Part shown: piece by piece, positions 1 through 64,000 of the stretch
Numbering within the stretch: the first letter of the stretch is position 1
Layout: each line of letters opens with the position of its first letter
Virus record (IMG/VR): IMGVR_UViG_3300002143_000235
Coordinates: 124,001 to 188,000 of that record
Length of the DNA stretch: 64,000 bases
Direction: 5' to 3' (one strand)
Translations under genes and position numbers: made by a program
The notes under the pieces: model-generated
Told to the model about the DNA's origin: nothing
What the model saw: only the letters and a program-made list of their open reading frames with translations
The model's database searches: none

Positions 1-2
1 AA

Positions 3-548
3 AATAACTCTGCAATCCCAGGTAAGTACAACTTTACAGTTGCTGCTGGTACTGAAGATGGACGCGTTCTTGGAATCGCTGGTACTGAAATGAACTTCAC
101 TGAAGATGATTACGTATCAATGAATCAAATGGGATCAAACCCAATCTCTTACGCTAAGAACATTGGATGGTATATTGAAACTGAATACACAGCTTCTCAA
201 GCACCTAAATCAGCATTGTCTTACTTACACGTACGTGAGATCTTGATTGACCTTGAGAACGAGCTTTACGCAATGTTGTTCAAGTACCAATACAAGTTCA
301 ACATTCCAGCTGTAAGAGCTAAAATCAAACGTGAGGCTGATGACATCTGTCAGAAATACCTTGATCGTTCTGCAATCACTGCGTTCACGAACGTAATTGA
401 TGATACGAATAACACTGCCGATCTTATCGACAACCAATTCGGTCTATTGAATACATACATCACACCGGTACGAGCTATGGCAACTATCGTCAACGTGATC
501 GGTATCCAATCAAACGGAGCAGTTGGTACAAGTACAGGATTCAACTAA
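3..548 (+). CDS. Tail sheath protein, C-terminal part (runs off window start)
   Basis: Frame open from nt 3. SALSYLHVREILI...YQYKFN...VIDDTNNT..ID..G.....ITPVRAM matches the contractile sheath C-terminal domain. Confidence 0.85.
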   Translation, partial: NNSAIPGKYNFTVAAGTEDGRVLGIAGTEMNFTEDDYVSMNQMGSNPISYAKNIGWYIETEYTASQAPKSALSYLHVREILIDLENELYAMLFKYQYKFNIPAVRAKIKREADDICQKYLDRSAITAFTNVIDDTNNTADLIDNQFGLLNTYITPVRAMATIVNVIGIQSNGAVGTSTGFN

Positions 549-564
549 AAACAAATACAATGAG

Positions 565-592
565 AAAGGCATCCAATTGGATGCCTTTTTTT
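565..592 (+). terminator. Intrinsic terminator
   Basis: AAAGGCATCC-AATT-GGATGCCTTT followed by a T-run, between convergent genes. Confidence 0.85.
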
Positions 593-782
593 ATGCTTCT
601 ACTTTTTCAGTTTCAGCAGTAAGTACATGTTGAATTTGTGGAAGAATCATTTTCTGAAACTTCATACTCACAAATTTAATTCGTTGATGCTTATTATCAC
701 CTACTGCTTGTCTAAATACAAGACCAGATAAGTGATCTGCTAATTTTGCGTAGTTCTCGTTTGTGATGAGGTATGTCAGCAT
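591..782 (-). CDS. Small hypothetical protein
   Basis: 63-aa ORF in a minus-strand run. Confidence 0.5.
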   Translation of the reverse strand: MLTYLITNENYAKLADHLSGLVFRQAVGDNKHQRIKFVSMKFQKMILPQIQHVLTAETEKVEA

Positions 783-799
783 TTCGTTTTATATTTTTT

Positions 800-1102
800 T
801 TATTTTATAGTGAATACAAAAGTAACTGTTCCAGCCATTGAACCTACGCCAGTCCATGCAAAATCAGCAAAGCTCGGTTGACCTTTTCCAGTTGTTTTGT
901 CATAAATTTCTTTTCCAAGTCCAGCAAGAATTGCTGTTCCAAATCCTATAAATATTGCTTGTTTTTTACTTGCACCAAGTTTATACGATACAAAAGATGA
1001 TGTATAGGATATTACTGTACCTGCTACAAAATGCTTAACCTTATCTGGTTGAATTTGAGATTGTGATAAAAAAGGTATTAAAAAAAATAATAAGAATTTC
1101 AT
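800..1102 (-). CDS. YfiM/DUF2279-like membrane protein
   Basis: Signal peptide, DKVKHFVAG, GLGKEIYD and SFADFAW motifs. Confidence 0.65.
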   Translation of the reverse strand: MKFLLFFLIPFLSQSQIQPDKVKHFVAGTVISYTSSFVSYKLGASKKQAIFIGFGTAILAGLGKEIYDKTTGKGQPSFADFAWTGVGSMAGTVTFVFTIK

Positions 1103-1193
1103 AAAAAATATTTAATAGCAAATATAATAAAAAAAAGGACACCATTGCTGATGTCCTTTAAAAATTTACCTAAAAGTATGAAAAAAGTATCTA

Positions 1194-1499
1194 TTAACCG
1201 TTTTTACGGAAAGTTGATACACGTTGTGAACGGATGTTAGAGATGTTTGTTCCTACGATTTTTGACATCGCGTTACGTACCTCGTCACGTGTGAAACTCA
1301 TAGAGAACACAAGTCCGTTTGATGTTTGACCTGCAGGGAATGCAACCCATAGGTTTTTGTTTGTACGATTAGTGATTTGACTCACTGTGTACATTGCTTT
1401 GATCGTTGCACCTTTAACAACTGCAGAGTTAACTGGAGTCTTTGGTGTTACAGATTTCGCTTTTGATGCTGTTTGTGTTTTTGATGCTTTAGTTGCCAT
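1194..1499 (-). CDS. Small basic hypothetical protein (paralog of 25898-26128)
   Basis: Likely start MATKASK at 1499, downstream of an AAAC-N18-TATA site. Lys/Ala/Thr-rich N-terminus. Confidence 0.7.
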   Translation of the reverse strand: MATKASKTQTASKAKSVTPKTPVNSAVVKGATIKAMYTVSQITNRTNKNLWVAFPAGQTSNGLVFSMSFTRDEVRNAMSKIVGTNISNIRSQRVSTFRKNG

Positions 1500-1734
1500 A
1501 ATTGTAACTGTTTGATTTTGATTTGAATTATATTCTTTAGGACTATTATAGTCAGGTGTTTTAGGAAAGTTTAAACCAGTGCTTAAAATTAGTTCATGTT
1601 TCTTACGAGATGGATTTTTTTCAAAGTAATCCATAGCTTTTAGTACATTACTTTAAAAAGTACCTGTTGTAATAAATTTATCATTGATATACAAATCAGA
1701 CCATGGATAATACATTTGAATCTCAATCGTCATA

Positions 1735-2496
1735 TTATCGAATATTTGAGAGTTCAAGACCAATCATGAGCGCCACATTGTCTTCTTTAAATAAAAGAAA
1801 CTGGTCAAACATGTGAATGGTAATGTGATCCGAAGGCGTGATGCTCTTCAGGTACTTATTATTAAAAGTCCAGATTTCATCTTCAACTGTTGGAAGATCT
1901 GCAACATGTACTGACCATCTTGTATCAAAGAATTCAAGTTTACCTTTTTTTACTCGCATCGAGATTGTTTCACTCTTATTAAGAGCAGATAGTTTCTTGA
2001 TATCACTAAATTCATCACCAGTCATAGTAAATGAAAAGTTTGCAAGATCAGGATTCATCTTATTTTCAACATCTTGTTTTGAGATGTCTTTAATTTGACG
2101 GTAGTCACCGGTAACAAAGTTGAATTTCAATTTACCGTCTGTGATATACATCATTCCAGCAATTTTGTCTTTATCCTTGTAAGCTAATCGACCATGAATA
2201 GGCGTTTCTTTTGCAAGATACAATTCTAGATTTTTCACAAAGTTACCACCATTCAAAACAATAAAGTCCATAATGATTGGTTCGTCAGCTGTAATGAATT
2301 CCTCAACAGGATACATAAATGACTTAAACCCGTGAATGAAATTATCTTTTCCTTCACGTGAATAAAATAATACATGTTCTTTATCGATCTTCATTTTAAT
2401 CATTTGATCGATTCTAGTGAGGTCTTTCAATACTGTAATAATCTCTTTTAGATTGGCACGATTGAACTCAAAGTTATAATCTCGTAAATTACTCAT
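1735..2496 (-). CDS. Putative DNA polymerase sliding clamp (PCNA/gp45-like)
   Basis: 253 aa with a two-domain alpha/beta repeat pattern like PCNA (LKEIITVLKDL...; FNNKYLKSI). Confidence 0.6.
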   Translation of the reverse strand: MSNLRDYNFEFNRANLKEIITVLKDLTRIDQMIKMKIDKEHVLFYSREGKDNFIHGFKSFMYPVEEFITADEPIIMDFIVLNGGNFVKNLELYLAKETPIHGRLAYKDKDKIAGMMYITDGKLKFNFVTGDYRQIKDISKQDVENKMNPDLANFSFTMTGDEFSDIKKLSALNKSETISMRVKKGKLEFFDTRWSVHVADLPTVEDEIWTFNNKYLKSITPSDHITIHMFDQFLLFKEDNVALMIGLELSNIR

Positions 2497-2501
2497 ACGA
2501 A

Positions 2502-2768
2502 TTATACTTGTTCCAGATTAATTTGTTTGATAACTGAACGATCTACTTTTAAAATTTTTGATGCAAGACCATGTAAAATAGTATTTGTACTATCAACACA
2601 GTAATCATATAATAATTCAATATGTCTATCGGATAATTCCAATGCTGTATTATCACCAGTCTTATCCATTACAGATTGTGTTAGGATACAGATAACGTTA
2701 AAATCAGTAGATGCTTCCAAAACATCGCGTTCTGGAATAGATAATCTAATTGATGTGAGTGTATTCAT
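2502..2768 (-). CDS. Hypothetical protein
   Basis: ORF co-oriented with and adjacent to the clamp gene. Confidence 0.65.
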   Translation of the reverse strand: MNTLTSIRLSIPERDVLEASTDFNVICILTQSVMDKTGDNTALELSDRHIELLYDYCVDSTNTILHGLASKILKVDRSVIKQINLEQV

Positions 2769-2864
2769 ATGTCTTAAATGTTATTAAAATCTATGTTTTT
2801 AGAACTATTTTTTAAAAAAGTTTAAAAAAATGTGGTAAAAGTTTTTTTATATCAAATACTTTGC

Positions 2865-2886
2865 TATCTTTGTATTGTTCAATTAA
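2865..2886 (+). promoter_or_regulatory. Bacteroidota-type -7 promoter element (TAnnTTTG) plus conserved TATTGTTCAATTAA
   Basis: TATCTTTG-TATTGTTCAATTAA. Near-identical copies at 5824, 29972 and 59760-59781 (minus). Confidence 0.75.
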
Positions 2887-2897
2887 TAATTACAAAT

Positions 2898-3254
2898 ATG
2901 AAAAACAGAGAATTCGCAGCAGCAGTAAACGCAAAAGCAGCACACTTAAGAGAAATTAAACGTGAAGCATCACAACGTTGTAGAGCACGCCAAAAAGCAA
3001 TCCTTAATGGTGAATTGTTTACACCAGAACTTGCTCTTCGTTCATTGCAACCAAAAGCAATCAAAGTTGAGAACTTCAAAATGGAGATTGGTAACAAAAC
3101 CATTCGTCTTAACAGAAATGGTGGTACAGCTGTTGCAATGATTACAGCAGAAAAAACTGAATCAGGAACTGTTAAAACAAGAAAGTCTTTCAAAGACATT
3201 CAAACAGCAGTTCGTGAATTTATGACAGTTACAAGCACAGTAGCTACTGCATAA
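2898..3254 (+). CDS. Hypothetical early protein
   Basis: Start MKNREF follows the host-type promoter. Terminator at about 3275-3302. Confidence 0.75.
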   Translation: MKNREFAAAVNAKAAHLREIKREASQRCRARQKAILNGELFTPELALRSLQPKAIKVENFKMEIGNKTIRLNRNGGTAVAMITAEKTESGTVKTRKSFKDIQTAVREFMTVTSTVATA

Positions 3255-3313
3255 TTGAAACAAACTACAACGACAAGAGGATCATTTGGTCCTCTTTTTT
3301 TTATTAAAAATTA

Positions 3314-3350
3314 TGCCACATATGTAATATGTATGCATATATGCACATAT
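3314..3350. repeat. Dispersed intergenic element, copy 1
   Basis: TGCCACATATGTA-N15-TGCACATAT. Copy 2 at 43297-43332. Confidence 0.65.
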
Positions 3351-3384
3351 TTAGACTTTGATTTATATTTTTTGTATAAAGTAT

Positions 3385-3867
3385 ATGAATTATAAATTAA
3401 CCATTGAATTAGTACCTGAAACAGCGTGGTATTCAAATGTACGTAGTAATGTTACTCGAACAGAATGGGATAAACTCCGTAAGGAATGCTATAGAAGAGC
3501 TGGACACAAATGTGAAATCTGTTCATCGACCGGACTTGTACAAGGATTCAAATGGCCTGTTGAATGTCATGAAATATGGGATTACAACGATGAGACACAT
3601 ATTCAAAAATTGATTGGTCTTATCTCACTCTGTCCTTTATGTCACAAGGTAAAACATCCAGGTCTTGCTGGTATACGCGGTGAATCGGATCTTGTTATCA
3701 AACAATTAATGCATGTCAATGAAATGTCGAAATATGATGCGACAAGGTATGTATCAAGTGCTTTTCGTATATTTGAACAAAGATCAGAACACAAATGGGA
3801 GTGTGATATCACATACTTAAATAATTATTTACAAGGACCAAATGATTGGATTACTAAAACAGATTGA
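3385..3867 (+). CDS. HNH-family nuclease-like protein
   Basis: CEIC...ECHEIW...LCPLCHKVKH zinc/HNH signature. Confidence 0.75.
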   Translation: MNYKLTIELVPETAWYSNVRSNVTRTEWDKLRKECYRRAGHKCEICSSTGLVQGFKWPVECHEIWDYNDETHIQKLIGLISLCPLCHKVKHPGLAGIRGESDLVIKQLMHVNEMSKYDATRYVSSAFRIFEQRSEHKWECDITYLNNYLQGPNDWITKTD

Positions 3868-4396
3868 AAAGGAACAGATAATAGCTATTCTACGCTATCC
3901 TGTTAAATATTTTAAAACGCTTTACATTGATTATGAAAAGCCATATGTTTCAAGATTGCAATATGATCTTGGAAATGGTTACAGATTATCATTTCACAAA
4001 ATTGAAGAATGTGATACAAATGAAGCGCTTTATCATCCACATCCTTGGCCATCAGCTATTCATGTAATTAAAGGATCATATGAAATGGGAATTTCGTATT
4101 CAGAACAAAATTATCATTATGGTCAAGAAAATGCTAACAACAGTTTCCAATCCGAAATCGTAAAAAATGAAGTATGTAAACTTGTTGTGAATGATGGTTT
4201 CTATTATGAGATGCTCAATAGACATGGTTGGCATTATGTAAAACCATTAGATCAATGTTCAATGAGTGTAATGCTTATGGGACCAAAATGGTATGATGGT
4301 AGTCGACCAACGAAACAGTTACATGAATTGGATCCAGTTGTTGCTAATAATATTAGATTGGAGTTTTTGAATTATTATCTTGATTTATTAGTGTAA
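3842..4396 (+). CDS. Cupin-fold protein
   Basis: HPHPW.....IKGSYE...WHYV cupin metal motif. Confidence 0.6.
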   Translation: MIGLLKQIEKEQIIAILRYPVKYFKTLYIDYEKPYVSRLQYDLGNGYRLSFHKIEECDTNEALYHPHPWPSAIHVIKGSYEMGISYSEQNYHYGQENANNSFQSEIVKNEVCKLVVNDGFYYEMLNRHGWHYVKPLDQCSMSVMLMGPKWYDGSRPTKQLHELDPVVANNIRLEFLNYYLDLLV

Positions 4397-4446
4397 AAGT
4401 TTTTTAAGTAGTTTTATTTTCGTATTTTTGTACAAAATGAAAATCA

Positions 4447-5724
4447 ATGGGAAAAGAGGTTAGACTTATCAAGGTTGATGGTGATGCGAACAATAATAAG
4501 TATTACAACATGGTCGAAAACGGTGATGGTACTTTCACTGCAACTTACGGACGTGTTGGAGCAGCTAAACCGCAGACCGATACTAAACCGATGTCGAAAT
4601 GGGATGCAACATATCGTGAAAAGACGAGTATCAAGAAAGGTTATGTCGATCAGACAGATCTATTCATTGATGAATCAGTAACGATTGATGTTGATGCATC
4701 AACAGGAACTAAAAAGAAATCAGTATTTAAAGATTTTCTTTCATCAAGATCAGCAGCAGTTGTACAAATGGTACGAGATCTTCAAGGTTGGGCAAAGGGA
4801 TCGGTAGAACGAAACTATACCGTAAGTTCTGAAGCTGTAACACAGAAGCAAGTTGACAAAGCACAGGAAACACTTGATCAAATTGTAGGTTTTCAATTAG
4901 ATGCTAACAACATTGCTGAGTTCAACAAACTCTTGCAGACGTTTTACAGTATTGTGCCTCGTAAGATGAAACATGTGAAAACACATCTTGTTGATCCTGA
5001 TTCTGATCTTACTGAACGTAAGAATGAAATCATTACGGAAGAACAGACAACACTCGACGTTATGGCAGGTCAGGTAAAATTGAATGCTGATATGAAAGAC
5101 AGTGATGTTGAAGAAGATCAGGAAGAAGTTGAAACTGACATTTTGAAATCATCTGGTCTTGATGTTATCGAAGTAACTGATGATGCTGTGATCAATAAGA
5201 TCAAAGGTCTGATGGCTGATAACTCACGAAAATTCCGTAAAGCATTTGAGGTTGTAAATACCAAAACACAATCAGCTTACGAGGGACAAATTAAGAAAGC
5301 CAAAAATCAAAAAGAAGAACTTTTCTGGCATGGTTCACGAAATGAAAATTGGTGGTCTATCCTTACAACCGGTTTACTTATTCGTCCATCCAATGCCGTT
5401 TATTCTGGTTCAATGTTTGGTGATGGTATCTACTTTGCAGACAAGTTTCAGAAGTCATTTGGATACACGTCAGGACGTGGTTCATACTGGGCTGGTGGAA
5501 ATGCCAATACAGCAATTTTAGCTCTTTACAATGTGCATGTGGGTGAACAAAAGATCATCAAACGCCATGATTCATCTTGCTACAAATTGTGTCATTCAAT
5601 CCTTGCAAAAGAGAACTGTGATTCTGTATTTGCACAAGGTGGAATTGATCTTCGTAACAATGAATACATTGTTTATCAATCACAACAAAATACAGTTAAG
5701 TATCTTGTAGTTGTTGAGGCATAA
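4447..5724 (+). CDS. PARP-like ADP-ribosyltransferase (WGR, helical regulatory and catalytic domains)
   Basis: N-terminal NNNKYY..YGRVG (WGR), FYSIVPR (regulatory domain), and catalytic H-Y-E motifs FWHGS, GSMFGDGIYFAD..KS.GY and NNEYIVY. Confidence 0.9.
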   Translation: MGKEVRLIKVDGDANNNKYYNMVENGDGTFTATYGRVGAAKPQTDTKPMSKWDATYREKTSIKKGYVDQTDLFIDESVTIDVDASTGTKKKSVFKDFLSSRSAAVVQMVRDLQGWAKGSVERNYTVSSEAVTQKQVDKAQETLDQIVGFQLDANNIAEFNKLLQTFYSIVPRKMKHVKTHLVDPDSDLTERKNEIITEEQTTLDVMAGQVKLNADMKDSDVEEDQEEVETDILKSSGLDVIEVTDDAVINKIKGLMADNSRKFRKAFEVVNTKTQSAYEGQIKKAKNQKEELFWHGSRNENWWSILTTGLLIRPSNAVYSGSMFGDGIYFADKFQKSFGYTSGRGSYWAGGNANTAILALYNVHVGEQKIIKRHDSSCYKLCHSILAKENCDSVFAQGGIDLRNNEYIVYQSQQNTVKYLVVVEA

Positions 5725-5730
5725 AAATAA

Positions 5731-5790
5731 TTTACTACTTTTACTACTACTTTTACTACTACTTTTACTACTACTTTTACTACTACTTTT
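5731..5790 (+). repeat. Tandem repeat (TTTTACTACTAC)x4 plus partial units
   Basis: Perfect 12-mers at 5739, 5751, 5763 and 5775. Confidence 0.95.
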
Positions 5791-5791
5791 T

Positions 5792-5821
5792 AAAACCGGT
5801 GCGTTTCGTATCGGTTTTTTT
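5792..5821 (+). terminator. Intrinsic terminator after PARP
   Basis: AAAACCGGTGCG-TTT-CGTATCGGTTTTTT. Confidence 0.75.
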
Positions 5822-5853
5822 ATTATATTTGTATTGTTCAATTAATTATTTAT

Positions 5854-6069
5854 ATGTCATTTACAGATTTTTTAGGAGCAGAGCTAAATGTTGGTGATGA
5901 GGTCGTTTTCATTTCCCGTGGATACAGAGACTTCAGTCGTGGAACTGTTGTTTCGTTTACACCACAAAAGGTTCGCATTGCACATATTCATCGCAATATA
6001 CCAGATTATGCAAAGTTACTTTTGCAAGATCCATATCAGTTAATCAAAGTACCCATTCAAACAAAATAA
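5854..6069 (+). CDS. Small SH3/KOW-like hypothetical protein
   Basis: ELNVGDEVVF...GTVVSFTPQKVRI. Follows the TATATTTG promoter at 5824. Confidence 0.7.
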   Translation: MSFTDFLGAELNVGDEVVFISRGYRDFSRGTVVSFTPQKVRIAHIHRNIPDYAKLLLQDPYQLIKVPIQTK

Positions 6070-6071
6070 TT

Positions 6072-6473
6072 ATGAAACTCTTTGGAAATAAAAATTCAAG
6101 TGTTGTAATCATCAACGGTAAGAAATATACTGGAAGTGGTGATATTCAGATTACCGATAATAAGATTCTAATCGGTGGAAAGGATGTGACAAAGGATCTT
6201 GAAAATTCACTCACTGTTACCATCGAGGTCCATGGTGATGCATCGATAGATGCTGATTGTTGTGAGAAAATCACGGTGAACGGAAATGCTGAAAGCGTTA
6301 AAACAATGTCAGGCAGTGTTCAATGTCAGAATGTTGCTGGTAGTATCAACACACAGTCAGGTGATGTTCGTTGTGGTGATGTCGGAAATGATGTAAAAAC
6401 AATGTCAGGTGATGTAACAGCTAAATCTATTATGGGTAAGGTGAGCACTATGTCAGGTGATATCAAACGTTAA
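6072..6473 (+). CDS. Beta-strand-repeat (DUF4097/adhesin-like) protein
   Basis: Repeated VKTMSG(D/S)V units. Confidence 0.7.
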   Translation: MKLFGNKNSSVVIINGKKYTGSGDIQITDNKILIGGKDVTKDLENSLTVTIEVHGDASIDADCCEKITVNGNAESVKTMSGSVQCQNVAGSINTQSGDVRCGDVGNDVKTMSGDVTAKSIMGKVSTMSGDIKR

Positions 6474-6477
6474 GGAT

Positions 6478-6834
6478 ATGCAAGTAAAGATCAAAAATAT
6501 TGTAGTACACAACAAGCTTGAACTGATTAAGCTTCTTCGTGTAAATTTGGGTTATACAATGGATAATTGCATGAAGCTTGCAACACAACTCAGTGATAAC
6601 GAGACAATGGAATTGGATGAACATATCACATATGCTATACATGAGGGAAGGGATACTAAATGTATTACTTTCGATTTCGATAGGGAAGAAGAACCTGTAT
6701 ACAATCCGTATGCTTATCAGAACGATCTCGACTACATCGATGCGAAGGGATGGTATGACTCATTACCTGAGACACAGAAAGAATTTGTACGAACATTGGC
6801 AAGGGATTTTGTCCCTGGTCCAGCAATGGGATAA
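6478..6834 (+). CDS. Hypothetical protein
   Basis: Tightly packed ORF in an operon, ATG at 6478. Confidence 0.7.
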   Translation: MQVKIKNIVVHNKLELIKLLRVNLGYTMDNCMKLATQLSDNETMELDEHITYAIHEGRDTKCITFDFDREEEPVYNPYAYQNDLDYIDAKGWYDSLPETQKEFVRTLARDFVPGPAMG

Positions 6835-6837
6835 AGA

Positions 6838-7716
6838 ATGGAAAGCATGAGATTAAATCAAGAATCAAATCGTGAGATAACGGCTAAGGTTCGAGCAATC
6901 AAACTGATGGAAGAACAAAATAATCAAAATGACATTTGGATGGATTCTATTGTTACTTCAACAAAACCCAGTGCCGATTCTTTACCAGGTTTCTATGAAC
7001 CGGCTGCAAGTATTCAACTTGGTCCACTGACACACAGTACAAGAATTCCTGGAATAGATGAGGATCAGGCTGTCATTATTCGTAACGCATTGACACATAA
7101 TGAGTGTGCACAATTGATTGAGTTTATGAATCAATCAGACAACTTTGAAGATGTTGGTGTACAAGGAATGATGGATCAGAAAGATGAACGTATTGGTTCA
7201 AAACGCACATCAATATGGGCTCCTGAAGTTGCACACCAAATCTGGCAACGTGTAATGCCTTTTCTAAAACCAAAAATGTGCACAAAGTTCACACCAACAG
7301 ATTGGTGGCAAGACAATGATGTAGACTATAACATGTTTTACAAACCAATCGGTATGTCGCCACTATTGCGATTTATGCAATATGAAAACGGTGGTCAACA
7401 TTATGCACATTATGATGCATCGTACATTTATCCTATTTCACAATACCGTACATTAAAGAGTGTTGTGATTTATCTCACAACAAATTATGGTGCTGCAACA
7501 CGTTTTGTAAAAGACGGACAGAATAGTATTCCAATAAACGAACGTAATCATATGGATTGGGATCGTCCAGTTAAGGATGAGGAGATTATTGGTAAGAGTG
7601 AATGCATCAGAGGAAATATTTTGATCTTTGATCATCGTTTGTGTCATGATGTAGAACAATACCTTGGAACTGAGAAACGCATCATTATTCGTGGTGATAT
7701 TATATACGTTGCGTAA
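6838..7716 (+). CDS. 2OG-Fe(II) dioxygenase (prolyl-4-hydroxylase-like)
   Basis: LRFMQY..G..YAHYD, VVIYL, G..LIFDHRLCHD and KRIIIRGD (HxD..H..R). Confidence 0.85.
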   Translation: MESMRLNQESNREITAKVRAIKLMEEQNNQNDIWMDSIVTSTKPSADSLPGFYEPAASIQLGPLTHSTRIPGIDEDQAVIIRNALTHNECAQLIEFMNQSDNFEDVGVQGMMDQKDERIGSKRTSIWAPEVAHQIWQRVMPFLKPKMCTKFTPTDWWQDNDVDYNMFYKPIGMSPLLRFMQYENGGQHYAHYDASYIYPISQYRTLKSVVIYLTTNYGAATRFVKDGQNSIPINERNHMDWDRPVKDEEIIGKSECIRGNILIFDHRLCHDVEQYLGTEKRIIIRGDIIYVA

Positions 7717-8051
7717 TGACAAGACCAAGACCAAAAAAGAATAATCGAGAAGTTCGGTACCAATCATTACAAATTAATTGGAAACTTTTGTTCAAAATGT
7801 TGTTTATATTTGTTACATGTGGTATTATTGTAAATCAGTGTGAATCGAATACAACATTAAAACTCGAGAATGAAATTTTACAGTATGAACTTCTTGAAAA
7901 GGACAGTATTATTCATACACTGACACCAAAACCTGTCATTGAAAAAAAGATCGATTCTATTAAAGTAGAATCAATACAAGTAAAACGCATACCTAAACCG
8001 ATAGTAGTTGATACAATTATACCGGTTGAAATTATACACGACACATTATAA
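7716..8051 (+). CDS. Membrane-anchored hypothetical protein
   Basis: One transmembrane segment followed by a coiled coil. Confidence 0.65.
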   Translation: MTRPRPKKNNREVRYQSLQINWKLLFKMLFIFVTCGIIVNQCESNTTLKLENEILQYELLEKDSIIHTLTPKPVIEKKIDSIKVESIQVKRIPKPIVVDTIIPVEIIHDTL

Positions 8052-8458
8052 TGGATACAATAGAAAAACATAAAGCCGAACTAAAAGAGTTCCAAGATGA
8101 ATTAAAATTAGTTTATCAAAGAAAACGTTATCTAGTTTCTATGATTGAGAATACGGTAAAGATAATTGATGAATTGGAATCTCCTGTTATTATTTCTGCA
8201 CCAACAACAAGTCAAGTATTATGGAATCGTGATATGCGTATCTGTGTTGATTTTATTGAAAAACACGAACGTGTTACTTCAAGACAGATTATAGATCATT
8301 TGAATATGAATTTGAAAAATCTGTCTACGCGTTGGAAAAATGAACTTGACGGAAATCTTTTCATGAATTACATGGGTAAAAGATTATCTGAGAATCAAAG
8401 AATCAAGTCATATAAAGATCCGGATAAGAAAACAATTACTTGGTGGGAAATTAAATAA
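8051..8458 (+). CDS. Hypothetical protein
   Basis: Translationally coupled ORF. Confidence 0.7.
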   Translation: MDTIEKHKAELKEFQDELKLVYQRKRYLVSMIENTVKIIDELESPVIISAPTTSQVLWNRDMRICVDFIEKHERVTSRQIIDHLNMNLKNLSTRWKNELDGNLFMNYMGKRLSENQRIKSYKDPDKKTITWWEIK

Positions 8459-8529
8459 TTTTTTTTTCTCTTTTTGCACCGCCGTATCATTTTTTTATCT
8501 ATATTTGTAATGTAATCAAAAAGCAATAT

Positions 8530-9072
8530 ATGTCAACAGCAACACAAAAAGAAGTTATCCAGGTAAATACTCAAGACTTGATGCGAGTTCTTACTCAAGT
8601 TAAAGGAGCTAAACCAGCAACGATCTTAACAACTACAGAAGTAAAAATGAACAAAACTGGTAATCCATACCACGGTCGTATCACAAAACAAGCTGTAGCA
8701 AACATTTTCTTGAACTACAATTATGAGAAAGCAGTAAATGCACGTCTTGTAAAAGAAGGTAAAGAAGCAAATTTTGTTGCAAGTGCACCAGTTTGGGGTG
8801 AAGCAATTCCAGGAACACCACTTGTTCTTTACAAAGGTTCTTTGTATTTGACTGTTGGATACCTTACAAATAACACACCGAAGTCTGAATACTTCTGTGA
8901 TGGTGAGCCTATTGCAAAAGACACAATCGCAGATTACTTGAAACCAAAAAGTTCAAGTGCTGCTAAGCAAGGTCTTGAAGCAGAAGACGAAGTTGTTGTT
9001 CGTAAATTCAAACTTGAGTCAATCAAAGAAATCCGTATGGGTGGAAAGATTTACCAAATTATCGCAGACTAA
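8530..9072 (+). CDS. Hypothetical early protein
   Basis: TATATTTG at 8500 upstream and a terminator downstream (about 9094-9124). Confidence 0.8.
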   Translation: MSTATQKEVIQVNTQDLMRVLTQVKGAKPATILTTTEVKMNKTGNPYHGRITKQAVANIFLNYNYEKAVNARLVKEGKEANFVASAPVWGEAIPGTPLVLYKGSLYLTVGYLTNNTPKSEYFCDGEPIAKDTIADYLKPKSSSAAKQGLEAEDEVVVRKFKLESIKEIRMGGKIYQIIAD

Positions 9073-9168
9073 TTACTACTACTGTCAGCGTGAGAAAGGG
9101 ATACCCAACCGGTATCCTTTTTTTATTTTTATCGCATTTTGATATATAATTCAAATTTGTAAAAGAAT

Positions 9169-9309
9169 GCGAAGATAAAAAAAGGAGGATCAGTGTCTTT
9201 TAAACGTCAATCACACGTCAAGAAAAGACCTAAGGTACATGCAAAAGCTGGTAGTTCTAAGAATAAAAATTCAAAGAATTATAAGAAGATGAATCGCGGA
9301 CAAGGATAA
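9169..9309 (+). CDS. Small very basic protein ending KKMNRGQG, start uncertain
   Basis: Open frame AKIKKGGSVSFKRQSHVKKRPKVHAKAGSSKNKNSKNYKKMNRGQG*. The ATG at 9167 is one base out of frame. An in-frame GTG lies at 9193. Confidence 0.6.
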   Translation, partial: AKIKKGGSVSFKRQSHVKKRPKVHAKAGSSKNKNSKNYKKMNRGQG

Positions 9310-9341
9310 TAAAAAGGAGCTAATTAGCTCCTTTTCTTTTT

Positions 9342-9367
9342 AAACAAAATTACCAAAATAGTGTATA
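9342..9367 (+). promoter_or_regulatory. AAAC-N18-TATA putative phage middle promoter
   Basis: The same exact spacing recurs at 11 sites. Confidence 0.7.
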
Positions 9368-9373
9368 CAGTGC

Positions 9374-10471
9374 ATGAAGTTATGGTTTCTCTCTGATGCG
9401 CACATTGGTAAGTACAGCGCAGATTCTGATCGCTGGCTAAATCTCATGCGTAATTATTTCTTTGAATTCTTTATTCCTTTGTTGAAGGAGAATGCAAAAC
9501 CAAATGACAAGTTTTTTTTTCTTGGTGATCTTTTTGATAACCGCACATCGATCGATATGCGAGCTCTTACGCTTGCTGTGGAGATCTTTGAAGAACTTGG
9601 TAAGATAATTGAATGTCATGTTCTTTTAGGTAACCACGATCAACGTATGATGAATGATCCAACAATTAATAGTGTTGTTTCAATTCGGAATATTCCAAAT
9701 GTAACCACCTATTCAACGGATTGTGTAATTGATGTTGATGATCATAAAATTCTTATGCTTCCATGGATTCATGGAAAGAATAGTGAGAAAGAAATCATGA
9801 CCAAACACAAGAATTGTGATATTCTTTTGTGCCATTCAGATTTGAATGGTTGTCGAACACAACTATATCCCACTAGACCACTTAATCGTGATATCCTTGA
9901 TATTGATGATTTTGCTGGTTTTGAGCGTGTATACTCTGGACATATTCATATTGTTCAAACAATCAAGAACTTCACCTTTGTTGGAAGCCCGTATCACCTC
10001 GATAGGAATGACGTGGGGAACCGAAAAGGTGTTTGGGTATATGATACTAAGAAGCGTAAAGATGTGTTCATAGAGAACGATTATTCACCTGAATTTATTA
10101 AACACAAGATTCTTCAATCTAATGATATTGTTACTCTTCAGCAATTATTACAAACAAATAATTTTATTGATGTTGAGATCAGTAAGAATTTATTTTTGAA
10201 TGAACCAAATTTACGTTTAGAATTTGATAAACTTAGTAATAAGTTCAGGATTGAGAACATTGATTATATCGATGATATTGAGGTTGAGAAAAACGTTCAG
10301 AAGGAACAATCTTATGTTAAAGGATTGACAATCAAAGAAGCAAGTGAGGCTTGGTGTGATCGTATCAAAATCAATGTTGATACAGAATTATTTACTGAGA
10401 TTGAGTTCAGACACTTGATGAAAGGAACAATTGAAAATTGTTTCAATCTTCTTACTGCGCAAAAGAAATAA
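9374..10471 (+). CDS. Recombination nuclease, gp47/SbcD/Mre11-like metallophosphoesterase
   Basis: SDAHIG, LGDLFD, LGNHD, SGHIH and VGSPY motifs. Confidence 0.9.
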   Translation: MKLWFLSDAHIGKYSADSDRWLNLMRNYFFEFFIPLLKENAKPNDKFFFLGDLFDNRTSIDMRALTLAVEIFEELGKIIECHVLLGNHDQRMMNDPTINSVVSIRNIPNVTTYSTDCVIDVDDHKILMLPWIHGKNSEKEIMTKHKNCDILLCHSDLNGCRTQLYPTRPLNRDILDIDDFAGFERVYSGHIHIVQTIKNFTFVGSPYHLDRNDVGNRKGVWVYDTKKRKDVFIENDYSPEFIKHKILQSNDIVTLQQLLQTNNFIDVEISKNLFLNEPNLRLEFDKLSNKFRIENIDYIDDIEVEKNVQKEQSYVKGLTIKEASEAWCDRIKINVDTELFTEIEFRHLMKGTIENCFNLLTAQKK

Positions 10472-10658
10472 CGGTGCTTTATATATGGAATTTATAAAGG
10501 TATTCTATTTTTCAATATGTAAAATCTATATAATTAAAACACAAAAACATCTTAACTGTGCTCGTGGAATATATAACGTTTCAAGCAGAAAAAAATGTAG
10601 TTTAATTGATGTTGTTTTTGTGTCATAATATAATTATTTTAAAAAAAACTTTTACACT

Positions 10659-10841
10659 ATGCAATCAGAATTGATTAAGAATGAATATCTGTCAGAACAG
10701 GATGTCATCACACTACGTGAATCTTTTGTTCGTAATTATTGCGAACAAAAAAATTGGGACAAGAATAACCTAGATTTTGAACAGGTACTTGAAATCCGCT
10801 CACATAATGAATGGAAAGCACCTGGAATGCTTAAGGGATAA
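10659..10841 (+). CDS. Small hypothetical protein
   Basis: 60-aa ORF followed by a terminator at about 10874-10897. Confidence 0.65.
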   Translation: MQSELIKNEYLSEQDVITLRESFVRNYCEQKNWDKNNLDFEQVLEIRSHNEWKAPGMLKG

Positions 10842-10968
10842 ATTCCATTCAAACATATTTATTTAATAGTACTAAGCCCGTGTAATACGGGCTTTTTATT
10901 TTTAAGTAGTTTGCATTACGTATCTATTTATTTACTATATTTGTCACAACAACATTAAAGAAATAATT

Positions 10969-12243
10969 ATGGCTGAATACTTTGCATTGTGCATTCCAAT
11001 TTTTCTTGGTCTTATTGCATTTTTTCTATTTAACACAAGAGTTACTATTGGTGAAGTGATTCTTCCGACTGTTGCTTGTATGCTACTGATTTTTACAATG
11101 AAAGGTTGTAGTACATCTTACAATACATCGGATACTGAATACCATACAAACAAAGCTTACAAAGTTGTGTATGAAGAAGATTGGAATGAATACATTGAAA
11201 AAACGTGTACTAAAACAGTTTGTACAGGCTCTGGAAAGGATGAAAAGTGTCATACTGAAACATACGACTGTTCATATGTAGATTATCATCCAGCAACATA
11301 TACACTTATAGATGATGCTGAAAATTCATACAGTATCAGTCCTTTAGAATTTGAAAAAATTTGTAAAAAATGGCATGATAAGCATTGGGTAAATATGTAT
11401 CGTGATTATCATAATAATGATGGTGACAAATATTATGGTGAATGGAACGGTGATATAAAAACACTTATTACAACACACAGTACACATAGTTACGAAAATC
11501 GTGTACAAGCTGCTCGATCTATTTATAACTATGAAGAACTTACAGAAAAGGATGTAAAAGATAATCGTCTTATTGAATATCCTGATCCTAATGGTTATGA
11601 AATGCCAGCGATTCTTTCAAATGATGTGAAATTTCCAAAGTGGAAGCAAGATGAATTAAATCGAATCAATGGTATTTTAGGTGCAAAAAAACAAGTGCAA
11701 GTATTTCTACTTGTATGGAAAAATATGCCGAGTGATGTTGCCGAGATGCAAAAAGCTTACTGGAAAGGTGGAAATAAAAATGAACTTGTTATCTGTGTGG
11801 GTGTTGATAAAAATGAAAACATTGTATGGAATAATGTATTTACATGGTCTGAAAAAGATATTGTAAAAATCAAAATTCGTGATTATTTATTGGATGAACG
11901 TGGAAAGAAATTAAATATTAAAGGTTTAAGTAAATTTACAGAAACAGTTATTGTTAAGGATTGGAAACGTAAACAATTTAAAGATTTTGCATATTTGCAT
12001 ATTGAACTTACACGTGGACAAGTTATTTGGATTTATATCATGACAACAATTGTATCTATTGGACTTACAATTTTTATAGTTGTTAATGGATATAACCCAG
12101 TTTATACTGTATCAAAGTTCAGTACTGATAAGATCAAACAATTCTTCAAAAATCTTGTATATAAGTTGCGTGTATTTTTTATAAACATTTGGACAAAAGT
12201 TGTTAAACTATATTCCAAAATACTAGCACACTTTAAAAAATAA
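10969..12243 (+). CDS. Membrane protein with large extracytoplasmic domain
   Basis: Two N-terminal and one C-terminal TM segments, YWKGGNKNELVICVG, and a host-type promoter at 10936. Confidence 0.75.
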   Translation: MAEYFALCIPIFLGLIAFFLFNTRVTIGEVILPTVACMLLIFTMKGCSTSYNTSDTEYHTNKAYKVVYEEDWNEYIEKTCTKTVCTGSGKDEKCHTETYDCSYVDYHPATYTLIDDAENSYSISPLEFEKICKKWHDKHWVNMYRDYHNNDGDKYYGEWNGDIKTLITTHSTHSYENRVQAARSIYNYEELTEKDVKDNRLIEYPDPNGYEMPAILSNDVKFPKWKQDELNRINGILGAKKQVQVFLLVWKNMPSDVAEMQKAYWKGGNKNELVICVGVDKNENIVWNNVFTWSEKDIVKIKIRDYLLDERGKKLNIKGLSKFTETVIVKDWKRKQFKDFAYLHIELTRGQVIWIYIMTTIVSIGLTIFIVVNGYNPVYTVSKFSTDKIKQFFKNLVYKLRVFFINIWTKVVKLYSKILAHFKK

Positions 12244-12253
12244 TTATTACTGC

Positions 12254-12712
12254 ATGTTATTAGACGGATTAGAAAAAGCATACAATAGTGCCATAATTAA
12301 AGGATGGGATAAAATTTATATTGCGGTTGATATTCACGATACAATTGTTCATGGAAACTATGTCGCTGATGTATTACCAACAGAGTTTCTGTTTAGAGCA
12401 AAAGAAACGTTAAAGTATCTATCAAAACGTACTGATGTATGTCTTATCTTGTACACATGTTCACACCCACATGAAATTGTTAAATACCAAGAGTTTTTTT
12501 CAAAACATGATATAAATTTTCAGTATGCAAACTGTAATCCAGAAGTTCCAAATAATGCACTAGGTTGCTATACAGATAAACTATATTTTAATCTATTGCT
12601 TGATGACAAAGCCGGATTTATTGAAGACGATTGGTTGATAATATTCAATTTTTTTAAATCAAAACAACTTCTTGTTAAATCTATAGACAAACGAGAAAAT
12701 AAAACTAATTAA
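12254..12712 (+). CDS. HAD-superfamily phosphatase-like protein
   Basis: IAVDIHDTI, LILYTCS and LLLDDKAG. Confidence 0.75.
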   Translation: MLLDGLEKAYNSAIIKGWDKIYIAVDIHDTIVHGNYVADVLPTEFLFRAKETLKYLSKRTDVCLILYTCSHPHEIVKYQEFFSKHDINFQYANCNPEVPNNALGCYTDKLYFNLLLDDKAGFIEDDWLIIFNFFKSKQLLVKSIDKRENKTN

Positions 12713-12714
12713 TA

Positions 12715-13329
12715 ATGAAAATAGCATTTCACAATTTCTTAAATAGACAGTTTGAAAAAACAGCATCAGGTACAAGATTACACAACAAAGACAGAGCGGA
12801 GTATATGACACTTTTTAATAAAGCTGCACAGTTCCCTGGTAATGTATTTACATCAGACAATGATTTCTGCAAGTACGTTATTATTGAAAATCCTTTTGAA
12901 GATATAAAATCTCCAGTCATGCCGCTGACTCTTGATCTATATCCATTTATTCGAACATCTTATTCTGCACGAGTTGAAGGAGAATTACCAGTACTTACAC
13001 GATTTGTACAACTTCCTCCAGGTTTTGATCTTCCAAAGGCTAATTATCTAGTAGGTATTATTTATACTACTGAACATTTAGAAAAAGAACATGAAGCGAA
13101 TTTATATTATGAAGGTGAAAAATTTCGAGATTTTATGGATACGAGTGCTGACTACGGTTTAATTTGTGTATTAGGTACAGTAAATGCTGAAGCCGATCCT
13201 TATGTACCAGTTACAATTATGCGAAATGCGCTTGGAATGTCAGAAGGTGGAAATGGTGTAAAACTAGACCGTGAAATGTACATGAAAAGTGTTGAATTCT
13301 GGTCAAAAAATATTATGGTCGGAAATTAA
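12715..13329 (+). CDS. DUF3228-like protein
   Basis: YSAR...ELPVLTRF and PVTIMRNALG.SEGG.GVKLDRE.Y.KSVEFW. Confidence 0.75.
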   Translation: MKIAFHNFLNRQFEKTASGTRLHNKDRAEYMTLFNKAAQFPGNVFTSDNDFCKYVIIENPFEDIKSPVMPLTLDLYPFIRTSYSARVEGELPVLTRFVQLPPGFDLPKANYLVGIIYTTEHLEKEHEANLYYEGEKFRDFMDTSADYGLICVLGTVNAEADPYVPVTIMRNALGMSEGGNGVKLDREMYMKSVEFWSKNIMVGN

Positions 13330-13504
13330 ATAAATAAGTTTTTTAGAAAAAAGGATCAACATTGTTGATCCTTTTTTTTCATTATATGTAAATAAAAAAA
13401 ACAGTACTATATCTAAAGATAAGTTTATTAATAAAAACATTGAAAGTGCTTATTTTATTAACACTGTGATGATATATAATGTAAATTAATAAGGAAAAAT
13501 ACTC

Positions 13505-14131
13505 ATGACATTTGGATTAGTAGAAATAATGACTGGTATAGGTGGATTTCTTACTATTTACATTATTAATAATGCACGTCTTAAAGAAGGTATTACTGAT
13601 TGGGTTTTAGGTGTATTTGGACGAAATACATACGATATAACTGATCATAATGTTCGTGAACAGCTTAAAGCACTCAAATTTGATTCAATACTTAATGAAT
13701 TTGATAATAAGATTAAGACTGATCTTTATCATTATTATGTTGAAACAGTTTTAAATACTATGCATGATCTTGTAAGTGATATATTAGATAATCAAAAGAA
13801 AATGAATTTTTCGGCACTTAAGGCACATGTTAAAAATAATATGTACGATAGATTATCTAGTATAGATATAGAAATTGATAAACATGTTTCTATGCCTGAT
13901 CAATTACAAGAAAAATTTGACAAGTTTAGAAACTATTTGACAAAACAACATACGTATTCGATTGATAATGCTCTACATGCATCAAATAAAAAGTTACTTC
14001 TTGTTCAAGTTTTAGATGCTATTGAAAATAATAGTCGTTGGTTTCTTTTTTACACTACTGAGATGATGGAAAATTTTAACGGTCACTTTGATGCTTTATC
14101 ACGTAGTGATGTTTTCATTAAACAAAATTAA
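13505..14131 (+). CDS. Hypothetical protein with N-terminal TM segment
   Basis: GATATATAA motif upstream at 13471. Confidence 0.7.
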   Translation: MTFGLVEIMTGIGGFLTIYIINNARLKEGITDWVLGVFGRNTYDITDHNVREQLKALKFDSILNEFDNKIKTDLYHYYVETVLNTMHDLVSDILDNQKKMNFSALKAHVKNNMYDRLSSIDIEIDKHVSMPDQLQEKFDKFRNYLTKQHTYSIDNALHASNKKLLLVQVLDAIENNSRWFLFYTTEMMENFNGHFDALSRSDVFIKQN

Positions 14132-14151
14132 TTCTTTGCGTTATAATACGC

Positions 14152-14655
14152 ATGATACCTACGTACAAAGAAATTAGATTATTAGCAAATAATATTCAGC
14201 AACAAGCACATACACTTGCTACATTACGCGGTGTAAAATTCGCGCGTGCTTTGAGTATAAATATTGCAGTTATAGGACGTATTATTGATTTTCTTGATAA
14301 TCTTAAAAGACCACTACCAGAATATATTGAATACAATAATCAAAGAATAGCAATATGTAAACTATTTTGTAAACGCTCCAATGATGGTGTGTTACAACAT
14401 CTTGTTGTTGAAGGTAAAAATTTATTTGATGTGGATATTGATGATCCAGTATTTATAAAAGAAATGAATGATTTATACTCTAAATACGGTGAAGATATTC
14501 ATCGTCAAAAAAATCAAGATAGTATTTATAATATGGTAGTTAATAATGAAATAGGTCAAGAATGGATTGATCAATTTGTTAAGATAAAAGAGGAATGGAT
14601 TGATGAAAATATTACAGTTCAACAGATGGAACTGATAATGTATTTTATAGAATGA
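14152..14655 (+). CDS. Hypothetical protein
   Basis: AAAC-N18-TATA at 14120-14145. Confidence 0.7.
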   Translation: MIPTYKEIRLLANNIQQQAHTLATLRGVKFARALSINIAVIGRIIDFLDNLKRPLPEYIEYNNQRIAICKLFCKRSNDGVLQHLVVEGKNLFDVDIDDPVFIKEMNDLYSKYGEDIHRQKNQDSIYNMVVNNEIGQEWIDQFVKIKEEWIDENITVQQMELIMYFIE

Positions 14656-14682
14656 AAAAGGGTATCAAATTGATACCCTTTT
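14655..14682. terminator. Bidirectional terminator
   Basis: AAAAAGGGTATCAA-A-TTGATACCCTTTT between convergent genes. Confidence 0.8.
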
Positions 14683-14683
14683 C

Positions 14684-14995
14684 TTATTTTCTGTTTTTGA
14701 ATTGTTCAAATGTTGGAAATTCAAGTGATTCATTCTCTGTTTCATCTTCAAGTGTTGAATCATCTTCACCTTCTGTATCTGTTTCTAATTCATCTTCAGT
14801 CCCAGTTGCATCAGCATTAACATCTTCAGCTGTTTCCATTCCTGGATCTTCAACTTCAGGTTCTGGTGTTCCTTCTAGTGTTTGAGTGTATGTATTGTTA
14901 GCAAGCTCCTTACCAGAAGCGTCCAAAACTTTAACTGACATCTCTGCTTCATTTGTATTGATTTCAATATCAAAACCATTAATTTGAATCTTCAT
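14684..14995 (-). CDS. Acidic hypothetical protein (possible virion internal protein)
   Basis: Start MKIQING. E/D-rich and ends FPTFEQFK. ATATATA motif upstream. Confidence 0.7.
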   Translation of the reverse strand: MKIQINGFDIEINTNEAEMSVKVLDASGKELANNTYTQTLEGTPEPEVEDPGMETAEDVNADATGTEDELETDTEGEDDSTLEDETENESLEFPTFEQFKNRK

Positions 14996-15043
14996 AATAA
15001 GACGTTTATTTTTATATATCAAAATTTTTAGTATATTTGTAAC

Positions 15044-15424
15044 ATGAATAACAAATATTGGTGGACGCCTGAAGAAAAGGGGCTTACACCAGAACAGATT
15101 GATATAAAAGTTGAAGAACTCTGGCAAAAAAGTCTTGCTGAAGTTACACATTGTTGTCCAGATTGTATTGTTAGTCCCGGTGAAGCTCATGAATTTCTGT
15201 GTGACGTTGCAAGATGTATGTCATGTAAAGGACAAGCATTAAGTTGTGGTTGTGAAGATATTGGTGAAGATATTTGGACTGGTTTATGGCCAGGAATTAA
15301 AGAGTGTTACGAATTAAAACTTATTTGTTGGTCTGATCCAAATCGTATTGGTGGAACAGATTGGACTTTTGATTTGAATACACTTGCTGAAATAAATGCT
15401 AGAAAGAAATGGACAAAAGATTAG
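15044..15424 (+). CDS. Cys-rich hypothetical protein
   Basis: CPDC...H...CDVARCMSC.GQ.LSCGC. Host-type promoter at 15032. Confidence 0.7.
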   Translation: MNNKYWWTPEEKGLTPEQIDIKVEELWQKSLAEVTHCCPDCIVSPGEAHEFLCDVARCMSCKGQALSCGCEDIGEDIWTGLWPGIKECYELKLICWSDPNRIGGTDWTFDLNTLAEINARKKWTKD

Positions 15425-15951
15425 AACGAGTATCACGACATATGTCTAAATTACTTAGACATGATAGTGAAGGCCTTGTAATGGATAATGAAGGTTGGAT
15501 ACAGTGTAGTGATTTATGTAAGCATACAAACATTACATTAACAGAACTTCGTGATATTGTATCATCAAATGATAAGAAACGATTTGCATTTGATAAGTAT
15601 GAACAACGAATTCGTGCATCACAAGGTCACTCGAAAGGTATGAATATTGATATTACAATGCCATGTATAACACTAGTTCAACAAGATTTTCCAATATATC
15701 ATGGCACATCTATGTCTATTGCACAGAAAATTATAGGAACATCAATCCTACCAGGTGAACATATTTATGTACACTGAACAAAAAATCTTACTTTGGCATG
15801 GAAACGTGCTAGACAGCGTGATCGCGACAATCCAGCTCTGGTTGTTCTTGATGTAAAAAAATACCTAGCTGACGGAAATGTACTTTATATTTCTGAAAAT
15901 GAAGTGTATCATACAGGAGAAGTAGATGGAAAATATTTACGTATTGAATAA
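15409..15951 (+). pseudogene. kptA: Tpt1/KptA RNA 2'-phosphotransferase interrupted by in-frame TGA (15775-15777)
   Basis: SKLLRHD, DKKRF, IRASQGHS, IYHGT and YVH*. The same frame continues ...VLYISENEVYHTGEVDGKYL to TAA at 15951. Confidence 0.85.
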
Positions 15952-16020
15952 TTTTTTAATAATTTGCACAACCTATTCATTTTTTATCTATATTTGTAAG
16001 GTAAATTAAAAATAAAAAAT

Positions 16021-16758
16021 ATGACTGAAGTATTTATAACATCTTCGACATCCTACCGCATTGTAAAAAACGGTATTGAAATTTTTGAAACAAAAAACGC
16101 TCTTGCATCAATGAATGATGTATTAAATACACTTGGTTTAAATGCAGACGAAGTTTCAATTTTTTCAGGAGATGGTAATTTTGCACAAGAACATTCAATT
16201 ACGGGTATTGGTGCCTATCGTGAAATTTTAACAAATTACGATGCAAACGAAGACGAAACTCAAAGTGTTGACGAAATCATTGCTGAGATGAACGGCGGAA
16301 TGAAAGCACGTAATGCTGATCGTTATCGTCACATTGTAACACAAGAAACACCTACAGTTGAAGACGAAGAAGAAACGGTAACAGATAAACAATCTGAATC
16401 AAATCAACACGTACCAGTGGGAGCTGTTGAACGTCCAGAAATTGGTAATCTTATTTACATTGATGGAATGAAGAGTATTCTTCGTACAATTCTTGGTGGT
16501 GTTGCGACAGTATCTGCAGTTCATGATACAAATACTTATGTTCCAAACGGTGAATCGGATTCTTATATTGACGATCAATACGATGAAGAAGACTATAATG
16601 GTAATTACAGCGGTGAAGAAGATATTGAAACCACTGAGGCTAATATTATGGTTGAGATTGAAGAGTTCCCCGGAATATACTTCTCTTGGTCAATGTTACG
16701 TGCACGTCAAGAAGAACTTGCAGCACAGTACGGTTACAAACCAGCACAACAATTGTAA
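16021..16758 (+). CDS. Acidic hypothetical early protein
   Basis: TTTGCA and TATATTTG promoter elements upstream, terminator at about 16771-16803. Confidence 0.75.
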   Translation: MTEVFITSSTSYRIVKNGIEIFETKNALASMNDVLNTLGLNADEVSIFSGDGNFAQEHSITGIGAYREILTNYDANEDETQSVDEIIAEMNGGMKARNADRYRHIVTQETPTVEDEEETVTDKQSESNQHVPVGAVERPEIGNLIYIDGMKSILRTILGGVATVSAVHDTNTYVPNGESDSYIDDQYDEEDYNGNYSGEEDIETTEANIMVEIEEFPGIYFSWSMLRARQEELAAQYGYKPAQQL

Positions 16759-16863
16759 TTATTGATAAAATAAAAAAAACGTTTCAAATTGAAACGTTTT
16801 TTTATTTCGTAATTATTAAACAACTATCATTTTGTGATTTATAATAAAGAAAATAAATTACGT

Positions 16864-17493
16864 ATGGTTTCAGCTCTTACTTCGACTGCAAGACGTCGAA
16901 AGCTACCGCAAGGTTTCACACCGATGATTGTTGAAGAAACAGATTTAAATGCAAATAGCATTTCTGTTTTTGATAAGTTGATGCAGGAACGTATCATATT
17001 TTTAGGTGTAGAAATAGATGATTACATCGCAAATACGATTAATGCTCAATTATTATATTTAAATTCTGAAAGTGCTGATGAACCTATTTGGATGTATATC
17101 AACTCACCGGGCGGAAGTGTTTATTCTGGTCTAGCAATCTATGATACAATGAATATGATTGACGCACCAGTTTACACTTGTGTGATGGGATTAGCTGCTT
17201 CAATGGCATTTATTCTTGCTATTGCTGGTGAGAAGGGTCATAGATATGCTTTACCAAACAGTAAACTAATGTTGCACCAACCACTTGGTGGAATTGATTA
17301 CGCACAAGCTACTGATATTGCAATTCACAACGATGAAATTCAAGATCTTAAAAAAGATATAAACACAATAATTGCTGAACACACTGGTCAATCGATTGCC
17401 AAAGTGAAAAAACTTTCTGAGCGTGATACGTGGATGAAAGCTAGTGATGCATTAGCTTTCGGAGCAATTGATGTAGTGCGAACAAAAAAATAA
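16864..17493 (+). CDS. clpP: ATP-dependent Clp protease proteolytic subunit
   Basis: ERIIFLG, YINSPGG, AASMA (Ser), MLHQP (His) and ERDTWM (Asp). AAAC-N18-TATA at 16818-16843. Confidence 0.95.
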   Translation: MVSALTSTARRRKLPQGFTPMIVEETDLNANSISVFDKLMQERIIFLGVEIDDYIANTINAQLLYLNSESADEPIWMYINSPGGSVYSGLAIYDTMNMIDAPVYTCVMGLAASMAFILAIAGEKGHRYALPNSKLMLHQPLGGIDYAQATDIAIHNDEIQDLKKDINTIIAEHTGQSIAKVKKLSERDTWMKASDALAFGAIDVVRTKK

Positions 17494-17570
17494 TGATACT
17501 GAAATTAAACAATCTTTTCAGATCACTATATAAATACTAACAAAGATACTTCTGATAATTATCAGAGGAT

Positions 17571-17580
17571 GTTCATTGAC
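17571..17580 (+). promoter_or_regulatory. boxA-like antitermination element
   Basis: GTTCATTGAC just before the tmRNA. An identical 10-mer lies at 26131 before the tRNA array. Confidence 0.55.
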
Positions 17581-17584
17581 TTCT

Positions 17585-17963
17585 GGGGGTGACCGATTTT
17601 GATTTGCATTTGATATGTAAATAAGCATGTGGTGATAGTATAATTTCACCTTAAAAAGAATACACAACAATAAACGCAAACACTAAAAATTCTGCAGCTT
17701 TCGCACAGATCGCAGCAGACCTTGGAGCAAATGCAGTTACGACTGTAAACGATACGGCTGATATCGTTGAATTTGCAGCCTAAGGTACTCCGAAAGGACT
17801 TAACACAGCACAAGAGGTTCTGACACGCCTGAACAAATGTGTCAACAAAGTTTTGTATGTCTTCACAAGACATTCTATTTGGTCCGCAAAGAAAAGTGGA
17901 ATAAACATGTAGAAGGTTTATCCTATTGCTGTAAAGATCGGGGTTTGATTCCCCGCACCTCCA
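17585..17963 (+). ncRNA. ssrA: tmRNA
   Basis: 5' GGGGGTG pairs with 3' CACCTCC-A (G3:U70). T-arm CGGGG-TTTGATT-CCCCG and GCATG/CATGT helix. Tag ORF 17676-17783 starts GCA after ATAAAC and ends EFAA*. Confidence 0.93.
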
Positions 17964-17964
17964 C

Positions 17965-17996
17965 AAAAAAGGCTTCAAATTCTTGAAGCCTTTTTT
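17965..17996 (+). terminator. Terminator after tmRNA
   Basis: AAAAAAGGCTTCAA-ATTC-TTGAAGCCTTTTTT. Confidence 0.85.
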
Positions 17997-18036
17997 ATTT
18001 CATAAAATCTCGGTATATTTACTAAAATTGTAAATT

Positions 18037-18744
18037 ATGATTAAATCCAACAATATCAAACGAGCAATAAAGAATATGTTGAACAACATTCATACACATT
18101 TTATATTCAATTCAGGTTTTCGTAAAGTATTTTTTACGTCTATTGTTATGAGTCTTATGTTTCCGCTTATTTGGCTTATGGGTTATAAGGATAGAGATCT
18201 TATTGTTATGGCACAAAGAAATAACATTACTCAACTTAAATCAGATACAATCCGTTTAAAATCAGAAATGATTGCATATGTTGATGACGTGAATGCTTAC
18301 AACGAGTTGACATCAGATCATGATTACATTCGTTACATGGCTTTTAAGCACTCCGATATCATTGTACCTAAGGATTTTAATGCTAGTGACCTTAAAGTGC
18401 TTCACAGGATGTGTAAACGCTTCAATGTTCCTTATTCATATGTCTATCGATTAATTTATAAAGAAAGTAAATTTATTCCTGGACTTGTGTCGAGTGGTGG
18501 TGCACGTGGGTATATGCAATTAATGCCAGCAACATATTTAATTTATAAATCAAAATACATAAAAAAATACAATGATTTTGATACCTACACAGATAATCAG
18601 AAAAATCTTGTTATTGGTACATTCATGATTGCCACAATATATGAAAAATATGGTGATTGGAAAAAGGTATTTGCTTGCTACAATACAGGCAATCCAAAAA
18701 ATACACACCTAGCATATGTAAACTTTATTGTAAAAATAAGATAA
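18037..18744 (+). CDS. Membrane-anchored lytic transglycosylase (SLT domain)
   Basis: IYKESKF, SSGGARGYMQLMPAT and ACYNTG, with an N-terminal TM segment. Confidence 0.85.
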   Translation: MIKSNNIKRAIKNMLNNIHTHFIFNSGFRKVFFTSIVMSLMFPLIWLMGYKDRDLIVMAQRNNITQLKSDTIRLKSEMIAYVDDVNAYNELTSDHDYIRYMAFKHSDIIVPKDFNASDLKVLHRMCKRFNVPYSYVYRLIYKESKFIPGLVSSGGARGYMQLMPATYLIYKSKYIKKYNDFDTYTDNQKNLVIGTFMIATIYEKYGDWKKVFACYNTGNPKNTHLAYVNFIVKIR

Positions 18745-18759
18745 AATAAAAAAGAAGTC

Positions 18760-19053
18760 ATGGCACGATACAAATACAAATTGGATACAGACAAATTATC
18801 AGTAAGTTATAAAATTTTAGTGTTAGTGGTTGGTATTTTATTTATGGCTTCAATAATAACTGGTATTGGTGCGATTATAAGTATTGCCATATCAAGTCAA
18901 ATAACAAATTATTGGTGTATAGTATGTTTTTTTATATCATTATTTTATGTGATTTTAAGAGCAATATCAAAACCATTAATATTTGATACTGATGATGAAA
19001 TAAAAAAAGAATTTAGGAAGATAACTAAAGATGAAAAAGAGACTATATGTTGA
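18760..19053 (+). CDS. Two-TM membrane protein
   Basis: Two hydrophobic helices and a charged tail. Confidence 0.65.
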   Translation: MARYKYKLDTDKLSVSYKILVLVVGILFMASIITGIGAIISIAISSQITNYWCIVCFFISLFYVILRAISKPLIFDTDDEIKKEFRKITKDEKETIC

Positions 19054-19510
19054 TTTAGATGGTGTTTTATGTGATATTGCTGCACAACATGTTACATATA
19101 AAAAACTTTTCCCAACACAACCATATCCACAATCACAATATGGTTTTTTTAGTGGAATGCTTCCTATTAAAGATGGTGTTGAAACTGTCAAACAATTGAT
19201 GAAGTATTTTGATGTATGGATCTGTACTGCACCAAGTTGGAAAAATCCAATGTGTTTAGCAGAAAAAAATATGTGGATTAGACAACATTTTGGAATCGAT
19301 TTTTGTGAAAAAATTATTATTACATCAGATAAATCATTATGTATTGGTGATTATCTTATTGATGATAATCTTGAAGGTCGTGGACAGGATAGATTTATGG
19401 GTGAATTAATTCATTTTGGTTCACAAATTTTTTTTACGTGGCAAGATGTTTACAACTATCTAATTAAAAAAGAATCAATTAAATTTCCTATTTTACAGAT
19501 CAATGGCTGA
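19031..19510 (+). CDS. 5'(3')-deoxyribonucleotidase (NT5C-like HAD)
   Basis: YVDLDGVLCD, EKNMWIRQHFG and GDYLIDD. Confidence 0.85.
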   Translation: MKKRLYVDLDGVLCDIAAQHVTYKKLFPTQPYPQSQYGFFSGMLPIKDGVETVKQLMKYFDVWICTAPSWKNPMCLAEKNMWIRQHFGIDFCEKIIITSDKSLCIGDYLIDDNLEGRGQDRFMGELIHFGSQIFFTWQDVYNYLIKKESIKFPILQING

Positions 19511-19808
19511 GACAAAAGTTGTTCACTGTAAGAAGGATGCATTTGACATCTATATTGGTCGTGGAAGCATTTATGGTAATCCATTTACACATATAAAGGA
19601 TAGAGAAACAAAAGCTGAATTTGTGGTAGCAACTAGATCGGAAGCTATTGAAAGTTATCGAGAATGGATTAAAAGCCAACCAAATATTTTACAAAAGCTT
19701 GAAACATTGAGAGGTAAACGTCTTGGTTGTTTTTGTGCGCCTAAAACATGTCACGGTGATATACTTGTGGAATTATTAAACGGAAAACAATACCATTCAA
19801 TTTTTTGA
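19503..19808 (+). CDS. DUF4326 protein
   Basis: YIGRGSIYGNPF...LRGKRLGCFCAPKTCHGDIL. Confidence 0.85.
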   Translation: MAETKVVHCKKDAFDIYIGRGSIYGNPFTHIKDRETKAEFVVATRSEAIESYREWIKSQPNILQKLETLRGKRLGCFCAPKTCHGDILVELLNGKQYHSIF

Positions 19809-20248
19809 TTACTTATAAAACATATACTGGTTTACTTACTTATTTAGATGAGAACAGTATTTTTGTTTTTGGTTCAAATACACAGGGTCGACATGGTAAA
19901 GGTTCAGCATTGACAGCTAAGATTTATTTTGGTGCAATCTATGGTAAAGCTAGAGGTAGACAGGGACAATCATATGCTATTGTAACAAAAGATCTTACAA
20001 AGAAAATTCATCCAAGTATACCACGACAAGTTGTTGTGGATCAAATATGTATTCTTTACGACTATGCATTAAATAATCCAAAACTTCAATTTTACGTAGC
20101 TTATAATGGAATCAGTAAAAATCTGAATGGCTATTCAAATCAAGAAATGGTAGAAATGTTTTCAACATTTGAAATTCCAATTAATATGATATTTGAATGG
20201 GAGTTCAGTAAACTTCTTAAAGCTCCCACACGTTTATCACTCTTTTAA
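19805..20248 (+). CDS. Conserved phage protein of the IFVFGSN..GxHGxG family (possibly macrodomain-related)
   Basis: IFVFGSNTQGRHGKGSALTA...GRQGQSYAIVTK. TTG start. Confidence 0.7.
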   Translation: MITYKTYTGLLTYLDENSIFVFGSNTQGRHGKGSALTAKIYFGAIYGKARGRQGQSYAIVTKDLTKKIHPSIPRQVVVDQICILYDYALNNPKLQFYVAYNGISKNLNGYSNQEMVEMFSTFEIPINMIFEWEFSKLLKAPTRLSLF

Positions 20249-20258
20249 TATATACGAT

Positions 20259-20582
20259 ATGCAACGATTTAAGCAACTAAAAACAGATGAAAAAGTAATA
20301 ACTATCTCAAAAGAGGTAGAACAATATCTTTATTCATCGCCTTTTTCATGGTTGTTAATGTGTGAACTTGATGATGCAGATATTGAAATTAAAAACAATG
20401 TACTTTATTGGAATTCCGGTATAATTTATTGGGGTATATGGGAATGGGGTGTATTCGTAAATGGTGATTTTAGATCAGGTACGTGGCTTGGTGGAATACT
20501 ACTTGGTGGAACTGTCAGTGCTGATTGGCATCGAGGTGTTTTGAAGACTGGTCAATTAAAAGGAAAACGTCTAGATACATGA
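20259..20582 (+). CDS. Hypothetical protein with W/F-x-x-G repeats
   Basis: WNSG..YWG.WEWG.FVNG.FRSG.WLGG pentapeptide-like repeats. Confidence 0.65.
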   Translation: MQRFKQLKTDEKVITISKEVEQYLYSSPFSWLLMCELDDADIEIKNNVLYWNSGIIYWGIWEWGVFVNGDFRSGTWLGGILLGGTVSADWHRGVLKTGQLKGKRLDT

Positions 20583-21397
20583 GAAAAGCAATACACTGGG
20601 TTGATTTAGATGAGACTATTTGGCGTACAAATGCTAAATGGTGGATTGTTGATAAACGAAATCCTTCTACATATTTAATGCGTATTACACAGTATGACGC
20701 ACAACTTATTCTTAATGGTAAATACATGCAAGATGGTCAAGAAATTAATTATAATGGAATGACAGGTTGGTTGTCAAATGAATTGATAACTAAAATCAAA
20801 CAAAAACGTGCAATTGATTTGAAAGACATTGGAATATCATTTCGTGAGTACCAGGATGAGAAATTGATCATTAATCAAACAAAAGATATGTTTATCTTTA
20901 TTGATCGAATAAGTCTTATAAAAAAATCTACTGATACTGTTAATCTTCTAACAGCACGTTCAAATGCAAGAGCACATATTCAACTTGTTGAGATTTTGAA
21001 AAAAGAATTAAAAGAACACGGATTGAATATTAATAAGAGTATGTTTGTAAACGATCCTCTTGTTATGAACAGTTACGGCTCTACATCAGATAAAAAATTA
21101 ATAGTTATTATTGAATCAATTATTGGTTACCAAGTAAAAGATAATACATTCACACCAATTATGTGTGATCATTACGATGATTGTCATTTTTACGATGATG
21201 AAGATTTAAATATAAGTGCATGTGAAGGTATTAATGCACGAATATCAACATTGTTGAACAATACACAACCATGGTTAAAACAACGTGTTGTTGAGCGTAT
21301 AAATTTAGCAGAAAAAAAATTGATACTAAATCATGTTACTACGAATGAATTGAATCCATTTACTACTCAAGTGATAGATATCAAGATGCATTCATAA
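20579..21397 (+). CDS. HAD-like protein
   Basis: WVDLDETI, LLTARS and FYDDE motifs. Confidence 0.65.
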   Translation: MRKAIHWVDLDETIWRTNAKWWIVDKRNPSTYLMRITQYDAQLILNGKYMQDGQEINYNGMTGWLSNELITKIKQKRAIDLKDIGISFREYQDEKLIINQTKDMFIFIDRISLIKKSTDTVNLLTARSNARAHIQLVEILKKELKEHGLNINKSMFVNDPLVMNSYGSTSDKKLIVIIESIIGYQVKDNTFTPIMCDHYDDCHFYDDEDLNISACEGINARISTLLNNTQPWLKQRVVERINLAEKKLILNHVTTNELNPFTTQVIDIKMHS

Positions 21398-21605
21398 TGT
21401 TTTGAGTTGCTCTGTTTCATCAACTCAATTTTAGGACCGCTATAGTTATAGCAAAACAAAACACCAGAATTCGCTACTCTGGTGTTTTATTTTTTAATCT
21501 TTTTTGTGAAACTGTTGTATAATATTATGATATTAACACAAATTTTACTCTATAGATGAGCAAGTACATCGGTAATATATAAGAAAAATAGAAGTTTAAA
21601 GACAT

Positions 21606-22562
21606 ATGTCAGATCAACCAGATCACCTGATGAATTTTCTAGGTGAGAATCACAAGCCTGAACAACCAGAGATCATAACAAATATTGAAACTTTTGGACA
21701 AAGTACACGTCAAAAAGTTAAACACATTGAAACTACAGCCGATTCAAATTGGATAGATATTGAACTTGCATTTCTTCCTTATAATAAATTTTATAAAGAT
21801 GGAACACATATTTTCATTAGACCAGCAAAAACCATCGAAATTGAATCATTTGCTATTGTGAATGATAAGAATCCATTTGATGTTCAACTAAAAGTTAATG
21901 AACTTATTAAAGCCTGTACTAAAGTGCAACATCTTGATGGACACATTGGATCTTATGAAGAAATTCAAGATGGTGATCGTGAAACATTAGCAATTTTAAT
22001 TGCTCGTGCTTCAGCTAAGAATGGACGTAAGATTGCTAAGACTGTTAATTGTACATGTGGTAGTGAAGAAGTTATTGAATTTATTCCAGCAAATTATGTT
22101 TATCAAGAACCAAATGCAGAAGCAGAAGCATGGTTCAATCCAAACACAAAACGTTACGAATTTCAATTAGCTGATGGATCACAGATTAATCTTGCACCAC
22201 CATCAATTGGACTTGCCAGTAGCATCAATCAGTATATTTTTTACAAGACTGCACAAAGTGAAGGTAAGATTATGCCAAATTTATCATTTATGCAGATCTT
22301 ACCTTATATTAAAGCTGCAAATGGTGTTACTGAATTGACAACAGAACAATTAGAGACAGAAGAATTTGCATTTGGTAAAATGAATGATGAGCATTTTATG
22401 TTTATTGATGATGCTGTTGAAAAAATTAATTACGGTGTAAAGGAGGCACGATGCAACTGTTCGAAGTGCGGGAAAGAGTTGACCACACCCTTTCGCTACC
22501 CTAACGGAGCTCGAGCTCTTCTCATTATTCCAAATGCCTTTAACCAGCTTATCAGAAAATGA
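21606..22562 (+). CDS. Baseplate hub assembly protein (T4 gp26-like)
   Basis: IFIRP....E, GDR..L, CTCG and C-terminal CSKCG. Confidence 0.65.
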   Translation: MSDQPDHLMNFLGENHKPEQPEIITNIETFGQSTRQKVKHIETTADSNWIDIELAFLPYNKFYKDGTHIFIRPAKTIEIESFAIVNDKNPFDVQLKVNELIKACTKVQHLDGHIGSYEEIQDGDRETLAILIARASAKNGRKIAKTVNCTCGSEEVIEFIPANYVYQEPNAEAEAWFNPNTKRYEFQLADGSQINLAPPSIGLASSINQYIFYKTAQSEGKIMPNLSFMQILPYIKAANGVTELTTEQLETEEFAFGKMNDEHFMFIDDAVEKINYGVKEARCNCSKCGKELTTPFRYPNGARALLIIPNAFNQLIRK

Positions 22563-22788
22563 GTTTGAGTTCATGATGCAGTCAAGACAACCCTTGTCTG
22601 AAATTATGAACATGCCTTATTGGAAATTTGAAGATTTTATCGAACGTCTTAATAAACGAAATGAAGAGATGAATCATGAAAGAAAAAAACAAGAAGAGCA
22701 ACAAAATAAGTCACAATCACAATACAGTGCGAGTGCTTTAAAAGCTGGACCAAATATGAATAACTTTAAAGTTCCGAAATTTAGATAA
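22534..22788 (+). CDS. Baseplate hub assembly chaperone (gp51-like)
   Basis: LSEIMNMPYWKFEDFIERL, overlapping the gp26-like gene. Confidence 0.55.
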   Translation: MPLTSLSENEFEFMMQSRQPLSEIMNMPYWKFEDFIERLNKRNEEMNHERKKQEEQQNKSQSQYSASALKAGPNMNNFKVPKFR

Positions 22789-22888
22789 TTTCGGAACTTT
22801 TTTTTAAACAATTTGTATTTATATGTTTATAAGTATTAGACATGCCGGTCTCTAAATGAGCAATATATAAATACATACATTTCTTATT

Positions 22889-23653
22889 ATGAGTTTTATC
22901 CTCAGAACAGTTGATGAACATAACATCAACTACCACACGTACCTTGGAGAAAAGTACGATGTTGTTAATCGTGAACGTTCGCCAGAGTATTTCGAAACAC
23001 TTCTTAACCGAGATCCTTTTGGTGGAGATTCTAAAAAAGCTTTTGTCTATGTCAGTTATAGTGATGGATACAAATACATTCAACAAGGCGAGCATGCCTA
23101 CATTATGATAAGTAATGGTGAAACGTTTGACAATTTAACACCAAAAAGTATTTTTAAACTTCCTAAACTTGATAATACTGAACCGACAAATGAAATACCA
23201 TACCAGTTTGATTCACGTGATATAAAACCAAAAAGCTGGTTGAAATTAGAAAAAGCTACTGTACATAAACTTTGTATTAATAAAGATAATGAAGTATCTA
23301 TAAATACATATAACGAATTTGGTAGAAATGTTGCAAGTTTTTTAAATGTACAAAAAGAAATGCATGAAGCTGGTTATTGTATGATTTTTCCAACATATGA
23401 TGGAAAGTTTATTATTTGTGGTTTTACTGGTCGTGGCTATAATAATGGTATTTATGAATCTGATAATATAAAAAAAATTGGAAGTAAAATACATGTTCTT
23501 TCACAAGCTGATTCAAATGGTCAGTATTATCTTATTCAACTTGATGAATGTGCAGGAGAATTTTTAGTTTCAGATGAAACATGTTCAAGTAGGGTCGGAT
23601 ACGGTCTTTTATTAGATCGTGAAACTGTTTACAATCTTATTTCGGAAAAATAA
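22889..23653 (+). CDS. Hypothetical protein
   Basis: AAAC-N18-TATA at 22806-22831. Confidence 0.7.
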   Translation: MSFILRTVDEHNINYHTYLGEKYDVVNRERSPEYFETLLNRDPFGGDSKKAFVYVSYSDGYKYIQQGEHAYIMISNGETFDNLTPKSIFKLPKLDNTEPTNEIPYQFDSRDIKPKSWLKLEKATVHKLCINKDNEVSINTYNEFGRNVASFLNVQKEMHEAGYCMIFPTYDGKFIICGFTGRGYNNGIYESDNIKKIGSKIHVLSQADSNGQYYLIQLDECAGEFLVSDETCSSRVGYGLLLDRETVYNLISEK

Positions 23654-23754
23654 TAAATTTAAGATGATAGTGAGAGGTATTCAAATGGATACCTCTCTTC
23701 TTTTTGTGTGTTTTTGATTAATATATAGATTAAACAAAAACTACACACCAAGAT

Positions 23755-24318
23755 ATGGCTTTAGCTCACTTTTCAAACGTGTTGAGTCACAACAGACTAG
23801 ACGAAGCAGTTTACAAAGCATTGTTCGAAATTACATTCGACCTTCCACCTATTCTCGGACGTTCTACAACTGAAGTTCAGTTGATGTTAGAGAATGCACG
23901 AAATATTACATTGCCTGTAACTCCAGACCTTGATGTTGTTACACAACGATTCAAATATAGTACACGTGCTTTCGTGGGTCTTCCGTCTCAAACACATAAC
24001 CCAGATATTAATATCAACTTCAACCTTAATGAAAATGATAAGAATGCTGTTTATGTTTGGAACATTTTGAAAGCATGGTATGATTTAGCATGGAACTCAC
24101 AAACTGGTGAAACACATACTAAACGTGATATGGTTGGAAACATCATTGTTAATCAACATAATCGTGAAGGACAAGTTATCAGACGTGTAACTTACAAGAA
24201 CTGCCAGATTATCGGTGTTTCTGAAACTGAACTTAACTGGGATTCTCCTGCAGATATCCTTGAGTGTAGCGGTAAATGGGTTGCTGATTACTGGGAAGAT
24301 CTTTACATCGACGCTTAA
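23755..24318 (+). CDS. Tail tube protein (gp19-like)
   Basis: LFEITF..P, ITLP, WYDL..N..TG, GNIIV...NREG...RRVTY.NC and LNW..........W..DYWED. Confidence 0.8.
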   Translation: MALAHFSNVLSHNRLDEAVYKALFEITFDLPPILGRSTTEVQLMLENARNITLPVTPDLDVVTQRFKYSTRAFVGLPSQTHNPDININFNLNENDKNAVYVWNILKAWYDLAWNSQTGETHTKRDMVGNIIVNQHNREGQVIRRVTYKNCQIIGVSETELNWDSPADILECSGKWVADYWEDLYIDA

Positions 24319-24352
24319 TAAATTATAATTTTTAAAAATAATGTATTAATGT

Positions 24353-24919
24353 ATGATAACAACTATAAATGAGTTTCGACAATATAGTTCTGGACATTTA
24401 GTAGATACTAATAAATTATTTCCTGAGGATAATATCTATGTTGGAAATTTAATTATAGTTGATGAGATGCACGATATGAAGATAACTATTACCACAGTGA
24501 CAGGTAATGTATTTATAGCGTCATCAACAATACCTAAATGGTGTAAAAACATTACCGTGAATGGTGACTTTAATGCTGGTAAAGGTATTATTTCTGTTGC
24601 AACTGAAGGATCTAATATTTTAAAGAATAAAGTAAGTTGGACAGGGTCAATTGATCTTCCAAATCTTATAAGTTTAGTTAATTGTCCAAAGATTATAAAT
24701 GGTGATTGTAATATAGTTGGTAATCTAAATATTGATTTAGAAAATGGACCAAAAGTTGTTACTGGTACATATGTAGTAAGTACTACAAAATCTGTTAAAT
24801 ATATTGAAAGGTACACAGAAGTGAGTAAAAATATCATAACACAGAATGATAATCACAGTGTACGTGATTCTAGAGATCGTTATCATAAACGAAAAGAACG
24901 CTATAAATTTTGGAAATAA
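24353..24919 (+). CDS. Hypothetical protein (possible internal virion protein)
   Basis: MITTINEF N-terminus and SLxNCPK..NGD repeats. Confidence 0.7.
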   Translation: MITTINEFRQYSSGHLVDTNKLFPEDNIYVGNLIIVDEMHDMKITITTVTGNVFIASSTIPKWCKNITVNGDFNAGKGIISVATEGSNILKNKVSWTGSIDLPNLISLVNCPKIINGDCNIVGNLNIDLENGPKVVTGTYVVSTTKSVKYIERYTEVSKNIITQNDNHSVRDSRDRYHKRKERYKFWK

Positions 24920-25014
24920 CATTTTTAATGAATTACAAAGGACCTTCGGGTCTTTTTTTTATTTTAAACAAATTCATAATCTGTGTCTATAAATTGAAAA
25001 GGTCCTGATGATGG

Positions 25015-25653
25015 ATGAAAGCACAAACACAAGAAAAACAAACGGTTGAAGCAACAACCTTAACAAAAAAAGAACTCTGTATCCTTAAACAAGGAAAACA
25101 GATTGTTACAGAAGAACAATTTGCAGTATGCTACATGACAGCTAAATGTCAACTCAAAAACCGAACACCTGAATTTGGTATCTACAACAAAAATTTGGCT
25201 GCTGAATGTGGTATGAATCCAGAGACATTCAGACGTACTGTTGAAAAATTTAAACTTGTTATTACGGGTAAAGATGAAGATCCATCTGAAACAGATAAAG
25301 AGGCAATTTATCCAAAAATCAGAATAGCTTATAACAAGTTTATAGAATTACTTGATGAGACTGTATACGATTTTGCTGAACGTTCGTTTACAGAAGAAAA
25401 CAGAAACATCGGTTACGAAATGGCATTGGAGAAAGCAGAGCAACAAGATAAGTATGCAGCTGAATATAAGAAACGTGATGCTGAAATAAAGAACAAAGTA
25501 ACATTACTATTCAATTCACTTAATAGTGTCTTTAAAGATGCTACAAAAGCAAAACGTCAAGCAATCAATAAGGTTGCAAATGAATCAAATGTAAGTGTTG
25601 AAAGAGTGCTTGGTGTTTGGAATAAAGATGAGATGTTGAAAAAAATATCATAA
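25015..25653 (+). CDS. Hypothetical protein (possible HTH)
   Basis: AAAC-N18-TATA at 24966-24991. NLAAECGMNPETFRRTV resembles a helix-turn-helix. Confidence 0.7.
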   Translation: MKAQTQEKQTVEATTLTKKELCILKQGKQIVTEEQFAVCYMTAKCQLKNRTPEFGIYNKNLAAECGMNPETFRRTVEKFKLVITGKDEDPSETDKEAIYPKIRIAYNKFIELLDETVYDFAERSFTEENRNIGYEMALEKAEQQDKYAAEYKKRDAEIKNKVTLLFNSLNSVFKDATKAKRQAINKVANESNVSVERVLGVWNKDEMLKKIS

Positions 25654-25670
25654 AAATTAATAAAGGAAGT

Positions 25671-25696
25671 AAACAATTACATATATAGATTGTATA
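25671..25696 (+). promoter_or_regulatory. AAAC-N18-TATA promoter driving leader ORF and tRNA array
   Basis: AAAC at 25671-25674 and TATA at 25693-25696. Confidence 0.7.
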
Positions 25697-25705
25697 ACTA
25701 ACGAA

Positions 25706-25777
25706 ATGAAGAACCTGATAACATTAACGATTATTACCCTATGTACTTTGATGTGCAACGGTCTTGTCGTGAGTTAA
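25706..25777 (+). CDS. Putative attenuator leader peptide MKNLITLTIITLCTLMCNGLVVS
   Basis: Codons 4-17 are all Leu/Ile/Thr/Cys/Met (13 distinct codons of 14). The 3' end is complementary to the terminator 5' arm. Confidence 0.8.
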   Translation: MKNLITLTIITLCTLMCNGLVVS

Positions 25778-25837
25778 TGTTTGAAAGAAAATATTGATAA
25801 GTGATAAGACCGGAACTGAAAAGTTTCGGTTTTTTTT
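25759..25837 (+). terminator. Attenuator: alternative antiterminator and terminator
   Basis: Terminator AAGACCGGAAC-TGAAAA-GTTTCGGTTTT plus T-run (25806-25837). Antiterminator CGGTCTTGTC (25759-68) pairs with GATAAGACCG (25803-12). Confidence 0.8.
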
Positions 25838-25897
25838 GTCTTAGTATGTCGTAGATTGAAAAATGTTTCGTATATTTGTCAAACAAAACAAATAGAT

Positions 25898-26128
25898 ATG
25901 GGATATTCAAATGAAATCAAGCCTACGTGCCGACTAAGTGAGATTAAAGATCGCACAGCTGTAAACGGTGAAGTATTCGTAGTTCGAGATACAAATAACA
26001 AAGCAGCGGCTTTGGTTTATGCTAACGATGGTGATAATAACTCAGATCGCGTACGATCAGCATTTGCTAAAAGTACAGGAGTAAAATTCACTGATACACG
26101 TTGTTCACGTTTGAAAAACGTTAAGTAA
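25898..26128 (+). CDS. Small basic hypothetical protein (paralog of 1194-1499)
   Basis: TATATTTG at 25871 upstream. Start MGYSNEIK. Confidence 0.7.
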   Translation: MGYSNEIKPTCRLSEIKDRTAVNGEVFVVRDTNNKAAALVYANDGDNNSDRVRSAFAKSTGVKFTDTRCSRLKNVK

Positions 26129-26130
26129 AC

Positions 26131-26140
26131 GTTCATTGAC
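26131..26140 (+). promoter_or_regulatory. boxA-like element preceding tRNA array
   Basis: GTTCATTGAC, identical to 17571-17580. Confidence 0.55.
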
Positions 26141-26215
26141 ATAATGGTAATTGAATACATATTACTCGGTAAAAGTGCGAACTTTACGTAACACGAATCC
26201 TGAGAGTATGTATAT

Positions 26216-26301
26216 GGGCCGATGGTGGAATTGGTAGACACGTCGCGTTTAAGCCGCGATGCTCCGTAAGGGGCGTGTGGGTTCGACTCCCACTTGGCCT
26301 A
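26216..26301 (+). tRNA. tRNA-Leu(TAA)
   Basis: Cloverleaf with TCGCG-TT TAA GC-CGCGA and a long variable arm. No encoded CCA. Confidence 0.95.
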
Positions 26302-26420
26302 CACAAACACTAAACACCAATTACTGAAACAGAGTGTACAATCTGTGTAAAGAAATGTCGATAAAAAACAATACTGTGGTGCTTGGTATTGGAGACGGCG
26401 AAATTAAAGCGCTAAGATAT

Positions 26421-26501
26421 TGTGAGTGAGAGAAGCTGGTCACTTGTTGTTCGTATGGGTTCAGAAACCAAAGATCATCGGTTCGAATCCGACACTCACT
26501 A
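26421..26501 (+). tRNA. Atypical tRNA, anticodon CAG (Leu?), possibly degenerate
   Basis: Acceptor TGTGAGT/ACTCACT with a 1:72 mismatch, expanded D region, weak stem ATGGG-TT CAG AA-ACCAA, short variable loop and a good T-arm. Confidence 0.55.
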
Positions 26502-26578
26502 CTAATTGAACGCTGTAAAGCAAACTGAAGTTCTGTGAATCAATTCATTTTAGAATTGAAAGAGTTAATAAGTAAATT

Positions 26579-26662
26579 GGCCGTGTGGTGGAATTGGTAG
26601 ACACGCCATCTTGAGGGGGTGGTGCTCGTAAGAGCGTGTGGGTTCGAATCCCACCATGGTCA
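26579..26662 (+). tRNA. tRNA-Leu(GAG)
   Basis: CCATC-TT GAG GG-GGTGG with a long variable arm. Confidence 0.95.
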
Positions 26663-26737
26663 CTTCTGAGGATTTAGTATTTAACGTAGAGCTGGATCAA
26701 CGGTAAAATAACAAGTTGGATGAGAAGACAACAATTT

Positions 26738-26811
26738 AGTCGTATAGCTCAGTTGGTTAGAGCACCACACTGATAATGTGGGGGTCGCAAGTTCAAGTCT
26801 TGCTATGACTA
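26738..26811 (+). tRNA. tRNA-Ile(GAT)
   Basis: CCACA-CT GAT AA-TGTGG. Confidence 0.95.
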
Positions 26812-26813
26812 CG

Positions 26814-27023
26814 AAATACCTGCTGAAGACGATCAGTAATGGATAAAGGGTGGAGCTGTTATATGATAAGCCATCTCGAATGGAGATGTGTAACGGAAGA
26901 CCACGACACTATAGTTTTAACCAGCAAAACGTTGGTCGTTGTAGGAAAAGAGACTGATTAAAAGCAAACTCACCGACCGGGAGATGAAAACAACTCTTGA
27001 TTCGCTGGAATGGACAGGTATTT
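26814..27023 (+). ncRNA. Unclassified structured RNA (about 210 nt)
   Basis: Closing helix AAATACCTG/CAGGTATTT, internal GATCAGT/ACTGATT and CATCTC/GAGATG stems. GC-richer than the genome and not in the ORF track. Confidence 0.55.
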
Positions 27024-27028
27024 TATTT

Positions 27029-27100
27029 AGGCGCGTAGTAGAACGGTTATCACGCATGACTGATAATCATGTAATGGGAGTTCGATTCTCCCCGTGCCTA
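27029..27100 (+). tRNA. tRNA-Ile(GAT), second divergent copy
   Basis: CATGA-CT GAT AA-TCATG. Confidence 0.9.
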
Positions 27101-27219
27101 CACTAAAGATGGTTGACCACATAATAGCATTGTGTTAAAAATTGGGATAAGATGTCACCCAGTAGGAAGGAAAGTCTAGCAACGAAACCTGCTTAGTATT
27201 TGAAACGTAAATACAAACT

Positions 27220-27269
27220 GCTCGTGTGGTGGAATTGGTAGACACACAAAATACTTGTGTGTCTACCAA
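27220..27269 (+). pseudogene. 5' fragment of a Leu-type tRNA with 15-bp inverted duplication
   Basis: GCTCGTG-TGGTGGAATTGGTAGACAC then a perfect inverted repeat TTGGTAGACACACAA/TTGTGTGTCTACCAA (27235-27269). Confidence 0.7.
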
Positions 27270-27298
27270 ACTTCTTAAAAAACATATGTATATTATAC

Positions 27299-27754
27299 AT
27301 GTGGAGCAGGAATTATATTACAGATGAACAAATAATAGAAGCAGTTAAATTATCTAAAACAATGAGCGAAGCTGCAGCTATTGTTAAATTAAAATTTGAA
27401 ACATTTAAACGTAGAGCACAACATTTAGATATTTATAAACCAAATCAATATCGGAAAGGAATTAAACGTTCTGAAAGTGAATTTGAAAAACAAACAATAC
27501 CACTTGAAGAAATATTGAATGGAAAACACCCATCTTATAATACATCAAGATTACGAAAACGATTAATTAAAGCAGGATTAAAAGAAAATAAATGTGAAGA
27601 AAAAGATTGTACTGTTTCAGATTGGAAAGGTAAATCATTAACATGTGAACTTCATCATATTGATGGTGATAGAACAAATCACAAGTTAAATAATTTACAA
27701 ATAATTTGTCCAAATTGTCATAGCCAAACTGATAGTTTTGCACGAAGAAAATAA
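27299..27754 (+). mobile_element. Free-standing HNH homing endonuclease in tRNA array
   Basis: ELHHIDGDRTNHKLNNLQIICPNCHSQT with an N-terminal HTH-like region. Confidence 0.85.
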
Positions 27755-27757
27755 TAT

Positions 27758-27831
27758 AGCTACATAGCCCAATTGGAAGAGGCAATAGATTTAGAATCTA
27801 TATAGTGTGGGTTCGAGTCCCACTGTGGCTA
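27758..27831 (+). tRNA. tRNA-Leu(TAG) with short variable loop
   Basis: ATAGA-TT TAG AA-TCTAT with a 5-nt variable region. Confidence 0.85.
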
Positions 27832-27835
27832 CAAC

Positions 27836-27918
27836 GGCAGGTGAGATGTATTATTCTCTGAAAAGTTAGACTGCAACAGACTGTTGAGAAGCAGTGGCAT
27901 TGTTGGTGTTAGCCCAAC
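27836..27918 (+). ncRNA. tRNA-like structured element (T-arm-like hairpin)
   Basis: GATGT/GCATT helix enclosing an ACTGTT-GAGA-AGCAGT hairpin, then GTTGG-TGTTAGC-CCAAC. Confidence 0.4.
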
Positions 27919-27969
27919 TAGGGAAAAGTCCCCGAATGAGAGTTCCTTTCACGCTGGTGGTAAACGTGT

Positions 27970-28054
27970 TTTATGTAAAAGCGATCAGTTTGACTGAGTA
28001 TAAAAACGTCTAGCACAGTTGAAAGATAAGACGTTCTAATTGTTTTTACATAAA
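27970..28054 (+). ncRNA. Unclassified stem-closed RNA (about 85 nt)
   Basis: 16-bp closing helix TTTATGTAAAAGCGAT/ATTGTTTTTACATAAA, with internal TCAGT/ACTGA and AACGTCT/AGACGTT. Confidence 0.5.
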
Positions 28055-28059
28055 TAAAT

Positions 28060-28136
28060 GCTTCGTTATACCCTCATGCTTATACCATGTAGAAAGGTTA
28101 GTCTGGTTCACGTTGGTTCAAATCCAACACGAAGTA
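28060..28136 (+). ncRNA. tRNA-like RNA with rearranged arms, TAT anticodon-like loop
   Basis: Acceptor GCTTCGT/ACGAAGT-A and canonical T-arm. The CATG-CT TAT AC-CATG hairpin precedes a D-loop-like AGTCTGGT. Confidence 0.6.
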
Positions 28137-28146
28137 CAAGCATAAA

Positions 28147-28171
28147 GATGGTTCGACTCCATCCAGGCCTA
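28147..28171 (+). pseudogene. Orphan tRNA 3' fragment (T-arm plus acceptor strand)
   Basis: GATGG-TTCGACT-CCATC-CAGGCCT-A with no matching 5' half nearby. Confidence 0.6.
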
Positions 28172-28188
28172 CAAATAAAGAATTGAAA

Positions 28189-28326
28189 ATGAATAAGAAA
28201 TTGATACAACGAATTGAAGAAATCTTCGAACAAAAGTTACAATCGAAGACAGGTTGGGGTCGCAACGAGATCCTGGCACTTCACAAAGAAGCAGTTAATG
28301 AAGCTCTTTTAGAGTTAATTGACTAA
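28189..28326 (+). CDS. Small hypothetical protein (45 aa)
   Basis: MNKKLIQRIEEIFEQKLQSKTGWGRNEIL... with an A-rich leader. Confidence 0.65.
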   Translation: MNKKLIQRIEEIFEQKLQSKTGWGRNEILALHKEAVNEALLELID

Positions 28327-28330
28327 AAAT

Positions 28331-28402
28331 GCTGGAATAGTATAATGGTTATTATATCTGTTTTGTAATCAGGTGATCACAGTTCGATCCTGTGTTCCAG
28401 CT
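28331..28402 (+). tRNA. tRNA-Thr(TGT)
   Basis: GCTGGAA/TTCCAGC acceptor and TT TGT AA loop. Confidence 0.9.
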
Positions 28403-28528
28403 CTGATATGCCACGTAAGCCTCTACAAGTATGCTCAAACCGCGGACGTTAGGTAATCTGTCTGAGGTACCAGAGGACAGATTGAAAAGATACGGAGTTG
28501 TGAATCTCGAGGGCTAAAATCACAAACT

Positions 28529-28600
28529 GCCGGAATGGTCGAGCGATTAGGCGTCTCCCTGCAAAGGAGAATCACGGGGGTTTGAATCCCTCTTCCGGCT
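28529..28600 (+). tRNA. tRNA-Cys(GCA)
   Basis: TCTCC-CT GCA AA-GGAGA with U73. Confidence 0.92.
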
Positions 28601-28615
28601 CAATAAATTTAAAAT

Positions 28616-28765
28616 ATGTCAATATTATCAATCATTCTCATCTGTTTAGGTGTTTACGCTGTAATCGGATTAATTGTAGGACTTGTTACAAAGAGTGTTG
28701 CAAACGGTTTTCTCTGGGGTGTTGAATTGATTGGTGAGTTATTTGAAAATATTGATTTCGATTAA
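28616..28765 (+). CDS. Small membrane protein (49 aa)
   Basis: MSILSIILICLGVYAVIGLIVGLV... hydrophobic. Confidence 0.6.
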   Translation: MSILSIILICLGVYAVIGLIVGLVTKSVANGFLWGVELIGELFENIDFD

Positions 28766-28769
28766 AAAT

Positions 28770-28841
28770 GTTGGTGTGTCCGAATAGTTATGGTACTGGT
28801 CTGCAAAACCAGTTAAGTAGGCGCAAGTCCTACCACCAACT
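28770..28841 (+). tRNA. tRNA-Cys(GCA), second copy with atypical T-loop
   Basis: CTGGT-CT GCA AA-ACCAG, T-loop CGCAAGT, U73. Confidence 0.85.
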
Positions 28842-28855
28842 CAAATAAATTAAGA

Positions 28856-29023
28856 ATGGTACTTTACATTATTTTAGCAGCACTCATTTACATCATTATA
28901 AGCGTGATAGTTTATTTCATTATGCAAAATGAAGAATCTGATAAGAAATGGTTATGGACAATCTTTTGGCCGATTGCACTTGGATTTGAGCTTTTAGCAA
29001 ATAGTATGTGGTTTTTCTTCTGA
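28856..29023 (+). CDS. Small membrane protein (55 aa)
   Basis: MVLYIILAALIYIIISVIVYF...IFWPIAL. TGATG coupling to the next gene. Confidence 0.6.
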   Translation: MVLYIILAALIYIIISVIVYFIMQNEESDKKWLWTIFWPIALGFELLANSMWFFF

Positions 29024-29433
29024 TGAGATACATTTTTACAGATATTGATGGAGTTCTTCAGATAAAGAATCCTAAAAAGTGGGATAAGAAGTGTTGTGCT
29101 TTGTATAATAAGCTTTGTAACGAGCTTGATTTGAAAGCTGTTATAACTTCTACTTGGAGAGTACGATACAGTGTTAGAGAGCTTCAAAACATCTTTTATG
29201 ATCAAGGTATTGATGTAGAAATTGTTGGTGTAACTGATGTATTAGGAATTGATCGTGGTGAAGAAATCTTGAACTACATTCGAGATAACAGTGTAAGTGA
29301 ATATGTTGTGATCGATGATAATGTTAGAGACATAATACCATTTGTAAATAATGTTGTAGGTATCGATAAATCATATATTGGACTTACAGAAGAAAATTGT
29401 AAAGAAATTAAAAAAATATTTAGTAATGATTGA
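29023..29433 (+). CDS. HAD domain of Swiss-Army-Knife RNA-repair type (HAD_SAK_2-like)
   Basis: IFTDIDGVL, VITSTWR, RGEEI and YVVIDD. Confidence 0.8.
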   Translation: MRYIFTDIDGVLQIKNPKKWDKKCCALYNKLCNELDLKAVITSTWRVRYSVRELQNIFYDQGIDVEIVGVTDVLGIDRGEEILNYIRDNSVSEYVVIDDNVRDIIPFVNNVVGIDKSYIGLTEENCKEIKKIFSND

Positions 29434-29635
29434 ACATAATGGAAAAATTTATGTCGAAGTACGTAGAATCAAGAAGTCAACATTTGAGACAGGTCTTGAA
29501 GGTGTAAAAAAATATATGGAGCACATTAAGGCTGAACATGTATTACAAGATGCTGAGTATTTCATCTTTGTTAATTTTGTTGATGATGTAGAATTTGAAA
29601 TGGTTGAAGAACCAGTTGTCGATGAGACAGCATAA
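29426..29635 (+). CDS. Hypothetical protein
   Basis: Coupled ORF starting MIEHNGK. Confidence 0.65.
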   Translation: MIEHNGKIYVEVRRIKKSTFETGLEGVKKYMEHIKAEHVLQDAEYFIFVNFVDDVEFEMVEEPVVDETA

Positions 29636-29644
29636 AATAAATAT

Positions 29645-29715
29645 GGCAATATAGTTCAAGGGTAGAACGGTGGAATCATAACCCACTAATTTCAGTTCGA
29701 GTCTGAATATTGCTA
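29645..29715 (+). tRNA. tRNA with CAT anticodon (Met or Ile2)
   Basis: GGCAATA/TATTGCT-A and GTGGA-AT CAT AA-CCCAC. Confidence 0.88.
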
Positions 29716-29797
29716 CTTTGACTTTTTAGTGAAACAGATTTCATATAACTGGTCTAAAGGAAGAAAAAATTAAATTAAAATTAATACCTGTGTATCA

Positions 29798-29935
29798 ATG
29801 TCAAAACAATTACCATTAAAGTTTAAATTCTTTGATGAATCTGGAAAACTTTTAGAATTTGTTAATACAAAAAATGTTGAAGTTGTTGCTATTACTACAC
29901 CACACAATTTATGTTTTTATCTTTTTTACAGATAA
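29798..29935 (+). CDS. Small hypothetical protein (45 aa)
   Basis: MSKQLPLKFKFFDESGKLLEFVN... Confidence 0.45.
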   Translation: MSKQLPLKFKFFDESGKLLEFVNTKNVEVVAITTPHNLCFYLFYR

Positions 29936-30001
29936 AATTGCTAAAATATTTTTTTGTATCGTTTTTTTTATTATATTTGTATTGTTCAATTAATAATTCA
30001 A

Positions 30002-30316
30002 ATGGAAAATCCTTTACAAGATATCATTCAGAGTATGTTTAAGAAATTAAATGATCCGAAAGTAACTACGGCTAAGCTAGCACAAATTATTATGATTGCA
30101 AGCGAATCACGGGAGGGATTACTTGAGGAACCTGAAAACTGTCCAGCAGAAAATATTTCGTGGGTAAATGAATCAATTATCGAATACACTAAAATAATTG
30201 TGCAAGCAAACCATAAAGCACAACGTATGTTGAATGGTGATTTGGTACCAGAATCGTGTGATGCTGAATTGGAAGAGGCACTTACTGAGATTTCACAACA
30301 GCTGATTTCAGCATAA
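30002..30316 (+). CDS. Hypothetical early protein
   Basis: Host-type promoter with conserved leader at 29972-29993. Confidence 0.7.
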   Translation: MENPLQDIIQSMFKKLNDPKVTTAKLAQIIMIASESREGLLEEPENCPAENISWVNESIIEYTKIIVQANHKAQRMLNGDLVPESCDAELEEALTEISQQLISA

Positions 30317-30326
30317 AAATATTTTT

Positions 30327-30722
30327 ATGAGCATAGTAGAACTAACTAGTAAAGGTAAAATTAAGATCAAACGCGGAATGTCTGACGATCTTAAAGCACA
30401 CATTCATCAATTGAATACACTCAAATCTGTAGATCCTGAATTGGGTACATGGTATGATGCAAAGAAATTTAAACCTGTGGCTAATGGTAGTTATCTTACC
30501 ATTCTGGAATCTGGTGCTCGTAATCGTGATTCTCAAAGTTGGGCTGGTATGGGTGATCCAGAAACAGCATCATATAACACAAACTACGATTCTTCACCAT
30601 TGAATAATTGGAGTGGACGTGGAACATTACGTGTAGCATTCTTTACAGCAATGCCTATTTTTGATAAAACTTGGGAAAAAGGTATTTTTAATGAATGTGG
30701 TAAATGGATTGATCCAGCTTAA
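30327..30722 (+). CDS. Hypothetical protein
   Basis: ORF in an operon. Confidence 0.7.
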   Translation: MSIVELTSKGKIKIKRGMSDDLKAHIHQLNTLKSVDPELGTWYDAKKFKPVANGSYLTILESGARNRDSQSWAGMGDPETASYNTNYDSSPLNNWSGRGTLRVAFFTAMPIFDKTWEKGIFNECGKWIDPA

Positions 30723-30751
30723 ATAGAATTTATTTAATTAATAGAAAAAAT

Positions 30752-31126
30752 ATGTTTAGTAAATTATTTGGTAAGAAAAAACCAGTTGTAACACAACAAA
30801 CCGAAACAGTTGTTTTAGAAGAAACAATTCAAGAAGATGTAATTGAAGAAGTAGCCACACAAATCGAATCAGAAACACTAGTTGAACCGATTTATGATGA
30901 ACTTATGCACTATATTGCATTTTATAATACACCAAGTGGTGGAAAAGCAAAAGGTTATTGGCAAACATCTCAAGCAAAAGTTGATGAAGAAACAAATAGT
31001 TTTTTATTTAAAAATCAATTAGGATATACACGTTATCAGACAGCGAGTATTTCACATGCAAAAGTTGTCAAAATTGCTGAAGAATTAAATATCAATATCA
31101 GTGATGTATTAGCATCAGTGGGTTAA
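30752..31126 (+). CDS. Hypothetical protein
   Basis: MFSKLFGKKK amphipathic N-terminus. Confidence 0.7.
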   Translation: MFSKLFGKKKPVVTQQTETVVLEETIQEDVIEEVATQIESETLVEPIYDELMHYIAFYNTPSGGKAKGYWQTSQAKVDEETNSFLFKNQLGYTRYQTASISHAKVVKIAEELNINISDVLASVG

Positions 31127-31152
31127 TTAAGACTTTTCATTGTTTAATTGAT

Positions 31153-31455
31153 ATGGAAAAAAGAAATCAATTTTTAGAAGCTGACGGTTTGTATTGGGAA
31201 TCTGATACACATGAATGGTTTCATGATAAAAGTACGACATCTTATGCACAAAAAAATCAATTTTGTGGAACTACTGAAATGAAAGATAGTTTAACAAATA
31301 TTTATTGTTTTATTGTAAGAGATAAGAATAATGGTGAATATAATTATGTCATTTTAGATTCAAAAAAAAATGAGGTTATATATGATTCCAAAAAATTAGA
31401 AGATTTAGCATTTTATATCGATAAATTAAAAATTGAAAAACGTTTCAATTTATAG
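31153..31455 (+). CDS. Hypothetical protein
   Basis: ORF in an operon. Confidence 0.65.
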   Translation: MEKRNQFLEADGLYWESDTHEWFHDKSTTSYAQKNQFCGTTEMKDSLTNIYCFIVRDKNNGEYNYVILDSKKNEVIYDSKKLEDLAFYIDKLKIEKRFNL

Positions 31456-31489
31456 TGTTTAATTGAAATATTATACCTATATTTACAGT

Positions 31490-32614
31490 ATGAAAATTCT
31501 ATCAAAAGAACAAGCATCGACAAAATTGAAAGGTATTTTACCTGTAGACATTCAGATTCTAGCAAACGCATTTCAGCTTGCTAGTTTTGATTTGTTCTTG
31601 GTTGGTGGTTGTATACGTGATGCATTTATGGACAAAGCACCAAAAGATTTCGATGTTTGTACAAATGCAATGCCTGAGCAAGTAATGGAAATTCTTAAAG
31701 CAAATGCAATTAACTTCCAACTTCAAGGTGAAGCATTTGGTGTTGTTGTTGCGAGAATGTCTGAGGATATAGAAATTGCCACATTTCGCACGGATATTTC
31801 AGGAGGAACTGGTAAAAATTCAGACGATAGTGTTGTATTAGGGGTTACTATTGAAGAAGACGTTGCACGACGTGATCTTACGATAAATGCACTCTTTATG
31901 AATTTGCAGACTGGTGAGATTATTGATCTTGTTGGTGGTATTGATGATTTAAATAATGGTATCGTTCGAACTGTTGGACATCCATCTGAACGTTTTGCAG
32001 AAGACAATCTTCGTAAATTACGTGCTGTTGTTAGAACTGTTAAAACAAATTTTCAATTTGAAGAAAATACTTTTAATTCTATTAAAAATGATCCATCTCT
32101 AAATGTGTCAAAAGAAAGAATCATTATAGAATTATTTAAAATAGATTTCAATTTTGATATTTTACATGATTTATTATTTTCAAGTAATTTAATTTTTGAA
32201 ATTTTACCTGATCTTGATATTACTAATGATACAAATAAACCGATTATATCATTGGATTCAATGTTTGCTATTATTCTTCAAAATGAAAATCTAAAGAATT
32301 TAAATAATAAATTAAACAATTTAAATTTTCCTTGCACATTATCTAATAATATTTGTTTTTTAATTAAATCTATGAAAACTGATTTAACTGAAATTAATCC
32401 CTTTCACTTTTCAAAGGATCGCAAAAAAACAAAATTAACAGTTGATGAATTAATTTTATTTTTTGATAATGATCAAAACATTATTGAATTAATAAATTTT
32501 AAAATAAAACCAGAATTGTCTCAAGAATTAATGGATCAAGGTTTTAAAGGAAAAGATTTAGGTTTGGCTATTGAATTATTTTGTTTTGAGAATCGCACAA
32601 ATATTTTGAAATAA
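31490..32614 (+). CDS. cca: Class II tRNA nucleotidyltransferase (CCA-adding enzyme)
   Basis: LVGGCIRD, KDFDVCT, EIATFR, EDVARRDLTINAL and RFAEDNLRKLRA. Confidence 0.88.
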   Translation: MKILSKEQASTKLKGILPVDIQILANAFQLASFDLFLVGGCIRDAFMDKAPKDFDVCTNAMPEQVMEILKANAINFQLQGEAFGVVVARMSEDIEIATFRTDISGGTGKNSDDSVVLGVTIEEDVARRDLTINALFMNLQTGEIIDLVGGIDDLNNGIVRTVGHPSERFAEDNLRKLRAVVRTVKTNFQFEENTFNSIKNDPSLNVSKERIIIELFKIDFNFDILHDLLFSSNLIFEILPDLDITNDTNKPIISLDSMFAIILQNENLKNLNNKLNNLNFPCTLSNNICFLIKSMKTDLTEINPFHFSKDRKKTKLTVDELILFFDNDQNIIELINFKIKPELSQELMDQGFKGKDLGLAIELFCFENRTNILK

Positions 32615-32724
32615 TAGAATGAAGATTGATTTTATTTTTATGAATGAAATTCTCCTAGAAGAAGAGAAATTTAAAATTACAGGATCAAATTAACGACCTT
32701 GTAAAAAACCAGAAAAAAATAATT

Positions 32725-33360
32725 ATGGGTTGGTGGTCAGAAGACATTATGGGTGGAGATACTCCGCTTGATTTTGAAGCAAATATCTACAGCATTTGTG
32801 GCGCACAAATGTTCTACGAGAATAACAAGATCTTACTTTCTCATCTTGAAATTTCAGGAAATATGCCTGCGATTGTTGAAATGATTGAACGTGAAGATGA
32901 TCCAATTGGATGGCAAGTATTAGCTGTGCTTGGTATGGAATGTGGTGTTATTTTCAGTGATGCCATCACTGAAAAGATGCTCCAGGCGTGTGACGAAGAC
33001 GAATGGGCGCAGGAAAACGATATTCGTAAAACACGTATTAATGAGTTAAAGAACGCTATTACCAATTATACAGGTGAATTAGTGGTCATAAATTCTAAAG
33101 GACTGTTTGACACAATGTTTGGTAATTCGACACAACCATTTGTAATTCCAAGCTTCAATCCACAGACTGAGGAAGAGATCCAGAAACTGAATGACTTCCA
33201 GCATTTGGGACCATTTCATCCTTATACTTGTGATCGTGGAGCTGTTGAATGCGAAGTTAATAATATACCGAGAGATTATTCAAAGGATGGTATTTTGATT
33301 GCTACAACTGATGGTTGGATTTGTCCTTGCGGTAAATACAAACAACCGTATCGGGACTGA
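32725..33360 (+). CDS. Hypothetical protein with C-terminal Zn-binding motif
   Basis: MGWWS..I.GGD N-terminus and FHPYTC...GWICPCGKYKQ. Confidence 0.7.
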   Translation: MGWWSEDIMGGDTPLDFEANIYSICGAQMFYENNKILLSHLEISGNMPAIVEMIEREDDPIGWQVLAVLGMECGVIFSDAITEKMLQACDEDEWAQENDIRKTRINELKNAITNYTGELVVINSKGLFDTMFGNSTQPFVIPSFNPQTEEEIQKLNDFQHLGPFHPYTCDRGAVECEVNNIPRDYSKDGILIATTDGWICPCGKYKQPYRD

Positions 33361-33396
33361 TCGGATGATATATATGGTAAAGGATCTGATTATCCC

Positions 33397-36375
33397 GTGC
33401 CATTTGACAAATCAATACGTTTATTAAATTTCTGTGTAGAAGAGTCTAATAGACTGAAACTATACACATCATTACCACATGATTATGTCGTAGGTGATAC
33501 TGTTTTTATTAATGGTGGTTATTATGATAATAGTAAAAACTTAGTCAATGTATCATCTTTTGCAGGTGGAACTGCATATAATCCATTCTCTAACCAATTA
33601 AAAGGTTATGAAGTTTTAGCTATAAACTATTCAGATAATAGTGTTGTACTTGATATTATTGTTGATGTCAACAATTTAATTTATCCATACGGTGTTGAAA
33701 ATAATCCATACGGTGATCCACAAAATCTTATAGATTTAGCTTATAACACATTTGATAATGATGATTTATACAAACACGTTTATATAAGTCGTGCACTATT
33801 TTCTACTGGTTCATTTCGCCAAGGTATCATCAATAATGGTGTATTTGGAAATGATCATAACACTGTAAGAATCAATCGTCAAATTTCATCAACAAACACT
33901 CAATGTGTTGTTAATCATATTGCATCAAAAAATGTATTAATGTCAAGTGGTGTTATACATTCTAAAACTGATAGTGATGTTGCTCCATGTCTCGCTATAA
34001 AAGTTGTAGAAGATGCTACAGTTGGAAGTCCAAACCCTTTTTATCTTGATCTTGTAGGATTTGATGCCAATAACAATGGATTTGGATTTAATATGTTCGA
34101 CCGTTTTACAGTTACAGATAATGCTAATATTGATAATGGTGTATTGGATAATCCAATACTTAATGGTATTGATATTACATTACCAACATTTACTGGTGGA
34201 TATATTGGATCGGATGGACCAATTTATGGATTGACTCTTAACGATAATATAAGTATGGATGGTGTTACACTTAGATCATCAACTATGATTAGTACTCATG
34301 TTGAAATAGCAAATGCACAAATTGATACATCTATTTCTCTTCGTGGAATTTCATTTGCTTATACTGCAAATGAATCAGAATTTATTTTAAATGTTAATTA
34401 TGAAACTGTTGCTAACAAGAAATGGGATATTAATACATTTTACTATATTCAAGGTTTTCGTTTTTTAGATAATAATACATACTTTCCATTTAATCAAGCT
34501 GAGATGTGGGCTAAATTAACGGATGTTTCATACACTTTTGGTGATATAACAAGTGCAACAATGACATTTGATACAGATATTGAGTATATTATTGATTGGG
34601 CAGTAATGATGAGTACTTATGCTGCAAATGATATTGATTGTTCAGATGTAATTCTTTATCCACGTTTAACTATTACACCTAAACATATCATACCTAATAC
34701 TTATATAAATCAATCAACTTTACGAACATTATATGATAATACACTTGGTACTATGTTTGTTTCAAATACAAATATTTCAGGTATACATATTGGTACAATG
34801 TTTGATGGTTATTGTACTCTTAACGGAACTCATGCTGGTTTAAGTACACGTCTTGCTAAATTTATACAAGTACATGATGCTATTACTGAATCAGCAACAG
34901 CATTAGATGGTCAATATGTGACAATTGAATATAAGACACCAATAAAAGCTAATTTTATTAATTCTGAAATTAGAGAAGGTTGGATTTATGATTCATTTAT
35001 TCGTGATACACATGTATATGGTAGTACAAATAGTGTTTATTTGAATAATTTAAAATTACAAGATGGTTCTAAAGTAGATTCTGGAGTGTTTTGGAATGAT
35101 GCTCAAGTTAATTTTACTGGTACAGATATTGGTGGATTATCAGGATTTGATCTTATTGAAACTGCGTATCTTGGTGATCGAAAAACACCATGGATTACAG
35201 GACTTGCTGGTATTGCTCCACTTAATTCAACACAAGGTGCAACTAATATTAATAAAATTGAAGGAAATAGAGCTGCAGGATATTACACGTCACAAGCACA
35301 AACAACTTTACAAACATTATTTCCAGTTAATAATAATACAATAAACTATGAAGTCCCAACACTTTACAATGTTATTACATCTATAAATACTTCTAAACAA
35401 ATTGCTATTCTTGATTATAAGACAATGACATATAATGGTGTCATTTGGCAGTCGGGTATTGTTAAACCACGTATTATGTATGGAAGTGTTATTGCTTTAA
35501 ATTTTACACTTCAACTAGCGCTTCAAAGAAAATTTGCTAATACGCTTGCTGGAATTTATACGTTACCAGGAGTTGATCCAAGTATTGCAACAACATCACA
35601 GATTACACGTGTGGATGATAATTTCTTAGTAACACAAAACCTCTACGGATATCCAACAGAAGCTCGTACACAGCGTGAAATGACTATCTATGTCAAAGAT
35701 TTGATTTCTCCTATGTCAAATGCTGTACCAGATCCAGTAAACAATAATCCAAATGTATTATTTTTTGCTAAAGTAACACCAAATGTTGGACCAAGTTATG
35801 ATAATATTTTAACAGGTTCAACAACTGCTATTGCTAATGGTATTAACAAATTAAAATTTAGACATAATGGTGTATTTGCAGCAACTGTTGGAAATGCAAC
35901 AGATGTACCAGCATGTTTTATTGAAATTGAGCGTATAATTATAACAGAAAAAGATTTATTAGATGTTATCACTAATAGAAATATTGTTATATCAAATTAT
36001 TGTGTCCCATCACCAACAGCTGTTGGTGATACACGTTATTCATTTGATACAACTGTTGCACTTAATACTTATCCAACTGATTTTGTAATTAAAGATAATG
36101 CTGATGTTGATGTTACAATTAATATGGATTCGACAAAAAAGATTGATGTTATAATTGAATACTGGGTTACATGGTATTATAAATCTGCAACATATGCTGT
36201 TACTAATTTAGGTAACTCTAATCTTCTTACAGGTCATAGTGGTGGTGTTAGAACAAAACATACTCTTAATCTTGCATTTGAATCGAATAATGAAACATAC
36301 TATTTGATTACAGCAACAGGTAACAACCGAATTACATCAAGCGCTGGTGATCCATTAGTTTATGAATTACCGTGA
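33397..36375 (+). CDS. Large putative virion structural protein (992 aa)
   Basis: T/N/G-rich and beta-rich composition. GATATATA upstream. Confidence 0.6.
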   Translation: MPFDKSIRLLNFCVEESNRLKLYTSLPHDYVVGDTVFINGGYYDNSKNLVNVSSFAGGTAYNPFSNQLKGYEVLAINYSDNSVVLDIIVDVNNLIYPYGVENNPYGDPQNLIDLAYNTFDNDDLYKHVYISRALFSTGSFRQGIINNGVFGNDHNTVRINRQISSTNTQCVVNHIASKNVLMSSGVIHSKTDSDVAPCLAIKVVEDATVGSPNPFYLDLVGFDANNNGFGFNMFDRFTVTDNANIDNGVLDNPILNGIDITLPTFTGGYIGSDGPIYGLTLNDNISMDGVTLRSSTMISTHVEIANAQIDTSISLRGISFAYTANESEFILNVNYETVANKKWDINTFYYIQGFRFLDNNTYFPFNQAEMWAKLTDVSYTFGDITSATMTFDTDIEYIIDWAVMMSTYAANDIDCSDVILYPRLTITPKHIIPNTYINQSTLRTLYDNTLGTMFVSNTNISGIHIGTMFDGYCTLNGTHAGLSTRLAKFIQVHDAITESATALDGQYVTIEYKTPIKANFINSEIREGWIYDSFIRDTHVYGSTNSVYLNNLKLQDGSKVDSGVFWNDAQVNFTGTDIGGLSGFDLIETAYLGDRKTPWITGLAGIAPLNSTQGATNINKIEGNRAAGYYTSQAQTTLQTLFPVNNNTINYEVPTLYNVITSINTSKQIAILDYKTMTYNGVIWQSGIVKPRIMYGSVIALNFTLQLALQRKFANTLAGIYTLPGVDPSIATTSQITRVDDNFLVTQNLYGYPTEARTQREMTIYVKDLISPMSNAVPDPVNNNPNVLFFAKVTPNVGPSYDNILTGSTTAIANGINKLKFRHNGVFAATVGNATDVPACFIEIERIIITEKDLLDVITNRNIVISNYCVPSPTAVGDTRYSFDTTVALNTYPTDFVIKDNADVDVTINMDSTKKIDVIIEYWVTWYYKSATYAVTNLGNSNLLTGHSGGVRTKHTLNLAFESNNETYYLITATGNNRITSSAGDPLVYELP

Positions 36376-36409
36376 TGAATATATAAAATAACAACGAGAA
36401 TTTATAAAA

Positions 36410-37045
36410 ATGGATTTAGCTATTCACGCTTTACCGGCTGGAGCTGGTAACCTTTTATCAACAGACAGAATACCATATGACAGAGATCTTGGTGGTGGTA
36501 ACTGGAATTCTGAATACCATACAGGTACTGAAATTATTAATGCTATAACTGGACTTGCAACAGCAACGTTTACAAATATTAATACATCAATTAATAATGC
36601 AATTACAACAGCTGTAAGTACAGTTGACTCTAATTTACATATTTTAGCACGTGATACATTTGTATCAGCTTCACATAGTTCAGGTGTATCAATTTTTTTT
36701 GATAGTAATACAGATATTAATACGTTTGTACAAGCTAATAGAATTTATACATTAAAAGTTCGCATTTATGCTTATAAAGCTTTAGGTGCTTGTGCTGTAC
36801 GTGCGCAAGAATACAATATTACAATTAGTACTGATTCAGCTCTACCATCGCCTTTTATACAAATTCTTGGTGGTGGTGGTTCAACAGACTTTTTATTTGA
36901 TCATAACAATACAGCTGGTAGTGATATAATTTTAAATCCTTCCGGATTTTCAATAACTAGTGGAGGTAAATTACGCTGTAGTGTTTCACATAATATTGTA
37001 GGTGAAATTGTAACATTTTTAGGACATTTTCAAATTATTCTTTAA
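36410..37045 (+). CDS. Putative virion/fiber protein
   Basis: Beta-rich and follows the large structural gene. ATATATA upstream. Confidence 0.55.
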   Translation: MDLAIHALPAGAGNLLSTDRIPYDRDLGGGNWNSEYHTGTEIINAITGLATATFTNINTSINNAITTAVSTVDSNLHILARDTFVSASHSSGVSIFFDSNTDINTFVQANRIYTLKVRIYAYKALGACAVRAQEYNITISTDSALPSPFIQILGGGGSTDFLFDHNNTAGSDIILNPSGFSITSGGKLRCSVSHNIVGEIVTFLGHFQIIL

Positions 37046-37554
37046 AGTTGAATATGATTAAATGCTGGTTCATCTAATATTTTTTCAAGTAATTCTTTAA
37101 CAGACATTTTTTTCTCGTCTATAATTATTGGAACTTCTTCATTGGTTAATTTACCATTTAAAAGATCCGTATATCCAGAATATTTTTTTGACATGCGTTC
37201 AACAAATGCCATGATACGTTTAGTCATGTGTGGAATTGGTGCATAAAATAATATATCATCCTTTGAGCCAATTGCTATAATACGCTCAATATTTACCATC
37301 ACATGATCTGGACAAATAGTACATATAAAATGTATACAAGTTCTATATAATTTAGTTTTCTGTATAGTATATGAATTGCTAATATGCATAAAAATTCTGA
37401 AGAATGCGTACGGATCTTCATCTATAGCAAGAGACATCAAATCAAATGCAGTACCTACTACATTTTCATTCTTAATCATTATTACATCATCATTTTGCAT
37501 GTACCAATCAAGGAATATGTAATTCCATTTTAGCGTCTTATGTCCAGTGTCCAT
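37042..37554 (-). CDS. Hypothetical protein
   Basis: ORF downstream of primase. Confidence 0.7.
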   Translation of the reverse strand: MDTGHKTLKWNYIFLDWYMQNDDVIMIKNENVVGTAFDLMSLAIDEDPYAFFRIFMHISNSYTIQKTKLYRTCIHFICTICPDHVMVNIERIIAIGSKDDILFYAPIPHMTKRIMAFVERMSKKYSGYTDLLNGKLTNEEVPIIIDEKKMSVKELLEKILDEPAFNHIQL

Positions 37555-38726
37555 TCGTAATTGTGTAAGTTTTTTTCAGGTTCTTTCTTCTTATATGAAG
37601 TTTTTTTAGAATAGTTTATATAGAGTGTATCTGCGCGTTCTTTACTAAAAAATGGTATGAGTGTTTTCCAATGACATGGTAAAACTTGCATTAGTTTATT
37701 AAGATCTTTCACATTATTGTTAAACCATAATTTGTATTTATGGGGGTCAAAATTTCCTTTAATAATGTGTTGTAAATATTTTTCCCAGAGAAATACTTTA
37801 TAACCTTTTTTCAACCACTCATCAGCTTTACGTTTTCCGACTTCATCATTATCAAAGAAAAAACGAATATCCAAATCATTCTGTGTGAAAATTCCGTAAT
37901 CAGTATTCAGACCTACCGCTCCAACACTATTTGGCATAAATACAGAATCGGTGTATCCTTCAAAAAGTGTTATAGGGGCTTCAAAATCAATATTCAATAC
38001 ATTGTAGAGATAACTAAGTTTGTTGTAGGAAACACTTTCTACAGGATCTAATTCTTCTTCATATACAGCTTCATATAAATCTTTGAATGACCAAACACGG
38101 AATCGTCTATCTATGCCAGTTTTAAGGTTACGTTCCTGCATACCTAATATTTTATCATCTTTTTTATTTAAAAAAACAACATAAGGTTCACTAAATTTAC
38201 CTCTAACTTTTAGTCCTTCATAAAAGTGTGTTTGAATAATATCTTTTGGCATTCCACGATCAAGTAAATATTGATAAACTTTTGAACCGAATCGAACTGG
38301 TGTAAAATTCTTAATCGTTCCGTTTGGTGAGTCCATCCATTCTTTAAGATCTTTCATTTCAATAAGCTTATCAAAATTACTGATAAACCATGCATCGTCT
38401 TTTTCCTGGTAGAAGTGAAACTGAGTATCAATGTAATCAATGATTTTCTTTTTCATTGACGGATCGAGGCGAATACCATAGTTCTTACAGAGACCAGTAA
38501 ACGTCGATCGGCAATCCTCATTATGACATTTGTAGTAAAGACTACTCAAGTAAAGATCACCACGTTTCTTAGACATGTCCTTTGCACTGTCTCCACAGAT
38601 TGGACAAGCAAAAGAAATTTTCTCAGCTTTTTTTGTATTAATGACACGCTTCTTTGGATGCGTATGTGCTTGATCCAGAATGACCTGAATATTGCTTATG
38701 ATAAATTCTCTGTCAATTACACTCAT
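37530..38726 (-). CDS. DNA primase (T4 gp61-like)
   Basis: CPICGDS...YKCHNEDC zinc finger and TOPRIM LFEGYTDS, FFFDND..G, KDLN. Start MSVIDRE follows AAAC-N18-TATA (38758-38733). Confidence 0.9.
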   Translation of the reverse strand: MSVIDREFIISNIQVILDQAHTHPKKRVINTKKAEKISFACPICGDSAKDMSKKRGDLYLSSLYYKCHNEDCRSTFTGLCKNYGIRLDPSMKKKIIDYIDTQFHFYQEKDDAWFISNFDKLIEMKDLKEWMDSPNGTIKNFTPVRFGSKVYQYLLDRGMPKDIIQTHFYEGLKVRGKFSEPYVVFLNKKDDKILGMQERNLKTGIDRRFRVWSFKDLYEAVYEEELDPVESVSYNKLSYLYNVLNIDFEAPITLFEGYTDSVFMPNSVGAVGLNTDYGIFTQNDLDIRFFFDNDEVGKRKADEWLKKGYKVFLWEKYLQHIIKGNFDPHKYKLWFNNNVKDLNKLMQVLPCHWKTLIPFFSKERADTLYINYSKKTSYKKKEPEKNLHNYEWTLDIRR

Positions 38727-38890
38727 ACTCTTTATACATTTCAAGAAAAAAATTGTTTAGTGACGGGAACCTTTTCACAAATACTTGTTTATTATAGTAG
38801 AGCTTAACAATAACTGATATAAGAGACCGGGTTTAATATATAATCTTGTATCAGCATTAAAGGCAATTTAAAAAAGGATTTAAAAAATTT

Positions 38891-39547
38891 ATGGAATTTA
38901 CAACAACATCTACGGCTTCCGTTACAGCAAACTACACAATTGTTTCGGAAAAAACAAATTACGAACAACGATTCGAAGAAGTTACCGGTGAAAACTTCAA
39001 TCGTTTTTACGCTAAATACTATCCTAAACTTGTGTGGCATATTCAAAAGATGAATATCAACACAATAGATGCAGAAGATTTAGCGAACAGAGCATTTATG
39101 AATGCTTTAACAAAAATAGACATGTATGATCCCAATTATCATTTTAGTACATGGTTATTTACAGCTGGAAAAAATCTAGCTTACAAATTCAAGACTGATA
39201 GCTCAAAGATCTTTCTTATCGATACAAATGGTGGTTCACACGAAACGAATGATCATGCTTATAGCACATTACAGTATCATTTAGTATCACAACACGACAC
39301 ATCAAATCTTGATTACGATAATATTACAAAACTCAAGTATGAAGCAACACTTGAAGAAATTCAACGTTTAAGTCCAATTTACAAAACCATTGTTACAATG
39401 CGTGATGTTGAAGGATATACTTACGCTGAAATTTGTGAACAATTAGGTATACAACTTCACACAGTGAAGAATCGTTTACACCACGGACGAACAACTATCG
39501 AAAATAAATTAAAAGAAAAGTTCTCTTATATTTACGAGAATTATTAA
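38891..39547 (+). CDS. ECF-type sigma-70 factor
   Basis: Region 2 DAEDLANRAF...FSTWLF..KN and region 4 EGYTYAEICEQLGIQLHTVKNRLHHGR. Confidence 0.88.
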   Translation: MEFTTTSTASVTANYTIVSEKTNYEQRFEEVTGENFNRFYAKYYPKLVWHIQKMNINTIDAEDLANRAFMNALTKIDMYDPNYHFSTWLFTAGKNLAYKFKTDSSKIFLIDTNGGSHETNDHAYSTLQYHLVSQHDTSNLDYDNITKLKYEATLEEIQRLSPIYKTIVTMRDVEGYTYAEICEQLGIQLHTVKNRLHHGRTTIENKLKEKFSYIYENY

Positions 39548-39604
39548 TACATTTTTGCTGATACAAAAGGGAGAAGGATTTCTCCCTTTTTTCATATATA
39601 GTTT

Positions 39605-41098
39605 ATGGAAAAGTCACATGTAAAGATACTTAATAGTAACCCAGTAAAAGCTGAGAATCGTCTCAAAAAAGAGATAGAAAAAATTCAATCACTCATAAAA
39701 AAATATGAGAATGATGAAGATCCTTATTCTAAACTTGAACAAGCTCTTAGAACAATTCGTAACAAAAGTAATGATGCAATTAGATTATGGATTATTGCAA
39801 ATGCTCTTGATAATCTTGAAATGTCTGATATAGCTTTAGAATTTAAAGTAAAAGCTGATGAATTGGGTTACAGTGTGACGGTTGATGAAAAACGAACTTG
39901 GCCAGAAGAACATCACCAATTAATGTTAAATGTTAATTTCAGATCAAATATTTCAATGAGTGATTTTAAAAAGAACATTGAAAGTTTAATTAGTTCATTT
40001 GATGAGACTAATGAAGCTGGAATTATCGATTATAATTTGGAAGCACATTCTGTAAAAAGTGAAATGGATGCTTCAAATGAAACTGCTAGTACAACTGCTA
40101 GTACAACAACTAATGAAGCTGCTGGTATGACAATAAGATTTACTAAAAATGATCTTAATAAAATGGTATTAAATAGTGATTTTTTCTATATCACTGAAGG
40201 TGATAAATATTTAATACGTTCTGAAAAAACATATAACAATGAAAATCTTGGAATTTGGGATTCTTTAAAAGAAGAGTTAACTGTTATTTATGCAAATTTG
40301 TTAAAGTGGCTTAAACAAAATTCTTATATTAATTCTAATCATAATGAGGGTCAAGAGTTTATTTATAATGAAAAAGATCTTCAACCTTGGAGCATGTTTC
40401 AACAAACATCTGATGAAGAACGTGCTAAACCAGAATATACAACAACGGCAGTTTTAAAAATGACACAAGACGTTCCTATCTTACGTTTTGCTTATTCACA
40501 ACTTACAAGTGGTGATAATGATAAAGATGCAAAAATGATTTATAATACGTACATCAAGTCTGATGATGATTTAGTTGATAAACTTAAAACTTATGAATCA
40601 TACGTAATGTCTATTTATGAATTTGTAAGCAACTCACCGTATGCTGAAATTGTTTATGATACACTTACGGCATACCAAGTTGAACCATCTGATGAAGATA
40701 CAAAGAAATTATTATCTCTTGTAGTAAACAAAATGACGCGCGCGCTTACAAAGCAGATTGAGTACGAACGTTCAGTATTTGCTCTTTACACATCAGATGT
40801 CAAACAATCACTTTATGATACATTTAAAGATATGGATGTAATTGATATTGTTGAACAATTTAAAAAATCTGGATTTGATATAGACAATGTTGATGCATTA
40901 AATTTTGATGCAGAAAATATATTAAATCTTCCTGATGCTGCAAAAAATCTAGTAAGAGACACAATTAAAAGTGTTGATTATACAGATGCTCTTTATTTAG
41001 ATGATAGCCTTGCAACAATTGTTTATACAACAATGATTGCAATAATTTTAAAAGAAATGGTTGGATTAAGTATTACAAAATCAGAAACAACAATATGA
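39605..41098 (+). CDS. Hypothetical protein (possible internal head protein)
   Basis: Repeated xNE sites and VMSIYEFV. ATATATA upstream. Confidence 0.65.
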   Translation: MEKSHVKILNSNPVKAENRLKKEIEKIQSLIKKYENDEDPYSKLEQALRTIRNKSNDAIRLWIIANALDNLEMSDIALEFKVKADELGYSVTVDEKRTWPEEHHQLMLNVNFRSNISMSDFKKNIESLISSFDETNEAGIIDYNLEAHSVKSEMDASNETASTTASTTTNEAAGMTIRFTKNDLNKMVLNSDFFYITEGDKYLIRSEKTYNNENLGIWDSLKEELTVIYANLLKWLKQNSYINSNHNEGQEFIYNEKDLQPWSMFQQTSDEERAKPEYTTTAVLKMTQDVPILRFAYSQLTSGDNDKDAKMIYNTYIKSDDDLVDKLKTYESYVMSIYEFVSNSPYAEIVYDTLTAYQVEPSDEDTKKLLSLVVNKMTRALTKQIEYERSVFALYTSDVKQSLYDTFKDMDVIDIVEQFKKSGFDIDNVDALNFDAENILNLPDAAKNLVRDTIKSVDYTDALYLDDSLATIVYTTMIAIILKEMVGLSITKSETTI

Positions 41099-41610
41099 TT
41101 ACAACATTGAATGAATGGAAACATGTTAACGAAGTTAATTCAAATAATGTAGTATATCATGGAACTACTCGAAAATTTACATCATTTAAAATTAATTCAG
41201 AAATTAGTACAAACACATATGGTGGTACAACTGATCAAGCATTAGGTATTTTTTTTACTGATAATATTATAATGGCAAAATGGTTTGCAGGTTTAATAGA
41301 ATATAGTTTAAACTATGATAAATATGTTAAAACTGATAATACTAATGGTCAAATAATATCTGCAAAATTAAATATGAAGAATCCATGGATTCTTAAAGAC
41401 CATATTGATGATATTGATGTAGATGATCCAGGACAAACATATTTTCAAACTGTTGATAGTATGGGTGGTGGTGAAAATATGCGTAAAACTTTACAAGAAC
41501 AAGGTTACGATGGTGTAATTGTTAATAATATGAACACAAATTATTATGCTGATGGTGATTATAATATTTATGTTGTATTTAATACATCTGATATAAATGT
41601 AATCAAATAA
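41095..41610 (+). CDS. ADP-ribosyltransferase-fold protein (ART-PolyVal-like)
   Basis: VVYHGT...F, GIFFTDN..MA.WFA, LQEQGYDGVI and YVVFN..DI. N-terminus MITTLNEW. Confidence 0.7.
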   Translation: MITTLNEWKHVNEVNSNNVVYHGTTRKFTSFKINSEISTNTYGGTTDQALGIFFTDNIIMAKWFAGLIEYSLNYDKYVKTDNTNGQIISAKLNMKNPWILKDHIDDIDVDDPGQTYFQTVDSMGGGENMRKTLQEQGYDGVIVNNMNTNYYADGDYNIYVVFNTSDINVIK

Positions 41611-42015
41611 TTAGAATTTGTTCTTCTTCTTCTGATTACATTTATAGCATAGAACCTGATAATTTTTCATAGTATTTGATCCACCTTTTGATTTGGGCCA
41701 GATATGATCTTTTGTAATCATTACTTCTTCACCATTTTCATCGATAGCATAAAGATTAAAGTGAAATCGTGGTTCAATTGCTTGTTTGTGATTGAAGTTA
41801 GCATCACGTTCTTTACGAAAAAATGTTCCTTCAAGTCCACAATCCACACATACGCATCCATCACGTTTGAAAAGATAATATCGTTGTGAATCCATTTTAA
41901 TAGGATCTCCATCAAAATCAACAATTCTTTTTTTATTTGTTGCATCAATACTGTTCATAGCATCAAAAATCTGCTTTACAGTATATGATTCTTTTTTGAT
42001 GTAATTAGTCTTCAT
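41611..42015 (-). CDS. HNH endonuclease
   Basis: CVDCG...TKDHIWPKSKGGSN...NYQVLCYKCNQKK. Confidence 0.85.
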   Translation of the reverse strand: MKTNYIKKESYTVKQIFDAMNSIDATNKKRIVDFDGDPIKMDSQRYYLFKRDGCVCVDCGLEGTFFRKERDANFNHKQAIEPRFHFNLYAIDENGEEVMITKDHIWPKSKGGSNTMKNYQVLCYKCNQKKKNKF

Positions 42016-42236
42016 AAATTGATAAGCTTTACAAAATGTTCTTCAACATACGATGCATGAATATGACATTTATCATTTACATATGCACCACAAACCGTAA
42101 ACATAAATGGAACTTTACTTTGAAGTGCAAGAACGCGGGTATGATTGCGAATAGTTTGATCGTCTGGTAGAGTTGTTGATACTCTTTCCTCAATCATTTC
42201 GGTGAAAAGTTTATTACAATTTTTAGCTACTGACAT
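42012..42236 (-). CDS. Hypothetical protein
   Basis: Host-type promoter at 42273-42280 (minus). Confidence 0.6.
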   Translation of the reverse strand: MSVAKNCNKLFTEMIEERVSTTLPDDQTIRNHTRVLALQSKVPFMFTVCGAYVNDKCHIHASYVEEHFVKLINL

Positions 42237-42389
42237 ATCTTATTTATTGATTGCTTTACACAATTTATATCACAAATATACACATAAAGTTTGTATTAAC
42301 GAAATAAATATATCATAAACTTAAATAGATAGTGTTTATATGACTTCTATTACATTTAAAAAATAAAATAGTACGTTTATATAGGTAGA

Positions 42390-42785
42390 TCAATTTGGAA
42401 TCAACACAGGCTCTGTTTCTAATGTTTGTAAATCATGATTTATAAACTGTGACGGTATGATATCAATTCCTAGACGTTTGGCACTATTGATAATAAAAAT
42501 TAAAAGAAGTGTACCACCAGGTAAAGGGTTAAGTGCTATAACACCCAAACCAACAAGTTTAAGTGTATCTCTTACAATAATTTTTAATTGTTGTGCTTCT
42601 TCTTTTGTCAGTTCACCTGTACGAATATAATCAGCTATAATTTCACGTGCACTATCATTAAATGCAAATTGTTTTTTAAGCTTTGCAAAAAAAATATTGA
42701 ATTGTTTCTTATATTTAGTTAACAAATCGCCAGCCCAACCTTCAGAAATATATTCTATATTTTTTTTAGTGCGTATATTTTTCAT
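42390..42785 (-). CDS. Hypothetical protein, LETM1-like segment
   Basis: DTLKLVGLGVI..PLPGGTLLL...IIPSQF. Confidence 0.55.
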   Translation of the reverse strand: MKNIRTKKNIEYISEGWAGDLLTKYKKQFNIFFAKLKKQFAFNDSAREIIADYIRTGELTKEEAQQLKIIVRDTLKLVGLGVIALNPLPGGTLLLIFIINSAKRLGIDIIPSQFINHDLQTLETEPVLIPN

Positions 42786-43243
42786 TCTTCAGATGTGTTA
42801 TCAAGTGTTTTATCTGGTCCAACACCTTCAGGATCAATTGTAAGGTTTAGTCTTTTTGTATAATAAATACCATCACCAGTCTTCACATTCTTCTTTGGTT
42901 TCTCTTCAGCATGAGATTGTTCATTCGACTCAAACGTACATGTTGCTGCTAGGTTTGGAAATCTACTACATACAAGTTGTGTTACATGTTCAACATTAAT
43001 GTCTGAACCTAATTCAATATCTATTGCTCTACCGTTTCCAGGAGGCTTAACAAGTGCTGCATATTCACTACCACGTTTAATTACATCTACATAGTAATTA
43101 CTAGGTAACTTCTCTTGTAATGCATTTTTAAGTATTAAAGATGCATCTATGTTTATGTTAGAACTCTTTGGCTTAATAATATTAAGACTACCCAAACTAT
43201 TGAGAGAATTTTCATTTATGAATTGATTAAAATCTGTTATCAT
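42782..43243 (-). CDS. Hypothetical protein (MITDFNQFINE N-terminus)
   Basis: GATATATA upstream on the minus strand (43267-43274). Confidence 0.65.
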   Translation of the reverse strand: MITDFNQFINENSLNSLGSLNIIKPKSSNINIDASLILKNALQEKLPSNYYVDVIKRGSEYAALVKPPGNGRAIDIELGSDINVEHVTQLVCSRFPNLAATCTFESNEQSHAEEKPKKNVKTGDGIYYTKRLNLTIDPEGVGPDKTLDNTSEE

Positions 43244-43296
43244 AACTTTGAGTTACTAATTTAAATTATATATCATCTAAAATGATTTAAAAAGTG

Positions 43297-43332
43297 TGCC
43301 ACATATGTATTATAGGCACATAGTGCACATAT
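43297..43332. repeat. Dispersed intergenic element, copy 2
   Basis: TGCCACATATGTA-N14-TGCACATAT. Confidence 0.65.
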
Positions 43333-43415
43333 AGAAAACAATTTAATATTTTATCAAACTTAGAAGGATGACTTGAATATGATATATAAACTCAACAAAC
43401 TCGTTTTATTCCTTA

Positions 43416-46400
43416 ATGCTTACACCATTGTACAAACCTCTCAAAAAAAATGGGACAACACTTTATGTGTTTCCAGGAGTTGCTGAGGATAAGAATTTTG
43501 AAACACAGAATGACAACTATAAGATGTCACTCTCGCACTTTGTTCTGGTAAACTTTCCGCGTCAAGATGCAATTGAAGGTGTCATGGACTTTGAAACAAC
43601 GTTTTATGATAATGCTACATCAATCGCTCCAGCTACATTTAAAGATCAATTGGTAGAATCATTACGTAATTACGTTGCTAATCATGAAACAACTATTCGT
43701 AATAGTAAAGTAAATGCTAATACATTTTACTATGATACATTTGAGCCTTTTACAACAACAGAAAAAATATTTTGGAAATGGGCATTAAAAACAAAGCTTA
43801 TTGATTTTGAACCGGCTGATACTACAAATGATTATTTTGGTGCCAGTTCAAAATATGATAATACTGGACCATCGGGTAACACATCACATTTTCGTGAATA
43901 TTTATGGAAAGAGCGTATCAATGATACGTATAGTGTTATTAATGCAACAATTGATGGTCTTATTCCATCGCTTACACCAATAATAACAGTTGGTGTTGGT
44001 GAACAATACATCACATTACAATTGAGTAATGGAACAACTTTTAAACCTGGTGATAAAATATTAATTAACAGACCAAATATTGACTCTGTACCAAATTATT
44101 CTACAACACAGTCTTTATTAGTTGTATCGGGTGTTGATACAACAAACTTATCAAACACTAATGACACAATCATGCTTATTGCTGATACATCAGTAATTTT
44201 AGGTGATTTACAACCTCTCAATACACTTGAACTTTACTCAGCATATGAACGATTTGTTCAATATATTGGTGAAATTAGTGGTGTAAATAATGTTCAACTT
44301 GCTGATAGAGCATATACAGAAACATTTGCACATATTTCAGGACAACATGGTTTGACGCCGTATACACTTTGGAATGTAAAGGATGATAACAATTACAAAC
44401 CAAACCTTACATTTCCAATACTAAATGCAGAAATTCAACAAGAGATCCAGGGTGGAGAACATCCAAACAATCCAATTCTTGTTGATCCATCATTATATCC
44501 GGGTGATATTTGGGCACAATTTGATAACAACTCTTTTCAGTATAAAACATCTGTTGGTAACGTTGCAACGCGTTCTGGTGCATATTATGGAAACTATGCG
44601 TTGTCTAACATTGCTCCATTCTTGAAATGGCCAGACTTCAGATCTGAAGGACTTGATGGTCTTTCACTTAATTTGAATATTAATGATTATGCGAAAGCTG
44701 TGTCTTATGCACTTCCAATTGATTCATTTAATGAATTTGCTGCAACAGCATTTAACAATACTGCGCCAAAAGATTTTAAATTTAATGCTATTCTTTGGTA
44801 TTATACAATTGAAGATGTTACAGGTACAAATGTAAGAAGTGCAACTAATCTTTATGCTGTTGAATTTCTTGACACTCCAGATAATGACATTGATGTACTT
44901 AAAACTACAATTCCTGAACAAACAAAACTTGTATCTAATGGACTTCAAGATGGTAATGCATTCACATTTACACTTGATACAAATGTTTCAATTGAATCAG
45001 GTACTGAAACACCAGCATTTGACCCAGATAAAGTTTATTCAATGTTTGGAATGGAATTGTATTATGAAGCTCTTACACGTATTACATATTTTAACGATCA
45101 GCTAACAACGTTCTTGAATTCAATGCAAGGATTACGACAACAGGTTGATGGTTTAACTGGACTTGTCTATACACAGGAATCTGTTGATTCTATTCGTTCA
45201 CGTATGAATAATCTTGAGAATTTGCTTACGATTTATTCTACACTTCAAATGGGCGAATCAGATACAATTATACCGTATCTTGATACATCTGTTACACCAG
45301 CTGTTGTTCGATTAAACAGTATTGATAAGCAGTACGGTTTTGTTTATCAATTTAGTACAAAGGATATGTTTACTGAGGTATTGAATGCCAATACGCTTAC
45401 AGAAATTGTACCAGTTCCAAAAGAAATTAAAGTTGTGAATGGTAAAGATTTTCTTGTTGTAATAAACAACAACGATAACTCTTCACCAGCTCAACCATAT
45501 GATACAACTATTGAGCAAGATAAATTATCAATCACGCTTGAAAAGGATTTGTTCTACAAACAGAAAATAGATATTATTATACAACCAAAAATTAATCCAG
45601 TACTTTCGGGTTCAACTGTGCCTGTTTCACCATTTGGAGATAAAAAACTTGATTTTTACATTAATTATGATGATGGTATAACTATATCACAACAATTAGT
45701 AAAAACGTTTGATTTACCGGTTCTTGTTAACTGGGATGGTACAAATGAATTTAACGAGACACATACACAATATTCTGACAATGTTCCAACATGGAAAGTA
45801 CGTAATGTTTTCTACTCGAAGGCTAATACAAACGACCGTATTTTTTCATTTGTAATTGAAGATGATCTTATTAGTCGTATTGATGTAACTGATCGTTCAT
45901 TTATTGAAAGACTTTCTCGTGTATTTATTGAAAATTTTCTTATTGAAAAAGAACCAGCTGCACCTACAAACGCATATACAGATTTGTCTGGACAATATGT
46001 AGTATACAATACTTTAAATAATCCATCATACATAAGAGCTGAAGTAGTAGATATTGAAATTGTAGATGCTGGTACAGGTTATCCTTCAGGTACACTTGTC
46101 AATTATCCGGGTCTTACAAATATTAATATCCCAGGTGTTACTATAAGTGTAGATGCAAGAGCAAATACTTCAGGTTTCATCAACGAGGTGTATTTAAGTA
46201 CAGAAAATGGATTGATAAATCCAGATGATATTACAGCTCCTGGTGTTTTTACAATTCCTGGTGGTGCAAAAGTACGTCCAGTAATTAAACGTGTTACACG
46301 TATTGATATTGGTGTGAACATCAATATCAATCAAGATATGTTTGTGCTTTTGACAAACTATGACAACGTTACTGATGTAAACACACTTCCTACTGGTGTT

Positions 46401-46547
46401 TATAGAAACATTGATAAGTATGTATATTCTATGCCAAATCTTACATTCCTTAGAGGATTCAAACTTTCTATGGTTCGAATCAGTGATACTGTAGTACCTT
46501 TTAATAATATCGAACAGCGATACAGTATTCAAATTGAAAAAATTTGA
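43416..46547 (+). CDS. Large virion structural protein (1043 aa)
   Basis: Starts the baseplate gene block. Contains a short coiled coil and a GTGY fiber-like motif. Confidence 0.65.
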   Translation: MLTPLYKPLKKNGTTLYVFPGVAEDKNFETQNDNYKMSLSHFVLVNFPRQDAIEGVMDFETTFYDNATSIAPATFKDQLVESLRNYVANHETTIRNSKVNANTFYYDTFEPFTTTEKIFWKWALKTKLIDFEPADTTNDYFGASSKYDNTGPSGNTSHFREYLWKERINDTYSVINATIDGLIPSLTPIITVGVGEQYITLQLSNGTTFKPGDKILINRPNIDSVPNYSTTQSLLVVSGVDTTNLSNTNDTIMLIADTSVILGDLQPLNTLELYSAYERFVQYIGEISGVNNVQLADRAYTETFAHISGQHGLTPYTLWNVKDDNNYKPNLTFPILNAEIQQEIQGGEHPNNPILVDPSLYPGDIWAQFDNNSFQYKTSVGNVATRSGAYYGNYALSNIAPFLKWPDFRSEGLDGLSLNLNINDYAKAVSYALPIDSFNEFAATAFNNTAPKDFKFNAILWYYTIEDVTGTNVRSATNLYAVEFLDTPDNDIDVLKTTIPEQTKLVSNGLQDGNAFTFTLDTNVSIESGTETPAFDPDKVYSMFGMELYYEALTRITYFNDQLTTFLNSMQGLRQQVDGLTGLVYTQESVDSIRSRMNNLENLLTIYSTLQMGESDTIIPYLDTSVTPAVVRLNSIDKQYGFVYQFSTKDMFTEVLNANTLTEIVPVPKEIKVVNGKDFLVVINNNDNSSPAQPYDTTIEQDKLSITLEKDLFYKQKIDIIIQPKINPVLSGSTVPVSPFGDKKLDFYINYDDGITISQQLVKTFDLPVLVNWDGTNEFNETHTQYSDNVPTWKVRNVFYSKANTNDRIFSFVIEDDLISRIDVTDRSFIERLSRVFIENFLIEKEPAAPTNAYTDLSGQYVVYNTLNNPSYIRAEVVDIEIVDAGTGYPSGTLVNYPGLTNINIPGVTISVDARANTSGFINEVYLSTENGLINPDDITAPGVFTIPGGAKVRPVIKRVTRIDIGVNININQDMFVLLTNYDNVTDVNTLPTGVYRNIDKYVYSMPNLTFLRGFKLSMVRISDTVVPFNNIEQRYSIQIEKI

Positions 46548-46550
46548 TAA

Positions 46551-47177
46551 ATGGATGCAAAAATAGTATTGACAACATTTGAGGAAGAAATCAAAAAATA
46601 TAAAACTTTATTTTTTGATAAATTACGTGAGCATACAACTGACGGGTGGAAACTCATCTATTGTATTCAAGGAATGACATGGGAAAGTAATTTCTTTTTA
46701 AATTTAAAATTTATATTTTGGTTTGATGAGAAGATGGAAAAATTAACACATCAATCAATTACATACTTATACAGACAGGATGGTGAATATAAAACTATTG
46801 ATCTTACAAATGATGTATTAACACTTATCAATGATATACTAAACAATATAAGTGAAGAAAAAAGTAATAGTGAAATTAGTAGTTTTACTATTAGTGGTAC
46901 AGATAAATTTAATGCTGAATTTAAAGAAATAAACTCTGATCGATTTATTCAAAATCTTCGGTATGAGCCACAAGGTGTAACACCGAGTGCATTGACAACA
47001 TTTACATTTTTTCTTGAAGAAGCTAATGCAGAAAATGTATTAATTCTCAGATATGTAAAAGAAAAATGGATAATAATTAAACCTGAAGCAGAAAATATTA
47101 ATACGACTATGGAGAAAGGTATGACTATAGACGAGATATATAAAGAAGTAGTAAACAGATTGAGTACTGACACGTAA
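46551..47177 (+). CDS. Hypothetical protein
   Basis: ORF coupled to the gp6-like gene. Confidence 0.7.
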   Translation: MDAKIVLTTFEEEIKKYKTLFFDKLREHTTDGWKLIYCIQGMTWESNFFLNLKFIFWFDEKMEKLTHQSITYLYRQDGEYKTIDLTNDVLTLINDILNNISEEKSNSEISSFTISGTDKFNAEFKEINSDRFIQNLRYEPQGVTPSALTTFTFFLEEANAENVLILRYVKEKWIIIKPEAENINTTMEKGMTIDEIYKEVVNRLSTDT

Positions 47178-49072
47178 TGAAATTAACCGAAATAACATTT
47201 AAAAAACTGTATCAACAAATTGTTTACAACCTTAAACAAATGTATAGTCGTGCGGACAGTGTGTTTACGCTTGCATCACCATTTGGTCAAATTCTTCAAA
47301 CACTTACACAGTTATTTCAATTCACACAATTAAATGTTCAAAATGTTCAACGATCTTTTGATATAAACGATCCTTTAAATGCTAATGAAAAAGCAATTAG
47401 AGCCCTTGCACGCATTGGTCAATATAATCCATCAAGAGGACAAAGTGCATCAGGTAGTATTAATGTAAAACTTAAACAAGGTGTAGATATAGCAGCTGAG
47501 ATTGGTGGCACATCTATTACATTTGCAAATCGTTCCAGATTAAAAAACAGTAAAAATAATTTTGATTATATTGTTGATCTTAACCAAGACACAGCTACAT
47601 TTACATTACACAATGATACAGCAATATCATTACCAATTGTACAGGGAACTTACAAAACAATAACTTTTACTGGAACTGGTGAAAAAAATCAATCTTTTGT
47701 TGTCCCTTCACCAGTGGGAAAAGATATTGATAACTTTAAATTTAAACTGTATGTTGATTCACAGCTTTGGCAAAACAAACGTCATAAATTTGATATGCTA
47801 TCGCTTGAACAGGCTTATGTCACACTTACTTCATTTTCTGGTGGCGTTGATATTATATTTGGTAATGGTAATGAAGGAGCAATTCCACCGCTTGGATCTA
47901 TTATAACTTTTGAATACCTTGTTACAGACGGAGTTGATGGAAATTTACTCGATACTCAATTGAATGAATTTAAATTTATAGACTTCCCATTTAATGAATT
48001 TGGTGATGATATTTCGGCTGATACATTACTTGATGTTTATATTGATACACAGGTAACTTTTGGTAGTGATGGCGATACAACTGATTATTTAAAAAGTATC
48101 ATGCCATACACTAGTGCAAACTTTGTACTTGCAGGACCAGATCAGTATAAATTCTTTTTAAAGCGTTTGGGTGTATTCTCGCTCATTGATGTTTATACAT
48201 CTGACAAGATACCTTCAAATTTACCACAGAAGATGTATGAGCTTGCTAAGGCAAACCAGGACATGTTTAATCAGATGGCAAATACTGATAATAACTCGAC
48301 GCTTAAAACGCTTGTTGAATCGAATCTTAATGAGATTCGTTTAATGCGTAAATTACTTATAACATCAGGTGGTGAGAACCTCATCAACTTGTTCTTAATA
48401 CCAGATATTCGTGTGTTTTACGGACGTTCAAAAGATGCAAATTATTTCAATATTGATTTGAGTGCATTTACACTTGATACAACTGAAAAAAATCGTGTTT
48501 TGAATTATTTATCACAAGAAGGACTTCAAGTGATTACAAATGAAGTGAAGGTTGTTGATCCAGAGATCATTAGATATGCTGTGAATATCACAACACGTCT
48601 TTATGATGATGCAATAGATAATAATGTCATGAATGCAATGGTAAGTGTGATTTCTGATTATTTCATCAACGAGGCAAGACGTGATCGTATCCCAGCATCA
48701 GATCTAGTACGTCTTATGGATGGTATTGACGGTGTAGACTCAGTTACTGTTGAATTTGTCTCAGAAGCTACTGAAACATACCATAAAGAGTTTTTGATGA
48801 AGTCTGAACAATTCTTTTTGACAAACAATACTGTAGCACTAGATACAGACATTATCATGAGTGACGGTAATACCTATGATTCAGAACGTTATATTGGTTT
48901 AGATTCAATTCTTGGCGATATACTGATTGAAAAATATCAATTACCAATTATTCGTGGCGGATTTAGCGATCGATACAATAATGTATATTCCACTGTTCCA
49001 GGACAAACAGCATATTCACCAGTGAATATTATTGTTCTACCACAACGAACAAAACGTAAGAATTTTTCATAA
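47177..49072 (+). CDS. Baseplate wedge subunit (T4 gp6-like)
   Basis: LARIGQYNP, IIFGNGNEGAIP..GS.I..EYLVTDG..GN and SDL...MDGIDGVDSV. Confidence 0.8.
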   Translation: MKLTEITFKKLYQQIVYNLKQMYSRADSVFTLASPFGQILQTLTQLFQFTQLNVQNVQRSFDINDPLNANEKAIRALARIGQYNPSRGQSASGSINVKLKQGVDIAAEIGGTSITFANRSRLKNSKNNFDYIVDLNQDTATFTLHNDTAISLPIVQGTYKTITFTGTGEKNQSFVVPSPVGKDIDNFKFKLYVDSQLWQNKRHKFDMLSLEQAYVTLTSFSGGVDIIFGNGNEGAIPPLGSIITFEYLVTDGVDGNLLDTQLNEFKFIDFPFNEFGDDISADTLLDVYIDTQVTFGSDGDTTDYLKSIMPYTSANFVLAGPDQYKFFLKRLGVFSLIDVYTSDKIPSNLPQKMYELAKANQDMFNQMANTDNNSTLKTLVESNLNEIRLMRKLLITSGGENLINLFLIPDIRVFYGRSKDANYFNIDLSAFTLDTTEKNRVLNYLSQEGLQVITNEVKVVDPEIIRYAVNITTRLYDDAIDNNVMNAMVSVISDYFINEARRDRIPASDLVRLMDGIDGVDSVTVEFVSEATETYHKEFLMKSEQFFLTNNTVALDTDIIMSDGNTYDSERYIGLDSILGDILIEKYQLPIIRGGFSDRYNNVYSTVPGQTAYSPVNIIVLPQRTKRKNFS

Positions 49073-49078
49073 TAAATC

Positions 49079-49345
49079 ATGAGTTTAATAGAAAAAAACA
49101 GTCAGATACCTGATATGTATCTGTCTAGACATAAGCATGATACCGTGAGCGAGGATCATGGATATGATTATTCATCAAATATTTTGAGACGAACGCTATC
49201 ACCAGTACTATATAACAATACTGACACAGCAGATCAGTTGGATAAATTACAGGATATGACAGTGACTATGGTAGAGGAAATTTTACCAGTGCGTAACTTG
49301 TTCCTATTCACACACGATAAATATTATAACAAGCATGGAAGATAA
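49079..49345 (+). CDS. Hypothetical protein
   Basis: ORF in the baseplate block. Confidence 0.65.
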   Translation: MSLIEKNSQIPDMYLSRHKHDTVSEDHGYDYSSNILRRTLSPVLYNNTDTADQLDKLQDMTVTMVEEILPVRNLFLFTHDKYYNKHGR

Positions 49346-49724
49346 TATCCGTCTACACGGCAAGGTTGCCAAATTTCCTAAGAATAGTAAAGCATCTAAG
49401 GCACTAAAGTTTCTTGAACACGTAAGAGTGAATCCAAACAAACTTTGGTACATCCTCATTGAGGATCAGGATACTGAACTTAAAGCTGTAAAATACAACA
49501 GAGCAAAAGGTGTTAACCTCATCGAGTACACACAAAAGTTGAAAGACTATTATCTGAATGAGTACAAACTCAACACTGAATTCTGTGCAAAGCTGAATGA
49601 GATTCAATTGGTGGGAGAAGCAGACTTCTCTATAATCAAAAATATTCCACAACTTGTGCTTGAGAATGGACAAACGCTTATCTCAAAAATTGCGTCAGAC
49701 CTTATTAAATTATTAGAAGACTAA
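49335..49724 (+). CDS. Hypothetical protein
   Basis: Coupled ORF. Confidence 0.7.
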   Translation: MEDNIRLHGKVAKFPKNSKASKALKFLEHVRVNPNKLWYILIEDQDTELKAVKYNRAKGVNLIEYTQKLKDYYLNEYKLNTEFCAKLNEIQLVGEADFSIIKNIPQLVLENGQTLISKIASDLIKLLED

Positions 49725-49729
49725 AATTA

Positions 49730-50143
49730 ATGCAAGAGCTTAAACCCTTAAATTTCTTTTTGGTTCTTTGTAAGACCCGGAAGAAGATTGAAAAATACAT
49801 GAAGGTCAACAAGATCCGAAATAAATATATCATTGATATCAAGAAGATGCTTGAAGAAGAAGATATTATGATCGAAGATATACACAACTCAGATTTACTT
49901 AAAATTCTCATCCTCAAGAAATTCAACCTTGCAAAAGAAAAAGGTAAGGACATCTATTACATTCCGTATTTTGCGCTGCAACAAGATTTAGATAAAGTTT
50001 TTAATATCAAGAAAATTTTAGCTGATACGCATAACTTCAACTTGCTTTATTTCCACGAGGATTTTGAGAAGGACAAACAACCTGAACAGGTATTGAACAG
50101 AGTTGAACAGTTTGACATTACACAACTAATTCAAGATTATTAA
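49730..50143 (+). CDS. Hypothetical protein
   Basis: ORF in an operon. Confidence 0.7.
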   Translation: MQELKPLNFFLVLCKTRKKIEKYMKVNKIRNKYIIDIKKMLEEEDIMIEDIHNSDLLKILILKKFNLAKEKGKDIYYIPYFALQQDLDKVFNIKKILADTHNFNLLYFHEDFEKDKQPEQVLNRVEQFDITQLIQDY

Positions 50144-50273
50144 TTATGTTACCACATTTTCAGGAGGTAATACATCAGCTGCTTTTGTAAACATACATCT
50201 TGTTTTAGTGTATCAAAAGTACACATTATTTTCCAAATATCAAACATTTGCTTGATTTAGTTGTATATCTGGC

Positions 50274-50672
50274 ATGATCGAATACAATATCAAACCTCGA
50301 AATAATGAATACGGCGGAATTCTGGCTGATTTATTTGCATCAATTGATACATTTCAATATGACAGTAATATTGTTTATGATCGATACCACTATTATGATC
50401 GATACCACTATGAGCCTAATAATATTATCACTATCAAGTTTAAAACTGATGATGTGTTTGAAGCATATTTTATGAGTTTACTTGGAGAGGATGGCTTTAT
50501 AAGACAAGACATTGGATTTGATCTTACTGTTACGCGTTTTAATAAATTTGGAATTGCACTCATTCGCATTACATTTATAAATGCACAATTAAGCGATATG
50601 AGTTTTGATTGTGACGAGAATGTGATGAATTTTTGTTGCAACAATATACAAACCGAATACCTTGACATCTAG
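50274..50672 (+). CDS. Hypothetical protein (weak tail-tube-like pattern)
   Basis: AAAC-N18-TATA at 50242-50267. In-frame 18-bp tandem duplication at 50376-50411. Confidence 0.6.
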   Translation: MIEYNIKPRNNEYGGILADLFASIDTFQYDSNIVYDRYHYYDRYHYEPNNIITIKFKTDDVFEAYFMSLLGEDGFIRQDIGFDLTVTRFNKFGIALIRITFINAQLSDMSFDCDENVMNFCCNNIQTEYLDI

Positions 50673-50720
50673 GGCGTAAATAGGTCTTGACAATATATAC
50701 ATGTAAAATGAATAATTTGT

Positions 50721-52382
50721 ATGGACAAGAGTCTCAAATTTTTTTTAGGAATTGACAAAGCTCCAGTCAATCGTGATACAAAGACAAATACTGGTTTGTC
50801 TACACAGACTGTAGAAGGTGATGTGATTATAAATTACTTTGATCCAGCAGATCCAACTCGTACAATTACGCGTACGGAAAAGAAACCATACAAATACGAT
50901 GCGCTTGCATCTGAACAAAATCCAGGTCAATTTATTTCATACCTTGGTAATTCTGCTCAAAATGATGTTCAGCCATTTGCTATTAACCCAGAAAATCAAT
51001 CAGATATAGATTTAGAATCTATTATAATTTGGTCACAACAAAATTATCCAAGTATGGCACTTCATCCAAAACATATTGCATACTTGGATAAATTTAGAAC
51101 AATGCCAGCCAACCGTTTCATTGTATTAAGACGATTCAAAGGTCCTTGTAGACACAATCTTTTTGCTGCTAAAAAATCAAAACCAATGTCAACTATGGTT
51201 GGTTATTACGATTTTGAAAATATGCCAATGAAGATATCATTTAACGAGAAATGGAAACAGTTTGATACAACATTTATGTCTATTATTCAGGATGTTGTAG
51301 GTATTCAATTCGATACTATTCCAGGTGTAGGTGCTCTTTTTTCTAAAGCAGCAACTTCACCACTTGGTCAAGATCTTTTATATCTTGTTGGTCAACGTCT
51401 TGGTTTTATTACTCCAGGAGATATGCCTTATGGTGATCCAAACCTTATTCATGATGCAGCAATGCGTGATGTTTCTGGTGAAACTTTATCAACAGGTCTT
51501 GAATCAGAAATTACTGTAGATTTTGAAACAACTTATGTAATGCGCGAAATTTTAGGTATTGATGGTAAAGCTGCCATGCTTGATATTCTTGCAAATATAA
51601 CAACAATGGCAACAGGTAAAGCGCGTTTTGTATCTGGTAATATTGGGCCACTTAATTCACTTCTTAAGTCACTTGAATCCGGAAGTATTGAGGGTATTGT
51701 TAATTCATTTAAAGAAGCTTTGATGGCTGTTGTAAATAGTTTAAGTGATAAAGAAAAAACTACTAAAGAAGAAGCAGCAAAAGCATCAGATCGATCTCTA
51801 GCACAAAAGGGTGTTGATAACGCATTTTCACCACTCGATCAGTTTCTTGCTCAAGGTAAAGAAGTTGTATCACAAGTTATTCGTAATAGGTATTCAAGAT
51901 ACAAATGGAAATTACGTGGAGCAGTTGGTGCAATGACTGGAGCACCAACTGCTCCTTGGCATATATCTATTGGTAATCCAAAATTTCCATGGTTTGTATG
52001 TGGTAACATGGTATTAGAATCATGTGAACTTATTCCAGAAGGAGAACTTGGATACAACGATATGTTTGATAGATTAACTGTGAAAATAAAACTACGTTCA
52101 GGTCGTGTTATGGGTGGTGAAGAAATTGAAACATTATTTAATGCTGGAACTGGTAGAATTTATGATACACCTGAAAAAGTTATTCAATATGTTGTACCAG
52201 AGGGAACAACAGTTAATGTACCAAATGATGGCGGTGATATTACATTTACACAAGGATCTAAAGAAGATATTACAAATGCACCAGTTACACCTGAATCATT
52301 AAATCAATTACCAGATGGTGCAGCAACAAATTTTTCAATTAACAACGTAACTGAACCAGTTGGTCCACCAATAGCACCATAA
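50721..52382 (+). CDS. Putative baseplate/tail-tube initiator protein
   Basis: PWHISIGNP..P.F.CGNMV...ELGYND...L.V.IKL..GR, directly before the gp53-like gene. Confidence 0.55.
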   Translation: MDKSLKFFLGIDKAPVNRDTKTNTGLSTQTVEGDVIINYFDPADPTRTITRTEKKPYKYDALASEQNPGQFISYLGNSAQNDVQPFAINPENQSDIDLESIIIWSQQNYPSMALHPKHIAYLDKFRTMPANRFIVLRRFKGPCRHNLFAAKKSKPMSTMVGYYDFENMPMKISFNEKWKQFDTTFMSIIQDVVGIQFDTIPGVGALFSKAATSPLGQDLLYLVGQRLGFITPGDMPYGDPNLIHDAAMRDVSGETLSTGLESEITVDFETTYVMREILGIDGKAAMLDILANITTMATGKARFVSGNIGPLNSLLKSLESGSIEGIVNSFKEALMAVVNSLSDKEKTTKEEAAKASDRSLAQKGVDNAFSPLDQFLAQGKEVVSQVIRNRYSRYKWKLRGAVGAMTGAPTAPWHISIGNPKFPWFVCGNMVLESCELIPEGELGYNDMFDRLTVKIKLRSGRVMGGEEIETLFNAGTGRIYDTPEKVIQYVVPEGTTVNVPNDGGDITFTQGSKEDITNAPVTPESLNQLPDGAATNFSINNVTEPVGPPIAP

Positions 52383-52422
52383 TTATATAACATAGAGAAA
52401 TATATTTGAAGGTATATATCAT

Positions 52423-52911
52423 ATGCGTATCAAGAGTTTAGAATCAGCACGTCGTAATACTGACGGAAGTTACAATTTGTACTTTACAGCTACTGTTAAT
52501 GGAGTAAATATTCCTATTCTATCATTTCCATGTATATCACGTCATGATATGCGTCTTGATTTGGTTTGTTATGATATTTATGATAATACCGATAACATTG
52601 ATCTTTTATGTGATTTAAACGGTATCATTAACCCATTTTCTATAAAAAACGGTGATGACATATTATATGTAGAAGAGGAATTTATAGAAACACTTACATC
52701 ATCTGATTCGTATTTATCTAATATACAAGATCAATTAAAAACAGCTAATAAAGGTAAAGTATACAAGACTGATACAGCAAGACAAAAAGACATCGAGCAA
52801 CGTCGTAAACGCGAAAAAGATAAAGTTTACACGTCACCAACTATGCTCGGAGCTGGTGATACAAATCTTCGTTATGAAAATGGTAATCTTATACTCAAAC
52901 CAAACTTTTAA
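52423..52911 (+). CDS. Baseplate wedge protein (gp53/LysM-like)
   Basis: MRLDLVCYDIY....DLLCDLNGIINPFSIKNGDDILY. Confidence 0.75.
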   Translation: MRIKSLESARRNTDGSYNLYFTATVNGVNIPILSFPCISRHDMRLDLVCYDIYDNTDNIDLLCDLNGIINPFSIKNGDDILYVEEEFIETLTSSDSYLSNIQDQLKTANKGKVYKTDTARQKDIEQRRKREKDKVYTSPTMLGAGDTNLRYENGNLILKPNF

Positions 52912-52913
52912 AT

Positions 52914-54269
52914 ATGTTAAAACAAAAGTTTAAACCTAATCGTGAAATTCTTAAAATCAAAGATATTTCAGTTGACATGCAGGGTCTTACACAGGAACAA
53001 AAAACAAGTAAAGAAGAAGCTGTATCATCCACACCTGTTGTATATTATTATAATACAATGCTCCCACCACAAACAATTAAACGTTTGACAATAAGTTCTG
53101 TAGGATTTTTACCAACCATAAGTATGGTATATCTTGACAGTATGAATATTATGCATGATATAGGTTTTCCAGGTGATAATGCAACAATTACAGTTGTACT
53201 TCCAGCTAATCATAAACAGTTGGCAAATATTTACATGGAATTTAAAATACAAACATATGAAGTGGAGTTGAAACGCGGTGAATTTCGTCAACTTATTCTT
53301 ACAGGTGTTTGTAATGTTGATAAAATGTTGATTTCTGAGTATAAATCTTTTCAAGATAATACAAGCTATCAAGTAATGGCACAAATGGCACAAGAAGGTG
53401 GATTAGGATTTCAATCTAATGTTGAATCATCTAATGATAAAATGAATTGGATAAATCCAGGTTTAAAAAATTATGCATTTTTAGAAGATACAGCAAATAA
53501 ATCTTGGGTTGGTGAAGCAGGTTTTATTTGGTCATTTGTCGATTTGTATTATAATTTAAATTACATAGATGTTGAACGTGCTTTATCTCAAGATATCAAT
53601 GAAATTAAATGGTTGCAATCTTTTTTCTCTCAAGGACAAATGGCTACAGATGAACCACCTGAAAATGATGGAGTTATTTTACCGCAATTAACTAATGGTC
53701 ATGCTGTTACTGGTTCTAATACACATTTTACCGGTGAAAAAATAATTAACAATGCAACAAAGATATCGCTTGATCGAGGTTACATTAGGTATGTACATTA
53801 TTACGATATTGATGGTAAATGGGATGATCGAAGTGGTTCGTACAAAAAATACGCATTGGATACAATTACTACACCAGGAACTGAAAATATATCTATTTAT
53901 TTAAAAGGTGAAGCAGGTTCAACAGATTTTTACAATAGTAATACTTCACAACATTATGTAGGACGTTTAGATACAAAAAACATGTATGCTGATTTTCTTT
54001 GGGCAAGTATGCAAAATCAAGAAAATATGCAAGATATACAAAAAATTACTATGCAAATTATTATACCTGTACCAAATTTTAATATTAAACGATTTGAAAA
54101 AGTATTGCTGAAATTTGTAAATAACACTCCAACTGTACAAGGTAATTTAAAAAATGCAAAACTTAACGGTGAGTGGTTAGTCACAGGTTATTATATGGAA
54201 TATAATGGTAGTGCAATGTGGCAAGTTGTAAATTTAATTAAACGTGAGTTAACCTTTGAAGACTTGTAG
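52914..54269 (+). CDS. Baseplate hub protein (gp27-like)
   Basis: Position between gp53-like and gp5-like genes. C-terminal LNGEWLVTG...VNLIKRE. Confidence 0.6.
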   Translation: MLKQKFKPNREILKIKDISVDMQGLTQEQKTSKEEAVSSTPVVYYYNTMLPPQTIKRLTISSVGFLPTISMVYLDSMNIMHDIGFPGDNATITVVLPANHKQLANIYMEFKIQTYEVELKRGEFRQLILTGVCNVDKMLISEYKSFQDNTSYQVMAQMAQEGGLGFQSNVESSNDKMNWINPGLKNYAFLEDTANKSWVGEAGFIWSFVDLYYNLNYIDVERALSQDINEIKWLQSFFSQGQMATDEPPENDGVILPQLTNGHAVTGSNTHFTGEKIINNATKISLDRGYIRYVHYYDIDGKWDDRSGSYKKYALDTITTPGTENISIYLKGEAGSTDFYNSNTSQHYVGRLDTKNMYADFLWASMQNQENMQDIQKITMQIIIPVPNFNIKRFEKVLLKFVNNTPTVQGNLKNAKLNGEWLVTGYYMEYNGSAMWQVVNLIKRELTFEDL

Positions 54270-54332
54270 CATCATTTACAGCATCGTTTATAATAAAATA
54301 TGCTAGAATTATAATGTTTCGATATATAAATT

Positions 54333-55901
54333 ATGGCAGATATTAATCCATCTTACAGGGCTCTCGTTGATGGGAACCAAGACGTTTTCAGATACGGTTT
54401 AGCAACACTAGATCAATCTATATACGAAGATCCAACTTACATTGGTTTCACTATTGAGTTAGATGAGACATCAGCTCTTTTTAATGACGTTTTACCATTT
54501 TTAGAAAAGCATGCTTCTACACGAGCAGAAATGAAAGCCCGTATTCCTGTCTATAATGAATTTATTCGTAGAGTAAAACAAGTATTTAATTCACAAGAAA
54601 GTATTGTCTCACCAAATGATAAAACTGAATTTATTAAACAACATTATATTAATTCTGTTTCAGGTTTAGAGACACTTACAAAAAAAATGATTTTATGGCG
54701 TGAAGATAAGCTTAGTTTTGTAATGCATGAAGATATTGGTCTCTATTCGTCATATCTAGCATATCTATATAATAATTTAGTATACAGTTATGAAAATGGT
54801 CGTGTCATTATTCCAGAGAATTTAGTAAAGTTTAATTGCTACATTAAAATGTCAGAAGTTCGATCATTAACATCAGTTAAAAATTTAATATCAAACAATG
54901 CATCAGAACGGGCTATAGCAAATGCACTTAAAAATAGTGTTACATCAATTATTTACAAATTGTATGACTGTGAATATGATTTTTTTAATTCAAAACCATT
55001 TGAGAATGAAATTTCACAATCTGGAATTGATACACCGCAACCTATACATTCACTAATTTCTTTTGATATGTATTTTAAAAGTGTGAGTCGACAAATTTAT
55101 ACACCACTCATAAATGATTCTGTATCAATGAATGATGATAGAACAGATCTTGATATTATAGTTAATATTACGCCTTCTAATACAAGTATGGATGGTATAC
55201 CTAAAGATCCATCTAAAACTGATATAACAACCGATGGAAATGCACCACAAACTGGAAGTGTTCAATCCGTTTCAGCATTTAAGCAAGAATCATTCATGAA
55301 TGAATCATCTAAAAAACCATCATCTTCAGCAACTTCATCTTTTGAAAAGAAAGGATTGAACGAAGATGATATTCGTGGTCGCGATAAAGCTTTGAATGAA
55401 ATTACATCATACAATGATGAATTTGTTGCTGATAGAAAAGAACAAGAGCAAGCTGCAATTTTACGTGCGGCAGGTCAAGTTGCTGATCAAGATGGTACAG
55501 ATTTGACACTTGAAAATGCTGGAGGAGATGGAGCGCTTCAACAATTATTAAATGATCCACAAGCAGCACTTACGGCTTATGGTGATAAATTAAAAGGTGT
55601 TGGAAAAAATGCACTTCTATCACAACTTAAAGCAGCACGTAAATTAATAGTGAACAGACGAAATGAACTTATTCGTGCTTTTGTATCTGAAGCTGTTCAA
55701 AAAACAGGAATTAAAAAAATTGTGCCAGATAATGTATACAAAGATCAAAATTTCCTTCAAGAAACACTTGATCAAATAGCTGGTTCTGTTGGTAACACTG
55801 TAGCAAATGAAGTTGTAAGCGAACTTACCAACAATAATACCATTCCAGGACTTGATGGTGGTATTGGTAACACATTGAATAATTTTATTCAAGGATTATA
55901 A
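54333..55901 (+). CDS. Putative tail/baseplate structural protein
   Basis: YEDPTYIGF and YINSVSGL, located in the baseplate block. Confidence 0.5.
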   Translation: MADINPSYRALVDGNQDVFRYGLATLDQSIYEDPTYIGFTIELDETSALFNDVLPFLEKHASTRAEMKARIPVYNEFIRRVKQVFNSQESIVSPNDKTEFIKQHYINSVSGLETLTKKMILWREDKLSFVMHEDIGLYSSYLAYLYNNLVYSYENGRVIIPENLVKFNCYIKMSEVRSLTSVKNLISNNASERAIANALKNSVTSIIYKLYDCEYDFFNSKPFENEISQSGIDTPQPIHSLISFDMYFKSVSRQIYTPLINDSVSMNDDRTDLDIIVNITPSNTSMDGIPKDPSKTDITTDGNAPQTGSVQSVSAFKQESFMNESSKKPSSSATSSFEKKGLNEDDIRGRDKALNEITSYNDEFVADRKEQEQAAILRAAGQVADQDGTDLTLENAGGDGALQQLLNDPQAALTAYGDKLKGVGKNALLSQLKAARKLIVNRRNELIRAFVSEAVQKTGIKKIVPDNVYKDQNFLQETLDQIAGSVGNTVANEVVSELTNNNTIPGLDGGIGNTLNNFIQGL

Positions 55902-55916
55902 AACATTGAATCATAT

Positions 55917-57734
55917 ATGAATGACTACGAATTAAAACTCAAAAACCATGAGTTTATTGGAATTGTCGAGGACACAAATGATCCAGACAAAAAACAACGT
56001 GTACGTATACGTATACCATATTTACATGGTACAAAAAAAGAAATACCAACTGATGCACTTCCATGGGCACATCCAAAGCGTAGTAATAATGGTTTTTCAT
56101 TTTCTATACCAGAAGTCAACAAAATTGTGATGGTCACATTTCCAAGTGGTAATGCATATTTTCCTGTTTATAATGATGCTGTTCATTTAAATATCAATCT
56201 TCAGAAGAAAATTGAATCATATAACGGTGATGATTATGCGTCATTTATGGCTATATGTTACAACTACAATACACAAATTTTTGTTGATAATGAAGCACTA
56301 AACATGTATTATAAGTTAAACGGTATTAAAGTAACAAATGATACAGTATTACTTGATTTAAAAGATAATGAATCAATGATAAAATTGGGTGATATATCTG
56401 CCTCACAAGAAGCTGTACTCGGTACTAATTTTTTCAAATGGATGGATGAACTTGTTAAAGTATTAAGTAATGCATACATTGGTAATAGTGGAGTTGCTGT
56501 AATTCCAAATCCAGATCTTATACGTGTATTATCAAATTATGGTACACAACGTAAAGATTTCATTTCTAAACATATATCACTTGTAGAAAATAGAGGTGTA
56601 ACTGTTGAACAAACTGATATTGATGCAACTATTGGTGATAAGTATGAATTAGTTGCTGAATCAGGCGTACTTGATGTGAAACAAGCAGATTTGACAACCA
56701 TTGATACGCAAACACGACAATTAGATTTTGAACCAACACCACCAAATATAAATAAAAAAGCTGTTGAAACAGCTGATTTTGAACCATTGTTATCCGGTGA
56801 TCAATCAGCATCTGGAGAATTTTATGAAGTAAAAACTCCAACAGATATTAATGATCAAAATGCTGTTGATGAGGTAAATGATATTTATGGATCAGAAGAA
56901 CCGGTAAAAGTATTTGATAATGGTTCTTCTGATATTTATTTTGGAGAGGGCGATGACGTATTGTTTGATGATACTTATCTAACAGAAGCCGCAGCAGCAA
57001 ATCCAATAAATTATGGTAGTGGCTCTATTGGTGGTTCTAATCCGACAATTCTTTCACCAGTTGTTTTTGATCCACCACTTCCAAATCCAGCAACTGGAAA
57101 TCAGAAGAATGATGTTAACCGAATGAAAAAATATTTTAAATCAAAAAGTTATCAATATTCTAATTTACCGTTTCATATGAATATTGTAGGTATTCGTAAT
57201 ACACAAAAAGAAAGTGGACAAATTACAAATCAATTTGATGATTACATGTGGGTATTTTGTAATGATGATAAAGGTGGATTAGAATTTTATAAATTTGCAA
57301 TAACTACAACACCAGGTTTTGAACCCGGTACAAATCATTTACCATCTGATCCAGTTGGAATGGTTACATATGGTCAATATCCAACTTATCGTTTACATTT
57401 TCACAATCAAGATACATACGGTACAAGTAGACCATGTTTAGGACAATCTGAAAATTCATACATTAGACATGCGGCTAATGCTAATAGATATTATACACCA
57501 AGTGAATATGTTGGTACTGAAAAATATGGTGGTCGTGGATTTAATATTCATAATTCTACAATGTCAGGAAGTGCAACAAGTGTGAACAACTGGTCAAAAG
57601 GTTGTCAAGTTTTTAAAAATGCTGATGATTGGCGTAAATTTATGTCTTTGTGTTATAGACAGAGAGATAAAGCAAAAATTGATAATTATACCTATACACT
57701 TATTTCACAAAAAGAATTTTCAAAATTCAAATAA
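55917..57734 (+). CDS. Baseplate spike (gp5-like OB-fold) with C-terminal His/Cys peptidase-like domain
   Basis: GIVEDTNDP....RVRIRIPYLHG...LPWA (gp5 OB-fold). C-terminus NIVGIRN..N.FDD, TT.PG and GFNIH...NWSKGCQV. Confidence 0.8.
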   Translation: MNDYELKLKNHEFIGIVEDTNDPDKKQRVRIRIPYLHGTKKEIPTDALPWAHPKRSNNGFSFSIPEVNKIVMVTFPSGNAYFPVYNDAVHLNINLQKKIESYNGDDYASFMAICYNYNTQIFVDNEALNMYYKLNGIKVTNDTVLLDLKDNESMIKLGDISASQEAVLGTNFFKWMDELVKVLSNAYIGNSGVAVIPNPDLIRVLSNYGTQRKDFISKHISLVENRGVTVEQTDIDATIGDKYELVAESGVLDVKQADLTTIDTQTRQLDFEPTPPNINKKAVETADFEPLLSGDQSASGEFYEVKTPTDINDQNAVDEVNDIYGSEEPVKVFDNGSSDIYFGEGDDVLFDDTYLTEAAAANPINYGSGSIGGSNPTILSPVVFDPPLPNPATGNQKNDVNRMKKYFKSKSYQYSNLPFHMNIVGIRNTQKESGQITNQFDDYMWVFCNDDKGGLEFYKFAITTTPGFEPGTNHLPSDPVGMVTYGQYPTYRLHFHNQDTYGTSRPCLGQSENSYIRHAANANRYYTPSEYVGTEKYGGRGFNIHNSTMSGSATSVNNWSKGCQVFKNADDWRKFMSLCYRQRDKAKIDNYTYTLISQKEFSKFK

Positions 57735-57772
57735 ATATTTAAACAATAATATACAATTTAACTATACAATGT

Positions 57773-57982
57773 ATGAGTAATAGTATTGCGGAGTGGAGTC
57801 ATGTCTTCACATTAATGATGGGTAAAGAATGGACAAATACATGGACCATTGATACACCGAATTTATATGATTTTCAGAAAGCTGAGATTATTGATGAGCT
57901 ATTTGAAAATTGCACACTTCAAGAACTTCAAAATTTGCTTGATATAGCAAAACAACGTAAAATAAGTGAAATAATAAAATGA
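57773..57982 (+). CDS. Small hypothetical protein
   Basis: AAAC-N18-TATA at 57741-57766. Confidence 0.6.
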   Translation: MSNSIAEWSHVFTLMMGKEWTNTWTIDTPNLYDFQKAEIIDELFENCTLQELQNLLDIAKQRKISEIIK

Positions 57983-58923
57983 TAAAAAAATTTGATTTTG
58001 ATGACATAAACCTCATTCCACAAAAATGTATTGTTGATTCACGATCTGAGTGTGATACAACTGTAACACTTGGAAAACATACATTTAAAATACCTGTTGT
58101 TCCAGCAAATATGAGTGCTGTTATTGACCCAAATGTTGCTGAAAGACTAGCACAAAATGGTTTCTTTTATATCATGCATAGATTTAATATTGATCCTATA
58201 GTTTTTGTGTCAGAATTCAAAGCACGTAATCTTGTTACTTCAATATCTATTGGTGTAAATGACGCAGATTATAAAATGATAGGTGAACTTTCTGCACGAA
58301 ATTTATGTCCTAATTTTATCACTGTTGATATTGCTCATGGTCACTCTACAAAAATGGAACGCATGCTTGCATTCATAAAGAATAATTTACCTGATGCTTT
58401 TATTATTGCTGGAAATGTATCTACTAGAGAAGCAGCTACAGCTTTAGCAGATTGGGGTGCAGATGCTGTCAAAGTTGGAATTGCTCCAGGTCACGCTTGT
58501 ACAACAGCATTTGCTACAGGTTTTGGTTCTAGAAATTGTCAAGCATCAACAATTCATGATATTGCACAATATTGTAAAGTACCAGTAATTGCTGATGGTG
58601 GTATTAAACATCCATCAGATATCGTTAAATCAATTGTTATGGGCGCAACAATGGTAATGTGTGGAAATCTAATGAGTGGTTGTTCTGACTCACCAGGTGA
58701 GCTTAAAACAATCAATGGTGAGCAATTTAAAGAATATTGGGGAAGTGCATCGGATCGACAGGATGGAAAATCCAATAGAATTGAAGGTACAACAAAACTA
58801 ATACCATATAAGAACAAAACAGTTCTTCAACAGATGATCTATCTTAAAGAGTGTCTACAATCAGCTATTTCTTATGGTGGTGGAAAGAATTTACAATCAC
58901 TAGCTTATGTAAGATGGCATTAA
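57979..58923 (+). CDS. guaC: GMP reductase (GuaC type 2)
   Basis: SRSECDT, VPANM, DIAHGHS, KVGIAPGHACTT, ADGGI and LQSAISYGGG. Confidence 0.92.
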   Translation: MIKKFDFDDINLIPQKCIVDSRSECDTTVTLGKHTFKIPVVPANMSAVIDPNVAERLAQNGFFYIMHRFNIDPIVFVSEFKARNLVTSISIGVNDADYKMIGELSARNLCPNFITVDIAHGHSTKMERMLAFIKNNLPDAFIIAGNVSTREAATALADWGADAVKVGIAPGHACTTAFATGFGSRNCQASTIHDIAQYCKVPVIADGGIKHPSDIVKSIVMGATMVMCGNLMSGCSDSPGELKTINGEQFKEYWGSASDRQDGKSNRIEGTTKLIPYKNKTVLQQMIYLKECLQSAISYGGGKNLQSLAYVRWH

Positions 58924-58924
58924 T

Positions 58925-58954
58925 AAAAAAGCTGATCAATGATCAGCTTTTTTT
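58925..58954. terminator. Bidirectional terminator
   Basis: AAAAAAGCTGATCA-A-TGATCAGCTTTTTT. Confidence 0.85.
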
Positions 58955-58956
58955 AT

Positions 58957-59304
58957 TTAATTGACTTCAAAAGTTCGAATAATGGTATACATATTTAAAA
59001 GATCTGTTTCATTCATTTTGTATCGTTTATTTTTATAACGACGCCAATAATTAATGTTTGATTTTTCTTCTTTGTAATCAGCATGATTTTTACCCAATGA
59101 CTCTACAGCATCTTCTCTACTTTTTAGAACATCTTCAAAAGGTTTAAAGGAATGGTAATCACCATCTGTATCCCATATTTCAACATGAAAGTATTTTGAT
59201 CCATTAACATCAATAAACTCTATACAATCAATATCAAGTGAACCTGGTGTTTCCCGGTTTTTGAATTCTAATTTATGTTTGATCAGTCTTTTAATTTCTT
59301 TCAT
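58957..59304 (-). CDS. Hypothetical protein
   Basis: ORF in the minus-strand early region. Confidence 0.65.
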   Translation of the reverse strand: MKEIKRLIKHKLEFKNRETPGSLDIDCIEFIDVNGSKYFHVEIWDTDGDYHSFKPFEDVLKSREDAVESLGKNHADYKEEKSNINYWRRYKNKRYKMNETDLLNMYTIIRTFEVN

Positions 59305-59750
59305 TCTGTAAGTTTTTTGATATCAGCATCAGTCAACTTCATATCATATTGAAAGAGAACAAGAATACCGAAAATATAATGAGTTCGATTCTTTTTCAGA
59401 TTTGTATTTTGAAAGTAATCATTTGTTACAACAAAATCACCACGCATTGTAGTTACTCTCGAATAGAAGTATCCAAGTGGTTTGATCAAACATGACCAGA
59501 CAAACATGAATGTATAAGTTTTAAATCGAAGCATAACAAATTGACGATTTAATTTCCGTGTAACATCTTCATTTGTCATTCCAGCAACAATCACTAAGTT
59601 ATCTCGTAATTTCTGAATGACTTCTGATTTGTTAGATAGCATTTTGACAAACTGTGCATACAGTTTCCAATATGTCAAATATCCACCAAATTTCTGTGTG
59701 AACTTATTGTCCACACTATTCCGGCTTACTGTATGTGTACGAGTTATCAT
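59301..59750 (-). CDS. Hypothetical early protein
   Basis: TATCTTTG-TAATGTTCAATTAA upstream (minus). Confidence 0.7.
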   Translation of the reverse strand: MITRTHTVSRNSVDNKFTQKFGGYLTYWKLYAQFVKMLSNKSEVIQKLRDNLVIVAGMTNEDVTRKLNRQFVMLRFKTYTFMFVWSCLIKPLGYFYSRVTTMRGDFVVTNDYFQNTNLKKNRTHYIFGILVLFQYDMKLTDADIKKLTE

Positions 59751-59806
59751 ATCTTCTTATTAATTGAACATTACAAAGATAGGATAATTTTTGACATAAA
59801 GAAATT

Positions 59807-60370
59807 TTATGCGATCTTTTTATCAAAGAAAACTTCGTAATGGTCTTTTGAAAAGAATCCACGTTTTTTTACAGTTGATATATCACCTGGTTTTGTATGT
59901 TCGGTGGACACCATACGATTGTTTGCAATTTCTTTTTGAAGTGCTTTCATCCAAACTTTAAATGATGTCTTCACCCATGAACCATATTCTTGAATAACAT
60001 CAGGGCGTTTCACATGACTACCAAGATGATGCCAAAACTCTTCTTCTGGTTTAATATCGAATTTATGGTAATGTGCATTGAGAATTTTTAATTCTTTCTT
60101 ATTGTACTTATCCCAATCAATTTCACCATCAGTACCACGAAATTTTTCAGGATCTGGTGTGATAAAAGTTTTCGGTTGAGTATTAGGAAGACAACCTATA
60201 ATGAAGCGTTCCTGCAGTGTATATGGCATTGCATAGAAACCATAATTTGTAGGTGGTGCGTGAAACGAATGATCGTCACTGTATGCTTGATTCGCTGTAT
60301 GTCCTTTTTGTTTTACAGGTCCAAGAGTTCCAAAGCGAACGAAAGTACGATATTTTGTTTCTTTTGCCAT
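59807..60370 (-). CDS. Hypothetical early protein
   Basis: FHAPP..YGFYAMP motif. TATCTTTG at 60391-60384. Confidence 0.7.
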   Translation of the reverse strand: MAKETKYRTFVRFGTLGPVKQKGHTANQAYSDDHSFHAPPTNYGFYAMPYTLQERFIIGCLPNTQPKTFITPDPEKFRGTDGEIDWDKYNKKELKILNAHYHKFDIKPEEEFWHHLGSHVKRPDVIQEYGSWVKTSFKVWMKALQKEIANNRMVSTEHTKPGDISTVKKRGFFSKDHYEVFFDKKIA

Positions 60371-60412
60371 AATTTTAATAACACAAAGATAAAAGAAAAA
60401 ATGATATATTTA

Positions 60413-61108
60413 TTAAATCATTGGAATTTTTATTGGAGTATTGACATATTTATCAATATTCTTATTCATATACGTATTTAAAACTAATACATCATCATTT
60501 GCTAGTTTATCTATAAATGTCTTCACATAATCTTTTGCATTATTAATACAACATTCAAGATAAACATTGTGTATATTTTTGGTGTATTGTGGATAATATG
60601 ATGGACCATCTATAATTGGACATTGTTTAATAAATGTTTCAGCATATTTTTCAGCTTCGTATTCATGAATAAAATCAGGTCGTGTGTCATCAAGATGTTG
60701 ACACATATAATGACCTATTTCATGAAGCCATGTCCAAACATCCATAAGTTTTGTTATCTCTGGTAAAATAATATAGATTTTACCAAATTCAAATTTATTA
60801 CTTAAATGTTGATATATTTCTCGATTTAAATGTTTAGCATTAAAATGTTTAAAATATTTTGAATTCTGCCTAAAAATTATACCACCACATGTATTTGGAG
60901 CAATATAAACATTATCAAGATCAAATCCTGAATCAAGTAAACAGGCTTCAGCAAATTCTTTATAAACTTCAACTTGTGCCTGTTTTATAATTTCAACACT
61001 TTTATCATGCTGTTTATAAGCTTTGTATTTTTGTATTAATTGTATAAAAGCTAATACAAGTGTACAAGAGCCAATAAAAAACATTAAGAATATCAATAAT
61101 GTAAACAT
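60413..61108 (-). CDS. Membrane-anchored HExxH metallopeptidase-like protein (ImmA/IrrE-like)
   Basis: N-terminal TM segment and WLHEIGH...EYEAEKYA. Confidence 0.65.
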   Translation of the reverse strand: MFTLLIFLMFFIGSCTLVLAFIQLIQKYKAYKQHDKSVEIIKQAQVEVYKEFAEACLLDSGFDLDNVYIAPNTCGGIIFRQNSKYFKHFNAKHLNREIYQHLSNKFEFGKIYIILPEITKLMDVWTWLHEIGHYMCQHLDDTRPDFIHEYEAEKYAETFIKQCPIIDGPSYYPQYTKNIHNVYLECCINNAKDYVKTFIDKLANDDVLVLNTYMNKNIDKYVNTPIKIPMI

Positions 61109-61116
61109 ATTAAAAA

Positions 61117-61569
61117 TTATTGGTAGATAGCTTTAAATATTCCAATGTACTTATTTTTGTCCATAACTGCACCATTCATTTTAATGACTTTCATATCATC
61201 AACACGGTCGCAGATTCGGTCACATACAATTCGATTTGAAAATTTATAATCAAAATCAGTTGGATTCCAATCATTATATAAATCATCTGGTAGATTATGG
61301 AACATGTCATCAGTCATAGTAACTGCAACATTTCGTGTAATTAATTCGTTTCGTAGTTCGTTGAAACGATCATGTAGAAATTTTAGCTTGTCATAAAAGA
61401 ATACAACATGTCCTGTACCTAATCTAAATTGAATTGGTTGATCAACTTTACGAACACGATCTGGATTGGATCGTACAGCATTTGGTATTCGAACTATCTC
61501 ACGGTATTCAGCCATCAGATGTTGATCACATAAATGTGCTGGTCGTATCTTTGCGTTTATTCTTGTCAT
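61117..61569 (-). CDS. denV: Pyrimidine-dimer DNA glycosylase (T4 endonuclease V)
   Basis: MTRIN..., L.DQHLMAEYREI.R and FRLGTGHVVFFYDKL.FL..R...L..E. Confidence 0.92.
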   Translation of the reverse strand: MTRINAKIRPAHLCDQHLMAEYREIVRIPNAVRSNPDRVRKVDQPIQFRLGTGHVVFFYDKLKFLHDRFNELRNELITRNVAVTMTDDMFHNLPDDLYNDWNPTDFDYKFSNRIVCDRICDRVDDMKVIKMNGAVMDKNKYIGIFKAIYQ

Positions 61570-61629
61570 GTTTTATATTTGTATAACAATTAATAATGAA
61601 AACAAATATAAGAAAAAAATCGATATTGA

Positions 61630-62349
61630 TTATTTGTTTAACATTTTATTAAAAGCTAATAAAACTGTAAGCTGATAGTGATCAAGTTTACTTTCTACAT
61701 ATGCTGCATCGACTTTAGTAATTCCGCCATATCTAAAGTTCAATAATTCACCAACAATAGATGCGTTTGTATCAGTATCACCACCACACTCTATAGCTCG
61801 AATGATTCCTTCTTGTGGTGTTGAACATTGTGCAGCAAGATTCAAACAAAATTTTACTGTATCATCAGCACGTACTTTGAATTTTTTAAACGGTTTAACT
61901 TGAGCAAGCCGTTTGTTGTATTGCTCAGTATAAGCTAAATACAATTTGTAAACAGCTTCGTATGATACGGTGTGTTTATGTGATCCACGAAGTGTGTCAA
62001 AAAGTTGTGGAAGTGGATCTTGAATGTACATCAATGGACTTACACGCATCAAACAACCATTTCCAAATGAATCAACAACATCAAGACCATCACCAGTTAA
62101 CCAAGCTTTGAATCCTTTTCCATAGTGATCACCATTGTACAGATTTCCCCATCTGTGATAATTTTCAGTAAAATCAAATCCAAGCATCATTGCTTCAGCT
62201 GTTGCGAGTGTCATGATTGTGTCATCAGTGATAACTGAATTGGGATTATGTAAATTTACATTTGTATAATCACCTCTCATCGAAGGAAATTCAAATGGTT
62301 GACCAACAAGATCTCCTAGAATTGCACCGTATAATTTATATTTTGTCAT
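61630..62349 (-). CDS. ADP-ribosylglycohydrolase (ARH/DraG family)
   Basis: GAILGD..G..FEF, TDDT.MT, SFGNGCLMRVSP and GGDTDTNASIVG. Confidence 0.9.
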   Translation of the reverse strand: MTKYKLYGAILGDLVGQPFEFPSMRGDYTNVNLHNPNSVITDDTIMTLATAEAMMLGFDFTENYHRWGNLYNGDHYGKGFKAWLTGDGLDVVDSFGNGCLMRVSPLMYIQDPLPQLFDTLRGSHKHTVSYEAVYKLYLAYTEQYNKRLAQVKPFKKFKVRADDTVKFCLNLAAQCSTPQEGIIRAIECGGDTDTNASIVGELLNFRYGGITKVDAAYVESKLDHYQLTVLLAFNKMLNK

Positions 62350-62588
62350 TTTGTGTTAGTAAATAATATGCTAAATATATTAATAGGAACAGTAATACAA
62401 GCCCTGTCTGTATCAGGTGTATAAAAACAATCAATTTTCCTTCTCAATATAATGTCATCGTCAGTTAGTGTATGACCCAATTCAATTTTTTGAATTAATT
62501 CAAGAAATTGAAAAACAGTTGTATCCTGTCTAGGAGAAATATATACTGAGATTGTTGATGCAGTTTTTGGTTTTAAAAGTGTTTTCAT
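62346..62588 (-). CDS. Hypothetical protein
   Basis: Coupled ORF. Confidence 0.6.
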   Translation of the reverse strand: MKTLLKPKTASTISVYISPRQDTTVFQFLELIQKIELGHTLTDDDIILRRKIDCFYTPDTDRACITVPINIFSILFTNTK

Positions 62589-63232
62589 ACTCCAAGTGCT
62601 TTATCTTTATCATTTTCTGTAAATCCATCAAGTCCTGGTATTGAATCCATCTGTTTGATTTTAACTTGTTCCAGTTTAAAATCTTCCTGAATAGGATTAA
62701 GATTGCGTCTGATTGGAAGATTTGTTTTTGCATCAATCCATTCACCGTGCTTCCCACTATTTATATCATAGTATTTAGAGTAAAAATCATCAACAGTTTG
62801 CACAAGAACAAATGATCCTTGACCAACTACAAGTTCACATACATATCCATGAAGAATATAGGCAGATTGTGTAAACATTCCACCAAACTTCCACATATCT
62901 TCTTCTGGAACATGCACATCATTAATCTGTGCAGCATCAAAGATAAGATATATTAATAGTTCAGGAGCATCATAGTGTCCCATTTTTGTACTACGATCTT
63001 TGTAAGCTTCTGAATCATACTTTGCTTTAACAGCTTTGACAAATGCATCAAATCCTATTGGATCATCTTTAAAACGATCTAATAGACGTTGTGCTTGATT
63101 TCCTTCCATATCTCGCTTATCATGGGCTTTCTTAAAGAATGCTTTTGCTTCAGCTAATTTTTCAGGATCTTCTAACTCTTTGATTACACGATCAAGTAGA
63201 CTTAATGTTTCTTTATTATTCTGATCTTTCAT
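62585..63232 (-). CDS. Hypothetical early protein
   Basis: TATATTTG at 63245-63238 (minus). Confidence 0.7.
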   Translation of the reverse strand: MKDQNNKETLSLLDRVIKELEDPEKLAEAKAFFKKAHDKRDMEGNQAQRLLDRFKDDPIGFDAFVKAVKAKYDSEAYKDRSTKMGHYDAPELLIYLIFDAAQINDVHVPEEDMWKFGGMFTQSAYILHGYVCELVVGQGSFVLVQTVDDFYSKYYDINSGKHGEWIDAKTNLPIRRNLNPIQEDFKLEQVKIKQMDSIPGLDGFTENDKDKALGV

Positions 63233-63253
63233 AAGTACAAATATAACAATAAA

Positions 63254-64000
63254 TTATTTAGAAAAATATTCATGAACAGCATAAACAATTGCAACAGTAT
63301 CACAATCGTAATGTCCTGAACAATTGATGCAATTGATCTCAACAACTTTGAATCCTTCATTTGTAATAGCAATGTCAATAACAAATGCATCAGCTGGTTG
63401 ATATGTATCAATCATTTCTTGGGCAAAGGTAAACAATTCTAGTTCAGCATGAATATTTGTTCGTTCAGTTATTACACGCATATTGATCATGTACTGTGAC
63501 GCAGAGATGATCTTTCCATCAACCACAAAGAAACGTACTTCACGGAAGATATCTTTACGGGAACAGATTTGAACAGGCGTATCAGCATTGAGCGCACCGG
63601 TATGCACATTATTCAATGCCCATTCAACATATTCATCCCATGATTCTTTTGTAAATACCTGACCTGTGAATGCTTTGTTGTCTTCACACGGTCTAGCAAA
63701 AAATAAGTATCCAGGTTCTTTGAATGTATCAGAAAATTTGATAATCTGAGAATCGTGGTTAAGCATATGTGTACCATAGTGTGGAGCATAGATGCGGTAA
63801 TCATGGTTGTCATTATGCATTGAACCAGGTGACCATCCGTATTTTTTCGCAATATGAGCCATTTTTACAGTTCCCCAACAAAATACATCCTTTGTGTCAA
63901 AAGACTCGTGTATGATGTCCTGTGTGAACGGTACGATATGCACAGACTGGTACGGATACTCTAATCCTTCGAATGCATCGATGATTGACTGATACTTTGC
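63254..64000 (-). CDS. ATP-grasp protein (R2K/DUF4343-like), start beyond window
   Basis: FARP..D.KAFTG.V, EVRFFVVDGKIISASQY and FVIDIA......VVEIN. Frame open to the window end. Confidence 0.8.
   Translation of the reverse strand, partial: AKYQSIIDAFEGLEYPYQSVHIVPFTQDIIHESFDTKDVFCWGTVKMAHIAKKYGWSPGSMHNDNHDYRIYAPHYGTHMLNHDSQIIKFSDTFKEPGYLFFARPCEDNKAFTGQVFTKESWDEYVEWALNNVHTGALNADTPVQICSRKDIFREVRFFVVDGKIISASQYMINMRVITERTNIHAELELFTFAQEMIDTYQPADAFVIDIAITNEGFKVVEINCINCSGHYDCDTVAIVYAVHEYFSK

What the first reader, a model, noticed from the sequence alone, without database searches (positions are those of the whole stretch)
1547..57766. Phage promoter class AAAC-N18-TATA with invariant spacing, plausibly read by the encoded ECF sigma
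AAAC followed by exactly 18 nt and TATA occurs upstream of genes at 9342 (gp47-like), 14120, 16818 (clpP), 17507 (tmRNA), 22806, 24966, 25671 (leader/tRNAs), 50242 and 57741 (guaC operon). On the minus strand it occurs at 38758 (primase) and 1572. Variants are AGAC-N18-TATA at 3353 and AAAC-N18-TAAA at 2823 (clamp operon). Targets are mostly replication and translation-support genes, consistent with a middle regulon. ECF sigmas typically recognise an AAC-containing -35 element (established), and one is encoded at 38891. The link between them is inference.
Basis: partly seen in the sequence, partly recalled or inferred. Interest (0 to 1): 0.7.

Follow-up and report, generated by a model that had tools for sequence, protein, structure and literature searches.

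The report
Phage middle promoters with leaderless genes
A giant phage of a Bacteroidota-type host carries about 40-50 copies of a fixed-spacing promoter (AAACA, 17 bases, TATAA) in front of its DNA-replication genes, often placed so that the transcript would start at the AUG itself. The phage's own ECF sigma factor is the most likely reader, but this has not been shown.

Summary
AAAC-N18-TATA occurs 21 times in the window against 7.8 expected. In the whole 313.7 kb phage record only N18 is enriched. The refined consensus is yAAACAwTT-N13-GTATAA-N5-A. A promoter-only matrix finds 40 strong sites against 1.3 in shuffles.

In 19 sites an ATG that opens a long ORF sits exactly 7 nt after TATA, so these mRNAs are predicted to be leaderless.

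Targets are thymidylate synthase, SSB, DNA polymerase, clamp, clamp loader, primase, SbcD, kinases, DHFR, tmRNA, the tRNA array and a gp55-like late sigma. That is a middle regulon.

Two other classes exist. One is the host Bacteroidota type (TTTG/TAnnTTTG). The other is a late octamer, ATATATAA, before head and packaging genes.

The motif, its spacing and the leaderless layout are conserved before primase and before the gp55-like gene in distant relatives.

The ECF assignment is favoured for four reasons:
- The architecture is ECF-like.
- Near-complete relatives without any other two-domain sigma keep the class.
- Relatives' ECF genes carry the motif.
- No phage RNA polymerase or MotA/AsiA was found.

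It remains unproven. This genome also encodes an early RpoS-like sigma, and its ECF gene sits behind the late octamer.

The parts
2503..2528 (-). Class-2 promoter of the sliding-clamp-like gene (1735-2496). ATG at 2496 is the predicted +1, so the mRNA would be leaderless.
   Evidence: Exact match, 19.1 bits. The gene hits PHROG DNA polymerase processivity factor only weakly (E=4.4e-4).
2798..2823 (-). Class-2 variant (AAAC-N18-TAAA) before the 88-aa ORF 2502-2768, upstream of the clamp gene.
   Evidence: 17.5 bits. Matrix hit with predicted +1 at 2791.
3353..3378 (+). Class-2 variant (AGAC-N18-TATA). ATG at 3385 is the predicted +1 of an HNH endonuclease gene (3385-3867).
   Evidence: 17.2 bits. 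PHROG HNH endonuclease, E=1.4e-54.
9342..9367 (+). Class-2 promoter. Leaderless SbcD/gp47-like nuclease gene 9374-10471.
   Evidence: PHROG SbcD-like, aligned from residue 1.
12136..12161 (+). Class-2 promoter inside the 3' end of ORF 10969-12243, 86 nt before the phosphoheptose-isomerase-like gene 12254-12712.
   Evidence: 20.1 bits. PHROG hit.
14120..14145 (+). Class-2 promoter. Leaderless ORF 14152-14655 (167 aa, unknown function).
16818..16843 (+). Class-2 promoter, predicted +1 at 16850. ClpP-like protease gene starting at ATG 16864.
   Evidence: 17.0 bits. PHROG head maturation/ClpP-type protease.
17507..17532 (+). Class-2 promoter, predicted +1 at 17539. The tmRNA gene 17585-17966 lies downstream.
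   Evidence: 19.1 bits. Rfam tmRNA 87 bits.
22806..22831 (+). Class-2 promoter before ORF 22889-23653. A late-type octamer lies between them at 22863.
   Evidence: 19.9 bits..
24966..24991 (+). Class-2 promoter before ORF 25015-25653.
   Evidence: 18.4 bits.
25671..25696 (+). Class-2 promoter upstream of the array of nine tRNA genes (26216-29716).
   Evidence: 18.9 bits. tRNAs.
37592..37617 (-). Class-2 promoter inside the 3' end of the primase gene, before ORF 37042-37554.
   Evidence: 15.5 bits.
38733..38758 (-). Class-2 promoter of the primase gene. The true start is probably ATG 38726 (the predicted +1), not TTG 38744.
   Evidence: 21.3 bits. PHROG DNA primase. AAAC-N18-TATA-N6-ATG stands before the primase orthologue in the window and in seven relatives (L022-L026, L028, L029). 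In L022-L025 the independent gene calls start at the predicted +1.
50242..50267 (+). Class-2 promoter. Leaderless ORF 50274-50672.
   Evidence: 20.1 bits.
57741..57766 (+). Class-2 promoter. Leaderless 69-aa ORF 57773-57982, followed by the GuaC-like dehydrogenase gene 57979-58923.
   Evidence: 16.7 bits. PHROG dehydrogenase, E=1.6e-83.
1547..1572 (-). It is marginal and lies inside the longest ORF call 1194-1634.
   Evidence: 12.0 bits, no purine or ATG at the predicted +1.
38891..39547 (+). ECF-type sigma factor gene (218 aa), the candidate reader of class 2.
   Evidence: Pfam Sigma70_r2, Sigma70_r4_2 and Sigma70_ECF. TIGR02937 73 bits against a cut-off of 42.9, best partial match SigW. 70 homologues at 38-57% identity on contigs up to 452 kb.
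38836..38843 (+). Late-type octamer ATATATAA, 47 nt before the ECF gene.
   Evidence: An octamer stands at the same place in relatives L022-L025 and in 37 of 55 relatives.
38766..38792 (+). Distal ECF-like element GGAAC-N16-GTTTAT upstream of the ECF gene. It may be the autoregulatory promoter of this subclade.
   Evidence: It is one of only two intergenic copies in the genome. It is conserved as (T)G(G/A)AAC(T)-N16-GTTTAT in 7 close relatives, about 105-128 nt before the start codon.

Best explanation
The motif is the middle (delayed-early) promoter class of a jumbo phage of at least 314 kb that infects a Bacteroidota-type host and has no RNA polymerase of its own.

Consensus, numbered from the predicted start: y AAACA w TT at -33 to -25, then 13 unspecified bases, then G TATAA at -11 to -6, then a pyrimidine at -1 and A at +1.

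Proposed reader: host core RNA polymerase carrying the phage ECF sigma (38891-39547). Sigma-4 would bind the AAAC/T-tract box and sigma-2 the GTATAA box.

Transcription is predicted to start at the A that lies 7 nt after TATA. In 19 of 50 sites this A is the A of the start codon, so the mRNA has no leader.

The regulon covers nucleotide synthesis, the replisome, tmRNA, tRNAs and the gene for a gp55-like late sigma. That late sigma would then read the late octamer ATATATAA before head and packaging genes. The proposed relay is host sigma-A (TAnnTTTG promoters), then ECF (this class), then the gp55-like factor.

Shown: the motif, its spacing, its enrichment, its gene targets and its conservation. 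Inferred: the start site, the timing and which sigma reads it.
For: (1) Statistics.

(2) Start-site signature. Position +1 is A in 82% and G in 16% of sites, and -1 is a pyrimidine in 72%. ATG lies 6 nt after TATA in 19 sites against at most 2 at any other offset. These ATGs open ORFs of 63-1359 aa. Family profiles align from residue 1 for thymidylate synthase, SbcD and dNMP kinase.

(3) Targets are replication and nucleotide genes plus the gp55-like gene.

(4) The class is distinct from the host-type class TTTG/TAnnTTTG, which is abundant here (consensus from PMC6847099), and from the late octamer before terminase, prohead protease and major head genes.

(5) Conservation:
- AAAC-N18-TATA-N6-ATG stands before primase in the window and in seven relatives whose sigma is 38-53% identical. 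One of them has 49% GC.
- AAAC-N17/18-TATAA stands before the gp55-like gene in 5 of 5 genomes.
- The N18 excess holds over 61 related loci: 259 against about 173.

(6) ECF link:
- An AAC -35 box with a proximal T-tract, a GT-containing -10 box and a 14-17 bp spacer are the published ECF hallmarks. SigW promoters read tGAAACnTTTt / CGTA (PMC5758882, PMC8103513). The phage sigma's best curated match is SigW, though only partially.
- Relatives G002, G003, G004 and G005 (91-98% complete) have no homologue of the 323-aa sigma. In G002, G004 and G005 the ECF is the only sigma-like hit with both a sigma-2 and a sigma-4 match. G003 has a second 238-aa candidate with weak hits to both domains. Yet G005 and G002 keep the class. 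In G005, AAAC-N17-TATA-N6-ATG occurs 11 times against 1 and 3 at N18 and N19.
- 33 of 56 ECF genes of relatives have AAAC-N17/18-TATA within 200 nt upstream, against about 1.6 expected. This is the autoregulation hallmark.
- No RNA polymerase beta-like or T7-like gene and no MotA/AsiA was found.
Against: There are no transcript 5' ends. Public RNA runs gave only short contigs.

In this phage the ECF gene has no exact class-2 or host-type promoter. It has the late-type octamer, and that octamer is conserved in close relatives. Taken alone this would make ECF a late gene and leave the relay without a trigger.

This genome also has a 323-aa RpoS/RpoD-like sigma in an operon behind a host-type promoter, which is the expected place for a middle sigma.

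The -10 box GTATAA differs from the ECF norm CGT. It shares TATA at -10 to -7 with the late octamer.

The sigma-upstream regions of relatives are TATA-rich, so several spacings score there: N16 13, N17 12, N18 20, N20 10. This weakens the autoregulation count.

Absence of other sigmas in relatives rests on 91-98% complete records and on profile searches.
Confidence: 0.6

Rival explanations
1. The class is real but is read by the 323-aa RpoS/RpoD-like phage sigma (G000 72901-73872, minus strand). That sigma is made early from a host-type promoter, like gp28 of SPO1. The ECF sigma would then have another, late or host-directed, regulon.
For: The gene lies in an operon with a NUDIX gene behind TATATTTG at G000 74312. 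It has sigma-2 and sigma-4 regions. The ECF gene of this phage sits behind the late octamer. TATAA resembles a sigma-70-type -10 box.
Against: No homologue was found in G002, G003, G004 or G005, while G002 and G005 keep the promoter class and G003-G005 keep it before the gp55-like gene. An AAAC/T-tract -35 box is typical of ECF sigmas, not of group 1-3 sigmas (PMC5758882). With TATAA read in the host sigma-A register (T-12, A-11; PMC6847099), the start would fall inside the ATG.
Confidence: 0.15
2. A sigma that needs only the TATA box (host sigma-A or the gp55-like factor) is recruited by an unidentified phage activator that binds AAACA near -30, as MotA does at T4 middle promoters.
For: The box is centred near -30, like the MotA box (own knowledge). 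Class 2 and the late octamer share TATA at -10 to -7. Many phage ORFs have no annotation.
Against: No MotA or AsiA homologue was found. Two sub-threshold MotCF hits are unrelated to each other. The strictly fixed spacing, the T-tract and the G at -11 fit direct two-domain sigma contact. The gp55-like gene is itself a conserved target.
Confidence: 0.12
3. The promoters are read by a divergent phage-encoded RNA polymerase that profile searches missed.
For: Jumbo phages often encode very divergent polymerases (own knowledge). The record is only about 80% complete.
Against: No Rpb2-type or T7-type match was found in G000 or in four relatives that are 91-100% complete. Three sigma-like genes imply use of host core enzyme.
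Confidence: 0.04
4. The pattern is a compositional or translational feature of an AT-rich genome, not a promoter.
For: The genome has 32% GC, is rich in TATA, and has A-rich regions before start codons.
Against: The peak is specific to one spacing, controls are flat, shuffles give 1.3 against 40, and the motif is conserved in a 49% GC relative. A box 25-32 nt upstream of a start codon has no known role in translation.
Confidence: 0.02

Closest known systems
ECF (group 4) sigma promoters, especially Bacillus subtilis SigW (tGAAACnTTTt ... CGTA)
   Same: AAC-containing -35 box followed by a T-tract. GT(A) in the -10 box. Short fixed spacer within the published 14-17 bp range. High adherence to consensus. 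Sigma with only domains 2 and 4. (PMC5758882, PMC8103513.)
   Different: The base before AAAC is T or C, never G. The -10 box is GTATAA rather than CGTA/CGTC. No anti-sigma gene lies next to the sigma gene. The sigma is encoded by a phage. The regulon is DNA replication, not envelope stress. The promoter is placed for leaderless mRNAs.
phiEco32 / 7-11 phage-encoded sigma and its middle/late promoters
   Same: A phage-encoded sigma redirects host core polymerase to a phage-specific promoter class after an early phase run by host sigma (PMC4331800). That the phiEco32 sigma is ECF-like is from my own knowledge.
   Different: There is no detectable sequence similarity: phiEco32-type phages are absent from the tblastn hits. 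Those promoters are described as one extended -10-like element (PMC4331800), not a two-box promoter. The host phylum differs. No leaderless layout is reported there.
T4 middle (MotA/AsiA) and late (gp55, TATAAATA) promoters
   Same: Same logic of targets: replication genes and the late sigma gene are middle, structural genes are late. The box lies near -30. The late octamer ATATATAA resembles TATAAATA, and a gp55-like protein is present (T4 facts from own knowledge).
   Different: No MotA or AsiA was found. The middle class is most likely read by a dedicated sigma rather than by a remodelled host sigma.
SPO1 sigma cascade (gp28, then gp33/34)
   Same: Stepwise replacement of host sigma by phage sigmas for middle and late genes (PMC13401047 abstract).
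   Different: Different sigma families, different promoters and a different host phylum.
Leaderless mRNAs of Actinobacteria, Deinococcus and archaea
   Same: The -10 box sits at a fixed short distance before the start codon, so that +1 is the A of AUG (PMC3160421; own knowledge).
   Different: Here the layout belongs to phage-specific promoter classes in a phylum where most mRNAs are leadered. In F. johnsoniae 87% of leaders exceed 10 nt and the mean is 33 nt (PMC6847099).

Membership tests
ECF (group 4) sigma factor (the protein at 38891-39547) | [quoted passage not shown] | tested here: met
   Sigma70_r2 at residues 39-104 and Sigma70_r4_2 at 152-201, no region 3, 218 aa. TIGR02937 73 bits against a cut-off of 42.9.
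ECF (group 4) sigma factor (the protein at 38891-39547) | Co-transcribed cognate anti-sigma factor | tested here: not met
   The downstream gene 39605-41098 has its own octamer promoter after a terminator-like hairpin. It is not conserved in relatives, where the neighbour is 580 aa, 628 aa, a SET-domain protein or 174 aa. This feature is no longer required by the current ECF definition (PMC8103513).
ECF (group 4) sigma factor (the protein at 38891-39547) | Positive autoregulation: its own promoter type stands upstream of its gene | tested here: inconclusive
   Window: no exact class-2 site, only GGAAC-N16-GTTTAT and the late octamer. Relatives: AAAC-N17/18-TATA within 200 nt upstream in 33 of 56, but in TATA-rich context where several spacings score.
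ECF-type promoter (the AAAC-N18-TATA class) | AAC in the -35 box, often followed by a T-tract | tested here: met
   A, A (96%), A, C at the four AAAC positions (three of them invariant), then A/T, A/T, T, T. Definition from PMC5758882 and PMC8103513.
ECF-type promoter (the AAAC-N18-TATA class) | CGT-type -10 box | tested here: inconclusive
   The -10 box is (G 48%) T A T A A. GT is shared with CGT, and GTA with the SigW CGTA, but the C is not conserved.
ECF-type promoter (the AAAC-N18-TATA class) | Transcription depends on the ECF holoenzyme | not testable with these tools
   Needs in vitro transcription or a reporter assay.
T4-type middle promoter (MotA/AsiA sigma appropriation) | MotA and AsiA homologues encoded by the phage | tested here: not met
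   PF09010: no match. PF09158: only 13-17 bit hits below the cut-off, in two ORFs unrelated to each other.
Bacteroidota sigma-A promoter (TTTG / TAnnTTTG) | TAnnTTTG -7 element 4-5 nt before the start | tested here: not met
   Class-2 sites have TATAA and no TTTG. The host-type element forms a separate abundant class in the same genome (PMC6847099).
Leaderless mRNA | The 5' end of the transcript lies at, or within a few nt of, the start codon | not testable with these tools
   Predicted from ATG exactly 7 nt after TATA in 19 class-2 sites. Public RNA contigs were uninformative.

The most novel reading that the evidence does not exclude
A large family of freshwater and gut jumbo phages of Bacteroidota runs a conserved relay of host sigma-A, then a phage ECF sigma, then a gp55-like sigma. 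In it both phage-specific promoter classes put TATA at -10 to -7, so that dozens of transcripts begin at the AUG. This would be programmed leaderless expression of replication and structural genes, in a phylum that lacks Shine-Dalgarno pairing and whose own mRNAs are mostly leadered. The ECF sigma would be autoregulated and also fed back from the late class.
Probability: 0.4. Interest if true: 0.72.

Novelty: new variant of a known kind. Interest (0 to 1): 0.6.

Why it matters
Almost nothing is known about how giant phages of Bacteroidota, including the Lak and other 'huge' phages that carry relatives of this sigma, time their gene expression.

Here three promoter classes can be read directly from sequence and assigned to gene sets. 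That gives temporal annotation for hundreds of unknown ORFs in this phage and in dozens of related metagenomic genomes.

The work also yields a compact, orthogonal sigma/promoter pair for genetic tools in Bacteroidota. It predicts widespread leaderless translation in a phylum without Shine-Dalgarno initiation, which can be tested with a simple reporter.

Tried and rejected
- DNA search of the phage collection with a 3 kb gene: no match.
- Single-protein scans of IMG/VR with the two sigmas found only a 100% identical contig. An alignment was needed.
- RNA evidence. The runs that hold the phage are DNA. RNA runs found with the capsid gene gave only Logan contigs. On window 13001-18900 only two tmRNA pieces of a relative were laid, with nothing at a start site. 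On the major head gene, one 99% identical contig ends 1 nt after the late octamer, but another reads through it. This is inconclusive and does not bear on class 2.
- GAAAC/GGAAC-N16-18-TTTAT as a fourth genome-wide class: rejected. There is no spacing peak, and the only intergenic copies are the one before the sigma gene and one on a non-coding strand.
- MotA-like activator: the two weak MotCF hits are chance.
- Phage RNA polymerase: none found.
- Counting AAAC-N18-TATA before relatives' sigma genes as clean proof of autoregulation: toned down, because TATATA repeats there make several spacings score.
- No complex or structure prediction was run. A DNA partner gets no verdict, and a fold would not tell specificity.

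Full report
**Context**

The window is bases 124001-188000 of a 313,708-base IMG/VR virus record estimated to be 80% complete. It has 32% GC. It carries nine tRNA genes and a tmRNA gene.

Start codons are not preceded by Shine-Dalgarno sequences. G is depleted and A enriched upstream, and GGAG occurs before 1% of genes. That is the pattern described for Bacteroidetes (PMC6847099).

The closest sigma relatives in named phages are Prevotella Lak megaphages, other huge uncultured phages and crAss-like phages. The DNA occurs in freshwater and riverine metagenomes.

Yes.

- AAAC-N18-TATA occurs 21 times in the window against 7.8 +/- 3.05 in dinucleotide shuffles. None of 100 shuffles reached 21.
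- In the whole record a scan of spacings 12-24 peaks only at 18: 65 against about 32. For AAACAA-N16-TATA the figures are 26 against about 5. Control words give flat profiles.
- Iterative matrix refinement from the intergenic matches converged on 50 sites. The consensus is y-AAAC-A-w-T-T, 13 weakly specified bases, (G)-TATA-A, three free bases, g, y, A.
- With the matrix cut to the promoter positions only, real against block-shuffled counts are 40 against 1.3 at 16 bits or more and 63 against 12 at 12 bits or more. Of the 63 sites, 37 lie in the 9.6% of the genome that is intergenic.
Twelve of thirteen score 15.5-21.3 bits, and 1547-1572(-) is marginal at 12.0 bits.
- Three good sites were missed: 2503-2528(-), 12136-12161(+) and 37592-37617(-).
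- Seven exact matches lie inside genes. Six of them score between -2.1 and 10.3 bits and one (59034) scores 14.0. They account for the chance background.

The base 7 nt after TATA is A in 82% and G in 16% of sites. The base before it is a pyrimidine in 72%. This is the usual signature of a transcription start.

In 19 of the 50 sites this A is the A of an ATG that opens an ORF of 63 to 1359 codons. Among promoter-only hits, ATG lies 6 nt after TATA 19 times, and at most twice at any other offset from 0 to 14.

Family profiles align from residue 1 of these ORFs for thymidylate synthase, SbcD and dNMP kinase. In four relatives the database's independent gene calls for primase begin exactly at the predicted +1.

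These genes are therefore predicted to give leaderless mRNAs. The start site itself is inferred, not measured.

**What the promoters drive**

Downstream genes, by PHROG and Pfam hits:

- Nucleotide metabolism: thymidylate synthase, thymidylate kinase, a phosphohydrolase, dNMP kinase, dihydrofolate reductase, a GuaC-like dehydrogenase.
- Replication and repair: gp32-like SSB, both halves of a split DNA polymerase, clamp loader, a clamp-like protein (weak hit), SbcD/gp47, primase, an HNH endonuclease.
- Other: a ClpP-like protease, the tmRNA, the tRNA array.
- A 132-aa protein matching the PHROG 'late sigma transcription factor' (gp55-like).

This is the content of a classical middle (delayed-early) regulon.

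**Two other promoter classes in the same genome**

Class 1 is the Bacteroidota housekeeping type. TAnnTTTG, mostly TATATTTG, occurs in 94 intergenic copies, usually with TTG(C) about 21 nt upstream. It stands before 55 genes. The consensus TTTG/TANNTTTG, with the start 4-5 nt after the element, is published (PMC6847099). This fixes the host phylum and identifies the early genes.

Class 3 is the octamer ATATATAA. It has 78 copies, 65% of them intergenic, and no conserved upstream box. Thirteen copies have ATG exactly 3 nt after the octamer, which again puts TATA 6 nt before the ATG. It precedes the terminase large subunit, prohead protease, major head protein and most very large ORFs. It resembles the T4 late promoter TATAAATA (own knowledge), and the genome encodes a gp55-like protein. 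Class 3 is therefore most likely the late class.

**Conservation**

The ECF sigma has 70 homologues at 38-57% identity on contigs of up to 452 kb.

In four of these (L022-L025) the local gene order is kept: primase and sigma are divergent. The primase promoter reads AAAC, 18 bases, TATA, 6 bases, ATG in the window and in all four, although the spacer sequence differs. One of these relatives has 49% GC. Three further IMG/VR relatives (L026, L028, L029) show the same layout.

Across 61 related IMG/VR loci, N18 gives 259 matches against 148-197 for the other spacings.

The gp55-like gene is preceded by a terminator hairpin and AAAC-N17/18-TATAA in G000, G001, G003, G004 and G005. The step from class 2 to the late sigma gene is thus a conserved part of the circuit.

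**Which factor reads the class?**

The genome encodes three sigma-like proteins:

- the ECF sigma in the window;
- a 323-aa RpoS/RpoD-like sigma at G000 72901-73872(-);
- the gp55-like protein.

No RNA polymerase gene and no MotA/AsiA homologue was found.

Evidence for the ECF:

- Published hallmarks of ECF promoters are an AAC -35 box, a proximal T-tract, a CGT-type -10 box, close adherence to consensus and a spacer of 14-17 bp. SigW promoters read tGAAACnTTTt / CGTA (PMC5758882, PMC8103513). Class 2 has AAAC-A-w-TT and GTA at a fixed distance. I recall the SigW consensus as TGAAAC-N16-CGTA, which would be the same register as AAAC-N16-nGTA here. That spacing is from memory.
- Relatives G002, G003, G004 and G005 (91-98% complete) lack any homologue of the 323-aa sigma. 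In G002, G004 and G005 the ECF is the only sigma-like hit with both a sigma-2 and a sigma-4 match. G003 also has a 238-aa candidate with weak hits to both domains.
- G005 and G002 still have the class. In G005, AAAC-N17-TATA-N6-ATG occurs 11 times against 1 and 3 at N18 and N19. In G002, AAAC-N18-TATAA occurs 31 times against about 14. The sites stand before methyltransferase, exonuclease and hydrolase genes.
- In 33 of 56 non-redundant relatives the ECF gene itself has AAAC-N17/18-TATA within 200 nt upstream, against about 1.6 expected. In 20 of 56 it also has a host-type TAHHTTTG, against about 8 expected. That would fit an early, self-amplifying sigma.

Evidence against:

- In the window phage and its closest relatives the ECF gene has neither element. 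It has the late octamer 47 nt upstream, and a distal GGAAC-N16-GTTTAT element that occurs at only two intergenic places in the genome.
- The 323-aa sigma lies in an early operon, which is where a middle sigma would be expected.
- The regions before relatives' sigma genes are TATA-rich, so neighbouring spacings also score.

I put the ECF reading at about 0.6, the 323-aa sigma at 0.15, an unknown activator at 0.12, and the remainder on a hidden polymerase or an artefact.

**Comparison with known systems**

The thing works like an ECF-type two-box promoter class used as a phage middle class. This is the logic of phiEco32 or SPO1 (PMC4331800, PMC13401047) and, in target content, of T4 middle promoters.

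- It is not a T4-type MotA system: the defining proteins were tested for and not found.
- It is not the host sigma-A class.
- The sigma is a member of the ECF family by domain content and by the curated superfamily model.
- It lacks a neighbouring anti-sigma gene.
- Autoregulation is unclear in this genome.

New here:

- the phylum and the phage family;
- the exact consensus;
- the conserved three-class layout;
- the systematic leaderless placement, in a phylum whose own mRNAs are mostly leadered (PMC6847099).

**Verdict**

The promoter-class and middle-regulon readings are supported. The ECF assignment is favoured but unproven. I rate it a new variant of a known kind, with interest 0.6.

Noticed in passing
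window 5824, 8500, 10936, 15989, 59774, 61574, 61603 and many sites elsewhere in G000: Host-type Bacteroidota promoters (TTTG about 21 nt before TATATTTG) are abundant. At least 15 carry a nearly identical leader, GTATTGTTCAATTAATAA, before the start codon. This suggests a shared 5' UTR element of the early genes.
   Followed up: partly
window 9142, 13472, 20248, 21575, 23721, 36379, 38836, 39594, 43266(-), 43382, 50693, 54322; 78 copies in G000: The octamer ATATATAA is a third, late-type promoter class before terminase, prohead protease, major head and large structural ORFs. Thirteen copies have ATG 3 nt after it, so those genes would also be leaderless.
   Followed up: partly
G000 72901-73872(-) (L003:859-1830): A 323-aa RpoS/RpoD-like sigma gene lies in an early operon with a NUDIX gene behind a host-type promoter. 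Of five large relatives, only G001 has a homologue. Its promoter specificity is unknown.
   Followed up: partly
G000 about 101274-101672(-) (L004:1378-1776): A 132-aa gp55-like late sigma gene. Its promoter combines AAAC-N18-TATA with a perfect ATATATAA octamer. A class-2 promoter after a terminator hairpin precedes the orthologue in five of five genomes.
   Followed up: yes
L025 (292 kb NCBI metagenome contig): This relative's sigma gene translates to the database protein only with TAG read as glutamine, so part of this phage family appears to use a recoded stop codon.
   Followed up: no
L024 (452 kb NCBI contig): This relative has 49% GC in the sampled 20 kb, yet keeps AT-rich AAACA...ATATAA promoters with a leaderless ATG before primase and another gene.
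   Followed up: partly
G000 88978 and 241472 (L010:10202-11686, L015:14172-15569): The DNA polymerase appears to be split into two genes about 150 kb apart, each behind its own class-2 promoter.
   Followed up: no
window 41095-41610: A 171-aa protein with an ADP-ribosyltransferase domain of the polyvalent-protein type (PF18760, E=1.8e-13) lies two genes after the sigma gene. It could modify host proteins.
   Followed up: no
G000 28232(-)/28305(+): Two class-2 promoters stand back to back. Both are leaderless. They drive a 1359-aa ORF and a thymidylate kinase gene in opposite directions.
   Followed up: no
window 17585-17966: Phage-encoded tmRNA. Two 151-nt contigs from a freshwater metatranscriptome, 95-99% identical, cover it. 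A tmRNA of this phage or a near relative is therefore present in an RNA library.
   Followed up: partly
L010:15942 (G000 94742), major head gene: One 99% identical RNA-library contig ends 1 nt after the late octamer of the major head gene, while a contig from another run reads through it. This hints at a start there but is not evidence.
   Followed up: partly

What the first reader, a model, noticed from the sequence alone, without database searches (positions are those of the whole stretch)
4447..5724. Phage-encoded PARP with eukaryote-like WGR, regulatory and catalytic (H-Y-E) architecture
The sequence shows a WGR domain, a helical regulatory-domain motif (FYSIVPR, compare PARP1 FYTLIPH) and an intact H-Y-E triad. 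This is the PARP2/3-like layout activated by DNA breaks. It sits behind a host-type promoter (TATTTTTG at 4423), which suggests early expression. PARP-like genes are rare in phages. Inferred roles include DNA-end protection, modification of host defence proteins or manipulation of NAD+.
Basis: partly seen in the sequence, partly recalled or inferred. Interest (0 to 1): 0.75.

Follow-up and report, generated by a model that had tools for sequence, protein, structure and literature searches.

The report
Jumbo-phage PARP enzyme (WGR-helical-catalytic)
A large freshwater phage, probably infecting Bacteroidota, carries an intact PARP-type ADP-ribosyltransferase built like the DNA-break-sensing core of human PARP1/2/3; this enzyme family has already been noted in phages and bacteria but has never been tested in a phage.

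Summary
Window 4447..5724 (+) is one 425-aa ORF.

- **Domains:** it has a WGR domain, a helical regulatory domain and a PARP catalytic domain. H295, Y329 and E406 form the H-Y-E triad.
- **Structure:** the AlphaFold model (pLDDT 86) aligns end to end with human PARP1 residues 544-1007 (Z 26.7).
- **Conservation:** the triad and key WGR residues are kept in 149-150 of 150 relatives.
- **Source:** an IMG/VR jumbo-phage contig of 313.7 kb with T4-like genes, from river and wastewater samples.
- **Promoter:** the TATTTTTG at 4423 fits the Bacteroidota -7 box. That motif clusters 10-30 nt upstream of starts genome-wide. Timing of expression is unproven.

The gene is not new as a kind. It belongs to PHROG 23333. 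It is annotated as PARP in Cellulophaga, Xanthomonas and Klebsiella phages, and is discussed in two comparative-genomics papers. Related copies are chromosomal in many Bacteroidota.

New context found here:
- the same phage encodes an ADP-ribosylglycohydrolase, a NadV-type NAMPT and an NAD-dependent ligase;
- PARP-carrying phage contigs carry NadV and ARH more often than published baselines;
- most relatives have an adjacent small winged-helix partner gene, which was not found in this genome.

Most likely it is a nucleic-acid-activated ADP-ribosyl "writer". Its target and whether it makes polymer are unknown.

The parts
4423..4430 (+). Promoter-like -7 box TATTTTTG (Bacteroidota TAnnTTTG type), 16 nt upstream of the PARP start. 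It follows a T-rich run and is followed by TA. There is no -33 TTG and no Shine-Dalgarno sequence.
   Evidence: Sequence read. The motif is not enriched overall (100 found, 107 expected). Genome-wide, its end falls 10-29 nt before start codons 39 times, against 1-5 per 10-nt bin beyond 50 nt. The sigma-70 scan found nothing here.
4447..5724 (+). PARP-family ADP-ribosyltransferase gene, 425 aa, ATG start, TAA stop.
   Evidence: (PHROG 23333, E 5.5e-57).
4447..4671 (+). WGR domain (about aa 1-75): a four-stranded sheet plus helix. The motif is Y34-G35-R36. N17, K18, Y20, K59, K64 and Y66 are conserved.
   Evidence: Pfam WGR E 1e-5, above cut-off. Model strands 4-48 and helix 49-60. Aligned to PARP1 from residue 544. 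Conservation in 148-150 of 150 relatives.
4738..5106 (+). Helical (regulatory, HD) domain, about aa 98-220, five helices, including FYSIVPR (aa 166-172). An acidic, lower-confidence linker (aa about 211-230) follows.
   Evidence: phmmer alignment to the PARP1 HD. Model helices 103-123, 133-148, 153-169, 177-180 and 188-217. VIA-align 98..425 to PARP1 662..1007, Z about 25. Pfam PARP_reg is sub-threshold (E 0.043). L112, Y124, P171, R172, E199, Q200 and D204 are invariant.
5122..5721 (+). ART (catalytic) domain, about aa 226-425. It holds H295 (nt 5329-5331), Y329 (5431-5433) and E406 (5662-5664), plus K336, S337 and Y340, which align with the SKSxxY segment of PARP1.
   Evidence: Pfam PF00644, 80 bits. 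Alignments to PARP1. Conservation in 149-150 of 150 relatives.
5733..5790 (+). Perfect 12-bp tandem repeat (TACTACTTTTAC, 4.8 copies) between the PARP stop codon and the terminator. It varies in length between strains.
   Evidence: TRF, 100% matches. A river-metagenome contig skips 5726-5769 (table 5).
5792..5818 (+). Terminator-like hairpin (12 pairs) plus T-run that ends the PARP transcription unit. It is directly followed by a strong consensus promoter cassette (TTATTATATTTGTATTGTTCAATT) for the next gene.
   Evidence: terminator scan; cassette alignment.
61630..62349 (-). ADP-ribosylglycohydrolase (ARH/DraG family), 239 aa. It is a candidate eraser for the PARP product and lies 56 kb away next to a DenV-like pyrimidine-dimer glycosylase.
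   Evidence: Genome search. Pfam PF03747 E 1.3e-21. The metal-site motifs TDDT and GGDTDT are visible in alignments to ARH structures. The functional link to PARP is inferred only.

Best explanation
The gene encodes an active NAD+-dependent ADP-ribosyltransferase of the PARP clade, made of the minimal sensor-to-catalyst module WGR, helical domain and ART.

By analogy with PARP1/2/3, the WGR domain would bind a nucleic-acid feature, most likely a DNA end or nick. That binding would release the helical domain's block on the NAD+ site. The enzyme would then ADP-ribosylate itself, nearby proteins or the DNA end.

In this phage it appears to be transcribed from its own host-type promoter as a single-gene unit. 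It sits in a region of small, individually promoted genes among DNA-handling genes (HNH nuclease, SbcD/Mre11-like nuclease).

The phage also supplies a possible eraser (ARH) and regenerates NAD+ from the nicotinamide by-product (NadV-type NAMPT). I therefore read it as the writer of a phage-run, reversible ADP-ribosylation circuit tied to DNA ends during infection.

Shown: domain architecture, an intact and conserved active site, the phage origin, and the co-encoded ARH, NadV and ligase genes.
Inferred: nucleic-acid activation, the target, mono versus poly product, timing, and any functional coupling to ARH or NadV.
For: - Architecture and fold: (Z 26.7 over PARP1 544-1007).
- Selection: H295, Y329, E406, K336 and Y340, WGR residues N17, K18, G35, R36, K59 and Y66, and helical-domain residues P171, R172, E199, Q200 and D204 are kept in at least 97% of 150 relatives spanning phages and bacteria. 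All three domains therefore matter.
- Transcription unit: positionally supported -7 box and terminator hairpin.
- DNA-handling neighbours: HNH endonuclease at 3358..3867 (E 1.7e-54) and SbcD/Mre11-like nuclease at 9374..10471 (E 1.1e-50). In Cellulophaga phage phi17:2 the PARP gene lies two genes from a DNA ligase.
- Partner gene: most relatives have an adjacent winged-helix gene, sometimes fused to a second WGR.
- NAD/ADPr toolkit in the same genome: ARH and NadV (NF006629, 528 bits against a 405 cut-off).
- Co-occurrence: NadV in 19/30 PARP-positive large viral contigs, 9/11 of those at least 90% complete, and 4/5 GenBank PARP-positive phages. The published baseline is 22-33% (PMC9503650). 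ARH in 7/30 against about 5% published. In 13 terminase-related PARP-negative contigs, NadV was found in 1 and ARH in 0.
Against: - No biochemical or expression evidence exists for any phage member in the literature I could search.
- The W of WGR is a Y here.
- Gene neighbourhood is conserved only among close relatives: SbcD was near PARP in 2 of 80 viral loci by tblastn.
- ARH lies 56 kb away, and half of the complete PARP-positive phage genomes have neither ARH nor a macrodomain.
- NadV may serve the phage's NAD-dependent ligase or counter host NAD+ depletion rather than PARP.
- The co-occurrence statistics ignore shared ancestry. My control contigs are mostly 14-54% complete.
- The usual winged-helix partner was not found in this genome, which is 80% complete.
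- PARP3 shows that an H-Y-E triad does not guarantee polymer synthesis.
Confidence: 0.6

Rival explanations
1. Host-takeover enzyme. Like T4 Alt, ModA and ModB, it ADP-ribosylates host RNA polymerase, translation factors or nucleoid proteins to redirect the cell. The WGR domain would only localise it to nucleic acid.
For: - This is the reading offered for phage PARPs in PMC7824862 and PMC9503650.
- The host-type promoter fits expression by unmodified host polymerase.
- The gene lies about 8 kb from the terminase. PMC9503650 treats that position as a hint that an ART is packaged into the head.
Against: - The T4 enzymes are R-S-E ARTs without WGR or a helical domain. Here the whole sensor module is as conserved as the active site, which argues for regulated rather than constitutive activity.
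- In Cellulophaga phage phi17:2 the PARP is not among the genes labelled structural, although neighbours are.
- The same family is chromosomal and seemingly vertically inherited in Bacteroidota. There it cannot be a takeover tool.
Confidence: 0.2
2. Counter-defence or DNA-end protection. The enzyme caps phage DNA ends with ADP-ribose, or modifies host nucleases or defence proteins that act at DNA ends. The effect would shield replicating or packaged linear DNA.
For: - From general knowledge, not tested here: PARP1/2/3 can ADP-ribosylate terminal phosphates of DNA, and ARH3-type enzymes reverse this.
- The phage has an ARH and end-processing nucleases nearby.
- PMC9503650 notes that ARH enzymes favour macromolecular conjugates.
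Against: - There is no direct evidence.
- No PADLOC hit for the gene or its neighbours, apart from a generic 2OG oxygenase.
- The gene is patchily distributed even among terminase relatives (0 of 13).
Confidence: 0.12
3. Phage-borne exclusion or abortive module. The PARP senses incoming foreign linear DNA from a superinfecting phage. It then burns NAD+ or modifies replication proteins to block the competitor.
For: - Bacteroidota keep the same two-gene unit (PARP plus winged-helix protein) on their chromosomes, a layout typical of small conflict systems.
- Phage NAD+ salvage could protect the carrier from its own NAD+ drain.
Against: - No match to known defence families.
- The bacterial clade tracks taxonomy rather than hopping.
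- This genome lacks the partner gene.
Confidence: 0.08

Closest known systems
Phage PARPs already annotated: PHROG 23333; Cellulophaga phages phi17:2 and phi4:1; Xanthomonas phages XacN1 (BBA65562.1) and Xoo-sp13; Stenotrophomonas phages CM1 and RAS14; Klebsiella phages 05F01 and FBKp34
   Same: They share the length and the WGR-helical-ART order, aligning over 96-100% of the query. All are uncharacterised experimentally. Four of five examined also carry NadV.
   Different: They are only 24-32% identical, and 40% for the uncultured 462-kb phage LR756500. The window's protein belongs to a separate all-viral clade of freshwater and wastewater contigs. The Cellulophaga phage keeps the winged-helix partner next to PARP; this phage does not.
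Bacterial PARPs of Bacteroidota (Spirosoma, Larkinella, Fibrisoma, Arsenicibacter, Flexithrix, Flavilitoribacter, Saprospiraceae MAGs), and the WGR + regulatory + catalytic bacterial PARPs reviewed in PMC8120803 (Herpetosiphon, Clostridioides)
   Same: They share the three-domain layout and are 40-49% identical over the full length. The triad and WGR residues are identical.
   Different: They are chromosomal and form one clade of 75 (support 98) separate from the window's viral clade. They are usually followed by the small winged-helix gene (50 of 80 loci). I did not place Herpetosiphon PARP in the tree.
Human PARP1 (WGR-HD-ART part), PARP2 and PARP3
   Same: The fold and domain order match (Z 26.7, 368 residues, to PARP1 544-1007; PARP2 and PARP3 Z about 25). 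H-Y-E, the K-S...Y segment after the Y, and the FYxxxP helix in the regulatory domain are all present.
   Different: - About 22% identity.
- No zinc fingers, BRCT or N-terminal tail; the protein starts at the WGR.
- Y replaces W in the WGR motif.
- The helical domain is shorter (about 120 aa, five helices).
- N404 occupies the position two residues before the catalytic Glu, where the alignment shows Y in PARP1.
- DNA activation and the product are untested.
T4 Alt / ModA / ModB phage ADP-ribosyltransferases
   Same: They are phage-encoded and NAD+-dependent, with the ART fold superfamily.
   Different: They belong to the R-S-E clade, are mono-ARTs and have no WGR or helical domain (PMC8120803). 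Sequence searches show no similarity.

Membership tests
PARP / ARTD clade (Pfam PF00644) | ART catalytic fold recognised by the family model above its curated cut-off | tested here: met
   80 bits against a 26.7 cut-off, residues 264-424. Foldseek probability 1.00 and VIA Z about 25 to PARP1, PARP2, PARP3 and PARP4 catalytic domains.
PARP / ARTD clade (Pfam PF00644) | H-Y-E catalytic triad | tested here: met
   H295, Y329 and E406 align with the PARP1 motifs WHGSR, GIYFAD and NEYIVY. They are conserved in 149, 150 and 150 of 150 relatives.
DNA-dependent PARPs (PARP1/2/3 type) | WGR domain N-terminal to the catalytic region | tested here: met
   Pfam WGR, 26 bits against a cut-off of 22. The model aligns from residue 1 to PARP1 residue 544 onward. 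The motif is YGR, not WGR.
DNA-dependent PARPs (PARP1/2/3 type) | Helical regulatory domain (PARP_reg, HD) between WGR and ART | tested here: met
   The Pfam model is below cut-off (14.3 against 26.8 bits). However, phmmer aligns residues 100-341 to the PARP1 HD plus ART, and the predicted structure aligns 98..425 to PARP1 662..1007. This rests on a predicted, not a solved, structure.
DNA-dependent PARPs (PARP1/2/3 type) | Catalytic activation by DNA breaks | not testable with these tools
   The protein-DNA complex job was not folded by the tool. This needs an in vitro assay.
DNA-dependent PARPs (PARP1/2/3 type) | Extra N-terminal DNA-binding parts (zinc fingers and BRCT of PARP1; N-terminal tail of PARP2/3) | tested here: not met
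   The WGR starts at residue 4-5 and no other domain is found. This is the bare WGR-HD-ART core, as in bacterial PARPs.
Poly(ADP-ribose) polymerases in the strict sense | Synthesis of ADP-ribose polymers rather than single units | not testable with these tools
   H-Y-E and the K336/Y340 segment are present. These do not separate poly- from mono-transferases.
Bacterial PAR system (PARP with PARG, as reviewed in PMC8120803) | A PARG or macrodomain eraser in the same genome | tested here: not met
   No match to microbial PARG (PF10021) or Macro (PF01661) in the 313.7-kb record. The PF05028 search had no positive control. An ARH-family hydrolase is present instead. The record is about 80% complete.
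PHROG 23333 (phage 'polymerase' = PARP family) | Full-length match to the family profile | tested here: met
   E 5.5e-57, residues 8-423 on profile positions 9-382 of 383.
T4 Alt/Mod-type phage ARTs | R-S-E active site, no WGR or helical domain | tested here: not met
   The triad is H-Y-E and the architecture is WGR-HD-ART.
Known anti-phage defence systems (PADLOC 2.0) | Match to any defence-system protein model | tested here: not met
   No family at E <= 0.01 for PARP, ARH or the winged-helix partner.

The most novel reading that the evidence does not exclude
Phage PARPs form an old viral lineage. The window's all-viral clade and several other viral branches sit outside the single Bacteroidota clade. 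They act as DNA-end-triggered writers in a self-contained phage ADP-ribosylation circuit: PARP writes, ARH erases, and NadV recycles nicotinamide to NAD+. In most relatives a dedicated winged-helix protein serves as cofactor or substrate. The circuit would control processing or protection of phage DNA ends during recombination-dependent replication. If so, PARP-type DNA-damage signalling would have a working viral and prokaryotic counterpart that can be studied in cultured Cellulophaga phages.
Probability: 0.25. Interest if true: 0.75.

Novelty: new member of a known kind. Interest (0 to 1): 0.45.

Why it matters
PARP signalling is central to eukaryotic DNA repair and is a drug target. Its prokaryotic and viral relatives have barely been tested.

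This gene is a clean, compact example: 425 aa, with sensor, regulator and catalyst all conserved. Its family is more common in large phages of Bacteroidota than isolate collections suggest.

The context found here gives concrete hypotheses that can be tested:
- an ARH hydrolase and NAD+ salvage in the same genome;
- enrichment of both among PARP-carrying phages;
- a recurrent, unannotated winged-helix partner gene.

The questions to answer are what turns the enzyme on, what it modifies, and whether phages run reversible ADP-ribosylation at DNA ends. The gene's presence alone is not a discovery, because it is already catalogued.

Tried and rejected
- **Sigma-70 promoter scan (2500-7000):** no site in front of the gene, and counts were at chance (22 found, 20.8 expected). 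I replaced it with the Bacteroidota motif analysis.
- **Protein-dsDNA complex prediction:** counted but not folded by the tool. It gives no evidence either way.
- **Conserved linkage to the SbcD/Mre11-like nuclease:** rejected as a family trait. It was seen only in the closest relatives (2 of 80 viral loci; also L012 and L013).
- **Winged-helix partner in this genome:** HMM search of all six frames with filters off gave a best E of 0.5. A profile comparison with the 71-aa ORF downstream of PARP was negative (probability 0.5%).
- **Macro, microbial PARG and eukaryote-type PARG in the own genome:** none found. The PF05028 search had no positive control.
- **PADLOC defence models:** no hit.
- **NCBIfam:** no model matches the PARP.
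- **Expression evidence:** one wastewater RNA library has contigs over 4835-5386. The tool warns that DNA may be present and that the run was chosen using this gene, so I do not count it as transcription.
- **PARP-negative control set from terminase relatives:** only 13 large contigs, mostly 14-54% complete. It is suggestive only.
- **First partner alignment (A2):** I rebuilt the alignment without that row (A3) and did not send the row elsewhere.
Full report

Yes. Window 4447..5724 (+) is a single 425-aa ORF with an ATG start.

Pfam results:
- PARP catalytic domain: 80 bits against a cut-off of 26.7, residues 264-424.
- WGR domain: 26 bits against a cut-off of 22, residues 5-58.
- PARP_reg: sub-threshold at E 0.043.

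Two independent results back the regulatory domain. phmmer against PDB sequences aligns residues 100-341 with the helical and catalytic domains of human PARP1 (E about 4e-15). A second stretch aligns NEYIVY. An AlphaFold2 model built on 50 homologues (mean pLDDT 86.4, pTM 0.74) gave PARP1 bound to a DNA break (4dqy_C) as the best Foldseek match. VIA-align aligned model 1..425 with PARP1 544..1007 (Z 26.7, 368 residues). It aligned 98..425 with PARP1 662..1007, the helical plus ART domains (Z about 25).

The triad is H295, Y329 and E406. In 150 relatives drawn from viral contigs, bacterial genomes and isolate phages these are present in 149, 150 and 150 sequences. K336 and Y340 are universal, as are WGR residues N17, K18, G35, R36, K59 and Y66. 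Several helical-domain residues are equally conserved: P171, R172, E199, Q200 and D204. The WGR motif reads YGR here, and most of the family has Y at that position. All three domains are therefore under purifying selection, and this is not a decayed copy.

**2. What carries it?**

The window is bases 124001-188000 of a 313,708-bp IMG/VR virus record estimated to be 80% complete.
- GC content is 32%.
- There is a cluster of nine tRNA genes.
- It has a T4-type large terminase, T4-like baseplate and spike proteins and an SbcD/gp47-like nuclease.
- It has ClpP and a DenV-like glycosylase.

Near-identical sequence occurs in river, activated-sludge, wastewater and freshwater metagenomes. A nearly identical 169-kb contig exists in IMG/VR.

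The host is probably a member of the Bacteroidota:
- the nearest cellular homologues of the PARP are almost all from that phylum;
- the PARP start codon has no Shine-Dalgarno sequence in front of it;
- the phylum's characteristic -7 promoter box TAnnTTTG sits at a fixed distance before many genes (see section 3).

**3. Promoter and transcription unit**

TATTTTTG is at 4423-4430, 16 nt before the ATG. Across the window the motif is not more frequent than chance (100 found, 107 expected). Its position, however, is not random. Over 452 crude ORFs of the whole genome, the motif ends 10-29 nt before a start codon 39 times, against 1-5 per 10-nt bin further upstream.

About 25 copies belong to a nearly identical cassette: a hairpin, a T-run, then TTATTATATTTGTATTGTTCAATT. 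From my own knowledge, this recalls the promoter-early stem-loop cassettes of T4-type phages. One such cassette (hairpin 5792-5818) ends the PARP unit and starts the next gene.

The PARP's own box is a weaker variant. It has a T-rich run before it and TA after it, but no -33 TTG and no hairpin. A host-type promoter, and hence expression without phage factors, is therefore plausible. Timing has not been shown. Contigs from one wastewater RNA library cover 4835-5386, but this cannot be taken as proof of transcription.

**4. How common and how new?**

- GenBank phages: 16 of 50,697 records match. Most are already labelled poly(ADP-ribose) polymerase, in Cellulophaga, Xanthomonas, Klebsiella and Stenotrophomonas phages.
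- PHROGs: the protein matches PHROG 23333 end to end.
- IMG/VR: two narrow peptide patterns recovered 191 confirmed viral contigs, many of 100-500 kb.
- Metagenomic protein set: more than 3,500 proteins match, with the candidate cap reached.
- Cluster representatives: among 1.84 billion representatives at 50% identity, 479 match at E <= 1e-30.
- Literature: phage PARPs are mentioned in PMC7824862 (citing the XacN1 protein) and in PMC9503650. The latter lists PART/PARP among the most frequent viral ART families. Bacterial WGR-regulatory-catalytic PARPs are reviewed in PMC8120803, and an early phage example is in PMC1266365.
- My searches found no experimental work on a phage PARP.

The gene is thus a new member of a known but functionally unexplored kind.

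**5. Relatives and evolution**

A scan of one genome per prokaryotic species found 130 genomes with a full-length relative (40-49% identity). Nearly all are Bacteroidota. Isolates with the gene on large chromosomal contigs include Fibrisoma limi, Larkinella, Spirosoma soli, Arsenicibacter rosenii, Flexithrix dorotheae and Flavilitoribacter nigricans.

In a FastTree phylogeny of 150 sequences, rooted on the distant XacN1 and Klebsiella phage proteins:
- the bacterial copies form one clade of 75 (support 98) whose inner branches follow taxonomy;
- the window's protein lies in an all-viral clade of 50 (support 99), within a subclade of nine (support 99);
- several other viral lineages branch outside both.

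This argues against a recent capture from a host. Three limits apply: the rooting rests on long phage branches, the sampling was driven by peptide patterns, and no eukaryotic sequences were included.

None of 13 large contigs with a related terminase carries a PARP. The gene is therefore accessory in this phage lineage.

**6. Context bearing on function**

Immediate neighbours on the same strand are an HNH endonuclease (3358..3867), a cupin-like protein (weak PHROG match), small ORFs of unknown function, a 2OG-Fe(II) oxygenase (6838..7716) and an SbcD/Mre11-like nuclease (9374..10471). Only close relatives share this arrangement.

The whole genome has no macrodomain and no microbial PARG. It does have:
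- an ARH-family hydrolase at window 61630..62349 (-) with intact metal-site motifs;
- a NadV-type nicotinamide phosphoribosyltransferase;
- candidate NMN adenylyltransferases with weak matches, and four Nudix proteins;
- an NAD-dependent DNA ligase.

Co-occurrence in PARP-positive viral contigs over 105 kb, compared with jumbo-phage figures from PMC9503650:

| Gene | PARP-positive contigs | Of those at least 90% complete | Published baseline |
|---|---|---|---|
| NadV family | 19/30 | 9/11 | 22-33% |
| ARH | 7/30 | 3/11 | about 5% |
| Macro | 9/30 | 3/11 | 56% |

Four of five GenBank PARP-positive phages also have NadV. In LR756500 the ARH and NadV genes are adjacent. Simple binomial tests give p about 6e-4 for both the NadV and the ARH enrichment. 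My own control of 13 terminase-related, PARP-negative contigs had NadV in 1 and ARH in 0.

These comparisons ignore shared ancestry. The control contigs are very incomplete. NadV also has other plausible clients, namely the ligase and defence against host NAD+ depletion. The association is a lead, not proof.

**7. A recurrent partner gene, absent here**

In 50 of 80 bacterial loci an ORF of about 85-100 aa follows the PARP gene within 0-500 nt on the same strand.
- It has no Pfam family.
- It folds confidently (pLDDT 89.5) as a winged helix-turn-helix, with only generic winged-helix matches in fold searches.
- Some bacterial versions are about 300 aa. Two that I scanned carry a WGR domain of their own.
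- An HMM of the domain finds it within 8 kb of PARP in 24 viral loci, often directly adjacent.
- It also matches the ORF immediately downstream of PARP in Cellulophaga phage phi17:2, which is followed by a DNA ligase.

It was not detected anywhere in this phage's 313.7-kb record, nor beside the closest relatives. Either this subclade works without it or the gene lies in the missing fifth of the genome.

**8. Most likely mechanism**

I consider it about 90% likely that the protein is an active NAD+-dependent ADP-ribosyltransferase. This rests on the intact, universally conserved active site in a confident PARP fold.

I put roughly 60% on it being switched on by binding a nucleic-acid structure through the WGR domain and release of the helical domain. 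The whole sensor module is as conserved as the catalytic centre, and the layout is the one that works this way in PARP1/2/3. This is an analogy and has not been tested.

Polymer versus single-unit product is an open question, slightly under even odds for polymer.

The biological role is the weakest part. I favour a role at DNA ends during phage DNA metabolism, reversible through the ARH and supported by NAD+ salvage. The alternatives are host takeover, counter-defence or end protection, and superinfection exclusion.

**9. Verdict**

The finding is correct and well described, but the kind of gene is already catalogued, so overall interest is moderate. The most useful products of this check are:
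- the host-phylum assignment;
- the evidence that the promoter motif is real;
- the writer, eraser and salvage context;
- the unannotated winged-helix partner family;
- the pointer to cultured Cellulophaga phages as an experimental system.

Noticed in passing
window 5792-5850, 8470-8530, 10910-10969, 15960-16021, 25840-25898, 29945-30002; minus strand 1102-1160, 59750-59810, 61569-61620; about 25 copies genome-wide: A near-identical regulatory cassette: a hairpin (often GTGATAC...GTATCAC), a T-run, then TTATTATATTTGTATTGTTCAATT just before a start codon. This is a terminator followed by a strong Bacteroidota-type promoter, reminiscent of the promoter-early stem-loop cassettes of T4-type phages. 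Metagenome contigs from related strains diverge exactly at these cassettes (loose ends at about 2860-2895 and 5846-5850). This suggests the cassettes are recombination boundaries for gene shuffling.
   Followed up: partly
window 5733-5790: A perfect 12-bp tandem repeat (TACTACTTTTAC, 4.8 copies) lies right after the PARP stop codon. A river-metagenome variant lacks 42 nt of it (joint 5726 to 5769), so copy number varies between strains. Its function is unknown.
   Followed up: partly
L128:7325-7615, L174:7258-7518, L190:7214-7459 and 7672-7917, L145:7254-8195, L056:7410-7943, L015:7390-8037, L201:7154-7615 (loci of relatives; not in the window): An unannotated winged helix-turn-helix protein family of about 85-100 aa (signature TTTLEVKxxLR...GYxAxQxxVS...NGxFRxY) is encoded next to PARP. 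It occurs in 50 of 80 Bacteroidota loci, at least 24 viral loci and Cellulophaga phage phi17:2. Some bacterial versions are about 300 aa; two that were scanned carry a WGR domain. It has no Pfam or PADLOC match. It was not found in this phage's genome.
   Followed up: partly
window 61117-63943 (- strand): A three-gene stretch: a DenV-like pyrimidine-dimer DNA glycosylase (61117..61569), an ARH-family ADP-ribosylglycohydrolase (61630..62349) and an R2K-clade ATP-grasp protein (63254..63943), with one unannotated ORF between the last two. An ADP-ribose eraser next to a UV-repair enzyme may be meaningful.
   Followed up: partly
window 3358-3867 and 9374-10471: An HNH endonuclease (PHROG 5200, E 1.7e-54) lies immediately upstream of the PARP region. 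An SbcD/Mre11-like (T4 gp47-like) nuclease lies 3.6 kb downstream. A Metallophos protein also lies near PARP in the close relatives L012 and L013, and an SbcD homologue in L068.
   Followed up: partly
window 26216-29716: A cluster of nine tRNA genes: Leu (3), Ile (2), Thr, Cys (2) and Met.
   Followed up: no
genome outside the window: G000 232241-233668 (-), 67431-68120 (-), 190515-192050 (-), 238742-240133 (-): A NadV-type NAMPT (NAMPT_N plus NAPRTase; NCBIfam 528 bits), an NAD-dependent DNA ligase, and two long proteins with weak NadD-like adenylyltransferase domains. The phage both consumes and probably regenerates NAD+.
   Followed up: partly
L166 (JBBACR010000001.1, 425,361 bp) and L056 (IMGVR_UViG_3300035208_004923, 425,361 bp): A contig deposited in a 'Candidatus Pacearchaeota archaeon' MAG has the same length and the same PARP position as an IMG/VR jumbo-phage contig. 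It looks like a phage genome binned into an archaeal MAG. Two other genome hits (a Treponema MAG and an Aminipila MAG) also group with viral contigs in the tree.
   Followed up: no
LR756500.1 43544-45591 (record behind L205): In this 462-kb uncultured phage (PARP 40% identical) the ARH and NadV genes are adjacent, about 13 kb from the PARP gene.
   Followed up: no
window 16834-17493 and 57979-58923: A phage-encoded ClpP protease (PF00574, E 2.6e-69) and an IMPDH/GMP-reductase family enzyme (PF00478, E 1.1e-59). XacN1 also has a GMP reductase a few kb from its PARP gene.
   Followed up: no

What the first reader, a model, noticed from the sequence alone, without database searches (positions are those of the whole stretch)
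16864..17996. ClpP next to a phage tmRNA with an unusually long 35-residue tag
The tag frame 17676-17783 reads ANTKNSAAFAQIAADLGANAVTTVNDTADIVEFAA*, roughly three times the usual tag of about 10 aa. It keeps an AA C-terminus of the ClpX-degron type. It lies directly behind an intact clpP, and both have the same promoter class. Inference: this is a phage-run ribosome-rescue and proteolysis module, and the extra tag segment may carry an adaptor-binding or routing signal.
Basis: partly seen in the sequence, partly recalled or inferred. Interest (0 to 1): 0.6.

Follow-up and report, generated by a model that had tools for sequence, protein, structure and literature searches.

The report
Phage ClpP–tmRNA module, long tag
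A huge phage of about 314 kb carries its own ribosome-rescue RNA (tmRNA), which writes an unusually long 35-residue tag, placed directly behind its own ClpP protease gene; this pairing recurs in many uncultured huge phages, which suggests they run their own rescue-and-degrade pathway.

Summary
Rfam calls a full-length tmRNA at 17585-17966 (87 bits, threshold 47). ARAGORN misses it. The resume codon GCA at 17676 sits in the canonical register. The frame runs 35 codons to a TAA inside helix 5.

The window lies in a 313.7-kb IMG/VR virus record. Upstream, at 16864-17493, is a true ClpP with an intact Ser-His-Asp triad. The genome also encodes SmpB and a CCA-adding enzyme, but no Clp unfoldase.

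Four diverged relatives (ClpP 62-69% identical, or only partly read) keep clpP followed by tmRNA on the same strand. Their tags are 35-39 residues, with a conserved N-proximal block maintained through synonymous codon changes. A second, larger phage clade has the same layout with a 25-residue tag, and two of its large genomes, the only ones searched, add a ClpC-type unfoldase.

On viral contigs, tmRNAs with short tags lack clpP. None of 120 bacterial loci has clpP directly upstream on the same strand, and bacterial tags are mostly 9-10 residues.

Metatranscriptome contigs lie only on the tmRNA.

Best reading: a phage-run trans-translation and proteolysis module. Tagging, degradation and any adaptor role are inferred. 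The "AA" C-terminus is not conserved. Novelty: a new variant of a known kind.

The parts
16773..16803 (.). Palindromic terminator-like hairpin that closes the upstream gene and separates it from clpP
   Evidence: Terminator scan, (14-pair stem flanked by A and T runs).
16816..16846 (+). Promoter-like element before clpP: TTAAACAA, 15 nt, then a TATAAT-like box
   Evidence: Sigma-70-type scan gives 10 of 12 matches. The extended motif occurs only 3 times in the genome against 0.2 expected. Function is inferred.
16864..17493 (+). clpP, 209 aa, proteolytic subunit with an intact Ser-His-Asp triad
   Evidence: PF00574 at 233 bits. NF001368 at 251.8 bits, cut-off 249. PDB 6hwm at E 1e-55, with the catalytic motifs aligned. 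Differences in a roughly 91% identical river-metagenome relative fall almost entirely on third codon positions counted from this ATG.
17505..17535 (+). Second copy of the same promoter-like element, 50 nt before the tmRNA 5' end
   Evidence: No sigma-70 match at the scan's threshold was reported at this site. Function is inferred.
17549..17568 (+). Hairpin in the presumed 5' leader of the tmRNA precursor, which RNase P would remove
   Evidence: Processing is inferred.
17585..17966 (+). One-piece tmRNA gene. The discriminator A is at 17963 and CCA is not encoded (the sequence reads CAA)
   Evidence: Rfam at 87.1 bits. The acceptor stem has G3:U70 in 5 of 5 relatives, and the T-arm, long helix 2 and helix 5 all show compensatory changes.
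17631..17650 (+). Pseudoknot 1, first stem (GGUGA ... UCACC)
   Evidence: Both stem sides change together across the five sequences of alignment A3 (read by eye). The second PK1 stem was not tested formally.
17676..17783 (+). Tag reading frame: 35 codons plus TAA. With the Ala carried by the tmRNA, 36 residues would be appended
   Evidence: The frame and its length are conserved in relatives, with synonymous codon replacements at conserved residues.
17781..17802 (+). Helix 5: the stop codon lies in the outer stem, and the inner stem is capped by a GAAA tetraloop
   Evidence: RNAalifold pairs 223-234 show compensatory changes. The outer stem was read from the sequence.
17965..17996 (+). Intrinsic terminator directly after the tmRNA
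   Evidence: Fold energy -16.9 kcal/mol, z -6.8, followed by a U run.
15409..15777 (+). Tpt1/KptA RNA 2'-phosphotransferase homologue, kept upstream of clpP in all relatives with flank available (window copy is only 122 aa)
   Evidence: PF01885 at 86 bits. tblastn finds it in L009, L010, L012 and L200.
26216..29716 (+). Array of 9 tRNA genes, part of the same translation-support region
   Evidence: ARAGORN and Rfam.
31463..32614 (+). ORF with a PolyA_pol head domain, the candidate CCA-adding enzyme that a tmRNA without encoded CCA needs
   Evidence: PF01743 at 120 bits at G000:C1:155592-155969. ORF limits.

Best explanation
This is a phage-encoded trans-translation and proteolysis module. The tmRNA is transcribed from its own promoter-like element, and possibly also by read-through from clpP, and ends at the terminator at 17965-17996. 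Its 5' leader would be removed by host RNase P. CCA would be added by the phage nucleotidyltransferase and the RNA charged with Ala by the host AlaRS. The phage SmpB (G000:C1:47184-47645, outside the window) would deliver it to ribosomes stalled on broken or stop-less mRNAs. Such stalls should be frequent during infection, when host mRNA is being degraded or RNA-cleaving defences fire. Translation resumes at GCA 17676 and appends 36 residues. The tag has three parts: a conserved N-proximal amphipathic block (AN-x-KN, then hydrophobic residues at about positions 9, 12 and 16, ending in L-G or L-A); a variable spacer rich in Ser, Thr, Ala, Val and Glu; and a small or non-polar C-terminus. The tagged products would be unfolded by a Clp ATPase and degraded in the co-expressed phage ClpP. 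In this clade the ATPase must come from the host. In two large genomes of the sister clade it is a phage ClpC-type enzyme. The outcome is freed ribosomes and recycled amino acids. Shown here: the gene identities, the RNA architecture, the conserved synteny, protein-level conservation of the tag, and enrichment of the tmRNA in RNA libraries. Inferred: tagging, degradation, which unfoldase acts, and any adaptor role for the conserved block.
For: The tmRNA matches Rfam over its full length, and its structure is supported by covariation, including an invariant G3:U70. SmpB scores 129.5 bits on TIGR00086 (cut-off 119.1) and has a basic C-terminal tail. ClpP is intact. A CCA-adding enzyme is present. 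clpP followed by tmRNA on the same strand, 57-99 nt apart, is found in L009, L010/L011, L012 and L200. L228 has a ClpP C-terminus just upstream of its tmRNA. Their tags are 35-39 codons long. Conserved residues are encoded differently in different lineages: Ser as TCT, AGC or AGT; Leu as CTT or TTA; Gly as GGA or GGT; Asn as AAT or AAC. A strain variant, TTT to TTC, is silent. A second clade of 22 distinct tmRNAs has clpP 84-513 nt upstream (a few at 900-1850 nt) and a conserved 25-residue tag. The two large genomes of that clade that were searched (G004, G005) also have SmpB and a two-domain Clp ATPase; G004's, at 840 aa, carries an xGF ClpP-docking loop. Among distinct viral-contig tmRNAs with at least 1 kb of upstream sequence, 27 of 27 with clpP have long tags, while 13 of 15 without clpP have short tags. 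In 120 bacterial loci sharing the same 3' motif, none has clpP upstream on the same strand, and 93 of 103 ARAGORN-called tags are 9-10 aa. In two metatranscriptome runs and one probable RNA run, all four near-identical contigs (151-188 nt) lie inside the tmRNA and none on clpP, whereas the DNA run covers both.
Against: No unfoldase is encoded in this genome or in the complete relative G001, so the link between tag and ClpP depends on an unknown host partner. The C-terminus is not a conserved LAA-type ClpX degron. Conserved adjacency could reflect co-regulation rather than a substrate-protease relationship. The lineages are few (two or three clades), so the 2x2 association is inflated by shared ancestry. 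The RNA-library evidence comes from assembled contigs, and the tool itself warns that DNA carry-over is possible. The host is not identified. ARAGORN does not recognise the gene.
Confidence: 0.6

Rival explanations
1. The tmRNA and SmpB work only to release stalled ribosomes. The long tag is a tolerated extension with no signalling role, and clpP sits beside the tmRNA merely because both are early, co-regulated auxiliary genes.
For: From established knowledge, ribosome release rather than tagging is the essential activity of trans-translation in most bacteria tested. The distal two-thirds of the tag is poorly conserved in sequence. One open 35-codon frame is expected by chance about 10% of the time. 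Both genes carry the same promoter-like motif.
Against: Tag length (35-39 codons), the N-proximal block and a non-polar C-terminus are all kept across lineages whose ClpPs are only 62-69% identical, and multi-nucleotide synonymous replacements occur at conserved residues. The association of long tags with clpP recurs in a second clade with an unrelated tag sequence.
Confidence: 0.2
2. The long tag directs products to a protease other than ClpP, such as Lon, FtsH or a periplasmic tail-specific protease, as in Mollicutes where long tags are read by Lon. The phage ClpP would then serve another purpose.
For: The only long bacterial tags in the control set are Mollicutes-like, at 22 and 25 aa. Their Lon dependence is from my own knowledge (Gur and Sauer 2008). 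This clade has no phage unfoldase. The C-termini ELV and ATA are not classical ClpX motifs.
Against: clpP lies directly upstream in all 27 distinct tmRNAs that have clpP anywhere in the flank, and all 27 have long tags. Only two long-tag tmRNAs with at least 1 kb of upstream flank lack it. The sister clade adds a ClpC-type ATPase with a ClpP-docking loop. No Lon search was made, so this rival is not excluded.
Confidence: 0.12
3. The gene is a passenger: a host ssrA copy, or an attachment-site remnant picked up by imprecise excision, with no role for the phage.
For: ssrA is a frequent prophage integration site, and viral contigs do carry host-type tmRNAs with short tags.
Against: The gene is full length and has its own promoter-like element and terminator. 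It is conserved with compensatory changes in phage genomes of 123-391 kb, one of them complete with terminal repeats, and is accompanied by phage SmpB. A clade-specific pattern finds nothing in 185,579 bacterial species genomes. The tag is unlike the 9-10 aa bacterial tags.
Confidence: 0.03

Closest known systems
Bacterial tmRNA-SmpB trans-translation with ClpXP degradation of ssrA-tagged proteins (E. coli, Caulobacter, B. subtilis)
   Same: One-piece tmRNA with G3:U70, PK1, a GCA resume codon, a stop codon in helix 5, and an SmpB partner. The tag has a non-polar C-terminus, and ClpP is present.
   Different: The element is encoded by a phage. The tag is 35 residues rather than about 10-15. 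The stretch from the stop codon to helix 2 is about 119 nt, against about 175 nt in E. coli (my own knowledge), so the pseudoknot ring is probably reduced. clpP rather than smpB is the neighbouring gene. No clpX is encoded. CCA is not encoded.
Mollicutes tmRNAs with 22-27-residue tags read by Lon
   Same: The tag is long. Two such bacterial tags (22 and 25 aa) turned up in the control set.
   Different: Those organisms lack ClpXP and use Lon (my own knowledge), whereas here the element brings its own ClpP. The tag sequences are unrelated and the C-termini differ.
Known phage tmRNAs: Bacillus phage G, mycobacteriophages of the Bxz1 group, and Melnitz and the pelagimyophages
   Same: A phage-encoded tmRNA. 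Phage G also encodes ClpP and ClpX (PMC12484599). About 2.3% of phage genomes carry a tmRNA detectable by ARAGORN (PMC9004378).
   Different: The phage G tag is 13 aa, and its tmRNA lies between genes other than clpP and clpX (PMC12484599). Melnitz has a two-piece tmRNA under a riboswitch. None of these papers describes clpP-ssrA adjacency or tags of 25-39 aa.
Huge phages carrying translation genes, including tmRNA and SmpB (Al-Shayeb et al. 2020, PMC7162821)
   Same: A huge phage (over 300 kb) from environmental metagenomes with tRNAs, tmRNA and SmpB.
   Different: That survey assigned tmRNAs with ARAGORN, which misses every member of this clade. The published huge phages with the closest ClpPs (46-54% identical, including the Lak phages) have no tmRNA within 2.5 kb of clpP.

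Membership tests
tmRNA (Rfam RF00023, one-piece) | Covariance-model score above the curated gathering score over the full model | tested here: met
   87.1 bits against 47, model positions 1-374.
tmRNA (Rfam RF00023, one-piece) | tRNA-like domain: 7-bp acceptor stem with the G3:U70 alanine identity pair, and a T-arm | tested here: met
   G:U at acceptor-stem position 3 in 5 of 5 sequences. Other acceptor and T-stem pairs show compensatory changes.
tmRNA (Rfam RF00023, one-piece) | Internal reading frame that starts at a resume codon downstream of PK1 and ends at a stop in helix 5 | tested here: met
   GCA at tmRNA nt 92, aligned to the consensus resume site. It is the only frame conserved in all relatives. 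The helix 5 GAAA hairpin covaries.
tmRNA (Rfam RF00023, one-piece) | Ring of pseudoknots PK2-PK4 between helix 5 and helix 2 | tested here: inconclusive
   This region aligns poorly to Rfam (low posterior probabilities). It is only about 119 nt long, and its fold is no better than shuffles (z -0.7).
tmRNA (Rfam RF00023, one-piece) | A 3' CCA end available for aminoacylation | tested here: inconclusive
   CCA is not encoded; the gene reads A-CAA after the acceptor stem. A PolyA_pol-family nucleotidyltransferase is encoded at window 31463-32614.
tmRNA (Rfam RF00023, one-piece) | SmpB partner present | tested here: met
   A 153-aa SmpB at G000:C1:47184-47645, TIGR00086 at 129.5 bits against a cut-off of 119.1. 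SmpB is also present in 4 of 5 related records.
tmRNA (Rfam RF00023, one-piece) | Alanylation and tagging of stalled nascent chains | not testable with these tools
   Requires biochemistry or mass spectrometry.
ClpP (peptidase family S14) | Ser-His-Asp catalytic triad within a full-length ClpP fold | tested here: met
   The query aligns along its length with solved ClpPs, and the Ser, His and Asp motifs are present. PF00574 profile positions 5-181 of 182 are matched.
ClpP (peptidase family S14) | Curated family score thresholds | tested here: inconclusive
   It passes the subfamily model NF001368 (251.8 against 249) but not the equivalog TIGR00493 (217.7 against 308.6). It scores far above the phage head-maturation ClpP-like model, whose cut-off it fails (90.9 against 120).
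ClpP (peptidase family S14) | A cognate AAA+ unfoldase (ClpX, ClpA or ClpC) with a docking loop | tested here: not met
   None in this genome and none in the complete relative G001. It is present only in the sister-clade genomes searched (G004, G005; docking loop read in G004). A host partner is assumed.
ClpX-type ssrA degron | Conserved C-terminal L-A-A or x-A-A carboxylate | tested here: inconclusive
   FAA here and MAA in L010, but ELV in L012 and ATA in L200 and L228.
Adaptor-binding tag segment (SspB type) | A tag segment bound by an adaptor that tethers substrates to the unfoldase | not testable with these tools
   Only a conserved N-proximal block is seen. No SspB search was made and no candidate adaptor was identified.
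Mollicutes-type long Lon tag | A long tag in a lineage that lacks ClpXP | tested here: not met
   The element itself supplies ClpP, and the tag sequence is unrelated to the Mollicutes-like tags in the control set.

The most novel reading that the evidence does not exclude
Huge phages run a private degradation code. Their long-tag tmRNAs mark the products of ribosomes stalled during infection with a tag that differs from the host's 9-10 residue tag. That tag is read preferentially by the phage's own ClpP machine, either with a phage ClpC (as in two sister-clade genomes) or by recruiting a host unfoldase through the conserved tag block. This would be a natural counterpart of the orthogonal tag-protease pairs used in synthetic biology.
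Probability: 0.25. Interest if true: 0.8.

Novelty: new variant of a known kind. Interest (0 to 1): 0.6.

Why it matters
Phage tmRNAs have been treated as occasional translation accessories and are usually counted with ARAGORN. This result shows a recurrent, ordered clpP-ssrA unit in two diverged huge-phage clades, each with a clade-specific tag 2.5 to 4 times the usual length, plus SmpB and, in two genomes of one clade, a ClpC-type unfoldase. It gives a concrete, testable case of a virus bringing both the marking step and the destroying step of protein quality control. It suggests that ARAGORN-based surveys under-count phage tmRNAs. It also offers natural long degrons and matching proteases that could be used as orthogonal degradation tools.

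Tried and rejected
- ARAGORN on the window and on excised candidates: no call for any member of this clade, and wrong or missing calls for many long-tag tmRNAs. I take this as a limit of the tool, because Rfam and covariation agree on the gene.
- First viral pattern, built around the resume site: 120 AT-rich chance hits and no new member. It was replaced by a helix 2 plus T-loop pattern.
- The genome search 'relatives' is not available for a virus record.
- blastn of the whole finding against 50,697 phage records: only weak hits on the clpP part and none on the tmRNA.
- Published huge phages and Lak phages with the closest ClpPs: no tmRNA within 2.5 kb.
- ClpX (TIGR00382) and AAA_2 searches of the genome: nothing. 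The two PF00004 hits over the cut-off are a clamp loader and a 389-aa classical AAA protein with no evident pore loop or docking loop. I did not adopt it as the unfoldase.
- ORF 16021-16758, directly upstream of clpP, as a possible adaptor: no Pfam or PHROG hit; absent from L012; AlphaFold model unusable at mean pLDDT 41. No fold search was made.
- The one bacterial locus with clpP near ssrA (L324, a Flavobacteriales MAG): clpP is about 2.2 kb downstream on the opposite strand, and the tag is probably the usual 10 aa.
- Complex prediction was not run. No specific protein pair is claimed to bind, and this clade has no unfoldase to test.
- Host identification was indirect only (see the full report).
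Full report
**1. What is there**

The window is bases 124001-188000 of a single-contig IMG/VR virus record of 313,708 bp. The record is linear, CheckV estimates it at about 80% complete, and its GC content is 32%.

Rfam's tmRNA model matches 17585-17966 on the + strand over its full length, at 87.1 bits against a gathering score of 47. It is the only match above threshold in the genome. ARAGORN reports nine tRNAs at 26216-29716 but no tmRNA, even when given only the local region.

GCA at 17676 opens a 35-codon frame that ends at TAA 17781-17783. The Rfam alignment puts this GCA on the consensus resume codon with high posterior probability.

The 5' strand GGGGGUG pairs with CACCUCC at 17956-17962, giving G3:U70. 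The discriminator A is at 17963, and the gene continues CAA, so CCA is not encoded. A strong terminator hairpin with a U run follows at 17965-17996 (-16.9 kcal/mol, z -6.8).

**2. The neighbouring gene**

ORF 16864-17493 is a true ClpP.
- Pfam PF00574 scores 233 bits.
- NCBIfam subfamily NF001368 scores 251.8 bits against a cut-off of 249. The score is far above the phage head-maturation ClpP-like model.
- It is about 50% identical to solved bacterial ClpPs, with the Ser, His and Asp motifs in place.
- In a river-metagenome relative about 91% identical over clpP, nearly all differences in clpP fall on third codon positions counted from this ATG. The frame is therefore under purifying selection.

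**3. Promoters**

TTAAACAA, 15 nt, then [AT]TATAA[AT] occurs three times in 313.7 kb, against 0.2 expected from shuffles. All three copies are on the + strand: at window 14118, at 16816 (18 nt before the clpP ATG) and at 17505 (50 nt before the tmRNA 5' end).

No terminator separates clpP from the tmRNA, so both read-through and independent initiation are possible. Promoter function is inferred.

**4. The rest of the pathway in the genome**

- SmpB: 153 aa at G000:C1:47184-47645 on the minus strand, outside the window. TIGR00086 scores 129.5 bits against a cut-off of 119.1, and the basic C-terminal tail is present.
- CCA-adding enzyme: a PolyA_pol-family nucleotidyltransferase lies just past the tRNA array, at window 31463-32614.
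- Unfoldase: none found. There is no ClpX and no AAA_2-type Clp ATPase. The two PF00004 proteins over the cut-off are a clamp loader and a 389-aa AAA protein of unknown role.
- A second, divergent ClpP-like ORF lies at G000:C1:262263-262853. The complete relative G001 has only the tmRNA-linked ClpP.

**5. Relatives of this clade**

A ClpP-based scan of viral contigs, followed by pattern scans, found these relatives.

| Locus | ClpP identity to the window | Source |
|---|---|---|
| L009/L093 | near-identical | 169-kb contig |
| L010/L011 | 69% | two contigs, 14 and 30 kb |
| L012 | 62% | 391-kb genome, complete, with terminal repeats |
| L200 | 65% | 123-kb contig |
| L228 | only the C-terminus is in the locus | activated-sludge contig, 40 kb |

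In L009, L010/L011, L012 and L200, clpP is followed on the same strand by a tmRNA after 57-99 nt. In L228 the C-terminus of ClpP lies just upstream of the tmRNA. A Tpt1 homologue lies upstream in L009, L010, L012 and L200.

RNAalifold on five sequences supports the acceptor stem, the T-arm, the long helix 2 and the helix 5 GAAA hairpin. Compensatory changes occur at 37 of 69 predicted pairs. The first PK1 stem also covaries, read by eye.

The stretch between the stop codon and the 3' strand of helix 2 is only about 119 nt. It aligns poorly to Rfam and folds no better than shuffled sequence. The long reading frame therefore seems to come with a reduced pseudoknot ring.

**6. The tag is conserved as a peptide**

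From the aligned resume codon, only the GCA frame is open in every lineage, for 35, 35, 36, 38 and 39 codons. The other two frames close after 2-23 codons, at inconsistent places.

The tags share three features:
- a common start, AN-x-KN;
- hydrophobic residues at about positions 9, 12 and 16, ending in L-G or L-A;
- a variable spacer rich in Ser, Thr, Ala, Val and Glu, followed by a small or non-polar end (FAA, MAA, ELV, ATA, ATA).

Conserved residues use different codons in different lineages: Ser as TCT, AGC or AGT; Leu as CTT or TTA; Gly as GGA or GGT; Asn as AAT or AAC. One strain variant in the sequencing runs, TTT to TTC at 17774, is silent. This is what translation under selection looks like. 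The classical "AA" ending, however, is not a family trait.

**7. A wider pattern**

A scan of viral contigs for a helix 2 plus T-loop motif returned 77 loci with 55 distinct full-length tmRNAs. Rfam confirmed all eleven that I submitted.

A second clade of 22 distinct sequences has clpP (35-41% identical to this one) upstream on the same strand. The gap is usually 84-513 nt. These tmRNAs carry a conserved 25-residue tag that contains SENF[LF] and ends in GE[LV]A-x-A or close variants.

I searched two large genomes of that clade (368 kb, complete, and 306 kb). Both also encode SmpB and a two-domain Clp ATPase. The one I examined, G004's, is 840 aa with a Clp_N domain, a short middle domain and an M-G-F loop after sensor 1. 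That is where ClpC carries its ClpP-docking loop and where ClpB has none; the comparison is from my own knowledge.

Among distinct viral tmRNAs with at least 1 kb of upstream sequence in the locus:

| | Long tag | Short tag (9-15 aa) |
|---|---|---|
| clpP upstream | 27 | 0 |
| no clpP upstream | 2 (L163, L172) | 13 |

These counts are not phylogenetically independent.

As a control, 120 bacterial loci with the same motif were examined; they are mostly Bacteroidota and Burkholderia.
- ARAGORN gave tags of 9 aa in 61 loci and 10 aa in 32, out of 103 calls.
- The only long tags were two Mollicutes-like ones, of 22 and 25 aa.
- No locus had clpP upstream on the same strand.
- A clade-specific pattern found nothing in the bacterial species collection.

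**8. Expression**

Sequencing runs that hold parts of the stretch come from river, freshwater, wastewater and soil samples.

In two metatranscriptome runs and one probable RNA run, the four near-identical contigs (151-188 nt, 1-6 differences) all lie inside 17593-17955 and none lies on clpP. A fifth contig belongs to an L010-like tmRNA. The DNA run covers both clpP and the tmRNA.

This fits an abundant stable RNA. These are assembled contigs, however, and the tool warns that DNA can be present in RNA libraries.

**9. Host**

The host is not identified. The indirect signs below point to Bacteroidota, and this remains an inference.
- GC content is 32%.
- There is no Shine-Dalgarno enrichment before 240 long ORFs: 5% against a 4% background, with A-rich leaders.
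- The habitats are freshwater, wastewater, soil and activated sludge.
- The nearest phage ClpPs are in Lak (Prevotella) phages and in very large uncultured phages.

If the host is Bacteroidota, its own tag would be about 9 residues, and quite different from the phage tag.

**10. Interpretation**

The best reading is a phage-run trans-translation unit coupled to proteolysis. The phage supplies tmRNA, SmpB, CCA addition and ClpP. The host supplies RNase P, AlaRS, EF-Tu and, in this clade, the unfoldase.

The architecture, the synteny and the peptide-level conservation are shown here. Tagging, degradation and any adaptor role for the conserved block are inferred. The rivals are rescue without signalling, targeting to another protease, and a passenger gene; they are weighed in their own sections of this report.

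**11. Compared with the literature**

Phage tmRNAs, huge phages with tmRNA and SmpB, and phage G with a 13-aa tag plus ClpP and ClpX elsewhere in its genome are all on record (PMC4131195, PMC7162821, PMC9004378, PMC12484599). The commonest tag length is 10 aa (PMC11915505).

My five literature searches found no description of a clpP-ssrA unit or of 25-39 residue phage tags. The library does not cover all journals, so the novelty claim is limited to that extent. I rate the finding as a new variant of a known kind.

Noticed in passing
window 26216-29716 and 31463-32614: An array of nine tRNA genes (Leu x3, Ile x2, Thr, Cys x2, Met) is followed by a 383-aa ORF with a PolyA_pol head domain, a likely CCA-adding enzyme. 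Together with Tpt1, ClpP and the tmRNA this forms a translation and RNA-maintenance region.
   Followed up: partly
window 15044-15951: The Tpt1/KptA homologue is only 122 aa here (15409-15777) and matches profile positions 2-124 of 177. In relatives it is 184-189 aa. Small ORFs flank it at 15044-15424 and 15793-15951, so the gene may be split or truncated in this genome and in L009.
   Followed up: partly
L009:4104-5950: In the near-identical relative, the sequence diverges from the window exactly at the tmRNA 3' end. About 1.8 kb is present there that the window lacks. It holds three ORFs (one with a SHOCT domain) and two matches to the DUF805b RNA motif (RF02914). This may be an insertion at the tmRNA 3' end, which is a classical integration site.
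   Followed up: partly
L170:621-689: An HDV-like ribozyme (RF02682, 46 bits against a threshold of 44) starts directly after the 3' end of a phage tmRNA (249-621). It may process the tmRNA 3' end.
   Followed up: no
G000:C1:262263-262853 (L211:1315-1905): A second, divergent ClpP-like ORF (196 aa, PF00574 at 76 bits, Ser and His motifs present) sits between a DUF5662 gene and a dual-specificity phosphatase-like gene. It is absent from the complete relative G001.
   Followed up: partly
G000:C1:242949-244118 (L206:847-2016): A 389-aa classical AAA protein has Walker A and B motifs and an arginine-finger motif, with an N-terminal half of about 200 aa that matches nothing. No pore loop or ClpP-docking loop is evident. 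Its role is unknown.
   Followed up: partly
whole genome G000: There is no Shine-Dalgarno signal upstream of 240 long ORFs (5% against a 4% background), and the leaders are A-rich. This suggests a host that does not use Shine-Dalgarno initiation, such as Bacteroidota.
   Followed up: partly
L226:192-2714 (minus strand; G004): A sister-clade phage genome of 368 kb encodes an 840-aa ClpC-type Hsp100 with an M-G-F loop at the ClpP-docking position, in addition to ClpP, tmRNA and SmpB.
   Followed up: partly
L163:8959-9352 and L172:11544-11985: Two other viral tmRNAs (Rfam 81 and 99 bits) have long tag frames, about 33-43 and 34 codons, but no clpP in the upstream flank that was available. Long tags may therefore be wider among phages than the clpP-linked clades.
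   Followed up: no
window 14118-14655: The third copy of the promoter-like motif lies just before ORF 14152-14655 (167 aa, no family match). This gene is probably co-regulated with clpP and the tmRNA.
   Followed up: no
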